Positions 1-64,000 are shown, counted from the stretch's first letter. The stretch: 64,000 nucleotides of DNA from Haliotis rufescens (GCF_023055435.1 NW_025963791.1:31496001-31560000), one strand, 5' to 3'. Numbers and translations are program-made. Notes: generated by a model not told the origin, from the sequence alone.

Positions 1-124
1 TTAAAATCGAAACATTGATTTAAACGGATTTAGAGCTTAAACCGGTCATGCATGTTCAACGATGTAAATAATTTATAGAACCTTCACTGGTTATCGAAAC
101 CGTTGGAAATACGCCCAGCACACT

Positions 125-362
125 ATAAGCGGAGTGTGGAAGGTCCGGGGTTTGAACACCGGCCGCGTCATACCAAAATACATTAAAAGATGTTACTTGT
201 TGTTACCCTGTCTGGCGCTCGGCATTAAGGGGCTAAAACAAGGACTGGTCGGCTCGGAGTCAGTATACTGTGTCTGAGTGGGGTATTCCTGTTAAACTGC
301 GGCATGGTATCTCAGTGTGCTAGCACTATAAAGCGGCATCAGTCCGGACTAGTACAAGTAGC

Positions 363-393
<31 letters not shown>

Positions 394-470
394 GCGTGCA
401 TGCACGTCGCTATATAAGTGATATAATCTTGGACACGACGTTAAACCCAATTTCACCTCACCTCACCTCA
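125..470 (+). mobile_element. tRNA-derived SINE, long family, (CACCT)n tail, internal (CA)n
   Basis: Degenerate B-box GGTTTGAACACC; body shared with 782-1010 and 42843-43128 (caaggactgg.ggctcggagt, ggcatggtatctcagtg.gctagcac); ends cacctcacctcacctca. Confidence 0.7.
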
Positions 471-781
471 TTTGAGTCATGATTCTGCGCAGTCGATCTT
501 CAATTCTGAATTCAATCAGTAAAGGAAACAACATTTCGTCCTTTCGGTATAGACCTGTTAAGTGTTTGGGTGAAGGAGTGACAAACTGTTCAAGTATGTA
601 TTATCATATGTTAATTGTACACTGATAAGAATAAGAAACTTTCAGTTAACGAATGCAAACCAAACTTGATAAGAATTTCAAATAGACCAAGCCAAGCCTT
701 TTTATACAGAACGCCCACACATGTCTCCTCACTGCCTTAGATGCACGCCCTTATGTTCTTCATTGTATACACGCCTTGAAC

Positions 782-1010
782 TGCCTCCGTGGTCTAGTGG
801 ATAGAGCATCTGCTTGGAGAGCGGAAGGTCGGAGTGAATATAATACGGTGGTGTCCATGTTAAACTGAGGCATGGTATCTCAGTGGGCTAGCACGATAAA
901 ACCGACATAAATGTGGACTAGTTAAAGCAGCCACACACAGGACAATGCTCGTGGCTGTCTAGGTGAACAAACCTTGAACTAGACGTTAACCCCATTTCAC
1001 CCCACCGCCA
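782..1010 (+). mobile_element. Internally deleted copy of the long tRNA-SINE
   Basis: A-box TGGTCTAGTGG; paralog of 42843-43128 with the B-box region deleted. Confidence 0.65.
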
Positions 1011-1721
1011 CATACACACAAGGGAATAAGATCGCTTCACTCATACTTGACACAATTTGACTTTCAGTCGAGAAGGAAAATATTTTTTAAGCATTACTGA
1101 GTGCTGTCACTAAACCAATGTCATGCGTGTGTTTGTCACCATTCATGTCACTGTTGTGCGATTACCGTCAGGTGTGGCAAAGGTGTATGGATGGAAGCAG
1201 CAGTACCAGAGACAGTTATACAATAACAACCAGTGACAGCTCTTTCAAGATGTTTTCTGACGGCATTGAATAATGATATATGATTAAAATAAGAAAACGG
1301 AAACGCCTAACGGCAATTACACAATCACCATATTGGAATGACAAAGGCTAAAAGGTTTACAAAATCTACCATTCTGTTACATGGTGTGTATGACGGCGCC
1401 TGTAACCATTCATTCAGTTGTTCCGGAAATAAACGAACTATTAGTACCACAGTAAAGCATGAACGTTGTGCCACTGTCTCCATCAGAACACAACGCGCCT
1501 CATTTGATAAATGAGACACACATACACAATTAAACCAAGTAAATGTTGAATAATTATACGAGGACAACAGGTAAACCTTGACGATTACTAAATATTTAAT
1601 GAAAAGAGTTAAAATGGTTTTTTTAGAAAATGAAACCTCTGAATAAACACTCAGAGAATATCAAATGGTTGGTACGAATATTTGTGTCCACTTTATTCAT
1701 CAAATATATCACTTTTTCACA

Positions 1722-1905
1722 TATATGACGAAGTTAGGCACATACTACATATATGACAAAGCCAGGTAAATACTACACAGATAGGGAATATAGATAGTAG
1801 ACAGAAAATGGATACAGGTAAATACTACAAAGATGATGAATACAGGTAACTACTACATAGATGATAAACACAGGTAAATAACATACAGATAATGAAGCCA
1901 GGCAA
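1722..1905. repeat. Degenerate tandem repeat, about 28-bp unit (agatgatgaagccaggtaaatactacat-like), about 6 units
   Basis: Recurring caggtaaatactaca motif; paralog at about 43783-43960. Confidence 0.7.
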
Positions 1906-2554
1906 ACAATTTGCGACTTGCGTGCATGGACATAGTATAAAACCAATAATTATCAATGACGTGATTATTACGTATAACGACCTCGCAGCCCATTATGACG
2001 AATAAAACGACATGGTTTTTCAGAAACAAAGAAAAAGAGGATGCATTTTGAAGACAAATTCTTGAACCATTTGAATAAATGTTAAAGAAGTAATTATTTA
2101 TCAGATTTTATCACAAAAAATTGTTCTCTGTGTGTCCTGAAAAAAAAGCATTGTGAAAAAATAAATTGTTCGGATTCTCCTTTCCAAACAAAATTGCGTG
2201 CCCTGAAGAAATAACATCATGTCTCTCACAACAGTCCTCCAACACTGCAATACCATTATGGGTTTGGTCGGAATTGTAGTGTCATCTTTATTTATGCTTC
2301 ATATACTACTATTTTACAGAGAGTAATTGTATATATATATTTAGTAAGCTAAACGTTGTGACATGGAACATGTACCTTGTGAGTTTCAATAGTTTTCGTT
2401 TTATACTCTGACACTAATTACTATTGTTATCGTCCACAATCCTGTTGAGGACTTGGTTTGTTGAGCGGATACTTATCATCCTGCTTGGACCTGGATCTCG
2501 ACTAAACCTTGTTTTTTGTCAGTTGTCTTGGTCTCACGTTGTAGCACGACCGAA

Positions 2555-3332
2555 TTAGTATCGACTACATTTGTACTCCTTCACTTCAGCATTACAACAG
2601 ATAAAGAAGGATTCGCGTGCATGACAGAAAATACTCTTCAGGCCAGACACGTTACCGTCTGACGTGAGCAGGTCTCTGACAAACTCTCCCGTCTCTGTCA
2701 GTTGTATGACCTTGTTGGAATTACTGTCCACCAGAAGTATGTCTCCCGTCCTGGCAGTGGAAATTCCATGAGGAACACCGAGAGCTCTGTCTCCGGTAGG
2801 GGCGTATCTCCACACAACATCCCCCTCTGATGTTAGACATGTCACAGACTTGTTCTCCCAGTCAGACACGACTATGTTGCCCTTGTTGTTGACACACATG
2901 TAGTCGGGGTAGGTAAATAGTCGCATATTGTTGTATGCATTAACTGACCTCAACACGAGCCCCGACATATCCAGGATATCAACACAATAGTCTGTACTTG
3001 CTGCTGGAGATGAAGGACTCAGAACAGCGAGACTGTAGTACCCAGTACGTGTTGTGATGGTTGATAGCAGCGCCAGGCCAGGGCTGACACCCACTGTTAC
3101 AATTTCACATGATTCGGGGACATCAACCAGCACCTGCTTCTCTTTCAGCTGTGTTACACCCCATGGAGATTGTTTCACACGACCCGTACTGAAACGTGGC
3201 GTCTTTTTTCTGGTGTAGAACGATGTTATGCAGTGATTGTCCCCGTCAGTGACTACAACTGTCTGTACACCGTCTACAACCAGGACTGCGACGTCACGGA
3301 TATTGAAGGACATTTTGGCACTGATCCGATAG
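2555..3332 (-). pseudogene. TRIM-NHL copy A: NHL-only remnant of copy E, 5' part deleted
   Basis: ORF 2555-3313 nearly identical to the C-terminus of 44602-45669; homology stops abruptly at 3332; no RING or B-box upstream. Confidence 0.85.
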
Positions 3333-3384
3333 TGTATGCACTCCAGTTTGCATATATGTGGTCATATGCACACAGTGCTTCAGT

Positions 3385-3966
3385 CAATCTCATTAAAATC
3401 AGATCTAAGTTCTCGCTGCCGCTAAACAAAGATCTGCGGACATCCTATAGTCAGAACGACCTTTCGGGAACTTTGACCTCCCACTGAAACGACTAACAAG
3501 AAGTCGACATCAGCCAATTATAAAGCAGCTTTCTCGAGCTTTGCGGCACTATTTTCAGACTACTTCCATTTCAGACTACGCTTGAAAAATATGTTGACAC
3601 ATTTCTCTATTGAAATTTAAAAACTGAACAGACGAACATTCCGGAATGTCTAATATATAGTTGTGATTGTATGGCAGTGCTTCCCACGAACTGTGCAACG
3701 CCTCCTCTGTTCAAATGTTTATCCCAAGGAAGCGAGACAGACGATCATTTTAACGGAATCATTCAAACGGGTCGTAACTGTCGTTCGGAATACCCCATGT
3801 TAACGTTTTCGAGGTTGCATGATTAGAAAACACATCACTTTCTTGATATGGTAAGCGACGCTTTGATTGGTCCGATGAAAGGTCGTTCTGACGTGACCCG
3901 TAATGGGATGTCCTCAGATCTTTGTTTAGCGATAGCGAGAACTAAGATCTGATTTTAATGAGATTG
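3385..3966. mobile_element. MITE with about 80-bp TIRs and 9-bp TSD (Mutator-like)
   Basis: caatctcattaaaatcagatct...agatctgattttaatgagattg; flanks tgcttcagt / tgtgtcagt. Confidence 0.8.
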
Positions 3967-6900
3967 TGTGTCAGTGGGCTTTAGTGCTGCAATCTCACTC
4001 TCATTGCAATGATTGCCTGTGTTTCTAGCATGAGTTTCTGTAATTACTGCCCTTCCTTCCAAATACTTGAACCTATCGAGGACATATCTGCACCGCCCGA
4101 CTCGGCGCCTATATATACGTGTTATCTATTCACTCAAGAGTAACCTCGACCCCCTTTTACAATCAACACTGGCAGAGCACACTATCGTCTCGGCACGTAG
4201 CCACCACTAGTTAGGTATAGGACCTATAGTAATCGAGGAACAATTGAGTGGATACGTTCACCGAAATTACAACTGGGGATTGCCTTTTATTTATATTATG
4301 TAACCGGTCAATGTCAATATATTTGAGTAATTGTAAAATTCAGGTAGCTTCTCAACTCTCTGTTGTAATAGAGTGGAATGATGTGATAACGTCTTGTTAC
4401 AACAGGCATCGATTTCAAGGCGTTTTGTCACTCAGATATCTCCAGCAGATTATGTATTATAGAAACAGTGAATGCTCAGTAACAGTTTGACATGATCTGC
4501 TTTTCAGAAAACGACAAGAGGTAACTTAATATCGGCCTTTCTGCTGGCTTTGCGTTAAGGTGTGGATTGCCGCCCTCAGATAAACTCGTCCTTTTCCGTG
4601 ACCGATCACTCGGCTAGTAAATCGCAAAAACTCGCCCCTGTCCGTAACCACAAAGAAGACTCGGCCGTGAATGTGAGCCAAGCGGGTAAAACTACAATAA
4701 CAGGCCTGCGTCTGAACACACTCGCGAATACAATGTTTTCGCGTTAAAAGTTCAGCCGTTTAATTTTCGTCTAATCACATATTTACGAAGTTACTTTTTT
4801 AGAAGCTTCTCTCCTAAATATATTTAAAATATACAACGGCATTTTGAAAAAATATAGTTTCAGCAGTGTAACTGTAAACAAAGCCTGCACTCGTCTGGAA
4901 TGATCACAGCAAGAATTGACTACAAACCGGCAATGGTTCAGTTGTTTTTGAATTCTTACAAAAGACTTTGTTCGTTCAAAACTGTTGAAATGACCCGAGA
5001 TGACCTTGGCAGATGGACATTTCTCCTCTTGACCTCTTACTAGTATCATCATCTTTGGCAGCTAAATGTTATTGGAAATTAAAATCTGTCAGGTGGTCTG
5101 ATTTTCTTAATTATGCCAGAATAAAATAGTACCTGGTCTCACAAATTAAAAAAACATTGATGTTTGTAAGGACAACATTACATTTTTGCAGGGAAATGTA
5201 TTTGGAAAGCCCCTGCTTTTGTAACGGACGTGATGGGCCAGTGTTAGACAAAGAAGGCCCATTTGTCTTGCGACGATACTAGGCCCAAATCTAACGATGG
5301 TTAACCCAAAGAGCAGTTTTGGATTGTGTCCAAATGTGGCAAAAACAGTTGTTTGTAAGCTTCTATTTATTTTAATGGTTTATAAAATTCGTTATGATCA
5401 TCTGCTCTTTTATTGATGGTGAATTCACCTCTCCAGTAAGTAGTTGTCTTCCGTCGACTTTATATACTCGTTGAGTTGACGTTATATCATTGATAATACA
5501 TTCAGAATAAAGTTTAAGAAAACTCTTTTTGTTGAAGATTGCATTTTCTTTTCTAAATACATCTGTGGTTGCACGAGTGCAAGCATACAAACTGTATTCC
5601 TCTTCACATACGGGTCCAGGATTGTTCGATTATATCAGGACCTAACTGAAAACGTAATTAAAGTTCCTAAATAATAGTTTTGAATACTGTAATTTTCACT
5701 TTGTTCGTTACAGTACATGTCTCCTATTACTGATCTACACCGGGTACAACGGTTACGGGAAACACTATCTTGACTTCGACCTTGCCGCCATATCGATGTC
5801 ATTCACTTTATTTCCTAGCCTTTAAATTATAATGGAGTATTATACATTTTTATTTTCAAACATTATATATTTCATATTACTCTATAAAAACAACAATGGT
5901 TTAATTGAACTTGCCTTATAAAAGGGTACAGGTTTACTCGCATTTGCAAACGAAGATGGAAACAAGTATATATACTCAAAGTTGCGACTTCCATTCCAGA
6001 CTAAGCTTTTTAAAGTATTCTGAATAAGTCAGACAGTCCGTAACATTTGTTTTGTGTTGAGCTTTAGAGGTTTCATGATTAGAAAAAATATTCCGCTAAC
6101 AATGTAATATAACAATATGAATATTTAATTTTTATTTTTTTATTACGTGTTTGTATCGTTATCTATCGTGTAGATTTTCGATCACGAACGTTGATATTAC
6201 TTAATTTCGTTTATCCGACATAACCGGGTTAACGGGACTTGACTGTATTACAGTAAAATAATGTCATGTAGAATAAAGGCAATAAACATCACTGTACGCA
6301 CATAGAGACATTCGTGTACATTGTCGTACCTACCTTCAGGGTTGACTACAGTTGAAAACATCGCCGTGTCATGCCTGTTTGTCTGAATGTTCTGCTCTCT
6401 AGCTGGTGGGCGTAAACATTGCTATCACAGGATAATCAGACACCCAAAGTCCAGGTCGAATGTCATAACGAAAGTACAACACGTTACTTCCTTCTACAGC
6501 AGTAATGGCTTATGTTCAATGATAAAAAGCAATATCCCAGTTCAAAAACGTGTTGTCTTAAGCTATGTGAATACTGGTAAATCTACGTTTTTACTGACTG
6601 GGTCAATGCATTGATAACAGCGATCGGCATTGCTCGCCCATTTCCGTGATCAGTCATTCGGGATGTGCAGGAAATATTTGGATGTGGATGATGGATGTTA
6701 AATGATCAAAAGTAATGACAGTAATACGCATTAATAATTGCGCCAATATATGTGCCCAAAAGGAGATCAGTATTAACGGTTCAGTGTGTCGTCTACAGTC
6801 TCATGTGCCTTATAGAACTATCCGTAAAAGAGAGAATCCATTCTTTTTCGATGATAAATGTCTCTCTTCAGCGACGCTAGAAATATGTGACCATTTGCTT

Positions 6901-7895
6901 GAGGTACAGTATATTTTTCGAATGACTGCAGACTGTTTAGTAACACGAAAGTCTGGTCAGCCAATCCAATTACCTATTCTCTGTTACAACATTGAATGTT
7001 AAAAATTAATAATTTTTTAATTTGATATATACACGATATACAACTTTTCCATTGGACGAGAAGTCGGTCACATGACCGCGAAATTGTCGTTCATAAGTGT
7101 ATGAACGACGCAATTTGACGTTCATACGTTTTTCACGAGACCGTGTGCTTGAAATGACGTAAAGATTAACGGACTACTTCCACATTCCTGGGAAAACGCG
7201 GGGAATTCCCTGGCACGAATACATACAGAAGCGTTCTTTCTTTACATTTAGACCCTTTAATCTTGATCTCAGCCTTTCAGTGTACATCGAGAAACGTCAG
7301 AGATTTTGACTGCATGATCGTTTAAGAATATCCCCGCTACGATCGAACCTATAGTAAACAAAACGAAGAAATGCACAACCAAACTATCGTAGTATCGACT
7401 CGATCCGTGTCTAGGATGATAGTGAGTCTACCACAATCTATGAATTCACCTTACTGTCTAATTAACACATCTTTAATCACCTTTCAATGATCGACCAGCT
7501 GAACAATGATGACTCAAACATGTAACCGCCACAGGTTCATTAGCAACTTCCGAAATCTCTCCCGTCACGTTTATCGTGTCGGCCATTTTGACGTTTTGTA
7601 CTTGATGTAAATGTATTACGACGCACTGTCATTGTTATTGACTTACTGAGGTATTTCTTAACAGGCATTTCTCATCTAATGAGGATATACATTTGTTGTA
7701 AAGAAACTACAAATGTTTTTCCTGTAGAGCATGTGGAGCATACATATGTTCATGTCACCTCACATTTTGAGGAACCATTTTTTTGCCGCGATACAGCTGG
7801 TTGTTGTATGGCTATCAGTGTAAACATGAAGTCATACAAAATGTTGCGTATAGATCTAGATCCTTTTAGGTACAAAATAGTGACACAAAAAATTA

Positions 7896-8064
7896 TAAGA
7901 ATTGACTTTCACTTTTGTGAGTTCATTGCAGGATGAACCTTCATATAGAGTGAGGGACAACATTGTATGAAGCTTAAAAGCTTAGACGTTCATACAGTTT
8001 GGCCTTCACTCTATATGGTGGTTCATACTCCAATGAACTCAAACAAAGTGAAAGTCAGTTCTTA
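7896..8064. repeat. Fold-back palindrome, about 75-bp imperfect arms
   Basis: taagaattgactttcacttt...aaagtgaaagtcagttctta. Confidence 0.85.
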
Positions 8065-9444
8065 AATGTTTCCACGCCTGGCAAGAAAATATCGACAACA
8101 TCATGTTTCATCAATCACTGCCGGTATCAAACATTTCAAATTCGCACATAAACAACATACATTGTTTTAAAGAAGCATTACCCCAACGGTTGACGCGAAA
8201 TACATCTGTCTCTTCTATAACACTTCGATAGCTTTGATGTAGCACTTTGGACTTGTGACTGATACATCACGTGCTTTAACATGTGGCGATATACTGTTCC
8301 CTGTTGTGATATGTTTCCGTCAGAGTATTATCATATACCATTCACTTGTTCATGTCACTACTGTCTCTGTCACTACTGAGTCCTCCAAGGACAGACAGCA
8401 TTTCACGCGACACAATATCTGTGTGTGTAAACTTTAAATCTCGCCTTCACATGTTGTAGTCAATGCCTTAAATCAGTCAATTTATAGTCATGCTACTCTG
8501 GACGATAGCCGGTTTCATAGTGATGGCTGAATGAGATACCATGCCACAGTGTTAACATGTATCACCGTCGAGGTGGAATGGGGTTCGGAGGCGCCGAATA
8601 TTGAATGACTCTGACGTCTAATGGACTATGATCATTGCAATTTTTTTTCATGAAGAGTGGCTTTTATCTCAACTATATTGTGTTTACAGTCACTTCTAAC
8701 TGACAATATACCCCCATGTCCTTCTTGTCCTCGTATGTTCTGTAATTTCATTGAAAGTGCATAATGACTCTGTATCATTGCTGACTATTTGCTTATTTCA
8801 TGATAAACAAACGCTTAATCTGGAATGTCTATACGTCTCTTTTGTGGAGCCTGATATATAGTTTGGTACATTTGTGTTCCCTCTTGGTGTGTGTTCGCAT
8901 GGGGCATGCATGCAGAGTTGGGTTATATTCTAACTGTCGGTAATCTCCAGGTCGGTTAAACCCCGTATTTCCTTTATAGAGTTAATAATATCAATCGCTA
9001 CATTGTCTGGTGGTCTCAGTGCAGTGTTAAACAACACGTACGCACGTACATTCCAGTTTGGTGCGTAAGATCTAAATCTAAAAATTGTGTGCCTGTCATG
9101 ATTTATGTGTGAAAGATTTTATGGAAAAGTTGGCCTCCTTAAATATATACTTTATTTTTTTTCAAAAATAGATTCTATGTAAACAAGATATTTCAAGTAA
9201 AGCAAAACATGGAAACAGACTTTGAACAATAGATAATTACCTGCAAGTCCCATACTTCATAATTACTGTAAAGGAGGATAATTCTCACCACTTGAAAGAT
9301 GGTTCTTAGTCTGGACTGACAATATCTCAGATTGGTATCCAAGATTTGCGATCCTGTCCAAGCAATAACTCTCGGATGATAAATACATTGGTGTTCAGGA
9401 ATTGACAGAAATAGTGAAACCATGACAGTAATAGAGTTCGTCAC

Positions 9445-9790
9445 ATTGACAATAACTGACTCATCTTTATGATTTCACAGGCAAGGCCTTCGATGATGGA
9501 CAGGAAGAGATGGCAATATTCTGTGACATAAGTAAAGCATTCGATCGTGTTTTGCACAAAGGTTTGTGATAGGAATTAAGCATGTGTGGAATAAAAGGGG
9601 TTCTTTTAAAATGGTTCCAAAGTTACTTATCTGTTAGAAAGCAATAAAAGTTATTAATGGACATCAATCGAATGTTAAACCTGTATTTGCCTGTGTCCCT
9701 CAAGGTTCACTGTTAGGACCCTTATTATTTTAAGTATTCACCAATGATATTGTCTGTGATGTACAATGGAATATATGCTTGTTTGATTCT
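9445..9790 (+). mobile_element. CR1-type LINE reverse transcriptase fragment, degenerate
   Basis: Translates to AIFCDISKAFDRVLHKGL...LLKWFQSYLS...VPQGSLLGPLLF, with stops. Confidence 0.85.
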
Positions 9791-10419
9791 TCACAATGAG
9801 TTAAAGATTTCTATGAACATGCACGCAAATATTTCTCACCAATAACTGTTTACATCTGATATACCTCATGTGACATAATTTCAAGTTCATACTGCTGTAT
9901 GACATATATACTACTTATCCTTGTTCGAACTTTAATGGGGAGATACTGAAGTATATATATATATAGGCTTTGCCTGTTTATCAATCACCATTCACTGTAG
10001 GAGTGGAATTAGATATTGTTAAAAACGCATTGACACACAACCTCATTCGCTGTCCATGTTATTGCGTTTCTTTTTCATCTTTAGACCACGCCATAGTATA
10101 ACTGAAAACTGTTCAACGCAGCATTAAATCATATTTTAATTAATTACCAACTCACTCATTCATCTACAAGTTAGATTTACAAAACTCTAACGTTGGTTGA
10201 CACGAGAACAGAGTTATATGTTGCATAGGATATGTTAAAATAGGTTCACAGATCAAAACGTTAATGTGTGGTTTCAGTCGCGTTGAGAAGCCTGTTATGT
10301 ACACAAGCGGCTAAAAATGTCAGTAACATAAACAAGGGGCTGAAACCAGTTACATATACAAGGGGATTACGACTGATTCACTATTTTAATGAGTTACGAA
10401 GGCAAAAGGTCTGTAACAG

Positions 10420-10900
10420 CCTCGATCACAGTTTATTACAAGTTGGAGTCTGTTGATGAGGATTGCTTCTTGGAATTTTCAAATCTTTGAAGTCTTTGAG
10501 GTTGATTGTAAGGGTTTTGATTTGGTCCCACTGGATGCTGTGGATGGGGTGATATGGTCTGATAAAGGGGATTTAGAGTCAACTTTGGACACTGAGCTCT
10601 GATGTTCTTTAATTCGGGTTTTGGGGAGCCTTGACGTTTTGCCAATGTAGGCATGTCCACAATTACACGGAATGTGGTACACAGCCCCTGATGGTTCTTG
10701 TTGTTGGCTGTTTGGCGGTTTTCCTTTGGCTTTGATGGCGTCAATGTTGGCCCACTTCTTTTAGAGTCTCTGAATTGTATGGCTGGCAGTTCCAAAAGGC
10801 TGATGACAAAGGGTGCAGATTGTTGAAGGGGATTTGGGGGTTTCCTTGGTGGTGCACTGTATTGTCTGCTGCACTAGCTCGGTAGGGGTTGTACAGTGAG
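10420..10900 (-). mobile_element. Penelope-like retroelement fragment, GIY-YIG endonuclease
   Basis: VYHIPCNCGHAYIGKTSRLPKTRIKEH motif. Confidence 0.8.
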
Positions 10901-11099
10901 GAGGCAATACAAAGCTATATGCAGAGTTACTTTCCTCCTGCGTATATTCGTACAAAAAAGGACATAAATGATTTAAAATTCGCATAAAGAAATTGGATGA
11001 AGGGCTTGATACCCAATGCTTACCATGCTATTCTAGATGACAATAAGTACAGACAGACTTTCAATGACGTTTGGCATAACCGAATACCCATCACAGCCT

Positions 11100-11101
<2 letters not shown>

Positions 11102-11159
<58 letters not shown>
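11102..11159. repeat. (GT)n microsatellite
   Basis: About 29 GT units; the paralogous 3' flank at about 30861 has only gtgt. Confidence 0.98.
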
Positions 11160-11160
<1 letters not shown>

Positions 11161-11553
11161 GCCAGCGTCTCGTGCATGCCTTGAGCAGTGTGCTATGTTT
11201 TTTCTTGGGACCTCTTTTTCGCTAAATTTGTGCTCAGGACGTTTATACTTCAGGTAGTATAAATCATAGCATTACGGTTAGACCAAGTTAACCTTCTGTG
11301 GCCGATGTCACCACAAGTATCTCTATAACAACTGTCACTAGTGGTGTCTTTCACCTTGTGATCACGTGGATTATTCATTGCAGGAAGTAACCTATTTGAA
11401 TATCGTATGTCGGCTTGACTGAAAAAGTGATACCCAAGACTGTTTTTATTATGTATTCTACTCTTTTACTCGATCTATTCTCTTTACATAAATTTACTTA
11501 TAACCTTTTCAGAATAACCTCATGCACAATCCATGATTGTTTTGTTTTTTCTA

Positions 11554-13356
11554 TCACACTAACATATACTCTCTCACATCCGTTTTTGTACACAGAAAGA
11601 AGAATCCGTATTTATCGCAGAATACATCACACACGTCTTTTGACTTGAGAACATCTCCAACTAACTCCCCCGACTCTGTCAGCTGAATCATTTCATTGGT
11701 GCTCCTGTCTACAAGCAGAATGTCTCCTTTGCTGGTAGTTGTGATGCCACGAGGCAAGCTGAGCGCTCTGTCTCCGGTAGGTGCGTATTTGAACACAACA
11801 TCACCTTCTGACGTTAGACATGTAACAGACTTCTTCCTCTCGTCAGACACGAGTATGTTGCCCTTGCTGTTGACACACATGTAGTAGGGGAAAGTAAACA
11901 GGGTCTTGTTGCGTTTAGTGAGTGTCCTCAGCACATGCCCCGCCATGTCCAGGATATCAACAACGCCGTATCCACCTGCTGCTAGGCAGGAAGGATTAAG
12001 AACAGCGAGACTGTAATACACCTTATTTGTTGTGAAGGACGAGAGCAGGGCCAGGTCAGGGGTCACTTTTACTGTTACAATCTGATGGGATCCAGGGACA
12101 GCAACCATAACCTGTTTCTCCTTCAACTGTGTTACACCACATGGAAGGTCACCCAGGGGAAGTTTACTTTGACATCGCTGGTTGTTTGTTGTGTAGAAAG
12201 ATTTTACACACTCATTCTTCATGTCGGTAACCACAGCAGTCTGTGTACCGTCTACAACCAGGACTGTGACGTCGCGTAGATCAGCCTCTTTCTCATCACC
12301 CGCCATCCTCCCGTCTTTAATTCCAACTAGCACAGGCGACAACAGACATTTCGTCTGATCCTGATATGTGACGTGAATCTTTCCCAGATGTAGGTTATCT
12401 ATGATGTGCTGGACATGCTCAGCGTTTGATGTAAACCTGACGTCGTCTATTCTCCGTGTGTCTACTGTGTCTGTGTCCCTGACATCCCCCAGCTCTATAG
12501 CTCCCGACTCCAAGGCCTGATACGCGTCATACAGGTTCATCACACAGTCCGATACCAAGGCCTGGTCAATGAACTCACAATGTTGTCTGTACATATGCAT
12601 CTCAATCTCTTCAAGCTTCAAACCAGAACGGAGTTGGCCGGCGTACGTCTGTGTAATGGTATTCTGTTCATCCAAGAGTTGTGTTTCTTTCTGTTTAATC
12701 TTGTTTATAGTTGTCTGACATATAGACCTAATATGTTGTACAGCTGACTCTTTAACTCTAAAAATAGTCTTGAGTTTCTTATTTTTCATCTCTACTTTCT
12801 TCGACCTCACTTTCAGTCTCTTCCCCATGTCAAATCTCTTCTCCAGCAGTGCTGCCTCCATCTCTGGCTTCATAGACTCAATGGTGACGACAGTTTTACA
12901 AGCTCTGTGGTAGGTGATATAACATGTCTGACATGCAGCCTTCTGACAGTCTTTGGGGCGGTCGGGTAGCCTAGTGGTTGAAGCGTTCGCTCGTCACGCC
13001 GAAGACCCGGGTTCGATCCCCGACATGGGTACAATGTGTGAAGCCCATTTCTGGTGTTCCCCGCCGTGATATTGCTGGAATATTGCTAAAAGCGGCGTAA
13101 AACCAAACTCACTCACTCTGACAGTCTTTACAGTGGAACTCTACATTGTTACTCTTGTGCTCTGTACACTTGACCCTCCGTCTGTCCTTTGACCTAGATG
13201 ACAGGTCACACAGATCATGGTCCTGTGACGTAGGGCTCACCCGGTGTGTCTTCACACATCTGTCACAGAGGGCCACTTCACACTCAGGACACCACATAGC
13301 ACCTGGAGTTGTCTCCCCTATTTGCTGACAGATCGTACAACAGGTGCTTGACGTCT
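11554..13356 (-). CDS. TRIM-NHL copy B large exon (B-box1, B-box2, coiled coil, NHL), interrupted by a SINE
   Basis: Acceptor ttctcttcacag at 13357; CTICQQ..WCPECEVALCDRC..H..H; CTEHK..FHCKDCQ; intact 439-aa downstream frame with NHL repeats. Confidence 0.85.
12955..13116 (+). mobile_element. Short tRNA-derived SINE (162 bp) with (ACTC)n tail and 13-bp TSD
   Basis: A-box TAGCCTAGTGG, B-box GGTTCGATCCC; TSD tctgacagtcttt at 12942-12954 and 13117-13129. Confidence 0.95.
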
Positions 13357-13868
13357 CTGTGAAGAGAAGTACAAATGTATACTAACATAATATGGAAACA
13401 CTAAGTTTGCAATCAGGCTTCGTTTTAAGGTTAATCAATTAAACAAAATAAACCTTTGAACTTGATGAACAATTTCCTGCTACAATTTCTTATGAATCGG
13501 TTGTAGCGGAATTAAACAAAATTTCAAACATATTCTTGCTAAAACATCACAAAATTGAATTGCTAAGTTTGTATGCAGACTCTATTTTAAGTGCATTAAA
13601 ACTTTAAAAATAAACAATCAAACTGGATTTCATATTTCAATTGAATGTGATATTTGTTCCATAAACACAAGCGATCAAGCATAATAAATTCACGTGTTTC
13701 ACATATTTCTAAAGTGCTTATCTTCATGTGTAATCAGCAGAACATCTATATTCGTACGCGTTAACATGGTGCTTTAAGTTTTAGAAAGAAATCAGTAAAC
13801 GCATGTCACTGGATTGTCTGGCCCACAATTTCTAATCTAACACTAGTATGGTTACTTCTCAGTTGTTT

Positions 13869-13869
<1 letters not shown>

Positions 13870-13905
<36 letters not shown>
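13870..13905. repeat. (TAA)12 microsatellite, target of the R4/Dong element
   Basis: Direct reading. Confidence 0.98.
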
Positions 13906-13980
13906 GGGCCTGATGATGTACGCCTCTCCGTGGTGGGCCTAGATAGGGAGGATCTGTTCCCCTGAACTAAACGTACATCA
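13906..13980 (+). ncRNA. HDV-like self-cleaving ribozyme at the retroelement 5' end
   Basis: P1 gggcctg/tgggcct, P2 tgatgtacg/cgtacatca, L3 tctccgt, P1.1 CU/AG, P4 gggag/ttccc, J4/2 CUAA. Confidence 0.75.
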
Positions 13981-14429
13981 CCCAGGTAGGGCTAACTACC
14001 CGAAACGGGTTCAAAACCGGGTTATAGAAAGCCATGGAAAAATTGATCTTTTAACTCCGCAGCCCAGTCAGCCTTCCTCCAGTATACCAACCAACCAAGC
14101 TGGAGGTGGGACGTGCCTCAGGGGGAGGCACAGAACCCGTCCAAGAATATCTTGGACGCAACAACTGAAGTCCACACTTCTAGAATGTGCGCAAGCAACA
14201 GGGTGGCCAAACTGCCAACAATCGTCAGGCGCCTTTGCATGAACCCTCAGGTACAACAGTAGCAGACCCGAAATTGCAGATGAACGTTCGCATTATTCTC
14301 CCTAAATTACCTGATGCACTTGTCACTGATGACCAACACTTGGGCTCACAAAATGAAATTCCTGATTGTGGCCTCGAAGATTTTGAGTTTTCTTCCGATT
14401 CCGACCCCTCTTCTGTCCATGATCTTTCT

Positions 14430-14652
14430 CTTCAGCAACCCATGCTTGCCCTAAAAGGCGACAATGCTTGGCGGTCAACGGAATCGGGTGGTCAGGCTCG
14501 CTGATTTGGTTGAAGCATGTCATCGATCCCAATTGCGTGGATCGATGCTCATGATCTCAATCGCTGGATTGTCTGGTCCAGACTCGATTATTTACAGACA
14601 TATAGCTGGAATATTACTGAGAGCGGCGTTAAACTACAAACCAACCAACCAA
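14430..14652 (+). mobile_element. SINE-like repeat (third family) nested in the R4/Dong element
   Basis: Matches 50395-50655 and, inverted, 19778-19960 (atcgggtggtca.gctc.ctga.ttggttga; gctggaatatt..tgag.gcggcgttaaac plus short tail). Confidence 0.7.
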
Positions 14653-17519
14653 CTAATGATCTTTCTTAGCATGGCTTATATATTGTGTTTATGTCATTTT
14701 ATAATCAAATCTGTGATTTACCGATTGAGAAATGGAGGCCAATTAAACAATTTAACAATCATGTCCACAAAATCAACTTGATATATTAAATAACATTATT
14801 TCTGTCACTCTTAATGCGGACTGTTCTGTGCATGACATTAACTGTTGTGGGTATGCTGCTGCTCGAACACTGGAGGAACTCGATTCAGTTTCCAAAAACA
14901 ATGAACCACAAAAGTGCAAAAAACAAAATCATCCAAAGAAAAACCGGTTCCAAATAAATCTAAATGAAACAAAGAAAGACATATCCTGGATAGAACTTTG
15001 CTTAGAATTACGTTCATCGGGGCAATCAATGTCAAAACAAAAGACCCCATTTGGAAAACTTTAAAAACAAAATACAAGACAACAAAAGAGAAGATTCTTA
15101 ATCAAATTCTTGATTCTCTTAAAACGAAGTTAAGGTTTGGACAGAGAGAAACAGAAAGTGGGACAAGAAAAATATTTTCATAAAACAAAACAAATTGTCC
15201 AAATCTAATGTCCACTGTCCAAACACCATTACTTCTCTTGTGGATACAGGGGGTGCTCCGCCTTGGTTCTGCATAGGTCGAACAATACTTATCCCAAAGA
15301 AATTTGAAATTTGACTGACCCTAAAAACTTCCGCCCTATAACTTGTCTAATACACAGTACAAAATATTCAGCAGGTGTCTCACAGATCTTGTGTCATCAT
15401 ACTACGCTTCCAATGACATTTTTTACATCGAGCAGAAAGGAGCCAGAAAGGGATGCTGGGGTTGTAAGAAACTGTTACTGAGGCTGAGACTTACCACCGT
15501 AATCTCAAAATGTGTTGGATAGAATACAGAAAAGCTTATGATTCTGTACCTGATGAATGGATTTTAAAGTCACTGGAATGTATTGACTTCCCTGAGAGAC
15601 TACTAGTTTTACTCAAGTCTTTAATGAATTGCTGGACAACTCAACTTGAGATGTATTCGTAGTGGCAGGTGGGAACCCATTCCTGTTAGAAGAGGAATAT
15701 TTCAGGGCGATTCTTTTAGTCCTTTGGTTTTCTGCTTGTCACTTAATCCTTTAGGCTTTTTTCTCAGCAAAGAGGAAGGTCATCATCCGGGACCTCCTCA
15801 GCACAGATCCCCAACATCCCTTGCTCACCCTCCTTTCCATATATGACCTTCAACTGATTGCCAGTGGAGGATTCACACTAGAAAAAACGATTCTAACTGG
15901 TCGAGTCCTTTTCTAATGATATTAACATTCTTCATCTGAAACGTGACATGGTAGAAGTGGGAGGATCAGTCAGTTTACTTAGGGGAGGAGTTATTGACCA
16001 TCACGTGGAAGGTCAGGCCTATACGTACTTCGGAATGCAGGTTAGGGACAAACTCCAGAGTGCCCAAAGCAAGGACAAACATTGGGAAGAGTACAAATGT
16101 AGACTTATGAAAATCTGAAGTTCAGGGCTGAACGCTAGCAATAAAGTCTAAGCCACAAATACTTGTGCTGTACCCGTCCTTTTGTATTCTTTTGGTGTTG
16201 TTGATTGGTCAAAACAAGAAATTCAGGGTATTGACACCCTCATACGAAGAATCATGTCAGACAATAGATCCCACCATCCCCGCTCTTCCTTCAATCGCTT
16301 ATTTTTACCAATCATAATGGGAGGGCGTGGTTTGATAAACGTTGGGGCTCTTCAGGATAGAATTGTCTTTTTGTCTGATAATCCTCTTGTGAAGCATGTC
16401 AAGACTCATGATGAAAGCAAGGCATTTCTCAGTTTTGGTAAACGAGCCAAGGATGTAGGACATATTCTCAATGTCAAAGTGGATTTTGTTGATTGTTCTG
16501 TACTGCTGGACGGTACAGAAATGAGTGTCAACCAAGCGAGGTGCCATATCAAATCGGCTTAGACTCAGGTTTTCAAAGAGAGGTTATCTGAACGACCACT
16601 GCATCGAGTCTATGTGCATTGTGTTAAGAAGGAGTCCTTTGCTTGGATGAAGTCGGTTGGCCTGAGAAGTGAAACTGAAGGCTTTTTTTTGGCTGCTCAG
16701 GATCAGTCACTTCCCACTCGAAACCGTCAATGTGTGATTTTGCATTAAAATGTAAATGTGAAATGTAGATTTTGTAATGAATTAAAAGAGACTATCCAAC
16801 ACTTTGTCAGTGGATGCCCAGCTTTGGCACAAACACAGTATCTTAAGTGACAAGATGGAGCGGCTCGATCATTTAATTTCGGTTTTCACACAGAGGTCCA
16901 TCCATGGTACGCCCCATGGGCGTCATAGAAAAGGATAAATACAAAATTCTTTTGAATAGGCCCGTTTACATCCTCAGAAATATCCAGGCCAACAAACCTG
17001 ATCTTGTACTTTTTGATAAATCCAGTGAAATCATTTATATTATTGAATTTTCTGTCCCTTTTGACACAAAAACAAGACAAATATGCAGACCTCTCTTTCG
17101 AAATGTCACGCTTGCATCCCAAGTACCAAGTTGTCCAACTCCCAGTGGTTCTCGGTGCCTTGGGATTGGTAACGCCCAATCTGTTGACTGACATTGAGAG
17201 AGTATTCAGGTTTGCTACCAGGAATAATGTAATGTGTGGGTAATGTAGAAGGTAGCAGTGTTGGGGAGTCTTCACATTCTCTGAAGAGTTCTGGGTGGGC
17301 TTCACTAGGTAGCGCTTCCTGGGAGAAGTCCCATTCGCTGTCTGGGCTGCATGTAGAGGGGGAAGGGCCCAGAGATGATGATGAGCCTAAGCAGCCTGAC
17401 TGTGCCAGGATCACCCAAACCCTCTTTGCTGCATTGTTTATTTCTTCTGTTAGTAAAGGTAATAATAATATTCCATTGTAGGGCGGATATATCCATGCAT
17501 AGTGCAGGCTAATAAGAAG

Positions 17520-19020
17520 TCATTTGGAGACAGAAAGTCTAAAGCGATAGGATTTGAGTTGTGAGCGGAAAGTAGTCAGTTCACTGTTGTGGTAGATGGT
17601 TCCGGGCAATGGCCACTAAGTATGCAAAGGAACGTTTGCCATAGTGTGATGTCTGGACACTTAGTATGAAGAGCAAATTCTTATTCTCTGAGCGGAGGGA
17701 TCTTCCTGGGACATACACATGAAGGAGATCAGCAAGATGGGATGGAGCTTGTCCCATGAGACATCTGAAGACATAAAAGATAATCTTGAACGTTATCCTG
17801 TGTTCAGCTGGAAGCCAGTTGTATAACACAGGAGTGATATGGTCAGTCTTGCGAGAGTGAGTAACTATTCTGGCTGCTATGTTCTGCACTCGTTGTAAGT
17901 TGGCAGCCGGGATCTTATTGCATCCACCAGCAAGCTATTACAGTAGTCAGACCTTGTCATAACTAAAGACAAGTGTGATAGATGACTGCTGAGTAAGAAA
18001 TTTGCGGATGTGCCCTATGTTCCTTAGAATGAAAAAAACACAGGCTTGTTGAGAGACAATTCCGGATCTAGGGTAGCACCACGATTTCATACATCTGCTG
18101 ACAGGGGAATGGTGGTGTCACTGAACTGAAATGATTCAGTGCCACATTGCCCTCTTGGACCCTTTGGACCAACAAATAGACACTTGGTTTTACTGTCATT
18201 AAGCTTCAGCTTGTTTTCAAACATTATCCATAACATAATGTTACTGCAGCATTCGCCGAGTCGCAACAATGTAGCATTTGCATCTGATGTTGTGGGTTTG
18301 AAGACATCATGGAGCTGCGTGTCAGCAGCATAGAAATGACGACTTATCTGGTGCTTAGCAATGAGTGTACCTAATTCCTTAGTGTATGCGGTGAATAATA
18401 CTGGTCAAAGCACAGAACCTTGCAGGACCTCACACTTGAACAGCAATTTCTCAGTCAGTGATCATCCATCAATAAGAACTGACTGATATGAAATGAAAGA
18501 TAAATCAATGCCATGCTATTCCTTCAATCCTGAATTCATTTCTGAAGCGTGCAAGAAGACCATCGTGGTCAGTGGTATCAAAGGCAGCACTTACATCGAA
18601 CAGAACCAGTAAACCAACGTTATTGTTGTCTATAGCGATTCTTAAGTAATTAAGAACCTTAATTAGAGCTGTATCAGTGCTGTGATTGCTTCGATATGCA
18701 GACTGGTAAGGCTCATGGAGATTGTTGCCAGACAGATGCTTGGAAATCTTTCACCAACTGCACGTTCAATTCATTTGGATAGGTTTGATCCTGGTTTGAT
18801 ACTGGTTGGTAGTTGTTAAGTTCATCAGGGTTCTTTAACAGTGGCTTGACAATAGCTACTTTGAAGACTGATGGCATGACGCATGACACCAGATTTGTGT
18901 TGAAGTTTGTAAATACTGGTAGAAGAATTGGCCAAGATTATTGTGGTAGAACTGTACCAGGAACACACGAGGTGGGATTGGACTTTTTAATAAGTTTCAA
19001 AACTTCATCGTCTCTGAGCA
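17520..19020 (-). mobile_element. L2-clade LINE ORF2 fragment, degenerate
   Basis: YQSAYRSNHSTDTALIKV, LVLFDVSAAFDT, QGSVL, FYAADTQL, NKLKLNDSKT, QNIAARIVT..DHITPVL..WLP..RITFK. Confidence 0.9.
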
Positions 19021-19246
19021 GAAGCTGAAAGTTTCATGAACGGGAAAGAGTCTGAGAAGACAATTTTTCTCACTTATACGTTTCTCATACGAATTGTTGA
19101 ATACTTTTTTAACGTGTTTTAAAGTAATAAATGAGAAAACCTGAATGTTCTTAACGGTAGAATTGTTAATAAATATTAAACACAAAAGACTATATGAATG
19201 TCAATGGTACTACTGGTTGAACATCTACATCTTGCTTTCACTTAAC

Positions 19247-19553
19247 CTGGCACATGTTCCTCGGTCCTGAGGGTGTCAATCAGCCCCTGTATAATGATGC
19301 TGGGTTTGATCTGCCCCGCCCACTCCTCCACTGGCCTGCTGGGGTTGGGGACCTTGGTATCTTGTCGACAGCAGGGACAGGGGATTGTCTTGGAATGTAC
19401 AGCATCTGGTCTGGTTTGGATGTACTTGGTGATACATCTTTGACAGAAAGTGTGGTGGCAGGTCAGTGTACACGGGTCTGTGTAGGTCTCGAAGCAGATG
19501 GAGCACGTCAGGAAATTATCCGTTACTTTCTTTCCCAGCCGGGCGGTAGCCAT
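19247..19553 (-). CDS. TRIM-NHL copy B RING exon
   Basis: CSIC..PCTLTCHHTFCQRC..CPCC C3HC4 RING; ttaacag|ATG; phase-1 donor G|GTTAAG. Confidence 0.9.
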
Positions 19554-19777
19554 CTGTTAAACTGACAGGCAGTAGTTTTATAGTTTGACTCATAAAAGTG
19601 TTAAATGTATACACCCATTTGCATATGATTATTTTTTGCACATATGAAGCCAAACGTGTTTATAGGAAATGTAATGATTATCGATAGAATGATGATAATT
19701 TTAGTTATCTCTCGTCAGTCGTGTACATGTACTCACTGCATTGGTCATCGGAAAAATAAAGAACATTAATGACTGAC

Positions 19778-19960
19778 ATTGTATGTTGTTTAAGGTCACA
19801 TTCTGCAATATCCCAGCTGCATGAGGCGGCTTGTAAATAATCAGCGATTAACATCACAGGCATCGATCAATGTAAATTAGGATATGAAGACATTCAGTCA
19901 ACTGAGCCACACCACCCGATCCAAATAGTCGCCACATGCGACATGCTTAGGCTGCTGGCT
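19778..19960 (-). mobile_element. Degenerate SINE-like repeat (third family)
   Basis: Reverse-complement similarity to 14430-14652 and 50395-50655. Confidence 0.55.
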
Positions 19961-20297
19961 AACCTATATTCGTATCTGGAATATTTATTAACACTGATCA
20001 ATTGTATGTCCCGCGACATGACTAGGTTGCTGGGTACCCATATTCCTACCTGTAATCCGGTATTTCGTAATATTGATCTCTGATTGTGGATATTGTGTTG
20101 TGTACATACATCATCGGTGTTCTGGGAGGCACGTCCAACCTCTTCGTAGTACAAGCTGAACATGGCTGTCTGTTACACCTTTACGTGTAAAATATCCTGC
20201 CTTATCACTCACGGGTACATCGACGCCCTCCTACAGTAAACACTGGCATAACGCACTATCGCCTCGCCTCGCCACGTAGCCACCGGTAGTAAGGTAC

Positions 20298-22480
20298 TCA
20301 ACTCAACTCATTTATTCTCAGAAAAAACAGCCACAGTGTTACATGAGAGACAATATATTAAAAAAAGTAATATGTACAAAATGACAGCATTTAATAAGAA
20401 TAATGAAAATAGGATACGTTGATGCTAATACAATTTACCAATTGTATTATACGCATTGTCAAGGAATTAAGATTCCTTACTGGCGCCTTTTAGGTCTCTT
20501 ACACTGTTGGTAGTTATAAGTTTCTTAAATTGGTTCATGTCGCTGTTGGACAAAAGCCTCACATCTAAAGTAAATACTAAAACTCATCTCCCACAGCGAT
20601 TGAATCACAGAGTGGCCGCTGGAATGTTCATGATCAGCCATCGACCAGTTTCAACGGGCAGCCCATGGTTAGTAGTTCTGAATATTAACACAGGGAGAAA
20701 TATTGATTTTGAGAGTAACAGATATTTCTCAAATGAGGGTTGGTTCTGGCCTATGGAGCTTGATTGAACAGTGGATTTCAAGTTCTGAAGGAATTGAGAT
20801 CTAAATATTTTCAACCGTTGAAGCAAGCCATGGCGTTGGACATACCGATGGGTTTTTGAAATACATATCAAAGACTGCAGTTATTTAATACAGTCTTAAT
20901 AAAGTCTAAACATGGGATATTTTCAACTTCTTTATGGATAGTATACATGTATTTGTAAAGTGTTTGGGACGGTTTATCATGCACTTCTGTAGAAGTAAGC
21001 TTAAGCCAAAAGGAATTATACGTTTAAAAACTGTAATACTTCCCTGCCAAATTCACCATTTAACATAAAGATTGGAGTTGTGTCTCGTAAGGCGAAATGT
21101 TTATTATCTCAGTAACTTTTAATCCATTTATCAATACACTTTTTACAGTTCTTTGACATTTGGTAGTAATAAGATTCATTTAAAGGCGTATTTTATTTTC
21201 TCATTTTATTGTTAGCTTTTTAAAACTTTTTACGCTGGATTCGACATTCTTTGTCAAACCACGGCTTGTCCCTTTTATGGTAAGCACATGTTTTACATTC
21301 TACCTAACACCAACTGCAGTGGATGTGTTACAACCAATATGCGCAACTGCGCACTGACTGCATTGGGCAGGGTGTTTGCCCAATGCGTGCAATGGGCAAT
21401 ATAGCTTGTCCAATGCATGCAATGGACAGTTACGTGTATGAGTTTTAAATTCTTATTCACAGAAGTCAAAGGGACAAAGCCATTTTATAAGGATATATTC
21501 ACCGAGTTATTTGACAGAGATCTGATTGTTTTCACACACAGATGCATCAACATTAAATCATAAATTCCTATTTATATGGTTTCTTAACTACTGTAAAACA
21601 CAAATAAAATAGGGCACGAAAATAATACGTCTGAACAAAATGACCAAGTTATTATTTATTACAGTTTATTCACTTAGTAAACATGTAACATAATACCAAT
21701 TTTAAATGCGTGCTTTGGGCACAACAATTACCTGCACATATTTTGAAATATTTGGAGAAATATTTTATTCACAACTATTGCCCATTGCATGCAATGAGCA
21801 GATAATTGTTTGCACATTGCATGCACTGGGCAAGCTGTATTGCCATATACATGCAATGGGCAAACGGCCTGCTCAATGCACTCAGTGGGCAGTTGTACAG
21901 ATTGGGTGCAGCATGCAGCATCAACAAGCGTGTGTCCTATATCGTGGGCCATGCCGTTGATCATTTCCGCAGGTTCAAGTGCTCGCTCTGTCAGTTCACG
22001 CTAAAGATGCCTGTTGATATTCTGACAAAACATGGTGGATACATTTTCGACTTGGGCTTCTTACTCTCAAAAGTACCAATGGTTGGATTACTAAGAGGAC
22101 TGATTTTGTAAATCTGGTTTCTGGTAGGGTATAATGACAGAGAAGCGACTGGACAGTGAACATCAGAGTAAATTCATAAAGTTGCATGGACAATGGTGAT
22201 GTAATAATATAATCAAGAAATGATGTATCAATTTATTTACCAATATGTCTGTCTTTTCCCAAATGACCATTTGAGATAAATAGGTTTAAATGTTTGTGTA
22301 TGTCAGTGACTTTAACACCAAAGTTATTCATCCCATCCATGTCTTATGTGTCATGTTGTAAGCATTGTTCATCTAATACTAATTCAGGTTTAAATCCATA
22401 GCCATCTCATCAATACTATGTTGATCCTTTTCTCTGTTCGTGCAATAAAATCACCAAAATATGGTGACGTAGTCACTAAC
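20298..22480 (-). mobile_element. Fragmented RTE-X-like LINE (endonuclease remnant plus 3' end) with (GAGTT)n tail
   Basis: NNFG..LNLFISNGHLGKD..G, DYII; TTPIFMLNGEFGR; FRTTNHGLPVETGRW; aataaa followed by gagttgagtt tail. Confidence 0.65.
21324..21916. mobile_element. MITE with about 100-bp imperfect TIRs built from ttgcccattgcatgcaatgggcaa-like palindromes
   Basis: 21324-21430 is an approximate reverse complement of about 21810-21916. Confidence 0.65.
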
Positions 22481-22490
22481 TGAGAGATAA

Positions 22491-22494
<4 letters not shown>

Positions 22495-22535
<41 letters not shown>
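22495..22535. repeat. (TA)n microsatellite
   Basis: Direct reading. Confidence 0.98.
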
Positions 22536-22537
<2 letters not shown>

Positions 22538-23441
22538 TATACTAGTAATGGGTAGGTTTCTGGGCAGGATATAAACACGATATCCGTTGGGGTCATATGC
22601 GGATAGAGATGCAGTATCAAAGGTCAAGTAGGGACTACTTTCAGTGTTTACAAACTCACATGGCGTCGCCCTTGTCATTCGGCGATCGAGTCAGAATTAA
22701 CCATTGGGAATCTGGATAAACTAAAGGGATAATTGCTATCATTATCAAAAGAACAGTCTTATAAACTGAAAATCCGTGTCTAACTGTGACGTAGCTAAGG
22801 CATTTGATAATGTTTTGGCAACTTTGGAGATATAAATTTCGAAACAATTTTGCGAGGGCACTAGGCCCAGCCAAGCGGGATCAGTAGCCATATCTGTGCT
22901 TGTCGACCTCTGCGGCTTGAAACCTTTTCCACAAATTAAAATACCGGTAGTTGGATTTGGCCGAAAAATGTTTGAATTGTCACCTTGTTTCGTTTTGTCA
23001 CTCTGGGTACATCTTACTGTACTTAACGTTGACAGGACAGACCGACTCTGGCTACGTGGAGAGGCGATACTGTGCAATGTCAGTGTTTACTGTAACCAAC
23101 AGGCGTCTGAACGTGGCCGTGACGTCTCATTGACTAGGGTTAGAGTAGCTTCCCTTTGACGAAGGGCAGTTACTCTAGCGGACAGACCGATGGATTGCCG
23201 CGAAAGGCAAGTAAAAACATTTATTGTTTTGCGTATATGTTTCTTCGCCACTGTATAAGAAACAGATGTTAGTTGGAGCTCTATTGGCTACTGTCACAGT
23301 CCGCTTGACACATTACTTACACTGTGACGTAATAAATATTAATGCACGCATTCCAGGAAAACTTACAATGTTTCGGTAATGTTTGTGAGAGAGGGAAAGC
23401 TATTTTCAAGCACAGAATTAAAGAATGACATTATATGGTAA

Positions 23442-23593
23442 AGAGGTTATCACGCTTGTGTGTTTGGGGATGTTAAATATCCTGTATTAGGAATAAACAC
23501 TATGTATTTAGGTCGCCAAGGCTCGCTAAATACAATGTTTATTCCTAATGAAGGATATTTACCATCCCCAAACACACTCGCGTGATAACCTCT
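23442..23593. repeat. Fold-back palindrome, about 68-bp arms
   Basis: agaggttatcacgc..gtgtgtttggggatg...catccccaaacacac..gcgtgataacctct. Confidence 0.9.
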
Positions 23594-23623
23594 CATTATT
23601 TTTCACTGAAATCCTTATGCCCA

Positions 23624-24140
23624 AGCCCCCTCTTACAGTAAACACTGACAGTGCACAATGTCGCCTCTCCACGTAGCCACCAGTAGTTCGGTACAGAACA
23701 ACTCATGGTAATGGAGGAACGATTGAGTGGATACGTCGACCCAAATTACAATTGGGGACTGCCTTTTGTTCAGCTCTGTGAACCAGTCAATGGAAGTATG
23801 TTTTCGTAACTGTATCTATGTTATTAGCTTCAGGTCGATGTGATATAACCCACCGCGAGATTTTAATGTAATAACGAAAGTAGGTGACTTCCTTGTTGCA
23901 ACATATATAATGACACTTAGCTATTTCGAACAGATAATGAATGCTATGTTACAACAGATTATGAATTATAATTACAAAAACAATGAACACTAAGTGCCAG
24001 TTAATAGTTTGACATAATCTACGTTTCAGAAAACGGGAAAAGGTATCTGAAATTCTACCTTTCTGCTGGCTGTTTCCAGGTGTGGGTTGCTGCACTGGTT
24101 TTACTCGGCTGGTCCCAAATCGCCGCCTTTCGGCTCCTTC
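23624..24140 (-). promoter_or_regulatory. Conserved non-coding block upstream of the TRIM copies (candidate promoter, 5'UTR exon or intron 1)
   Basis: Paralogous to about 4140-4620, 20222-20297, 47530-48070 and 55000-55480 (gaacaattgagtggatacgttcaccgaaa core). Confidence 0.5.
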
Positions 24141-24807
24141 CGTAAAACGAGATCAAGCACAGTTAAACCGGCAACCGTTACAGTTCTATGCATGGACGTG
24201 TACGGACGTCGCTATAAGTGAAATAGTCTTGAACGCAACCTTAAGCACCATTTCACCTCGCCGTTGCATTTGAGCTGGCAAAGGAAGATAATTCTCACCT
24301 CTGAAAACTGTAGATTTCTCATCAACATATAGATCAGACTGACACGTTGTTATACCACTGAAATCTTGTTCAAAGGGAGCCGGAAAGCCAAATTCACTCA
24401 CTCAGTTTCGTGTTCAGATAACATTGGTTTGCTTAGCGTTTGGTATCGGTGTCGGTGATGAGATCCATATCCTTCCGATGTACTTAAAAACTAATCAATG
24501 CAAATTACAACGACTGAACTTGTCTCATAAAAGTGTAGAAGTTTACAACCTAACCGGGCGGTAGCCATCAGTTAAATTTAGTATTTAATAGTATTCCTTC
24601 ATAGTTTAACATGTTTTATATTTGCATTTATATATATATACACCTTTGTATCTGCATCATGTATCTGGCTTCTTTATTACCTGGCTGCAAATAATATATC
24701 TACATGTGCGCAGTATGATATACTGTACCTGTCTGCACGTGCAAATGGATTAAAACAAACAAGTTCAGTTATATTATTGTTGTTTGTATATATACTCAAT
24801 GCAAACA

Positions 24808-26557
24808 GAAGCCAGATACATGATTAAGATATAAAGAAGCCAGATACATGATGTAGATATAAAGAAGCGAGGTACATGATGTAGATACAAAGAAGCCAGA
24901 TACATGATATAGATATAAAGAAGCCAGGTACACGATGTAGATATACAGAAGCCAGATACATATTGTAGATATAAAGAAGCCAGATACATGATATGTAGAT
25001 ATAAAGAAGCCAGGTACATGATGTAGATATAAAGAAGCCAGATACATGATGTAGATATAAAGAAGCCAGATACATGATGTAGATATAAAGAAGCCAGGTA
25101 CATGATGTAGATATAAAGAAGCCAGATACATGATGTAGATATAAAGAAGCCAGATACATGATGTAGATATAAAGAAGCGAGGTACATGATGTAGATATAA
25201 AGAAACCAGGTACACGATGTAGATATAAAGAAGGCAGGTACATGATGTAGATATAAAGAAGGCAGGTACATGATGTAGATATAAAGAAGCCAGATACATG
25301 ATGTAGATATAAAGAAGGCAGGTACATGATGTAGATATAAAGAAGGCAGGTACATGATGTAGATATAAAGAAGCCAGATACATGATGTAGATATAAAGAA
25401 GCCAGATACATGATGTAGATATAAAGAAGGCAGGTACATGATGTAGATATAAAGAAGCCAGATACATGATGTAGATATAAAGAAGCCAGATACATGATGT
25501 AGATATAAAGAAGCCAGATACACGATGTAGATATAAAGAAGCCAGGTACATGATGTAGATATAAAGAAGCCAGATACATGATGTAGATATAAAGAAGCCA
25601 GATACATGATGTAGATATAAAGAAGGCAGGTACATGATGTAGATATAAAGAAGCCAGATACATGATGTAGATATAAAGAAGCCAGATACATGATGTAGAT
25701 ATAAAGAAGCCAGATACATGATGTAGATATAAAGAAACCAGGTACATGATGTAGATATAAAGAAGCCAGATACATGATGTAGAGATAAGAAAGCCGGGTA
25801 CACGATGTAGATACAAAGAAGCGAGATACATGATGTAGATATAAAGAAGCCGAGTGCACGATGTAGATATAAAGAAGGCAGGTACACTATGTAGATATAA
25901 AGAAGCCAGGTAAATGATGTAGATATAAAGAAGCCAGATACATGATGTAGATATAAAGAAGCCAGGTACATGATGTAGATATACAGAAGCCAGATACATG
26001 ATGTAGATATAAAGAAGCCAGATACATGATGTAGATATAAAGAAGGCAGGTACATGATGTAGATATAAAGAAGCCAGATACATGATGTAGATATAAAGAA
26101 GCCAGATACATGATGTAGATATAAAGAAGCCAGATACATGATGTAGATATAAAGAAGCCAGATACATGATATAGAAATAAAGAAGCCAGATACATGATGT
26201 AGATATAAAGAAGCCAGATACACGATGTAGATATAAAGAAGCCAGATACACGATGTAGATATAAAGAAGCCAGATACACGATGAAGATATAAAGAAGCCA
26301 TATACATGATGTAGATATAAAGAAGGCAGGTAAATATTGTAGATATAAAGAAGCCAGATACACGATGTAGATATAAAGAAACCAGATACATGATGTAGAT
26401 ATAAAGAAGCCAGATACATGATGTAGATATAAGGAAGCCAGATACATGATGTAGATATAAGGAAGCCAGATACATGATCTACCTATAAAGAAACCAGATA
26501 CATGATGTAGATATAAAGAAGCCAGATACATGATGTAGATATAAAGAAGCCAGATAC
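24808..26557. repeat. 28-bp minisatellite (atgatgtagatataaagaagccagatac), about 62 units
   Basis: Direct reading. Confidence 0.98.
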
Positions 26558-26652
26558 CCCCATGTATCGAAAATGTGCTTAAATTTGTAAATGGATCGAA
26601 ATGCTTCTACAACTTACTAATTTCAGAAGTCACTACAAAAAATGTACACTGT

Positions 26653-26985
26653 ACATGATGTAAATATAAAGAAACCAGATGCATGATGTATATATACAGA
26701 AGCCAGGTACATGATGTAGATATAAAGAAGCCAGATACATGATGTAGATATAAAGAAGCCAGATACATGATGTAGATATACAGAAGCCAGGTACATGATG
26801 TAGATATAAAGAAGCCAGATACATGATGTAGATATAAAGAAGGCAGGTACATGATGTAGATATAAAGAAGCCAGATACATGATGTACATCTAAAGAAGCC
26901 AGATACATGATGAAGATATAAAGAAGCCAGATACATGATGTAGATATAAAGAAGCCAGATACATGATGTAGATATAAAGAAGCCA
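26653..26985. repeat. Second block of the 28-bp minisatellite, about 12 units
   Basis: Same unit after a roughly 95-bp spacer. Confidence 0.95.
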
Positions 26986-27098
26986 TTAGATTTTAGGAAA
27001 CGATGTGTATATATCATAATAACACTGAAACCAGGAGAGTGGCATATACCCATTAACTAAAACTGATGGTTTCCAAATAAATGTGTCACAAAGAAGAG

Positions 27099-27249
27099 TG
27101 AGTGAGTGAGGTTTTACGCCGCTTTTAGTAATATTCCAGCAATATCACGAGGACAACAGAAAATGGGCGTCACACATTGTTGGGGTATCGAAACCGGGCC
27201 TTCGGCGTGACCAGCTAACGCTTTAACCACTCGGCTACCCCACCGCCCC
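27099..27249 (-). mobile_element. Short tRNA-SINE, same family as 12955-13116
   Basis: Reverse-complement match; degenerate TSD gtcacaaagaagag / gtcataaggaagag. Confidence 0.9.
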
Positions 27250-27295
27250 GTCATAAGGAAGAGAATTTATGGATGTCAACGTTTTTATTATGAGA

Positions 27296-27362
27296 AACAA
27301 AACGTTTCGGAGTATTATGCTTACTCCTTCATCAGGTGAATGGTGAGAAACACAACATTTAA
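27296..27362 (-). ncRNA. Hammerhead-ribozyme-like motif (Penelope-type minimal)
   Basis: Minus strand cacCTGATGA-a-GGAGTA-agcataa-TACTCC-GAAACgtt. Confidence 0.55.
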
Positions 27363-28217
27363 AACATGCATAACAGTCGTAGAGGTGTAACAGAACTTCA
27401 AACAGAATACATACCAAAAACATGACTTCAAACACATAGACACATATGTACATTGTCTTCAGAATAGTGAGAAAATGGGAACACCTCCCCCACCCAGCCA
27501 CCAATAGTATAAAGATCGGTGACTTATAAATCATATTAAATATAATCATATTAACAACTTGACACTTTACATAGGAATGTTTCCAAGTCATGCATGAACA
27601 CATCGAATGGGCAGTATATTTCATCTATCATTGTCAGTATTTAAAACGTTCTAGACATTTTACACAAGATACACAAGAAAATGCATTATTTAAAAGAAGC
27701 ATTGATCTGACTTTGATGACATGTCCGACATGTTTCAAGTTGTTGGCAATGCGTGCCCGTCGCCCTTTGGACTTTGGGATTTGTAACTCAGTGGTGTGAT
27801 TGACAGTAACTGTTGGCGACAGGTTTAGCTCACTGTTCACTGTTGTGGTGTGGGTCAGAGCATGATCACGTGCCATACGCGAATGACGCGACACACTATG
27901 TGTGTTGATTTTAAAGTTATATCTAGTGCGTTTATTCAGCCAATTAAAAGTAACGCTGTAGTCGGGTCATCTCTTTCTTTCTCTGGCTTCCGTGCCACAT
28001 AAGGCAACAGATAGGTATGTAGTAGAGCCGAGATATAGCTTCTGTTCCTCGGGAACTGGACAAAGAGGGAACTGGACAACATGTTGTGTCAGTGTCTCCT
28101 AACCAAGCTATAAACTTGGGCTATGTATTAACTTTTAAACCAAACAAGCATAAAGATGGCATTGTGATGCCATTCACAAAAAGTTTTCACAAAACCTTAA
28201 GGAATTTCACCTTATGT

Positions 28218-28730
28218 ACACTGACGAGCAAAGAAAATGACACCAAAACATAATTTATTAGAATCTGGATTCGAAAGCGAAACAACGTCCGCAAATAGTG
28301 TCAAGCCAATCTTAGAAATGCAACAGACACGGGTGCAATTAGAAATTTGCTTTGGTTGACTGAAGTCCATTTAAAATCACGTTATTCTGTAAAAGTTGAA
28401 ATGTTTGTGCAGCATGATCACAGGATGTATATGGGTATATTCATCAATACATAAGGAGGTCGGAAATCAACAGTAGCATGCCATTTGTATCGGCCATTCA
28501 AAGAAAGGGCCATTGGTACGTTGCATTTGGGAGCCTTTCAGAACCCCACTAGATACGTTCACCAGCTCGTCGTCACGGCACCGACAGACAGGACAGACAG
28601 CAGGCAGATCATGCGTCACCAAACCTAAGGAAAATGGCGTATTTATTTGTGTATACACCGTTTGAGGAAGCAATTCTTGACAGTGACGTCAACACCATCC
28701 ACTGCCCTAGGACATGTTGTCACCGTGGTT
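28218..28730 (+). mobile_element. Tc1-like transposon 5' fragment
   Basis: TA followed by cactgacgagcaaaagaaa end; ERAIG-L and decayed paired-like HTH remnants; related copy at 33003. Confidence 0.55.
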
Positions 28731-29217
28731 TTCGGGCCTATAGACCGTTCCAGTGATAACGTCGACACATCAAAATATCGAAGTCAAAGACTCAGGTGAG
28801 CGCGCACTGTGCATGGACACAGTTAAAGTGATGTGGAGCATCAAACTTCAAACTCAAGCCGCAAGTAGTCATCAGTATTATTTATGATGTTACAAAATGA
28901 GCACAAACAATTAAACAGTCCCTTTATCTACTGTACTCTTCTATGTATTGGTTAAAAATTGTCCATGAGACAGTAACAAACACATTACTGGTTTGAAGTA
29001 TAGGGAAAGTGCACTACAGTTTGAAATTTGTGCAAATCCAGATAAAAATACTTTACAGAAAATTTTGGGAGCTATACTTTTGATACAAAGCCTCCTCACG
29101 TTTACACGTAAGCCAACTTCTTAAGACGTGAATATGTAAATTAATCTTACATTTCTTTGATTAATACTGAAATGTTTGTAAGTTGTGTACTGAACACAAA
29201 CCATTCCTCAGTTAAGA

Positions 29218-29597
29218 GTTCACGTCATCATCAGCTGTCCTCACATCTATCGTGTCAACCAGCACTAGAGACGGCAGACATGGTCCCTGATCCTGGTATG
29301 TGACGTGTGTAATGTGCGTAAATCATCCCCAGCTGTAGGTCATCTAGAATGTGCTGGACGTTGTCAGTGTCAGGTGTGAACATGATGGCATCTATTCTCC
29401 GTGTGTCTGCTGTCCCTGACATCCCCCAACTCTAGGGCCCCCGACTCCCAGGCCTGATACGCATCATACAGGTCCATCTCACAGCCCGATACCAAGGTCT
29501 GGTATATCAGCATCTCAATCTCTTCAAGCTTTACACCAGAACGGAGTTGTCCGGCATACATCTGTGTAATGGTTGTCAGTTCATCCAAGAGTTGTGT
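29218..29597 (-). pseudogene. TRIM-NHL fragment, coiled-coil end to pre-NHL linker
   Basis: QLLDELTTITQMYAGQLRSGVKLEEIEM..MDLYDAYQAWESGA, with deletions and frameshifts; truncated on both sides. Confidence 0.9.
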
Positions 29598-29599
29598 AT

Positions 29600-29900
29600 G
29601 ATGGGATCTACCCATCTTAAACAGCCGAAAGAGAAGTCTTCTTCATTCTGGCAAATTACTCTACAACGGCTACCATAAACACGATAGGACCACTGGTCTA
29701 AGTTGTCACACGATACAGCATGTTGATTTTTTCTGACATTTTTCTCACATGCAACACATCGAAAGGCCAGTGTGAATAATTGTGAGTTTACAATTGTTTT
29801 TGTCTTTTTCAACACGCGAGAAACACTTGACTTGGCAATACCATGTATATATCCTAATTCGCTTAGAAATCCCCCCTTTAAATAGTATTCAAGTGCCATT
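29600..29900 (-). mobile_element. Possible Harbinger-transposase HTH and PHD-like fragments
   Basis: ALEYYLKGGF..LG..HGIAKSSVSRV; CVACEKNV..AVSCD..QW. Confidence 0.35.
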
Positions 29901-30299
29901 CACACCTGAATATGGACAGGTAAGGCACACGAACGTTGGGTCGGCCGAAGAGATGTCCGAGCTGACCCGATCAACCAGCTGTAGGGCTGTATGCCGAAGA
30001 AAGCGATACCGGCAATCAGTTCTGTGTAGGTCAAAGTATCCAACACTTGAGTCCTATCCCTGAATATTCGCTCTCGCCTTATGTTTCTCCTGTGACTAAA
30101 CCCTTTCCAAATTCATTAGAAATCTCTGCCAGTCGGTTGTATGATTCCGACCATATCATGAGCATGTGTTTATTAAAATCACTATCAAATGGTAATGATA
30201 CCAGGTGAGACTAGGAAATTAGTTTCGGGAAATGTTCTGCATCGATCTTGAGATCTGAAAGATGGAATCAAAGCCACAGGCAGAGTTCCATTCCTTCTC

Positions 30300-30467
30300 T
30301 TCGGGCGTTGGGGTAGCCTAGTGGTAGAAGCGTTTGCTCGTCATGCCTACGACCCGGGTTCCATTCCCGACATGGGTACAATGTGTGAAGCCCATTTCTG
30401 GTGTCCCCCGACGTGATATTGCTGGAATAGTGCTAAAAGCGGCGTAAAACCATATCTACTCACTCAC
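30300..30467 (+). mobile_element. Short tRNA-SINE, same family as 12955-13116
   Basis: TSD tccattccttctc at 30287-30299 and 30468-30480. Confidence 0.93.
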
Positions 30468-31310
30468 TCCATTCCTTCTCATTATATCCTTCAAAACACC
30501 ACAGCAACGATGTATTTTTTGAAAAAGGGACATTCAGTCCACTACATCATTTTAAATTCCTATTCAGAAAAAAGTGTTCGAGATGAGAATTTTTCTGCAA
30601 AGTATGAGCAAGATTACAATAATGTTTATAATAACCGAATACCTTTAAAATATACATAAAGGTGTAATGCTGCGTTCTTCTTCTTAGTAGATTTCTAATG
30701 TCTAGGTTTTCAGTTCAGGGGACGTACTTAGAATGCCTCCGTAGAACAAATAAGTGGGATATTATCGAGAATGTTCAATTCACATTGCAAAGGTATGTTG
30801 ACAATAACAACTCAGCTGCCCTTTTGCTGAATCATCGGCCCTAGACTTTTCCGAGCATACGTGTTGCCAGCGTGTCATGCATGTCCTCAGCAATGTGGTA
30901 TATTTTCTCGATACGGTTACGTTTCGCTGCATTTGTGTCCCGGAAGTTCATACTCCAGACAAACAGTTATAGCATTACGTTAGGATCATGTAGTCCGAGT
31001 CAGCCCACGTACTCTACAACAACTATTACTTCTGATGTGTTTTACTTAGTGACCATGTGAACTATTACAAAGTTGTAAGGGACCCATTTGAATAGACTAT
31101 GTCTGCACTTGACTGAATAAGCGATACATATTGGTTTTCAGGAAGACTTTAATTGGTACTGAGTGTTTTATACATTGATAGGGTCTATTTTTTTATCAAC
31201 AACATTTTCAGAGTAACCCTATATGCATAACTTGCAGTCAATGACTACACCTTGAATTCCATCAACAAATACTCTTTCACTTTAGCTTTTGTACATAGGA
31301 AGAAGGATCC

Positions 31311-32141
31311 TTATTTATCACAGAATATATCATTTAGGTCGGCCAGGTCATCATCATATTCTGACGTGAGAACATCTCTGACAAATTCCCCCGACACTGT
31401 CAGCTGTATCACCTTGTTCCTGTCTACAAGCAGGATGTCGACAGTTCTGGTGGTTGTGATACCAGAAGAGCAGCAGAGTGTTCTGTCTCCGGTAGGGGCG
31501 TATCTCCACAAAACATCCCCCTCTGACGTCAGACATGTCACAGACTCAGCTTCCCAGTCAGACACGAGTATGTTGCCCTTGTTGTTGACACACATGTTCC
31601 AGGGGTAGGCAAACAGTGTCTCATCGTTGTGTTCAGTGACTGACCTCAGCACGTGTCCCGCCATATCCAGGATATCAACAATGCCGTAACCATCATAATC
31701 TAGACCACCTGCTGCTAGAGATGATGGACTCAGTACAGCAAGACTGTAGTACCCCTTGCTTGTTGTGATGGTTGAGAGCAGCACCAGGTCAGGGGTCACT
31801 TCTACTGTCACAATCTGTCTGGAGTCAGGGACAGCAACCATCACCTGGTTCTCCTTCAACTGTGTTACACCATAGGGAGAGTTATCCAGGGGAAGTCTAC
31901 TGTGACCTGACTGGCTGTCTCTTGTATAAAAAGATTTCATACACATGTTCCTACAGTCATTGACCAGAACTGTATGTATACCGTCTACAAACAGGACTGT
32001 GATGTTCTGTCGATCAGGCCCCAACTTATCATCATCTGCCATCCTCCCATCTATCGTGTCAATCAGCACTGGAGACGACAGACATGTGCCCTGATCCTGG
32101 TATGTGACGTCAATCTTCCCCAGCTGTAGGTCAGCAGCCAC
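31311..32141 (-). pseudogene. TRIM-NHL copy C: 5'-truncated NHL domain with a premature stop
   Basis: Homology to copy D starts only at DLQLGKIDV (about 32133); FCDK* where paralogs read FCDKYGFFFLC (TAC>TAA). Confidence 0.85.
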
Positions 32142-33002
32142 ACGAATGAATTAACATCATTTGCTGCCAAATCAAAGTTCTGAAAGACGTTCCTATTTGT
32201 TCGAACATGGGTAAAATGGTGTTCGTAAAGGACAATAAAACTGATGACGGTTCCTGAAATTTGTAATATTGTGGGACATTGAGGGAAACTGATATCAGCA
32301 AAAGTTGCTGGACAATTTTGTTTCTTTCAACTACATAAGTTATAGTCTTGTTCCAAATCAATGGTATCATTTGGCCTTCATTATTTCTTGTGCCATGGCT
32401 GTGTCGACGTCTTCGGGATGCCGGAAACATACTCAATAAATTGAAGTTGGCAGTTTGTTGGTAAGAACGACTGCCAACGTCTTTTAATTTCTCATATATA
32501 TCCATATGGCATTGATATAGACAGCAGTCCAGTCTACTCATGTTCTCTGACATCCTACAAGGTTGACTGCGTTTAGACTATTATATGGGTGGTATATGTT
32601 GTCTAATATCCCTACATTCATACAAAGGATGAAATTATTTTCAGAATTGAAATGTTGGTGGACACAATTGGAAACACTTCTGTTGATACCCGATCTATGT
32701 TGGATACCTCGTGTCGATAATTTTTCTATATCGGTTTACTTAAAAACTGGTCTTCGTACATTAAGGTCAATGCCTGAATTCACGAACGTTACAGTAAGGT
32801 TGCAATACGGCCATTACTGTCCTACCATATGGGTCTTTAGTGAAGCAGATTTCCATTGGTCAGTTTGTTGTGTCACTGTCTCATGACCATGCTGTCATTT
32901 TGAGAAGCTGTATACATGCATTGAACTTATATCATTATTGGTTGGTAGTGTCGTTCAATATATACAATAATGTTCACAGGCACTAACAACTGTCACCTTA
33001 TA

Positions 33003-33330
33003 GACACTGATGAGAAAAAGAAACCCTTATCAAAATAGAATTTATTAGCAGCTGGATTCAAACAAGAAATAATGTTCCAAATGATGTCAAACCAATCGTA
33101 GAAATGCAACATACACAGGTGCAACTGAAAATCTTGCTTGCGTTCACTGAATTCGGTGTAAAATTACTTTTACCATGTAGTGCTCGTGCAACATGATCAC
33201 AATAAGCATATGGGTATAAAAACAAGCCACATTATTCGTTAATGCGCAAGGTGTTCAGGAATCACCAGTAACATACAATGATTATCGACAGGATAGAGAG
33301 AAATGGTAAATAACGTAAAGTCTGTGCTGA
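33003..33330 (+). mobile_element. Tc1-like 5' fragment related to 28218-28730
   Basis: Shared cactga.gag.aaaagaaa end and tgtcaa.ccaatc.tagaaatgcaac. Confidence 0.5.
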
Positions 33331-35633
33331 CATATCGGCAATTGAACACACGTCTAGGACCACATTGCTGGTCAGGTTAGAACACGACCTAACCCAAGTC
33401 AAAAATAACATAAAAAATGAACAATTCTCACTACCAATGAGAATGGACTGTCAGTACAATTTAACTGGAATATGTCAATATGTCATGGCCAACAAACACA
33501 CTCACGCACATTTGAACAAAGTCCAATTTTGTGCCTTAAAAAAGGTAAGCTCTTAACAATTAGGCTTTCATGAATATTTTAATGCAACACAATGTGTTTA
33601 CAGTTAATACTGAACAAATAATAAGTTAAAATCCAGAAGTGAACTCTACTAACATCTCCACAGGAAACGCGAATGCCATTATACATTTTTGTTAATATAT
33701 GAAGACTTATTCATATTCAAGAGATATTACATTGGCTCGACGCAAAAACGAACATACTGTTATGTTGCGTGAACCGACGCTCATGAACGCATGAAATGTG
33801 ACGTCATAGATCCATGACTCGAGATGTACCATTTGTCTCGTTTAGGGTTAGCGGTAATCACATGCAGCATATAGTGATTAGAATAAAGACACGCGGTAGA
33901 AACACTCGACTGATTGTTAGTTTTGTCATTGAGTGGTACACATTGGAAATATCTCTTCTATACGTACATACTTCTCTATATGTTCGCGTTTCTTTTGGCG
34001 GTGAGTATATACAAGACAACAAAATAGAGGAACAACATTAACACTTGCATTATGTGTTTCACAATAAATATTAAATATAAATTGTCAATGCAAGAGAATA
34101 ACCAGTCTAGATTATCCGCCGAAACAGATTCATTTGGCGTACAGGACAAAACAGCTGTAGCGAGTTGTGCTACGGAAATTAACATTTACTTCATTTCCTC
34201 TTGAGTCCGACTTGCTATCAGGAAGCGACTCCTCCCTTGTTTGACCTACGTTGGTTGAACCGACGCAACGGAGATACATCAGGAAAGGCATGTCAAATAA
34301 TATTGAAAAATACCCAATAAAATTGCCTTGGCTAGACGCCAGGTCAAAAGGAACTTACGAATACTGAAGTGAAATTATAATGATGTTTCACCAAGGCACT
34401 GCTGGACTGAAATTATCCGACTGTTCCATGTGTCTTCATTTGAAAATGATACATACCCTTCATGACATGAATCTACACGAACCGTGCCCAGTATTTCGCT
34501 GTGATGCAGGTCCGTTGAAATATATATTTCCCAATTTGTAGAATTTAGATATTAACTTTTTACAATGATGAAAAAGCACTTCCTGGTTCCACATAACATA
34601 TGTTTCTGTTAGTCTCGGAGCAAGTAACACATATCAGGAAGCGGTTGTGCATTTCAGGAAAGTTAACGACATAAGTTTACGTACAATAGCTTCAGGAATT
34701 TTCTTCCGTCTCTCCCTCATTAGTGTAAAAGAATATCTTACGGAAATGGCAGAAATCAATGCGTCCTTATAAAAGTACTTGTCATTTTTCATAAACAGAG
34801 CAAGAGATAGAAACACAATTTGAACAAATTCACACTTTATGTATTCCCCATTCAACCAACTGTAAGTTTGAAAGTCAAAAAGTATATTCGTCACTACTTT
34901 AAATATGCTTCCAATCTGGATTGTTAGTATCTCAGGTCGCTATACAAGATTTGCGATCTTGTCCAAGAGATTGCTCTTGGTGATACATACATCTATATTG
35001 ATATTAATATCATTCATTTTAATGTTCATCTATATCGGGAGCGGTTTGTCAGTGGGAAACAATAAAAGCTAAAAAATAGATATTCTACCTTTGGTTCACA
35101 CTACAACATGATTGTCTGTTCTATAGCATAAGTGAAAAATAGGTTCACAAAATGAAACCTTGATCTTAAAAGTTTGAACTGTAAATATTGTTTCAGGAAA
35201 TATTATAGTATAATACCAGAAATATTTTTCAAAAGGGCCAGTGCGAAGGACAACGGTTTCTGTGTCAACGATGAGAACTATAGGCCGACTTAGTCTGGTG
35301 CTTGGTAGATTTCTAGTTAAGGTGTCCCAGGTGACCCCAAGTATCTCTACAACTATTACTATTGATGGGTTTCACGGTGTGATCACGTGGATTACTATGT
35401 CGCTGCTGGAAGTGACACACTTGAATGTCGTATGTCTGTCATTGCATGAATAAGCAATACCCATAGGTTTTAGTGACTTTATTTGATACACAGTATTCTA
35501 AAAAACTGATTAGATCTACTTTCTCCACAACCACTTCCAGAGTTACCCCATGTATATCATGTCACGTGCAATCATTTAAAACACAGATCTGGACAGAACC
35601 CTGATTTTCAATAAAGCTTGTTTGTTTTTTCTT

Positions 35634-37285
35634 TCACACTAACATATACGCTTCCACTTCTGTGTTTGTACACAGAAAGAAGAATCCGTATTTATCACAG
35701 AATATATCCCACATGTCGTTATCATCATATTCTGACGTGAGAACATCTCTTACAAATTCCCCCGACTCTGTCAGCTGTATCACCTTGTTGCGGTCTACAA
35801 GCAGGATGTCGCCAGTTTTGGTGGTTTTGATACCAGAAGACCTGCGGAGTGCTCTGTCACCGATAGGGGCGTATCTCCACACAACACCCCCCTCTGACGT
35901 CAGACATGTCACAGACTTCTTTCCAAAGTCAGACACGAGTATGTTGCCCTTGTTGTTGATAAACATGTATAAGGGGCAGGCAAACAGTGTCTCGTTGTTG
36001 TGTGTAGTGACTGACCTCAGCACGTGTCCCGCCATGTCCAGGATATCAACAATGCCGTAACTATCACAATCTTGACCACCTGCTGCTAGAGATGATGGAC
36101 TCAGTACAGCAAGACTGTAATATTCCTTGCTTGTTGTGATGGTAGAGAGCAGCACCAGGCCAGGGGTCACTTCTACTGTTATAATATGACTGGAGTAAGG
36201 GACAGCAACCATCACCTGGTTCTCCTTCAACTGTGTTACACCATGGGGATGGTCATCCAGGGGAAGTCTACTTTGACATAGTTGATTGTTTCTTGTGTAC
36301 AAAGATTTCACACACTTGTTAACCCAGTCAGTGACTACAACTGTCTGTATACCATCTACAACCAGGACTGTGACGCCACGTAGATCAGGCTCCACTTTAT
36401 CACCCGCCATCTTCCCATTCATCACGCCAACTAGCACTGGAGACGGCAGACATGTGCCCTCATCCTGGTATGTGACGTCAATCTTCCCCAGCTGTAGGTC
36501 ATCTAGGATGTGCTGGACGTTGTCAGTGTCAGGTGTAAACCTGACGTCATCTATTCTCCGTGTGTCTGCTGTGTCTGTGTCCCTGACATCCCCCAACCCT
36601 ACAGCCCCCGACTCCCAGGCCTGATACGCGTCATACAGGTCCATCTCACAGTCCGACACCAAGGCCTGGTCAATGAACTCACAATGTTGTCTGTGCATCT
36701 GAATCTCAATCTCGTCAAGCTTCACACCAGTGCGGAGTTGGCCGGCGTACGTCTGTGTTATGTGATTCAGTTCATCCATGAGTTGTGTTTCTTTCTGTTT
36801 AATCTTGTTTATAGCTGTTTGACAGATTGATTTAATATTGTTTACAGTTGTCTCTGTGATTCTTGAACTATTTTGCAGTTTCTCGTTTTTCATCTCTACC
36901 TTCTTCGACCTCACCTTCAGTCTCTTCCCCATGCCAAATCTCTTCTCCAGCAGTACTGTCTTCATCTCTGGCTTCATAGACTCAATGGTGACGACAGTTT
37001 TACAAGCTCTGTGGTAGATGATACAACATGTCTGACAAGCAGCCTTCTGACAGTCTTTACAGTGGAACTCGACATTGTTACCCTTGTGCTCTGTACACTT
37101 GACCCTCCGTCTGCCCTTTGACCTAGATGACAGGTCACACAGGACATGGTTCTGTAAAATAGGGCTCACCCGGTGTGTCTTCACACATCTGTCACAGAGG
37201 GCCACTTCACACTCAGGACACCACAGGGCACCTGGAGTTGTCTCCCCTATTTGCTGACAGATCGTGCAGTATGTGTTTGACGTCT
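35634..37285 (-). CDS. TRIM-NHL copy D large exon (B-box1, B-box2, coiled coil, NHL propeller), intact
   Basis: Uninterrupted frame; acceptor cttcacag; with the RING exon gives 1953 nt, 650 aa. Confidence 0.93.
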
Positions 37286-37640
37286 CTGTGAAGAGAAGTA
37301 CAAACGTATTGTTTCTAAAAAAAAACAATATGGGAATGCTAAGCATGTAAACAGTCTTTATTTTAAGTTCAATAACCTATCCAACTTGATGAACTATTTC
37401 AAGTTTCAATTTCTCATGAATAAATACTATATCATAAACACAGGTGATTAAATCAACTTAAATATTACAACTGGTTGTACTTTCTCTTGTTCACTTGGCT
37501 AACCTTCCACCAAATAATTCATCAAACTGGATTGACATTACTTCTGATTAATACGTTTTAAGATCTTTTTGTCATAAATTTATCTTTCGATGAACATGAT
37601 TAACTGATCCATATGAATGTTACTTCTGGTTGAACTTAAC

Positions 37641-37941
37641 CTGGTACATCACCCTCAGCCCCGAGGGTGTCAATCAGCCCCTGTATAATGATGCTGGGTT
37701 TGATCTGCCCCGCCCACTCCTCCACTGGCCGGCTGGGGTTAGGGACCTTGGTATCTTGTCGACAGAAGGCACAGGGGATCGTCTTTGACAGTACAGCATC
37801 TGGTCTGGTCAGGATGTACTTGGTGACACATTTCCTGCAGAATGTGTGATCACACCTCAGTGTACACGGGTCTGTGTACAGTTCCTGGCAGATCACACAG
37901 GTGAGGAATTCCATCACTTTCTCATTCTGGGATGTCGCCAT
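37641..37941 (-). CDS. TRIM-NHL copy D RING exon
   Basis: CVIC..PCTLRCDHTFCRKC..CAFC; ttttcag|ATG; donor G|GTTAAG; candidate UTR-exon donor AG|GTAAGT at 38082. Confidence 0.92.
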
Positions 37942-39555
37942 CTGAAAAACCAGAATTGAAGGTCACATAAATCATTTTTCAATTTTTCAAAATATATTTT
38001 TTCTGGTGAAGTTCGTCTGTCTCTGTTATGGGACAATTTGTATTTTGGTTGGCACATCTTGAAAATGTCACTTCGGACTTACCTTCCACACCAAGCTGAC
38101 AACTGAAATACATGTACTGTTCGAAGTGGCACATATCCAAATTCCTTCACGTGTTGAGTGCGTCATTAAATATGTTGAGACATCTGTTATTGACAGTCGA
38201 ATGTGTAGTTTGTCTCAATGTTGTTCACCATCAACATCACATGTCAACTACATCATAGTGATCTGTAGTATGTCAAGATTCGACCACTCAAACCATCAGC
38301 AGCTACTGTCGTAAGAGGGTTTATTCTTCATATAAAATCAACTGCATTATTTCATAAAAGTTGAAAACATCCGTTTACTGTTTGGCACATCACATATAAT
38401 TCCTTGTTCCAAAAGTGACAGTGAGTATGTCGAGTGTTCACCAGGCAACCCCACAGCTGCTGGTATGACAAACGTTGAGTCCAGAGGTCAGGGTACGATC
38501 ACACATTGTAAGAAACTGTTCAAATTGAGTCGCAGTGATGACAAGCGTTGGTTACTTGAGATATATATTCAGCCTCAAGTGGGATAGTCTCTCAGTAAAT
38601 CAGACTTTAATATTCTTTTCAAATCAACTTGAAGATATAAATATGTGTTCCTAAATTGTCTATATTGGCCGTTCCATAGTGCTATAGAAATACATATATA
38701 TTGATATAACGCAAAACAAGGCTTTTCCGAAACGTGGGTCTAGATCTCTATATATGTTTATCCTTGTATTTGAACTAAACCTTTCCCTCATTATAGTTAA
38801 ACTCATTATCGTAATGACTTACTGACTCTGCTAAAAGAACAAGCTTGTTGTTTCCGCACAATACAGGATTTACCTGCAGAGATGAACTAAAACTGAATAT
38901 ATTAATTATAGTGATATTGTGAGGTCAGGCTTAATCGCGGGTGTGACATTATCGATCTTATTTGAAATACGCACGTGTTTCCTATTAAAGTTTTAAAAAC
39001 TACCAACGGTCAGTATAAATAAATAAATTTTGTTAACACCAAGCTTTCCCTTACAGTAAATAGACACACCGCCCCACCCTTTTCACAATACAGGGAGGTA
39101 ACTGAACGTTAGTATTCGAGACTAAGTCAGATATCTATCTTTAGTGTGTCAGTTTTACCAGAGACCATATAATCTATTATATGGTTTCTGAAATAACCAA
39201 ATCCCGCCAAGATACACAACTGTGCACGGAGGTAACTACAAAAGAAATGTTTGGGCCGAGACATGAAACTGCCCTCCCTCTTACTGTGTTGCGAAACGAC
39301 TATATGTCGTAAACGTTTCTTTACTTATAAGCAGCAGAATCTCTGTACTTGCACCCAACCAGCATAATTCAAAGTTAACATTGTTATTATTACTTTCACC
39401 CAAATCACTATCGTGTCACTGGATTTTCTGGTTCACCGATCACTTGATTATCAGAATTGTTTACAGGCCACCGCCGCATGGCAGTAGAACCTCTGTGCGG
39501 AGTCAGGCAATATATACTTACTTTTTAATGCAAGTCGGCGGATAATCTAGACAGG

Positions 39556-39701
39556 TTATTCGACTTGGACTGTACAGCATCTGGTCTGGTTGGATGTACA
39601 GAAAGTTGTGTGGCAGGTCAGTTTGCACGGGTATGTGTACGTCTCGATGCAGATGGAGCACGGCAGGAAACTATCTTTCACTCTAGCCGGGCGGTAGCCA
39701 T
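39556..39701 (-). pseudogene. Decayed RING-exon relic
   Basis: MATARL, then a frameshift, VKDSFLPCSICIETYTYPCKLTCHTTFC, an internal deletion, and a QTR remnant. Confidence 0.85.
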
Positions 39702-40435
39702 TTGCAAGAATGACGTCATGTATGTTTTGACAACAGCAGCTACTATACAAAGATATTTGTTACACCCTAGTTGGGCGACCAGCTTCTGTCAATGAGGCAT
39801 ACTGTGTCACGGTTCAATACACACAAGATCACTTGTAAATGGAAACTGCGTCGCCTTGTAAACACAATATAGCCGTAAGCATGGTTGTCCACTCACTTTT
39901 GTGAATTTCCATTATAAAGGTGGTGTTGGTTCAATCATTGCAATGCATGGACCTATAGTCGTACCAAATTGAATTTTAATAGATCCAAGAACGTCTTAGC
40001 CATAGAATCAGTTGTTCCCACAACACAATTACAACTGTTCTATGACCAATCAAACCACGTATCCCTCCTCACCGACGTCCTGTAACAGAGAATGAGTACA
40101 AACACAGCAGGACTACATCGACTTGTGATAAAAGGTGTCATAAATACGTCATTTAATAGCACAACTTCGATTGCATAGAATACTGGCCTCGATAGTTTAA
40201 CAAAATATGAAGGAGCTTTATATATTTCATTTGAGTCATAGTTCTGCTCAGTCGATCTTCACGCCTGAAGTCACTCAGTATGTCTAAAGGAAATGACATG
40301 TGGTCATGTATAGACCTATTAGTGTTTATGTGGAGTTAAGACAATATGTTGAAGTATATAGGATACATTCAGTTAACAAATGCAAACCAAACTTGATAAG
40401 AATTTCAAAATAGACCTAGCCAATTTTTTTTATAT

Positions 40436-42807
40436 AGAACGCCTACACATGTCTCCTCACTGCCTTAGATGCACACACGTCAACAGAACGCCTACACATG
40501 TCTCCCTACTGCCTTAGATGCACACACCTCAACAGAACGCCTATACATGTCTCCTCACTGCCTTAGATGCACACACCTCAACAGAACGCCTACACGTCTC
40601 CTCACTGCCTTAGATGCACATACCTCAACAGAACGCCTACACATGTCTCCTCATTGCCTTAGATGCACATACCTCAACAGAACGCCTACACATGTCTCCT
40701 CACTGCCTTAGATGCACACACCTCAACAGAACGCCTACACATGTCTCCTCACTGCCGTAGATGCACACACCTCAACAGAACGCCTACACACGTCTCCTCA
40801 CTGCCTTAGATGCACACACCTCAACAGAACGCCTACACATGTCTCCTCACTGCTGTAGATGCACACACCTCAACAGAACGCTTTCACACGTCTCCTCACT
40901 GCCTTAGATGCACACACGTCAACAGAACGCCTACACACGTCTCCTCACTGCCTTAGATGCACACACGTAAACAGAACGCCTACACATGTCTCCTCACTGC
41001 CTTAGATGCACACACGTCAACAGAACGCCTACACACGTCTCCTCACTGCCTCAGATGCACACACGTCAACAGAACGCCTACACATGTCTCCTCACTTCCT
41101 TAGATGCACACACGTCAACAGAACGCCTACACATGTCTCCTCACTGCCTTAGATGCACACACGTCAACAGAACGCCTACACATGTCTCCTCACTTCCTTA
41201 GATGCACACACGTCAACAGAACGCCTACACATGTCTCCTCACTGCCTTAGATGCACACACCTCAACAGAACGCCTTCAAATGTCTCCTCACTGCCTTAGA
41301 TGCACACACCTCAACAGAACGCCTACACATGTTTCCCCACTGCCTTAGATGCACACCCGTCAACAGAACGCATTCACGTCTCCTAACTGCCTTAGATGCA
41401 CACAGGTCAACAGAACGCCTACACACGTCTCCTCACTGCCTTAGATGCACACACCTCAACAGAACGCCTACAGGTCTCCTCACTGCCTTAGATACACACA
41501 CGTCAACAGAACGCCTAGACATGTCTCCTTACTGCCTTAGATGCACACACGTCAACAGAACGCCAACACATGTCTCCTCACTGCCTTAGATGCACACACC
41601 TCAACAGAACGCCTACACACGTCTCCTCACTGCCGTAGATGCACACACGTCGACAGAACGCCTACACATGTCTCCACATTGCCGTAGATGCACACACCTC
41701 AACAGAACGCCTACACATGTCTCCTCACAGCCTTAGATGCACACACGTCAACAGAACGCCAACACGTCTCCTAACTGCCTTAGATGCACACACGTCAACA
41801 GAACTCCTACACACGTCTCCTCACTGCCTTAGATGCACACACCTCAACAGAACGCCTACACATGTCTCCTCACTGCCGTAGATGCACACACGTCAACAGA
41901 ACGCCTACACACGTCTCCTCACTGCCTTAGATGCACACACCTCAACAGAACGCCTACACATGTCTCCTCACTTCCTTAAATGCACACACGTCAACAGAAC
42001 GCCTACACGTCTCTTCACTGCCGTAGATGCACACACCTCAACAGAACGCCTACACATGTCTCCTCACTGCCTTAGATGCACACACCTCAACAGAACGCCT
42101 ACACATGTCTCCTCACTGCCTTAGATGCACACACGTCAACAGAACGTCTACACATGTCTCCTCACTTCCTTAGATGCACACACGTCAACAGAACGCCTAC
42201 ACATGTCTCTTCACTGTCGTAGATGCACACACCTCAACAGAACGCCTACACATGTCTCCCCACTGCCTTAGATGCACACCCGTCAACAGAACGCCTTCAC
42301 GTCTCCTAACTGCCTTAGATGCACACACGTCAACAGAACGCCTTCACACGTCTCCTCACTGCCTTAGATGCACACACCTCAACAGAACGCCTACACGTCT
42401 CCTCACTGCCTTAGATGCACACACGTCGACAGAACGCCTACACATGTCTCCACATTGCCGTAGATGCACACACCTCAACAGAACGCCTACACGTCTCCTC
42501 ACTGCCTTAGAAACACACACGTCAACAGAATGCCTTCACATGTCTCCACATTGCCGTAGATGCACACACCTCAACAGAACGCCTACACATGTCTCCTCAC
42601 TGCCTTAGATGCACACACCTCAACAGAACGCCTAGACATGTCTCCTTACTGCCTTAGATGCACACACGTCAACAGAACGCCAACACGTCTCCTCACTGCC
42701 TTAGATGCACACACGTCGACAGAACGCCTACACATGTCTCCTCACTGCCTAAGATGCACACACCTCAACAGAACGCCTACACATGTCTCCTCACTGCCTT
42801 AGATGCA
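40436..42807. repeat. 49-bp minisatellite (agaacgcctacacatgtctcctcactgccttagatgcacacac[c/g]tcaac), about 49 units, some 47 bp
   Basis: Direct reading. Confidence 0.98.
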
Positions 42808-42842
42808 CGCCCTTATGTGCTTCATTGTATACACGCCTTGAA

Positions 42843-43128
42843 CTGCCTCCGTGGTCTAGTGGATAGAGCATCTGCTTGGAGAGCGAAAGGTCGGGAGTTC
42901 GAACCCCTTCCGTCTCATACAAAAAGGACTGGCTGCCTCGGGGTTAATTTAATATGTCTTTATGGGGTGGTATCCATGTTAAACGACGTGACATTAAGAG
43001 GATAAATCAAGGACTGGCTGGCTCGGAGTGATTATAATATGGTGGTGTCCATGTTAAACTGAGGCATGGTATCTCAGTGGGCTAGCACTATAAAACCGAC
43101 GTAAAACCCGATTTCACCTCACCGCCCC
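42843..43128 (+). mobile_element. Long tRNA-derived SINE
   Basis: A-box TGGTCTAGTGG, B-box GTTCGAACC, tail cacctcacc. Confidence 0.75.
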
Positions 43129-44601
43129 ATACACACAATGGAACAAGATCACTTATGAGTTATCTCAATAATAATTCCAATGATAATGTTCATCTTTGGA
43201 TTGCTAGATTATATTGATAAAATCTTCCCGAATACCCTTCTGCACTCACACCTGACACTATATGACTTTCAGTGGAGAAGGACAATATTTTTGAAGCAGT
43301 ACTCAGTGCTGTCACTAAACCAATGTCATGCTTGTGTGTATCACCATTCACGTCACTGTTGTGCGATTACTGTTCGGTGTGGCAAAGGTTAAAAGGTTTA
43401 CAAAATCTACCATTCTGTTACATGGTGTGTATGACGGCGCCTGTAACCATTCATTCCGTTGTTCCGGAAATACACGAACTATTAGTCCCACAGATAGGCA
43501 TGAACGTCGTGCCACTGTCTCCATCAGAAGACAACACGCCTCATTTGATAAATGAGACTCACATACACAGTTAAGCCAGGTAAATGTTGCATAATTATAC
43601 GAGGACAACAGGTAAACCTTGACGATTACTGAATATTTGATGAAAAGAGCTAAAATGGTTTTTTTTTTAGAAAATGAAACCTCTGAATGAACACTCAAAG
43701 AATATCAAATGGTTGGTAGGAATATTTGTGTCCACTTTATTTATAAAATATATCATATACATTTTCACATATATATGACGAAGTTAGGCACATACTACAT
43801 ATATGACAAAGCCAGGTAAATACTACACAGATAGTGAATATAGGTAGTACACAGAAGATGGTTACAGGTAAATACTACAAAGATGATGGATACAGGTAAC
43901 TACTACATTGATGATAAACACAGGTAAATAACATACAGATAATGAAGCCAGGCAAACAGGTTGCGACTTGCGTGCATGGACATAGTATAAAACCAATAAT
44001 TTTCAATGACGTGGTTATTACGTATAACGACCGCGCAGACCATTATGACGAATAAAAAGACATGGTTATTCAGAAACAAAGAAAAAGAAGATGCATTTAG
44101 AAGACAAATTCTTGAACCATTTGAATAATGTTAAACTAGTAATTATTTATCAGATTTTATCACCAAAATTTGTTCTCTGTCTGCCCTGAAAAAAAAGCAT
44201 TGTGAAAAAATAAATTGTTCGGATTCTCCTTTCCCAGCAAAATTGCGTGCCCTGAAGAAATAACATCATGTCTCTCACAACAGTCCTCCAACACTGCAAT
44301 ACCATTATGGGTTGGGTCGGAATTGTAGTGTCATCTTTATTTATGCTTCATATACTACTATTTTACAGAGAGTAATTGTATATATATATTTAGTAAGCTA
44401 AACGTTGTGACATAGACCATGTACCCTGTGAGTTTCAATAGTTTTCGTTTTATACTCTGACACTAATCACTATTGTTATCGTCCACAATCCTGTTAAGGG
44501 CTTGGTTTGTTGAGCGGATACTTATCATACTACTTGGTACTGGATCTCGACAAAACCTTGCCTTTGTTAGTTGTCTTGATCTCTCTTGTAGCACGACCGA
44601 G

Positions 44602-45659
44602 TTAGTATGGACTACATTTGTACTCCTTCACTTCAGCATTACAACAGATGAAGAAGGATTCGCGTGCATGACAGAAAATACTCTTCAGGCCAGACACGTT
44701 ACCGTCTGACGTGAGGACGTCTCTGACAAACTCTCCCGTCTCTGTCAGTTGTATGACCTTGTTGGAATTACTGTCCACCAGAAGTATGTCTCCCGTCCTG
44801 GCAGTGGAAATACCATGAGGAACACCGAGTTCTCTGTCTCCGGTAGGGACGTATCTCCACACAACATCCCCCTCTGATGTTAGACATGTCACAGACTTCT
44901 CCCCCCAGTCAGACACGAGTATGTTGCCCTTGTTGTTGACACATATGTAGTCGGGGTAGGTAAATAGTCGCATATTGTTGTATGCATTAACTGACCTCAA
45001 CACGAGCCCCGACATATCCAGGATATCAACACAATAGTCTGTACTTGCTGCTAGAGATGAAGGACTCAGAACAGCGAGACTGTAGTACCCAGTACGTGTT
45101 GTAATGGTTGATAGCAACGCCAGGCCAGGGCTGACACCCACTGTGACAATTTCACATGATTCGGGGACAGCAACCAGTACCTGCTTCTCTTTCAGCTGTG
45201 TTACACCCCATGGAGATTGTTTCACACGACCCGTACTGAAACGTGGCGTCTTTCTTCTGGTGTAGAAGGATGTTATGCAGTGATTGTCCCCGTCAGTGAC
45301 TACAACTGTCTGTACACCGTCTACAACCAGGACTGCGACGTCACGGATATTAAAGGACATTTTGCCACTGATCCGATAGGTATCAATGGTGTTGACCAGC
45401 ATCGGTGCCTTGAGATTACCTTTACCTTTGTCATTGTGGTCAGCCGTCTCAATCTGTGGGGTCGGCTTGTCGCTTTTACTCTCTCCCCCCTTATCTCTGG
45501 TTTGCAGGTCAAAGAGGTCATGGTCACTTGACATAGGGCTCACCCAATGTATCTTCACGCATCTTTCACAGAGGTCCACTTCGCATTCAGGACACCACAA
45601 GACTCCTGCAGTTATCTCCCCTAGTTGCTGACAGATTGTGCAGCAATTGTTTGTTAACA
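44602..45659 (-). CDS. TRIM-like copy E large exon: B-box1, short linker, NHL (no B-box2 or coiled coil)
   Basis: Acceptor tttgcag; intact frame; with the RING exon gives 1341 nt, 446 aa. Confidence 0.88.
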
Positions 45660-46109
45660 CTGCAAACATAGAATGATGTGAGTATTGTCACATGATAATT
45701 GAAATCTATTTATTCTATTTATTATATGAAATGTCTAAAGTGTTTAATACTCAGACAGAATGTAACAGCATAGACATAAACAAACCAGTAAATCAATAGT
45801 TACAACTTACATGCCATGCCTCAACGTTAATCAACCTGTAACTTAAGGGATAGACATTTCTTTTCTCGTTGATACATGTTATCGTCTAAACATAACAGCC
45901 TTCTGTAATTTTCATATGTTTTATATACCTGTTTTCACTCACTATTCATGGCATATTTTGTAAACAACTTTGGTTAGTAATATAGATTTCTCAAATCAAC
46001 AAATATCCTTTAAAGTACATTTTATTTCCGTATTCTACGTTTTAATCAAACAAGACGTATCAATATAAATAATAAAATAGGTTCAACATTTAGAACGTTT
46101 TCACTTTAC

Positions 46110-46392
46110 CTGGTTTGTTTGTCAACTTCTGTAGAATGATGCTGGGTTTGATCTGCCCCGCCCACTCCTCCACTGGCCTGCTGGGGTGGGGCACCATGGT
46201 ATCTTGTCCACAGCAGGGACAGGGGATCGTCTTGGACTGAACAGCATCTGGTCTGGTTTGGATGTACTTGGTGATACATCTCTGACAGAAGGTGTGGTGG
46301 CAGGTCAGTGTACACGGGTCTGTGTACGTCTCAAAGCAGATGGAGCACGTCAGGAAATTATCCTTGATATTGTTTCCGTTCCGGGTAGCCAT
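46110..46392 (-). CDS. Copy E RING exon
   Basis: CSIC..CHHTFCQRC..CPCC; ttaatag|ATG; donor G|GTAAAG, phase 1. Confidence 0.9.
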
Positions 46393-46756
46393 CTATTAAA
46401 TGCATTCATAGTTTAATTAATTATACATTTCATTTTCCTCAAAACAATAATGTTATGACTGAGCTTGATTCGTATCGTTTTACAACTATTTGAATATGAA
46501 TATATGTACACACGGCTGCAAACATACTTTTACCCTATACCTTTTTATCGCTTTTATGTACCGATTGATCGGTTGATAACGAATTTATCTTCTCGACATT
46601 CATGCCTACAGGTTAGCCGTATTGACAGCTGACAGACGTTACAATTAAACCGAGTTACTTCCCTTTACCCACTGCATTCGAGCAAACATAGGCTCATTTC
46701 AGAAACAACTACATGATAATTGTCATGAAACCCACGCAAATCTACGTGCATTTGCA

Positions 46757-47016
46757 CACATCTGTATATTTTCACATACGTGTAAATGGATAAATGCAAA
46801 TTCCAGTCTGCATAAATGTGTACCAACATTTATACAACCTACTTGCCAGTTCTAACTTTACAAAAGTACGGTATATTCTGTATATATTAAAAGTACGGTA
46901 CACATCTGTATATTTTCACATACGTGTAAATGGATAAATCCAAATTCCAGTCTGCATAAATGTGTACCAACATTTATACAACTTACTTACCAGTTCTAAC
47001 TTTACAAAAGTACGGT
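46757..47016. repeat. Local tandem duplication, about 140-bp period
   Basis: cacatctgtatattttcacatacgtg...caaaagtacggta occurs twice. Confidence 0.9.
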
Positions 47017-48394
47017 ACATTCACCTACATGTGAAGACACAAACGACATATGTGAATGCATGCATACAAGAGGGGTATAAGTTCAACACTGCCTACAAAC
47101 TGAGTCGGAATCAGGCTGAAACATGCTGCCGTATATATCCTGATAATGGACGTCGGAGCTCAGGTTCACCTTTAACATATAGTTATTTTTTAGACGTGCA
47201 TGTAAATGTCCAGACTAAATGATGGCCATTGTAAAAACCACCAGGCGTGCCAAATACCTGAATTAATGCATTGCTTTTATGCCCCGAAGGATCGGTTGAC
47301 AACGAGATGACAATACAACATGGTACATGGTACACAACATGTAGAATTAGTATCAGTAAATTGTTTCAATTTCTCAAATCAACGTGTGCATTCATCGGAA
47401 TATGAAAGAACACCAATGGCTAACTTGCACATCGTATGACTTCTGATGGTAAATATAGTGCGAGTTCGGCCCAAACTCTACATTGCACATTGCACAGCCC
47501 CGCCTCGGAGCATAGACCTGTCGTCTATAACTCACGAGTAACCTCCCCTCCTTCTATTGAGAACACTGGTGGTACACTATCGACAGTGTCACATATAGAA
47601 CGACTCATAGTAAACAAAGAACAATTGAGTGGATACGTTCACCGAAAGTAGAATTTAGGACTGCCTTTTATTTACCTTTTACCCATGTGAATGATAATAC
47701 ATTTTTGCTATTGTCTCTATTTTCTTAGCCTCAGTGCGATGTGATATAACACCACCGTGAGGCTATGTTTTAAAGTGATAGTGAAAGTAGGCGACTTCCT
47801 TGTTACAGCATACCATAACACTGATATCAAGGTCTGCTGATACACATATGTATCTAGAAGATGATAAATGATATTTTACAAAACCCAATTAACGCCCAGT
47901 TACAGTTACCAGTTTGACAATATCTGTGTTGACAACGACAAGATGTATCTGAAAGTCTACCTGTAAGCAGGCTGTGTGTCTGCGTGTGGACTGCCGCACT
48001 CGGCTGAACTCGCCCTTTTCCGTAACTGTTTTGTCGGCTTGCCCAAATCGTCTCCATTCGGCTGTGTCCGTAAAACTATGCATCCAGCGTCAGTATGTTT
48101 ATATAACACAACGTAATGATTACATGCTGTACCGCAAAATACGTAGGGATATCGAAACTCAGAAACGACAGAAGTTGACTCGTGAAATAATACCAATGCA
48201 TGTATGGTTCCTTGGTCACAACTACATGCAAACATGTGCACGTGCACCAAGTGACGGTCCTCTTTTTCATTGATTCCCGTGAGTAGTGTCTCACACAACA
48301 CTCATCTCTGTACCGTCTCATCATCGTTTGGTGACCGATTAACAGAGCGACGTCTGCAACACTGGGGACATCTTTGGGCAAAAATAATACACAC

Positions 48395-48910
48395 AGAGTT
48401 ATCCCCATTGCTGCATATATTTTTGACAGAGTTATAGCCCTTACTGCTTGCTTTTCAACATTAACTCATATTCACTACATAAACACAAAAAATGTAGTAA
48501 GACGAGTTCTATGGATGAACAACTTCTTTATTACGATTCGTGCGTTTATGTTAAGTGATATCACTTGCTTGATAAAGGTGTTAGGATCTGCACCGAAACA
48601 TCGCACTAATTGTAATAAAAAAGTTGTTCATCCATAGAACTCGTCTTTCTTCATCACACCAACTTCTAAATGCCACTCAAAGAAGTTAAAAAAAAATGAA
48701 ATATACCCCTGGCCGGGGAGAGTAATAAGCTGTTTTCTTGTTGATATGTATCCTATGAGTTACCCCTGCATATATTTTTGACAGAGTTATAGCCCTTACT
48801 GCATGCTTTTCAACATTAACTCATATTCTCTACATAAACAAAAAAATGTAATATACCTCTGGCCGGGGAGAGTGATAACGCTGTTTTCTTGTTGATATGT
48901 ATCCTATGAG
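48395..48910. repeat. About 150-bp tandem duplication; the first copy carries a roughly 200-bp insert containing a hairpin (48499-48647)
   Basis: A-X-B-A-B arrangement; aagacgagttctatggatgaacaac / gttgttcatccatagaactcgtctt. Confidence 0.85.
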
Positions 48911-49339
48911 ATATAGGATGATATGAGATAAAAATCATGTATATTATCGCACGAGGTAAATGAAAATCTGACTAGTCTGAAGGATGGAAAGTGAGGTTAT
49001 CAACTGGGTTAACCTCTGTGATAAAATTACAGATACCTTAAATCATGAATTTTAATTAACAAAATTGATTGCTTATGTAATGAGTAAATTTAAGGGTTTC
49101 TTCACTTTCGAGAAAACGTGGCTATATATGTAACATGTTTGTTCATGGCATGAACCCTCTGCTTGTGACATTTTCATAATCATCTGGAATCTGTAGCGGG
49201 TAACGGTGTGGGGTTTTATTGATGAACGAGGGGTGACTGAAGAGTTCTGAGCTTATCTGCAATACAGAACCCATGCATTCCTTCCTTACAGGCTGCGTTT
49301 GACCCAAATACTCAACCAGGAAGCATATGTTGGCAGGCA

Positions 49340-50260
49340 GCAAGGTGACCAGGTATTCTCTCTTGATGAAATGGAGATAATAGGAACAGCAACTCATCCA
49401 TGCATCGGGACAAAGTGGCAACTTAGGGGATGATTTTGTCTCCCTTTACCCCTTTTGAGAGGTGGATAACGAATTTCAAGAGGGGAAGAAAGAGCCCCGA
49501 AGATGATCCAAGATCAGGATCGAAGACTCTCAACTTCTACCACAACGGAAAATGTTGATGAAATACATGATATGATAATGGATGATCAACTCACTACACG
49601 TCACACAGCCAATACAGTCTGAGAACATTCTGAGGAATGAACTGGCATGACAAAGGTTTCAGCACGCTGTGTCCCAGGGAGTCTGATTGGAAACGCTCCA
49701 GTTTCGTCATCTCTTGCGGGAACTTTCGTTATTTATAAGCGGATGTAGCTGATTTTCTTAAGCAATTTGTAACCATGGGTTCACCACTATCAGCCAGAGA
49801 CTAGACAATAGTCAACGCAGTGGAAACATCTGACGTCTCCTCCGAAGAAGAAGGCAAAGTCAGTTCCATCAGCTGGCGAGGTGATGGTTCCAGTTTTCTC
49901 AAATTCCAAACGAATCCTACTGGTGAACTCCCTACCGACCGTTTATGGCAAATATATGCCAATATGACTTTTCAACTGCGTTAGGATATCAAGGCTAATT
50001 TTTTAACGTCGTTGATACCTCATTAAAGGTGTGTTGTTTCACCATGACAACGCACCAGTGCACAAGTCTGTTGTTGCCATGGTGTCAATGAATGACCGTG
50101 GCTTTAAAGTCCTTGAACATTCTCCATTGTTTACCATATAGGTATATGGTTTCTACTAAACTTGAAGAAAGAACTTTCTGGCAAGCAGAATGCAAATGAT
50201 GAAGTCAAGGTCATTTTACACCATCCGGAGGAAGCCATCTACACCCGTGAGAACCAGATG
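49340..50260 (+). mobile_element. Degenerate mariner transposase
   Basis: FKRGRKSPEDDPRSG, MTKVSARCVP, HHYQPETR..S.QWKH..SPPKKKAK..PSAG.VM, VLFHHDNAPVH. Confidence 0.9.
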
Positions 50261-50394
50261 CTCCATCAGCTTCAGAGGGAGTGGACGGTCGGGGGAAGAT
50301 TGGTTGACAGTACAATTTAGTGTTGTATAGGATATGTGATAAAGTTGGTCCAGAATTTACGATTAATATTTTGACTTCATGAGTTTTACCCGTG

Positions 50395-50655
50395 GTGATC
50401 CAGGGTAGAATATATGTAGGTCTTCAGCAAGCCATGCTTGACAAAGGAGGTGAAAATGCTTGTGAGAAGCGACTAACGGGATCGGGTGGTCAAGCTCACT
50501 GACTTGGTTGATGCATGTCATCGTTTTCCAATTGCGTAGATCGATGCGCCTGATATCAATCACTGGGTTGTCTAGCCCAGACTCCATTATTTACATACTG
50601 CCGTCATATAGCTGGAATATTGTTGAGTGCGGCGTTAAACAACAAACAAACAAAT
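50395..50655 (+). mobile_element. SINE-like repeat (third family) with (AAAC)n tail
   Basis: Matches 14430-14652. Confidence 0.7.
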
Positions 50656-51417
50656 TAACAGAACATGAAGAAATACAGCAAGGATTTCTTTCTTGGAATG
50701 GGGAATTAGGCCCATTGCATAATTAATAATTCGCATAAGAAGGATTGAAGAGTTTAATGTTTACCAAATATTAACATTCCAGATCAGAATATTTCTGCAT
50801 TGTGTGGGCAAAGTTACAATGATGTTTGTCATCGGCGATTACTTTTCAAATTAACAAAACGTTCTTTGTAGATTTCTTGTCACAATCATGGTGTGTTTCC
50901 GTTCAAACGGCGGATTTCATCATGGAACAAAGAGATGGGATCTAATCTTGAGGAGAATGTTGAATCCACGCACGCACATAGCTATCGTGCGTCTTTTAGA
51001 TTTCAACACATTGATGTTGATTATGATCGAATTAAAAACTACACCACAAAATTATTACTTCTACTGTTGTTTTTTACACTGGGAGCAGCGAGCATGTAAG
51101 TCCATTTTGACGTTCATGGCTATGTTTTTGTCGAAACCGTCGAAAAAATAAAACCGCCCAGTCTTACACTCATGTTTATGGCATATCTTTTGGTTTAAAT
51201 TGTATGGGCAATGTTAAATAATGTTATTCCTTTGGTGACCAAATGACTGAATAGGCGGCATCCCAGGTTTTGGTGAAGACTTTTATTGATACTGAGTGTT
51301 CTATACGTTGACTGGATCTATTTTCTCGACATCATTTTCATATAAATATTTCCAGAGTAACCCCATACACATCATTTCACATGCAGTAAATGACAAACAT
51401 TGAAGCCACAGCTCTAG

Positions 51418-53065
51418 ACTAAACCTTCATCTTTCGCTTTCTATCAGACATATACTCTTTCACTTCCGTGTTTGTACAGAGAAAGAGAGATCCGTATTTA
51501 TCACAAGATATATCACACATATCTTTTGATGTTAGGACATCCCTGACATACTCCCCCGACTGTCAGCTGTATCACCTTTTTGATGTCCCCGGCTACAAGC
51601 AGGATGTCTCCTGTGCTGGTAGTTGAGATACCACGAGGTTGACCGAGTGCTCTGTCTCCGGTAGGGGCGTATCTCCACACAACATGCCCCTCTGACGTCA
51701 GACATATCACAGACTGCTTCCCCCAGTCAGACACGAGTATGTTGCCCTTGTTGTTGACACACATGTAGGTGGGGTAGCTAAACAGTGTCTTGTTTTGTGT
51801 TGTCATTGACCTCAGCACGTGTCCCGCCATGTCCAAGATATCAACATAGGCCATACCACCTGCTGCTAGAGATGAAGGACTCAGAACAGCGAGACTGTAG
51901 TACACCTTGCTTGTTGTGATGGTAGAGAGCAGCACCAGGTCAGGGGTCACTTCTACTGTTACAATCTCACTGAATTCAGGGACAGCAACCATCACCTGGT
52001 TCTCCTTCAACTGTGTTATTCCCAATGGAGAGTAGACCAGGGGAAGTCTACTTTGACATGGATGATTGTTTCTTGTGTAGAACGATTTCACACACGTGTT
52101 ATTGAAGTCAGTGACAACACATGTCTATATACCATTGACAACCAGGACTGTGACGTCACAAAGGTAAGGCTTATCTTCATCATCCGCCATCCTCCCGTCT
52201 ATCGTGTCAACCAGCACTGGAGACGGCAGACGTGTGCCCTGATCCTGGTATGTGACGTCAATCTTCCCCAGCTGTAGGTCATCTAGGATGTGCTGGACGT
52301 TGTCAGTGTCAGGTGTAAACCTGATGTCATCTATTTTCCCTGTGTCTGCTGTGTCTGTTTCCCTGACATCCCCCTTCTCTACAGCCCCCGACTCCCAGGC
52401 CTGATACGCGTCATACAGGTCCATCTCACAGTCCGATACCAAGGCCTGGTCAATGAACTCACAATGTTGTCTGTACATCTGCATCTCAATCTCTTCATGT
52501 TTCACACCGGAGCGGAGTTGGCCGGCGTACGTCTGTGTAATGTGATTCAGTTCATCCAAGAGTTGTGTTTCTTTCTCTTTAATCTTGTTTATAGCTGTTT
52601 GACAGATTGATTTAATATTTTGCACAGTTAACTCCGTGCTTCTTGAACTATTTTGTAGTTTCTCGTTTTTCATCTCTACCTTCTTCGACCTCACCTTCAG
52701 TCTCTTCCCCATGCCAAATCTCTTCTCCAGCAGTACTGTCTTCATCTCTGGCTTCATAGACTCAATGGTGACGAGAGTTTTACAAGCTCTGTGGTAGATG
52801 ATACAACATGTCTGACAAGCAGCCTTCTGACAGTCTTTACAGTGGAACTCTACATTGTTACTCTTGTGTTCTGTACACTTAATCGTCCGTCTGCCCTTTG
52901 ACTTAGATGACAGGTCACAGAGGTCATGGTTCTGTAAGATAGGGCTCACCCGGTGTGTCTTCACACATCTGTCACAGAGGGCCACCTCACACTCAGGACA
53001 CCACAAGGCACCTGGAGTTGTCTCCCCTATTTGCTGACAGATCGTACAACAGGTGCTTGACTTCT
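51418..53065 (-). pseudogene. TRIM-NHL copy F large exon: B-boxes and coiled coil intact; nonsense codon at the NHL start and a later frameshift
   Basis: CAG>TAG at 52125-52127; frame continues to a 2-nt deletion at about 51560 (cgactgtcag versus cgactctgtcag). Confidence 0.85.
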
Positions 53066-53448
53066 CTGTAAACACAAATACGAACATATTTTTTTCTGAA
53101 ACCTCACAAAATGGAAACGCTAAGTAAGCAGTCTTTATTTTATTTCAGGGAAATAAGCCCGATCAAAATTGATGAATTTTTTTCAATTTAAACAGCGATT
53201 AATCAAACTGAATAATACAACTGGTTGTACTTCTTATAAACGTGTTATCACTTAACTTTGTTCATCTTCAACAAAAAGAAATCATCAAACTGGATTGACA
53301 CTCGTTAATTATGTTTAATGTTTCGTGTACAAATTGTTACATATTTGTTCAATATTATTTCATAAGTGTATCTAATTCTTAAACACAATAGACGTATCAA
53401 TACGAATGCCACTACTGGTTGAACATATAAATTTTGTTTTCACTTAAC

Positions 53449-53755
53449 CTGGCGCATCTTCCTCGGTCCTGAGGGTGTCAATCAGCCCCTGTATAATGAT
53501 GCTGGGTTTGATCTGCCCCGCCCACTCCTCCACTGGTCTGCTGGGATGGGGGACCTTGGTATCTTGTCGACAGAAGGCACAGGGGATCGTCTTGGACTGA
53601 ACAGCATCTGGCCTGGTTTGGATGTACTTGGTGATACATCTCTGACAGAAGGTGTGGTGGCAGGTCAGTGTACACGGGTCTGTGTACGTCTTGAAGCAGA
53701 TGGAGCACGTCAGGAAATTTTCCTTCACTTTCTTCTCCAACTGAGCAGTAGCCAT
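53449..53755 (-). CDS. Copy F RING exon
   Basis: Intact RING; ttaacag|ATG; donor G|GTTAAG. Confidence 0.85.
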
Positions 53756-54266
53756 CTGTTAAATTCGCATATTATACCGTTATAGTTTTATGTATATATA
53801 TTTAGTGTACTAATACAAAAGACAACGACATAACTGATCTTGTCTCATGGAAATGTAAAGGTTTATATCCATTTGAGTGTTAGCATATATACAGATGTAC
53901 ATGTATGCACCGGAGCACACGTTGCCAAGTGGTTATACGTGCCACTTTCGCTGTGAGTTGCGTCTCTTAGGCGTGATCGTGTGTTGAATCCCAGTTCGCC
54001 CTGAATGTTTCTATGCGCGTTTGCATGATACTCGTGCACGTGGATTTTACCAAAGTGGCATCATAAGGCCTGCATCATTTCGTCTTTTCTTCCCATACCA
54101 AGCTGCCACGCACTGGTTTAAATGTGTGACCAATTGAGGCAAGGCACTCAAATAGCCACATAAAGGAAAATGTACATTTACGCAACGGCTTTACAACATA
54201 TCTACACCTGCAAGTATATGCACTCCAGTTTGCATATATGTGGTCATATGCACACAGTGCTTCAGT

Positions 54267-54833
54267 CAATCTAATTAAAATCAGATATAAGTTCTCGCTG
54301 CTGCTAAACAAAGATCTGAGGACATCCCATAGTCAGAACGACCTTTCGCGAACTTTGACCGACCACTGAAACGACTAACAAGAAGTCGACATCAGCCAAT
54401 TAGAAAGCAGCTTTCTCGAGCTTTGCGGCACTATTTTCAGACTACGCTTGAAAAATATGTTGACACATTTCTCTATTGATATTTTGAAAACTGAACAGAC
54501 GAACATTCCCGAATGTCTAATATATGGTTGCGATTGTATGGCAGTGCTTCCCACGTACTGTGCAACGCCTCTTCTGTTCAAATGTTTATCCCAAGGAAGC
54601 GAGATAGACGATTATTTTGACGGAATCAGTCGTACGGGTCGTAACTGTCGTTCGGAATACCCCGTGGTAACGTTTTCGAGGTTGCATGATTAGAAAACAC
54701 ATCACTTTCTTGATATGGTAAGCGACACTTTGATTGGTCCTATGAAAGTTCGTTCTGACGTGACCCGTAATGGGATGTCCTCAGATCTTTGTTTAGCGAT
54801 AGCGAGAACTAAGATCTGATTTTAACGAGATTG
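54267..54833. mobile_element. Mutator-like MITE, paralog of 3385-3966
   Basis: Same TIRs; TSD tgcttcagt / tgcgtcagt. Confidence 0.8.
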
Positions 54834-57800
54834 TGCGTCAGTGGGCTTCAGTGCTGCAATCTCACTCTTACCGCAATGATTGCCTGTGTTTCTAGCATGA
54901 GTTAATTACTGCCCTTCCTTCCAAATACTTGAACCTATCGAGGACATATCTGCACCGCCCAACTCGGCGCCTATATATACGTGTTATCTATTCACGCAAG
55001 AGTAACCTCGACCCCCTTTCACAATCAACACTGGCAGAGCACACTATCGTCTCGGCACGTAGTCACCAGCAGTTAGGTATAGGATCTATAGTTATCGAGG
55101 AACAATTGAGTGGATACGTTCACCGAAATTACAACTGGGGATTGCCTTTTATTTATATTATGTTACCGGCCAATGTCAGTATATTTGAGTAATTGTAAAA
55201 TTCAGGTAGCTTCTCAACTCTCTGCCAACATAGAGTGGAATGATGTGATAACCTCTTGTTACAACAGGCATCGATTTCAAGGCGTTTTGTCACTCAGATA
55301 TCTCCAGCAGATTATGTTTTATAGAAACAGTGAATGCTCAGTAACAGTTTGACATGATCTGTTTTTCAGAAAACGACAAGAGGTGACCTCATATCGGCCT
55401 TTCTGCTGGCTTTGCGTCCATGTGTGGATTGCCGCCCTCAGCTAAACTCGTCCTTTTCCGTAACCGATCACTCGGCTAGTAAATCGCAAAAACTCGCCCC
55501 TGCCCGTAACCACAAAGAAGACTCGGCCATGAATGTAAGCCGAGCGGGTAAAACTACAATAACAGGCCTGCGCCTGAACACACGCGCGAATACAATGTTT
55601 TCGCGTTTATAGTTCATCCGTTTAATTTTCGTCTAATCACATATTTACGAAGTTACTTTTTTAGAAGCTTCTCTCCTAAATATATTTAAAATATACAACG
55701 GCATTTTGAAAAAATATAGTTCCAACACTGTAATTGTATACAAAACCTGCACTTGTCTGGAGTGATCACAGCGAGAATTGACTACAAACCGGCAAAGACT
55801 TTGTTCGTTCAAACACTGTTGAAATGACCCGAGTCGACCTTGGCAGATGGACATTTCTCCTCTTGGCCTCTCATTGGTATCATCATCTTTGGCAGCTAAA
55901 TGTTATTGGAAATTAAAATCTGTCAGGTGGTCTGATTTTCTTAATTATGCCAGAATAAAATAGTACCTGGTCTCACAAATAAAAATGACATTGATGTTTG
56001 TAAGGACAACATTACATTTTTGCAGGGAAATGTATTTGGAAAGCTCCTGCTTTTGTAAAGGAAGTGATGGGCCAGTGTTAGACAAAGAAGGCCCATTTGT
56101 CTTGCGACGATACTAGGCCCAAATCTAATGTATGGTTAACCCAAAGAGCATTTTTGGATTGTGTCCAAATGTGGCAAAATAGTTGTTTGTAAGCTTCTAT
56201 TTATTTTAATGGTTTATAAAATTCGTTATGATCATCTGCTCTTTTATTGATGGTGAATTCACCTCTCCAGTAAGTAGTTGTCTTCCGTCAACTTTATATA
56301 CTCGTTGAGTTGACGTTATATCATTGATAATACATTCAGAATAAAGTTTAAGAAAACTCTTTTTGTTGAAGATTGCATTTTCTTTTCTAAATACATCTGT
56401 GGTTGCACGAGTGCAAGCATACAAAATGTATTCCTCTTCACATACGGGTCCAGGATTGCTCGATTATATCAGGACCTAACTGAAAACGTAATTAAAGTTC
56501 CTAAATAATAGTTTTGAATACTGTAATTTTCACTTTGTTTGTTACAGTACATGTCCCCTATTACTGATCTACACCGGGTACAACGGTTACGGGAGACACT
56601 TTCTTGACTTCGACCTTGCCGCAATATCGATGTCATTCACTTTATTTCCTAGCCTTTAAATTATAATGGAGTATTATACATTTTTAGTTTCAAACATTAT
56701 ATATTTCATATTACTCTATGAAAACAACAATGGTTTAATTGAACTTGCCTTATAAAAGGGTACAGGTTTACTCGCATTTGCACGCGAAGATGGAAACAAA
56801 TATATATACTCAAACTTGCGACTTCCATTCCAGACTAAGCTTTTTAAAGTATTCTGAATAAGTCAGACAGTCCGTAACATTTGTTTTGTGTTGAGCTTTA
56901 GAGGTTTCATGATTAGAAAACATATTCCGCTAACAATGTAATATAACAATATGAATATTTCATTTTTATTCTTTTATTACGTGTTTGTATCGTTATCTAT
57001 CGTGTAGATTTTCGATCACGAACGTTGATATTACTTAATTTCGTTTATCCGACATAATCATATGCAACCAACCATGTCGGGTTAACGGGACTTGACTGTA
57101 TTACAGTAAAATAATGTCATGTGGAATAAAGGCAATAAACATCACTGTACGCACATAGAGACATTCGTGTAGATTGTCGTACCTACCTTCAGCGTTGACT
57201 ACAGTTGAAAACATCGCCGTGTCATGCCTGTTTGTCTGAATGTTCTGCTCTCTAGTTGGTGGGCGTAAACATTGCTATCACGGGAAAATCAGACACCCAA
57301 AGTCCAAGTCGAATGTCATAACGAAAGTACAACACGTTACTTCCTTCTACAGCAGTAATGGCTTATGTTCAATGATAAAAAGCAATATCCCAGTTCAAAA
57401 ACGTGTTGTCTAAAGCTATGTGAATACTGGTAAATCTACGTTTTTACTGACTGGGTCAATGCATTGATAACAGCGATCGGCATTGCTAGCCCATTTCCGT
57501 GATCAGTCATTCGGTATGTGCAGGAAAAATTTGGATGCGGATGATGGATTTTAAATGATCAAAAGTGATGACAGTAATACGCATTAATAGTTGCGCCAAT
57601 ATATATGCCCCAAAAGAGATAAGAATTAACGGTTCAGTCTGTCGTCTACAGTCTCATGTGCCTTATGCAACTATCCATAAAAGACAGAATCCATTCTTTG
57701 TCGATGATAAATGTCTCTCTTCAGCGACGCTAGAAATATGTGACCATTTGCTTGAGGTACAGTAGAATTTAGTTTGGTAATGTGTGTGCGCCTTTCAGGT

Positions 57801-58738
57801 GTAAATACTTTGTTTATTGTCTTGACAAACTTCTACTTGAAATGAAAGGAGGTCTTTTTAAAGCAAGTGTCATATAAAACATGAAGGTTCATCTTGGTAT
57901 GTAGATAAAGTATCCAATTGGTATATTTTTCGATTGACTGCAGACTGTTTAGTAACACGAAAGTCTGGTCAGCCAATCCAGTTACCTCGTCTCTGTAATA
58001 ACATGGAATGTTAAAAATTGATAATTGTTTAATTTGAAGTTTACACGATATACAGCTTTTCCATTGGATGAGAGGTCGGTCACATGACCGCGAAATTGTC
58101 GTTCATAAGTGTATGAACGACGCAATTTGACGTTCATACGTTTTTCACGAGACCTTGTGCTAGAAATGACGTCAAGATTAACGGACTACTTCCACATTCC
58201 TGGTGCGGGGAATTCCCTGGTACGAATAAATACAGAAGCGTTCTTTCTTTACATTTAGACCCTTTAATCTTGATCTCAGCATTTCAGTGTACATTGAGAA
58301 ATGTCGGAGGGTTTGACTGCATGATCGTTTAAGAATATCCTCGCTACGATCGAACCTATAGTGAACAAAACGAAGAAATGCACATCCAAACTATCGTAGT
58401 ATCGACTCGATTCGTGTCTAGGATGATAGTGAGTCTACCACAATCTTTCAATTCACCTTACTGTCTAATTAACACATCTTTAATCACCTTTCAATGATCG
58501 ACCAGCTGAACAATGATGACTCAAACATGTAACCGCCACAGGTTCATTAACAACTTCCGAAATCTCTCCCGTCACGTTTATCGTGTCGGCCATTTTGACG
58601 TCTTGTACTTGATGTAAATGTATTACGAGGCGCTGTCATTGTTATTGACTTACTGAGGTATTTCTTAACAGACATTTCTCATCTAATGAAGATATACATT
58701 TGTTGTAAAGAAACTACAAATGTTGTTTCTGTAGAGCA

Positions 58739-59117
58739 TGTTGGACATAAGGAAATTGTCATCACAGATGTGAGTATGCCATGTTTCCGAACAGGTCGTT
58801 CCTGTGTGTAAGCAGTTCGCGCACCCACTGCTTTACTTCGCGGAAATAGATCTAAAAAGCATGAAAAAAGCATGCATGTGTGCCACGTGTCGACAAACAT
58901 GTCATTGTAATTCAGTTTGGCATTAGGATTAGGATAGGCAACATCGTTAGACAGAGTAGTCATTTAGTGATCGGGATAATAATAAAAATTTGGAAAAGAA
59001 AAGAAACTTTGTAAATGTAAATTGAAGTACAACAGTAATTCTTGTCTGTAATAAAACCATCGTAAATAAATTAGTGTCTTTGCCTGTCTATTGCACTTCT
59101 TCTATTTCTGCTGAACA
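58739..59117 (+). mobile_element. 5' LTR of a Bel/Pao retrotransposon
   Basis: TGTT...AACA termini; starts where homology to the paralog at about 7730 ends; AATAAA inside. Confidence 0.85.
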
Positions 59118-59121
59118 AAAA

Positions 59122-59139
59122 TGGTAGCAGAGCGTGGTT
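59122..59139 (+). promoter_or_regulatory. Primer-binding site (tRNA-iMet)
   Basis: TGGTAGCAGAGCGTGGTT four bases after the LTR. Confidence 0.85.
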
Positions 59140-59299
59140 AATTCGTTGTTACTCATGGTTACTGCCTGTTAGTGGATCATGGTGTTATTGGTGCAAGTTA
59201 GATTAGTTTGGATGCAGGAATAGTTCCAGTGCGAGACAGGTGAGTTAGTTGTTAGAAACAAATGTGTTTATAAGACTTAGGAATAGTGTAAGGAAGAAA

Positions 59300-62200
59300 A
59301 TGGCTGAACCTCAAAAAGCAACCTCAGACACTGTGCTTGTGTTAAAATCTGAAACTTTAATGTCGGACTTTGGTAAAAGTAATGAGTCAAAGCCAGCTGT
59401 GGAAGAGGTTTTGTTAAAACTCAAAAAACAAAAAGCCAGTGCAAAGACTGCATTTACGAAGGCGAAAAATAAACTCTACAATATGACAGAAGGTAAGGAT
59501 GTCCCAACTCGAAGGTCTGTTCGAGATCAGATGGATCAGTTGTGCATTGTCCAAGCAATGGAAGTAATGCTGATGTTGTCTGAAGAATACTCCAAAAACA
59601 ATGATGTAGCAAATTCTAAAAAACTTAGCATTGAAATAACTAGACTTGAAGATGAGACTGAAAGTGCACAGCAACATGCTCAACAGTACTTAAACTGTAG
59701 ATCAGATGCTAGCTCTGTACTAAGTTTACGAACAGGGATGTCAATGTTGTTCAACCAGAAACAAGAACACGGTAAAAGTCAGAAACAAGAATGTCCCGGA
59801 GAAAAAGGGAAGGACGTTGAACAGGCTCAGAATGAGTCCATAAAGACTTTTGTAAGAAGTGAACATGAATTAGGTCAACCAAAGGACATGTTCACGGTTG
59901 GTAGGTCACATGTTGAACCCAGTTCTCTTTCGAATAAACCAGACAAAAGCGCGATTGGACATGACATGTGGAAGCAGCTGCAGAGAGTTTCTATGTCAGT
60001 GTTTGCAGGTGATGTCAGGTCTTATCAGAGCTGGAAGGCAGCATTCATTGCATGTATTGATAACTCACCAGCAACACCAGAATACAAGCTATTGCAATTG
60101 CGGCAGTATTTAGCAGGTGAAGCTCTTAGAGTGATTAGGGATTTGGGGCATAATGCAGTTGCTTATCAAGTAGCTCTTGAGAGATTAGAGAGGAAGTTTG
60201 GTGGCATGAGGCGCCAGATTGCTTTACATCTTGAAGAGTTAGACAATTTCAAACCCATTCGCCCAGGTCATGCAAAAGATTTAGATAGATTTGCTGACAT
60301 GCTGGATGCTGCTGTAGTTAACCTCCGTGAATCTGACAGAGTAGAAGAATTAGGAAATGGTCTTCTTTATATGAAGTTGCTAAAAAAGATGACTGAAGCC
60401 ATGGTTACAGAGTATCAACGTTGGGTATTTGATAGACAAAGACAAGAGTCAGTTGAAACTCTGAGAGAATGGGTGCTCCAAGAAGCAGAATTTCAAACAA
60501 TTGCAGCTGAAACCATTCATGGTGTCTGTGATAAGTCATTAAAATCTGAACATAAAAGAACTCCTCGTACATTCCTTGGGCATGACAGTAACCAGAAACC
60601 TGGTGGGCATTATGCTGGAGTAAAGAGTTTGTGCATAGTATGCAAAGAGCCACATGATGTTTGGAATTGTAGAAAGTTCACAGCTTTAAAAGTGCAGGAC
60701 AGATGGAACAAAGCAAAGGAGTTAAATCTTTGCTTTCGTTGCTTAGGAAGCAACCATCGTGGTAAACACTGTTGGCGAACAAGATTATGTGGCATGAATG
60801 GATGCAGAAGCAACCATAACAGGCTGCTACATGTGGATAGGGATAGGGTTGATTCAACTGCTGATGTTGAAAAAGCTTCAGTTCCATTAAACAAAATAGA
60901 ACATACAGACAATAGTTCAAAAGAACAAGCAGAACGATCACATGCAACTAACATGGCATCGAACGTTGCTTCAAAATCTTCATTCATTGGGCTTAGAACA
61001 GTGCCAGTAATCCTCAAACATGGGAATCGCAGAGTTACTGTTAATGCTTTGCTAGATGACGCCAGCACAAGGTCCTATATTAATGCAGACGTTGCTGCAG
61101 AGCTAGGACTGCAAGGTAAAACTAAACAAGTCACTGTGAATGTGTTGAATGATGAGAAAGCCACATTTGAAACAATGCCAGTAGAATTTGGACTGGAAAG
61201 TAAAGGTGGTGAGGTTGATGTTAATATTTCTGCTTTCACAACAACTAAGGTTACAGGTGATTTGCAGGTTGTTGACTGGCAGAAATATGGCAAACTATGG
61301 ACACATCTGCAAGATATAGACTTTCCTAAAATTGCATCCCCTCCTATTGTCGATGTCCTGATAGGCATGGATAATTCAGAACTTCACTATTCCTACTCAG
61401 AGGTACGTGGGAATCCAGGTGAACCTCTTGCACGGTTAACGCCCCTTGGCTGGACTTGTATAGGGAACATTGCAGGGACAGGCTCTGATAATCAGACTCA
61501 CTTTTCTAGTACATTCTTCTCTCATTCAAATGCTGATGATCAAGATTTGAATATGTTGTTGCATAGGTTTTGGGAAGTTGAGAAATTCCAGTCTAAAGAG
61601 ACTGAAAACATAAGCCCTGAAGACAAGAATGTATACAACAGGGTGAAAGATGCCTTGACGTATGAGGATGGTCACTATCAAATAGGCATACCATGGAAGA
61701 AAGAGGTACATGCCTTACCATCAGATAACTATCAGATGGCTCTAAGTCGTCTTGAGAGTACAGAGAAGAAATTAGAAAAGGATGAGACTATAGCTGCTGC
61801 ATATGATACTGTCATTTCACAGTATCACACAAACGGATATATCAGGAAAGTACCTACTGAAGAAATGACAAATACAGGAAAGTGGTATTTGCCTCATTTC
61901 CCGGTTGTACGTTTGGATCGTCTCACAACAAAAGTGAGAATTGTATTTGATGCCTCAGCCAAATACAAGGGTATTTCTTTGAATGAAGTTATCCACCAAG
62001 GTCCCAAACTGCAGAGGGAACTTTTTGATGTATTGTTACGATTTAGACGCAACCCAGTAGCACTTATGAGTGATATTGCCGAGATGTACCTACAGGTCAA
62101 AATCTCTCCCGATGATCGGCCCTATCACAGATTCTTATGGAGGTCCATGAAACGAGATGAGCAACCCACAGAGTATGAGTTTAGTCGAGTGGTATTTGGG

Positions 62201-64000
62201 GTGAATGCATCTCCTTTCTTAGCACAGTTTGTAAGTCAGGAAAATGCCAAGAAGCATCAGGGTGATCTCCCATTAGCAGCAGAAACTGTGCAAAAAGCAA
62301 CATATATGGACGATAGCATGGACTCTGTGGAGGATGACAATACAGCTATTGAGTTGTATAGACAGTTGGTAGATCTTTGGAGTAGAGCTGGGATGCGCCC
62401 TAGAAAGTGGCTTTCAAATTCCCACCAAGTACTCAATCAGATACCTGTTGAAGACAGATTGTCAGAAGTTCAGTTGAACAGTAGCTACTTACCTTCAGCA
62501 AAGACGCTCGGTCTCATGTGGATAGCTGAAAGAGATGTCTTTACTTTCACTTCCCACATACCTGAAATGAACTCCACGATATCTAAAAGAATCTTTCTTC
62601 GTCAAATAGCAAAGCTATTTGATCCTTTAGGATTTCTTGCACCCTTTACTGTGAGGGCAAAGATCATTTTGCAAGAAATGTGGACAGCAGGGTTAGATTG
62701 GGATGAAGAACTAGACAATAATCTGAAAAGGAAAGCATGTCAGTGGTTCATGGAACTGGAAGATCTTGCACTTATCCAGGTACCAAGATGTTTGCGCTGT
62801 GGTCACGAGGTCAAAGAAACTACACTCCACAGCTTTGTAGATGCATCTGAGGATGCATATGGTGCTGTAGTGTATGCTGTGAATACTTACCAGAATGATG
62901 AAATCTCCAGTGTCATAATTGCTGCAAAAGGACGAGTAGCACCACTGAAACCCATTAGCATTCCACGCATGGAATTTATGGCAGCTGTTACTGGACTCAG
63001 ATTATCTGTTGCAATAACAAAGGCATTGGAAGTGTCAATAGATATCGTAACATTTTGGACAGACAGTTCAAATGTGTTGTCATGGATAAAGAACCATAGC
63101 CGAACATTCAAACCCTTTGTTGCAAACAGAGTCAGTGAAATTCAAGAGATTACGAATCCATATCAATGGCGGTATGTACCAACTGCTAAAAATCCAGCAG
63201 ATATGTTGACCAGAGGAATAGCTGCATCAAAGTTGATTGATAATCAAAGTTGGTGGTCAGGACCCCCTTTCTTGACTAGAGATGAAGGTGAATGGCCCCA
63301 AAGACTATCTGAAATAGAAAGTAAAAAGACATGTAAGCTAGAAAATGAAACTCTGAAAGAAAACAAGATCATTACAATGGTAGTGAACAAATCATCGTGT
63401 GATGAATGGAGACTAAAAGCTACAAGATACTCAGATTGGAAAAGACTGGCAAGAATCCAAGCTTGGGTATACAGATTCTTGAACAACTGTGTTGCACAAA
63501 ATCATCAAAGGATCTCCGGGGAACTAACAGCAGAAGAAATTGAAACTGCACAGTTCAAAATCATAGCACAAGTGCAGAGAGAAGAATTTCCAGCTGAATA
63601 CTCCTGCCTTGATAAGAGAAAACCATTGCCAACCAACAGTAAACTCTTGGGATTACAACCGAAGTTGGATGAATGTGGAGTGATGAGATCTGATGGACGA
63701 TTGGCTTATGCTGAGCATCTATCTCCAGAGTCAAGGTTTCCAATCATCTTGCCACGCAGAAACTGGATCACAACATTGATTGTGAAATCTTATCATGAGG
63801 AAGGACAGCATGTTACCGGAACTAATCAGACATTAGCGGCACTCTCAGCGAAGTTTTGGATCCTCTCTGGTAGAGAGGAAATTCGAGAATGGGAGCGGGT
63901 ATGTTCACAATGTCGAAAACAGAAAGCAAAAGTGGCGCACCAGATCATGGCTCCTCTCCCAGAAATGAGACTAACACCTTCTCTACGTGCTTTCACACAG
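59300..64000 (+). CDS. Bel/Pao gag-pol polyprotein, open to the window edge
   Basis: ATG 59300; zinc knuckles CIVC..H..C, CFRC..H..C, CGMNGC..H..LLH; protease LLDDAS; RT YMDD; RNase H FVDASEDAYG; integrase HH-CC. Confidence 0.93.
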   Translation, partial: MAEPQKATSDTVLVLKSETLMSDFGKSNESKPAVEEVLLKLKKQKASAKTAFTKAKNKLYNMTEGKDVPTRRSVRDQMDQLCIVQAMEVMLMLSEEYSKNNDVANSKKLSIEITRLEDETESAQQHAQQYLNCRSDASSVLSLRTGMSMLFNQKQEHGKSQKQECPGEKGKDVEQAQNESIKTFVRSEHELGQPKDMFTVGRSHVEPSSLSNKPDKSAIGHDMWKQLQRVSMSVFAGDVRSYQSWKAAFIACIDNSPATPEYKLLQLRQYLAGEALRVIRDLGHNAVAYQVALERLERKFGGMRRQIALHLEELDNFKPIRPGHAKDLDRFADMLDAAVVNLRESDRVEELGNGLLYMKLLKKMTEAMVTEYQRWVFDRQRQESVETLREWVLQEAEFQTIAAETIHGVCDKSLKSEHKRTPRTFLGHDSNQKPGGHYAGVKSLCIVCKEPHDVWNCRKFTALKVQDRWNKAKELNLCFRCLGSNHRGKHCWRTRLCGMNGCRSNHNRLLHVDRDRVDSTADVEKASVPLNKIEHTDNSSKEQAERSHATNMASNVASKSSFIGLRTVPVILKHGNRRVTVNALLDDASTRSYINADVAAELGLQGKTKQVTVNVLNDEKATFETMPVEFGLESKGGEVDVNISAFTTTKVTGDLQVVDWQKYGKLWTHLQDIDFPKIASPPIVDVLIGMDNSELHYSYSEVRGNPGEPLARLTPLGWTCIGNIAGTGSDNQTHFSSTFFSHSNADDQDLNMLLHRFWEVEKFQSKETENISPEDKNVYNRVKDALTYEDGHYQIGIPWKKEVHALPSDNYQMALSRLESTEKKLEKDETIAAAYDTVISQYHTNGYIRKVPTEEMTNTGKWYLPHFPVVRLDRLTTKVRIVFDASAKYKGISLNEVIHQGPKLQRELFDVLLRFRRNPVALMSDIAEMYLQVKISPDDRPYHRFLWRSMKRDEQPTEYEFSRVVFGVNASPFLAQFVSQENAKKHQGDLPLAAETVQKATYMDDSMDSVEDDNTAIELYRQLVDLWSRAGMRPRKWLSNSHQVLNQIPVEDRLSEVQLNSSYLPSAKTLGLMWIAERDVFTFTSHIPEMNSTISKRIFLRQIAKLFDPLGFLAPFTVRAKIILQEMWTAGLDWDEELDNNLKRKACQWFMELEDLALIQVPRCLRCGHEVKETTLHSFVDASEDAYGAVVYAVNTYQNDEISSVIIAAKGRVAPLKPISIPRMEFMAAVTGLRLSVAITKALEVSIDIVTFWTDSSNVLSWIKNHSRTFKPFVANRVSEIQEITNPYQWRYVPTAKNPADMLTRGIAASKLIDNQSWWSGPPFLTRDEGEWPQRLSEIESKKTCKLENETLKENKIITMVVNKSSCDEWRLKATRYSDWKRLARIQAWVYRFLNNCVAQNHQRISGELTAEEIETAQFKIIAQVQREEFPAEYSCLDKRKPLPTNSKLLGLQPKLDECGVMRSDGRLAYAEHLSPESRFPIILPRRNWITTLIVKSYHEEGQHVTGTNQTLAALSAKFWILSGREEIREWERVCSQCRKQKAKVAHQIMAPLPEMRLTPSLRAFTQ

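Follow-up and report, generated by a model that had tools for sequence, protein, structure and literature searches.

A tandemly expanded TRIM-NHL family in the abalone Haliotis rufescens, with positively selected sites on the predicted top face of its propeller

Why does a tandem array of TRIM-like genes in an abalone retain the framework of its C-terminal propeller while the same loop positions change from copy to copy? The locus lies in a stretch of 64,000 nucleotides of Haliotis rufescens (NW_025963791.1:31496001-31560000), here called the window, for which an earlier note had described a birth-and-death cluster of about nine TRIM-NHL copies or relics and proposed a constant ligase module joined to a variable sensor. 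The 26 motif strings it quoted were all recovered where expected, on the minus strand, which is also the strand of every feature given below in window coordinates. Eight copies rather than nine were counted (A, B, C', C, D, D', E and F), and neither tblastn nor nhmmer (E <= 1) returned a ninth in the window.

The gene array and its family

The gene consists of two coding exons, one for the RING and one for all remaining domains. Only D (650 residues) and E (446 residues), two of the eight copies in the window, have open frames. In D, exon 1 (37641..37941) encodes a C3HC4 RING and is followed by a GT..AG intron of 355 bp (37286..37640) and by an intact exon 2 (35634..37285) encoding B-box1, B-box2, coiled coil, linker and a six-bladed NHL domain (35637-36452); the predicted protein is identical to the H. 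rufescens LOC124132530 record. In E, exon 1 (46110..46392) encodes a RING with Gly in place of Arg after the last Cys, and exon 2 (44602..45659), also intact, leads from B-box1 almost directly onto the NHL domain, with neither B-box2 nor coiled coil. Copy F has a RING exon (53449..53755) and an exon 2 (51446..53065) in which the frame is broken twice, by a TGA (52125-52127) and, near 51552-51562, by a frameshift. Copy B has its RING exon at 19247..19553, then a 5.9-kb intron, then an exon 2 (11554..13356) for B-box1, B-box2, coiled coil and NHL, interrupted within B-box2 by a SINE-like insertion (12955..13116). This insertion, 175 bp with a 13-bp target-site duplication, has 23 related matches in 274 kb, and its site is empty in the 14 other paralogue sites found. 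Copy C is a 5'-truncated NHL domain (31260..32134) with an in-frame TAA (31311-31313) near its end, C' is a decayed coiled-coil/linker relic (29203..29609), and D' is a RING relic (39551..39701). Copy A (2555..3337) consists of an NHL piece alone; it is of the E type and shares 95% identity with E. At about 3331-3337 it abuts DNA with homology to the upstream region of F, and this joint is likely a deletion junction. The locus is rich in mobile elements; a scan of the window with Rfam gave 0 matches.

Conservation of B-box and coiled-coil sequence had been reported in a comparison of five copies, B to F. Since C is NHL-only and E has neither B-box2 nor coiled coil, the claim stands for B, D and F and falls away for the other two. 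Pfam model PF00097 scores above its cut-off in D and in an E-type protein, PF22586 and PF00643 match two B-boxes in D and one in E, and the zinc ligands are intact in the alignment. The coiled coil of the D type was assigned by profile alignment rather than by a coiled-coil predictor: the family profile matches TRIM3 (8amr) and TRIM28 from the RING through the coiled coil, with an E value of 3e-43 against the TRIM3 RBCC region. Judged from sequence, the D type has the RING, the B-box and the coiled coil by which a TRIM (RBCC) protein is defined and the E type is TRIM-like only; E3 ubiquitin-ligase activity and dimerisation through the coiled coil are predicted properties.

A genome search with the NHL domain of D gave at least 149 matches, all at E <= 1e-10 (149 of 416 candidates scored), of which 77 lie on the contig of the window, 74 of them within about 3 Mb. 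The 274 kb around the window contain 22 NHL-bearing copies, 13 of the 22 with intact frames (10 full-length and 3 of the E type). Multi-kilobase blocks recur at 90-97% identity, flanks and minisatellites included, a pattern that would fit unequal crossing-over. Tandem copies, pseudogenes and recombination between paralogues are all observed, which bears out the description as a birth-and-death array. Among the matches listed, the 120 homologues bearing a name are all from Haliotis. For remoter relatives at about 30% identity, 8 of 10 clusters are named, five from Haliotis, two from Gigantopelta and one from Lottia, and most look-alikes of known phylum in the Atlas belong to Mollusca. RefSeq product names were discarded as evidence of orthology, because they vary (TRIM56-, TRIM71-, TRIM2-, wech- and Midline-1-like) between near-identical paralogues.

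The GT..AG joint of the D intron is present in contigs of three of four runs, from three studies; this splice evidence is at the level of contigs, at 92% likeness and possibly from paralogues, in runs only guessed to be RNA (no run containing the gene is recorded as RNA). Two further contig joints had non-splice ends and were rejected as paralogue artefacts.

Positive selection on the NHL domain

Codon site models were fitted with our own GY94 implementation, in place of PAML and BEB; it used F3x4, a tree and relative branch lengths taken from IQ-TREE, a single scale factor and NEB posteriors. For the NHL domains of clade I (15 local copies and 265 codons, leaving aside the E types, copy A and two copies with heavy damage), likelihood ratio test (LRT) values were 145 for M1a/M2a, 166 for M7/M8 and 138 for M8a/M8, with omega 4.6 at 11.6% of sites; the 10 intact copies by themselves gave 126, 144 and 124. 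M7/M8 gave 446 in clade II (24 copies, once near-twins, a divergent pair and a copy with a stop had been removed) and 165 in clade III (13 copies, after removal of two near-twins and one stop-bearing copy), with omega 5.4 in each. Across the three clades, omega is about 4.6-5.4 at 12-15% of NHL codons, and the same sites recur, with overlaps of 13, 11 and 14 among clades (p about 1e-9 to 1e-10 by Fisher's test). Even the five compared copies of the window vary more than chance and neutrality allow (M8a/M8 LRT 33.9, omega 3.7, 221 codons).

Pairwise dN/dS is 0.59 over the whole NHL domain and 0.94 averaged over all 94 top-face codons, neither of which signals selection by itself; selection is site-specific. 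A check that uses no tree took the 39 sites picked in clades II and III and found in clade I a dN of 0.58 against an NHL-wide dS of 0.25, a ratio of 2.3 (bootstrap 1.8-3.0); against their own dS of 0.37, the same cross-validated sites give about 1.6.

The signal was subjected to several controls. Recombination is significant (PHI-type test, p=0.0005), yet M7/M8 LRT remained at 139 and 132 when each of 3 or 6 segments had its own tree. Eight null simulations run on mosaic trees yielded LRT of 0-8.0 and omega no higher than 1.44. Allowing multi-base changes at four fixed rates lowered M8a/M8 to 104, 76, 52 and 31, the best-fitting rate giving 76, and dropping columns within three of a gap left LRT of 61-75. 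Local hypermutation is no explanation, as dS is equal on the two faces of the propeller (0.27 top, 0.28 bottom).

No selection comparable to that on the NHL domain occurs in the N-terminal module: LRT is 0 for the RING, and M8a/M8 values for B-box and coiled coil are 4.1, 1.3 and 0. A marginal clade I signal in B-box and coiled coil (LRT 4-6, omega 1.5) was rejected as lying within the recombination-null range. Synonymous divergence is lower in B-box and coiled coil (dS 0.08-0.15) than in NHL (0.26), and D and its paralogue g10 share an intron at a distance of 0.04, but their NHL domains differ at dS 0.36. The low dS and the near-identical intron indicate that the constancy of the N-terminus comes partly from exchange between paralogues. 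The constant ligase module proposed earlier is thus right in that NHL-like selection is missing from it, and needs amending in that its constancy is partly homogenisation by recombination.

An AlphaFold2 model of the NHL domain, built from the 149-sequence alignment, has 24 strands, pLDDT 96.7 and pTM 0.93; a single-sequence model (pLDDT 32.7) was discarded. The closest structures are the NHL domains of TRIM3, LIN41, TRIM2, TRIM71 and Thin (Z 29-30, rmsd 2.7-2.9, about 255 aligned residues, 15-18% identity). Pfam's NHL model is passed by E, A, B, C and F and matches D weakly (17.9 bits, below cut-off). The C-terminal domain is accordingly modelled as a six-bladed NHL propeller closed by its first strand. 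Its faces were assigned by topology from DSSP rather than from coordinates, the top face of an NHL domain being formed by b-c and d-a loops, as described in PMC4015489. On this predicted assignment, selected sites fall in top loops at 13 of 88, 20 of 86 and 13 of 89 positions and in bottom loops at 0 of 59, 1 of 59 and 0 of 59, and strand a, where it begins at the mouth of the channel, holds many of the remaining selected sites. V388, L436 and a few others are selected yet lie on outer strands, and are unexplained. Diversifying selection at NHL loops, which the earlier note had proposed to verify with codon tests and structural models, is thereby upheld: omega exceeds 1 in all three clades, and the variable residues, rather than being scattered or buried, concentrate on the predicted top face.

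The selected positions follow a simple pattern. LIN41 has 14 RNA contacts according to PMC5908797, and these map, bar one, to four slots per blade, namely both sides of a conserved Pro and the two residues following a conserved Asp. The register has HMMER support in blades 4-5; in blades 1-3 and 6 it was fixed by eye on the DSSP assignment once the selected sites were known. On this register, of the selected sites 11 of 19, 17 of 32 and 16 of 21 lie in the 24 slots, with p from 1e-8 to 1e-15. Twenty-one of the 24 are selected in at least one clade, and 68 copies display 61 distinct slot signatures.

What the propellers may recognize

The reading we favor, at a probability of roughly 0.6, is that this abalone-expanded family of RING-B-box-coiled-coil-NHL proteins is a germline repertoire of intracellular detectors for diverse pathogen proteins, shaped by an arms race. 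The immune role and the ligand are what we infer from the pattern of evolution. Unequal crossing-over would create and delete copies, recombination would exchange RING exons and propeller blades, and top-face slots would vary after duplication, with spent copies lost. Much as TRIM5 presents paired B30.2 domains, dimers formed through the coiled coil could offer a target two propellers; on binding of a foreign target by the NHL domain, the RING would ubiquitinate it or signal. That only two of eight window copies are intact, and that the B and E types lack fast change of the top face, weighs against a detector repertoire.

An arms race need not be with infectious agents. Ligases that chase fast-evolving transposon proteins, or germline or meiotic-drive proteins, would leave the same evolutionary signature; canonical TRIM-NHL proteins have germline roles, and this locus is rich in mobile elements. 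Such internal genetic conflict nevertheless seems unlikely: both the size of the family (at least 149 matches) and the associations of mollusc TRIM genes with infection reported in PMC9437489 and PMC9892467 suit immunity better. The link is circumstantial: in oyster, transcripts of TRIM2/3-like genes track Perkinsus tolerance (PMC9892467) and ten TRIM genes are among candidates for OsHV-1 resistance (PMC9437489), though the available portions of these studies link the genes to disease outcome without domain-level analysis and do not show orthology to the abalone family.

The earlier note had drawn an analogy to RNA binding, and its natural extension, in which paralogues differ in the shape of viral or transposon RNA that their top faces bind, in the manner of LIN41, Brat or TRIM56, must be weighed. 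TRIM56 is reported to restrict viruses through RNA binding. Equivalents of 12 of LIN41's 14 contacts (PMC5908797) are selected in at least one clade, and NHL top faces are known to shift their RNA-binding mode among subfamilies. The composition of the slots speaks against the analogy. At LIN41's eight basic slots, 47 of the 68 copies have no Lys or Arg, 18 have one and three have two, the maximum, and each copy matches the 14 contact residues at only 0-2 positions. A separate abalone TRIM71-like gene (L094), outside the expanded family, has 14 of 14 contacts and a slot charge of +8, against -6 to +4 in the family, where the top face has a net charge of 0 or below in 65 of the 68 copies. With LIN41's basic residues missing, RNA binding is unlikely to be general, and variable RNA sensing strikes us as quite unlikely. 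The sequences argue against a shared RNA-binding mode; protein, or another ligand that is not polyanionic, would fit better. About 22% of slot residues are Tyr, Trp or Phe, and variable slots rich in Tyr, Trp, Phe, Gly, Asp and Ser, net neutral or acidic, suggest a ligand that is foreign and mostly protein.

Diversification toward different host substrates or partners, with the copies as neofunctionalised housekeeping or stress adaptors and no arms race, finds its best footing in comparisons between species. The E type is 95% identical in H. cracherodii and 72% in H. asinina; between E and the H. asinina counterpart only 3 of 24 slots differ, compared with 65 of the 240 other sites. Among 27 H. 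cracherodii proteins retrieved, a partial repertoire, nine, from the B type, the E type and two lineages of clade III, show 0-2 slot differences from the nearest copy here. Some lineages (B type, E type) hold the top face fixed across species, and E, which had been placed as one more variant in the series, is better regarded as a separate subfamily with a conserved top face. The other 18 of the 27 differ at 4-19 slots, pseudogenes are frequent (13 of the 22 NHL-bearing local copies are intact), and identical sites have been struck repeatedly in three clades, all of which makes a purely host-directed family very improbable. The coiled-coil-less E type itself may be a fixed-specificity partner or regulator. 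In the alignment, all three intact local E copies have Gly for the Arg after the last RING Cys, a residue we take to be the catalytic linchpin, while H. asinina retains Arg. Malin/NHLRC1, with RING and NHL and no B-box (PMC3503706), resembles E in having no coiled coil, but E retains B-box1 and descends from the abalone family, so the resemblance would reflect independent domain loss.

Finally, the idea that the signal of selection is spurious, a product of relaxed loops, misalignment, gene conversion and multi-base mutation in an array under decay, is largely refuted: recombination is real, the NHL-wide dN/dS is low and many copies are broken, but the signal persists under segment trees, mosaic nulls, multi-base models and gap-free columns, intact copies give the same outcome, and bottom loops, though equally exposed, remain constrained (dN/dS 0.31, 0-1 selected sites).

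Relation to known families and meaning

By architecture and fold the abalone family belongs to the TRIM-NHL class (C-VII; subfamily C of Marin: TRIM2/3, TRIM32, TRIM56, TRIM71/LIN-41, Brat, Mei-P26), with the same RING, two B-boxes, coiled coil and C-terminal six-bladed NHL domain, but it is not of the TRIM71/LIN-41 subfamily. Its NHL domains are only 15-18% identical to those of the class, and slots that make RNA contacts are hypervariable rather than conserved; all 68 copies lack the conserved basic RNA cavity of TRIM71/LIN-41. The TRIM2/3/71 type also has a filamin domain, whereas here no filamin match was found with Pfam, and only about 55 residues separate coiled coil and NHL. Flies, worms and mammals have 3-5 TRIM-NHL members by the account in PMC4015489, compared with at least 149 genomic matches in the abalone, and 22 TRIM genes are reported for Aplysia (PMC9334734); no TRIM content was found in the available portion of PMC4346834. 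In primates, TRIM2 is reported to have two selected sites, outside known domains (PMC3845644).

Evolutionary parallels also exist outside this class. TRIM5/TRIM22, fish finTRIM, btr and trim35-like B30.2 genes are recombining multigene RBCC families with about 5-10% of sites positively selected, in C-terminal ligand-binding loops (PMC3137616). The abalone genes share with TRIM5 and finTRIM (C-IV) a tandem multigene organization and selection concentrated on the predicted ligand-binding surface of the C-terminal domain; they differ in having an NHL propeller in place of B30.2/PRY-SPRY and in being invertebrate genes. Fungal NLR sensors with WD repeats (Podospora het-d/het-e, nwd) show, as described in PMC4986451, diversifying selection at four positions in each repeat, on a propeller's interaction face, and shuffling among family members; they are NACHT proteins whose internal repeats are near-identical, where the abalone blades diverge from one another and a RING serves as the effector. 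The abalone family has a single-chain RING E3 architecture, in contrast to the cullin adaptors of the F-box/BTB class. Nematode and plant expansions of that class likewise join a conserved ligase-coupling module to a positively selected substrate domain, with foreign proteins as proposed targets. In the open-access literature, main texts only, we found no report of selection on molluscan TRIM-NHL propellers, and a TRIM-NHL protein with a hypervariable, selected face is apparently undescribed for NHL.

A more specific proposal, tentative and somewhat short of an even chance, is that the TRIM-NHL propeller serves as an antibody-like intracellular scaffold: more than 100 germline genes would vary about 24 fixed slots, four per blade and the same that contact RNA in LIN41, with blades and RING exons reshuffled, each specificity leading to ubiquitination of a pathogen protein, and the E type acting as partner or decoy. 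If so, this scaffold would be an invertebrate counterpart of TRIM5 and finTRIM on another domain. TRIM-NHL proteins have so far been known as a handful of conserved RNA regulators, and fast-evolving antiviral TRIMs as vertebrate B30.2 families; a detector repertoire built on NHL would give invertebrates a large and specific means of intracellular recognition. It would also supply a concrete reading for the "TRIM2/3-like" genes that recur in shellfish disease studies, and the 24-slot signature offers a handle with which to type alleles, to associate them with resistance in abalone, both farmed and endangered, and to search for ligands.

A probable deletion at copy A and a SINE within copy B

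Among the minus-strand TRIM-NHL copies of the window, copy A is a fragment consisting of an NHL region of the E type, the class that lacks B-box2 and the coiled coil. The region upstream of copy F (54213-58749) has a second copy at 3331-7742, a 4.4-kb duplicate pair matching at 94%, and this second copy abuts the NHL region of copy A directly. Fusion of the two without intervening sequence suggests a deletion that took out an F-like gene together with the 5' part of an E-like one.

Copy B carries a young SINE at 12955-13116, inside B-box2. By eye, the element starts with a donor-like GTGAGT motif and has an AG close to its far end; one donor/acceptor pairing would restore the reading frame with the addition of three residues. 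The SINE, judged by its sequence, could therefore act as a new intron.

Other mobile elements and minisatellites

Degenerate LINE-like reading-frame fragments, recognized by eye on both strands, lie at 16152-18404 within the 5.9-kb intron of copy B, and a Pfam scan of three of these pieces gave no match. On the plus strand, an open frame from 59249 to 64000 encodes a BEL/Pao LTR-retrotransposon polyprotein of at least 1584 residues, with DUF1759, protease, reverse transcriptase, Peptidase_A17 and integrase zinc domains, and continues past the window end. Minisatellite arrays with 28-bp and 49-bp units occupy 24807-26985 and 40436-42808; paralogous blocks some 106 kb and 144 kb distant contain related, longer arrays.

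Broken and canonical NHL genes and fused gene models elsewhere

Three NHL copies, evenly spaced at about 5.5-5.9 kb, lie at 32429639-32441710 in contig numbering (G000:C13). They score alike and each contains one TGA; either a broken copy was recently triplicated in tandem, or the repetition stems from the assembly. Three database models (P0035, P0105 and P0122) join a family member to a fucosyltransferase, an Arf fragment or a second family copy, and are probably products of annotation read-through. Outside the expanded family, L092 (G000 C446) and L093 (G000 C445) are Brat/Mei-P26-like genes with a long single-frame RING-B-box-NHL and seem to be duplicates of each other. The TRIM71-like gene is L094, and a further canonical NHL gene is L096.

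E-type genes without a coiled coil

RING-B-box1-NHL genes of the E type, all without a coiled coil, are found at 44602-46392 in the window and across 31.457-31.589 Mb of the contig, with three intact, one frameshifted and one a fragment. A second short form, P0272 (474 residues), is encoded on a different contig and has apparently lost that region too. The top face of the E-type propeller, the face that varies in many other family members, is kept across three Haliotis species.
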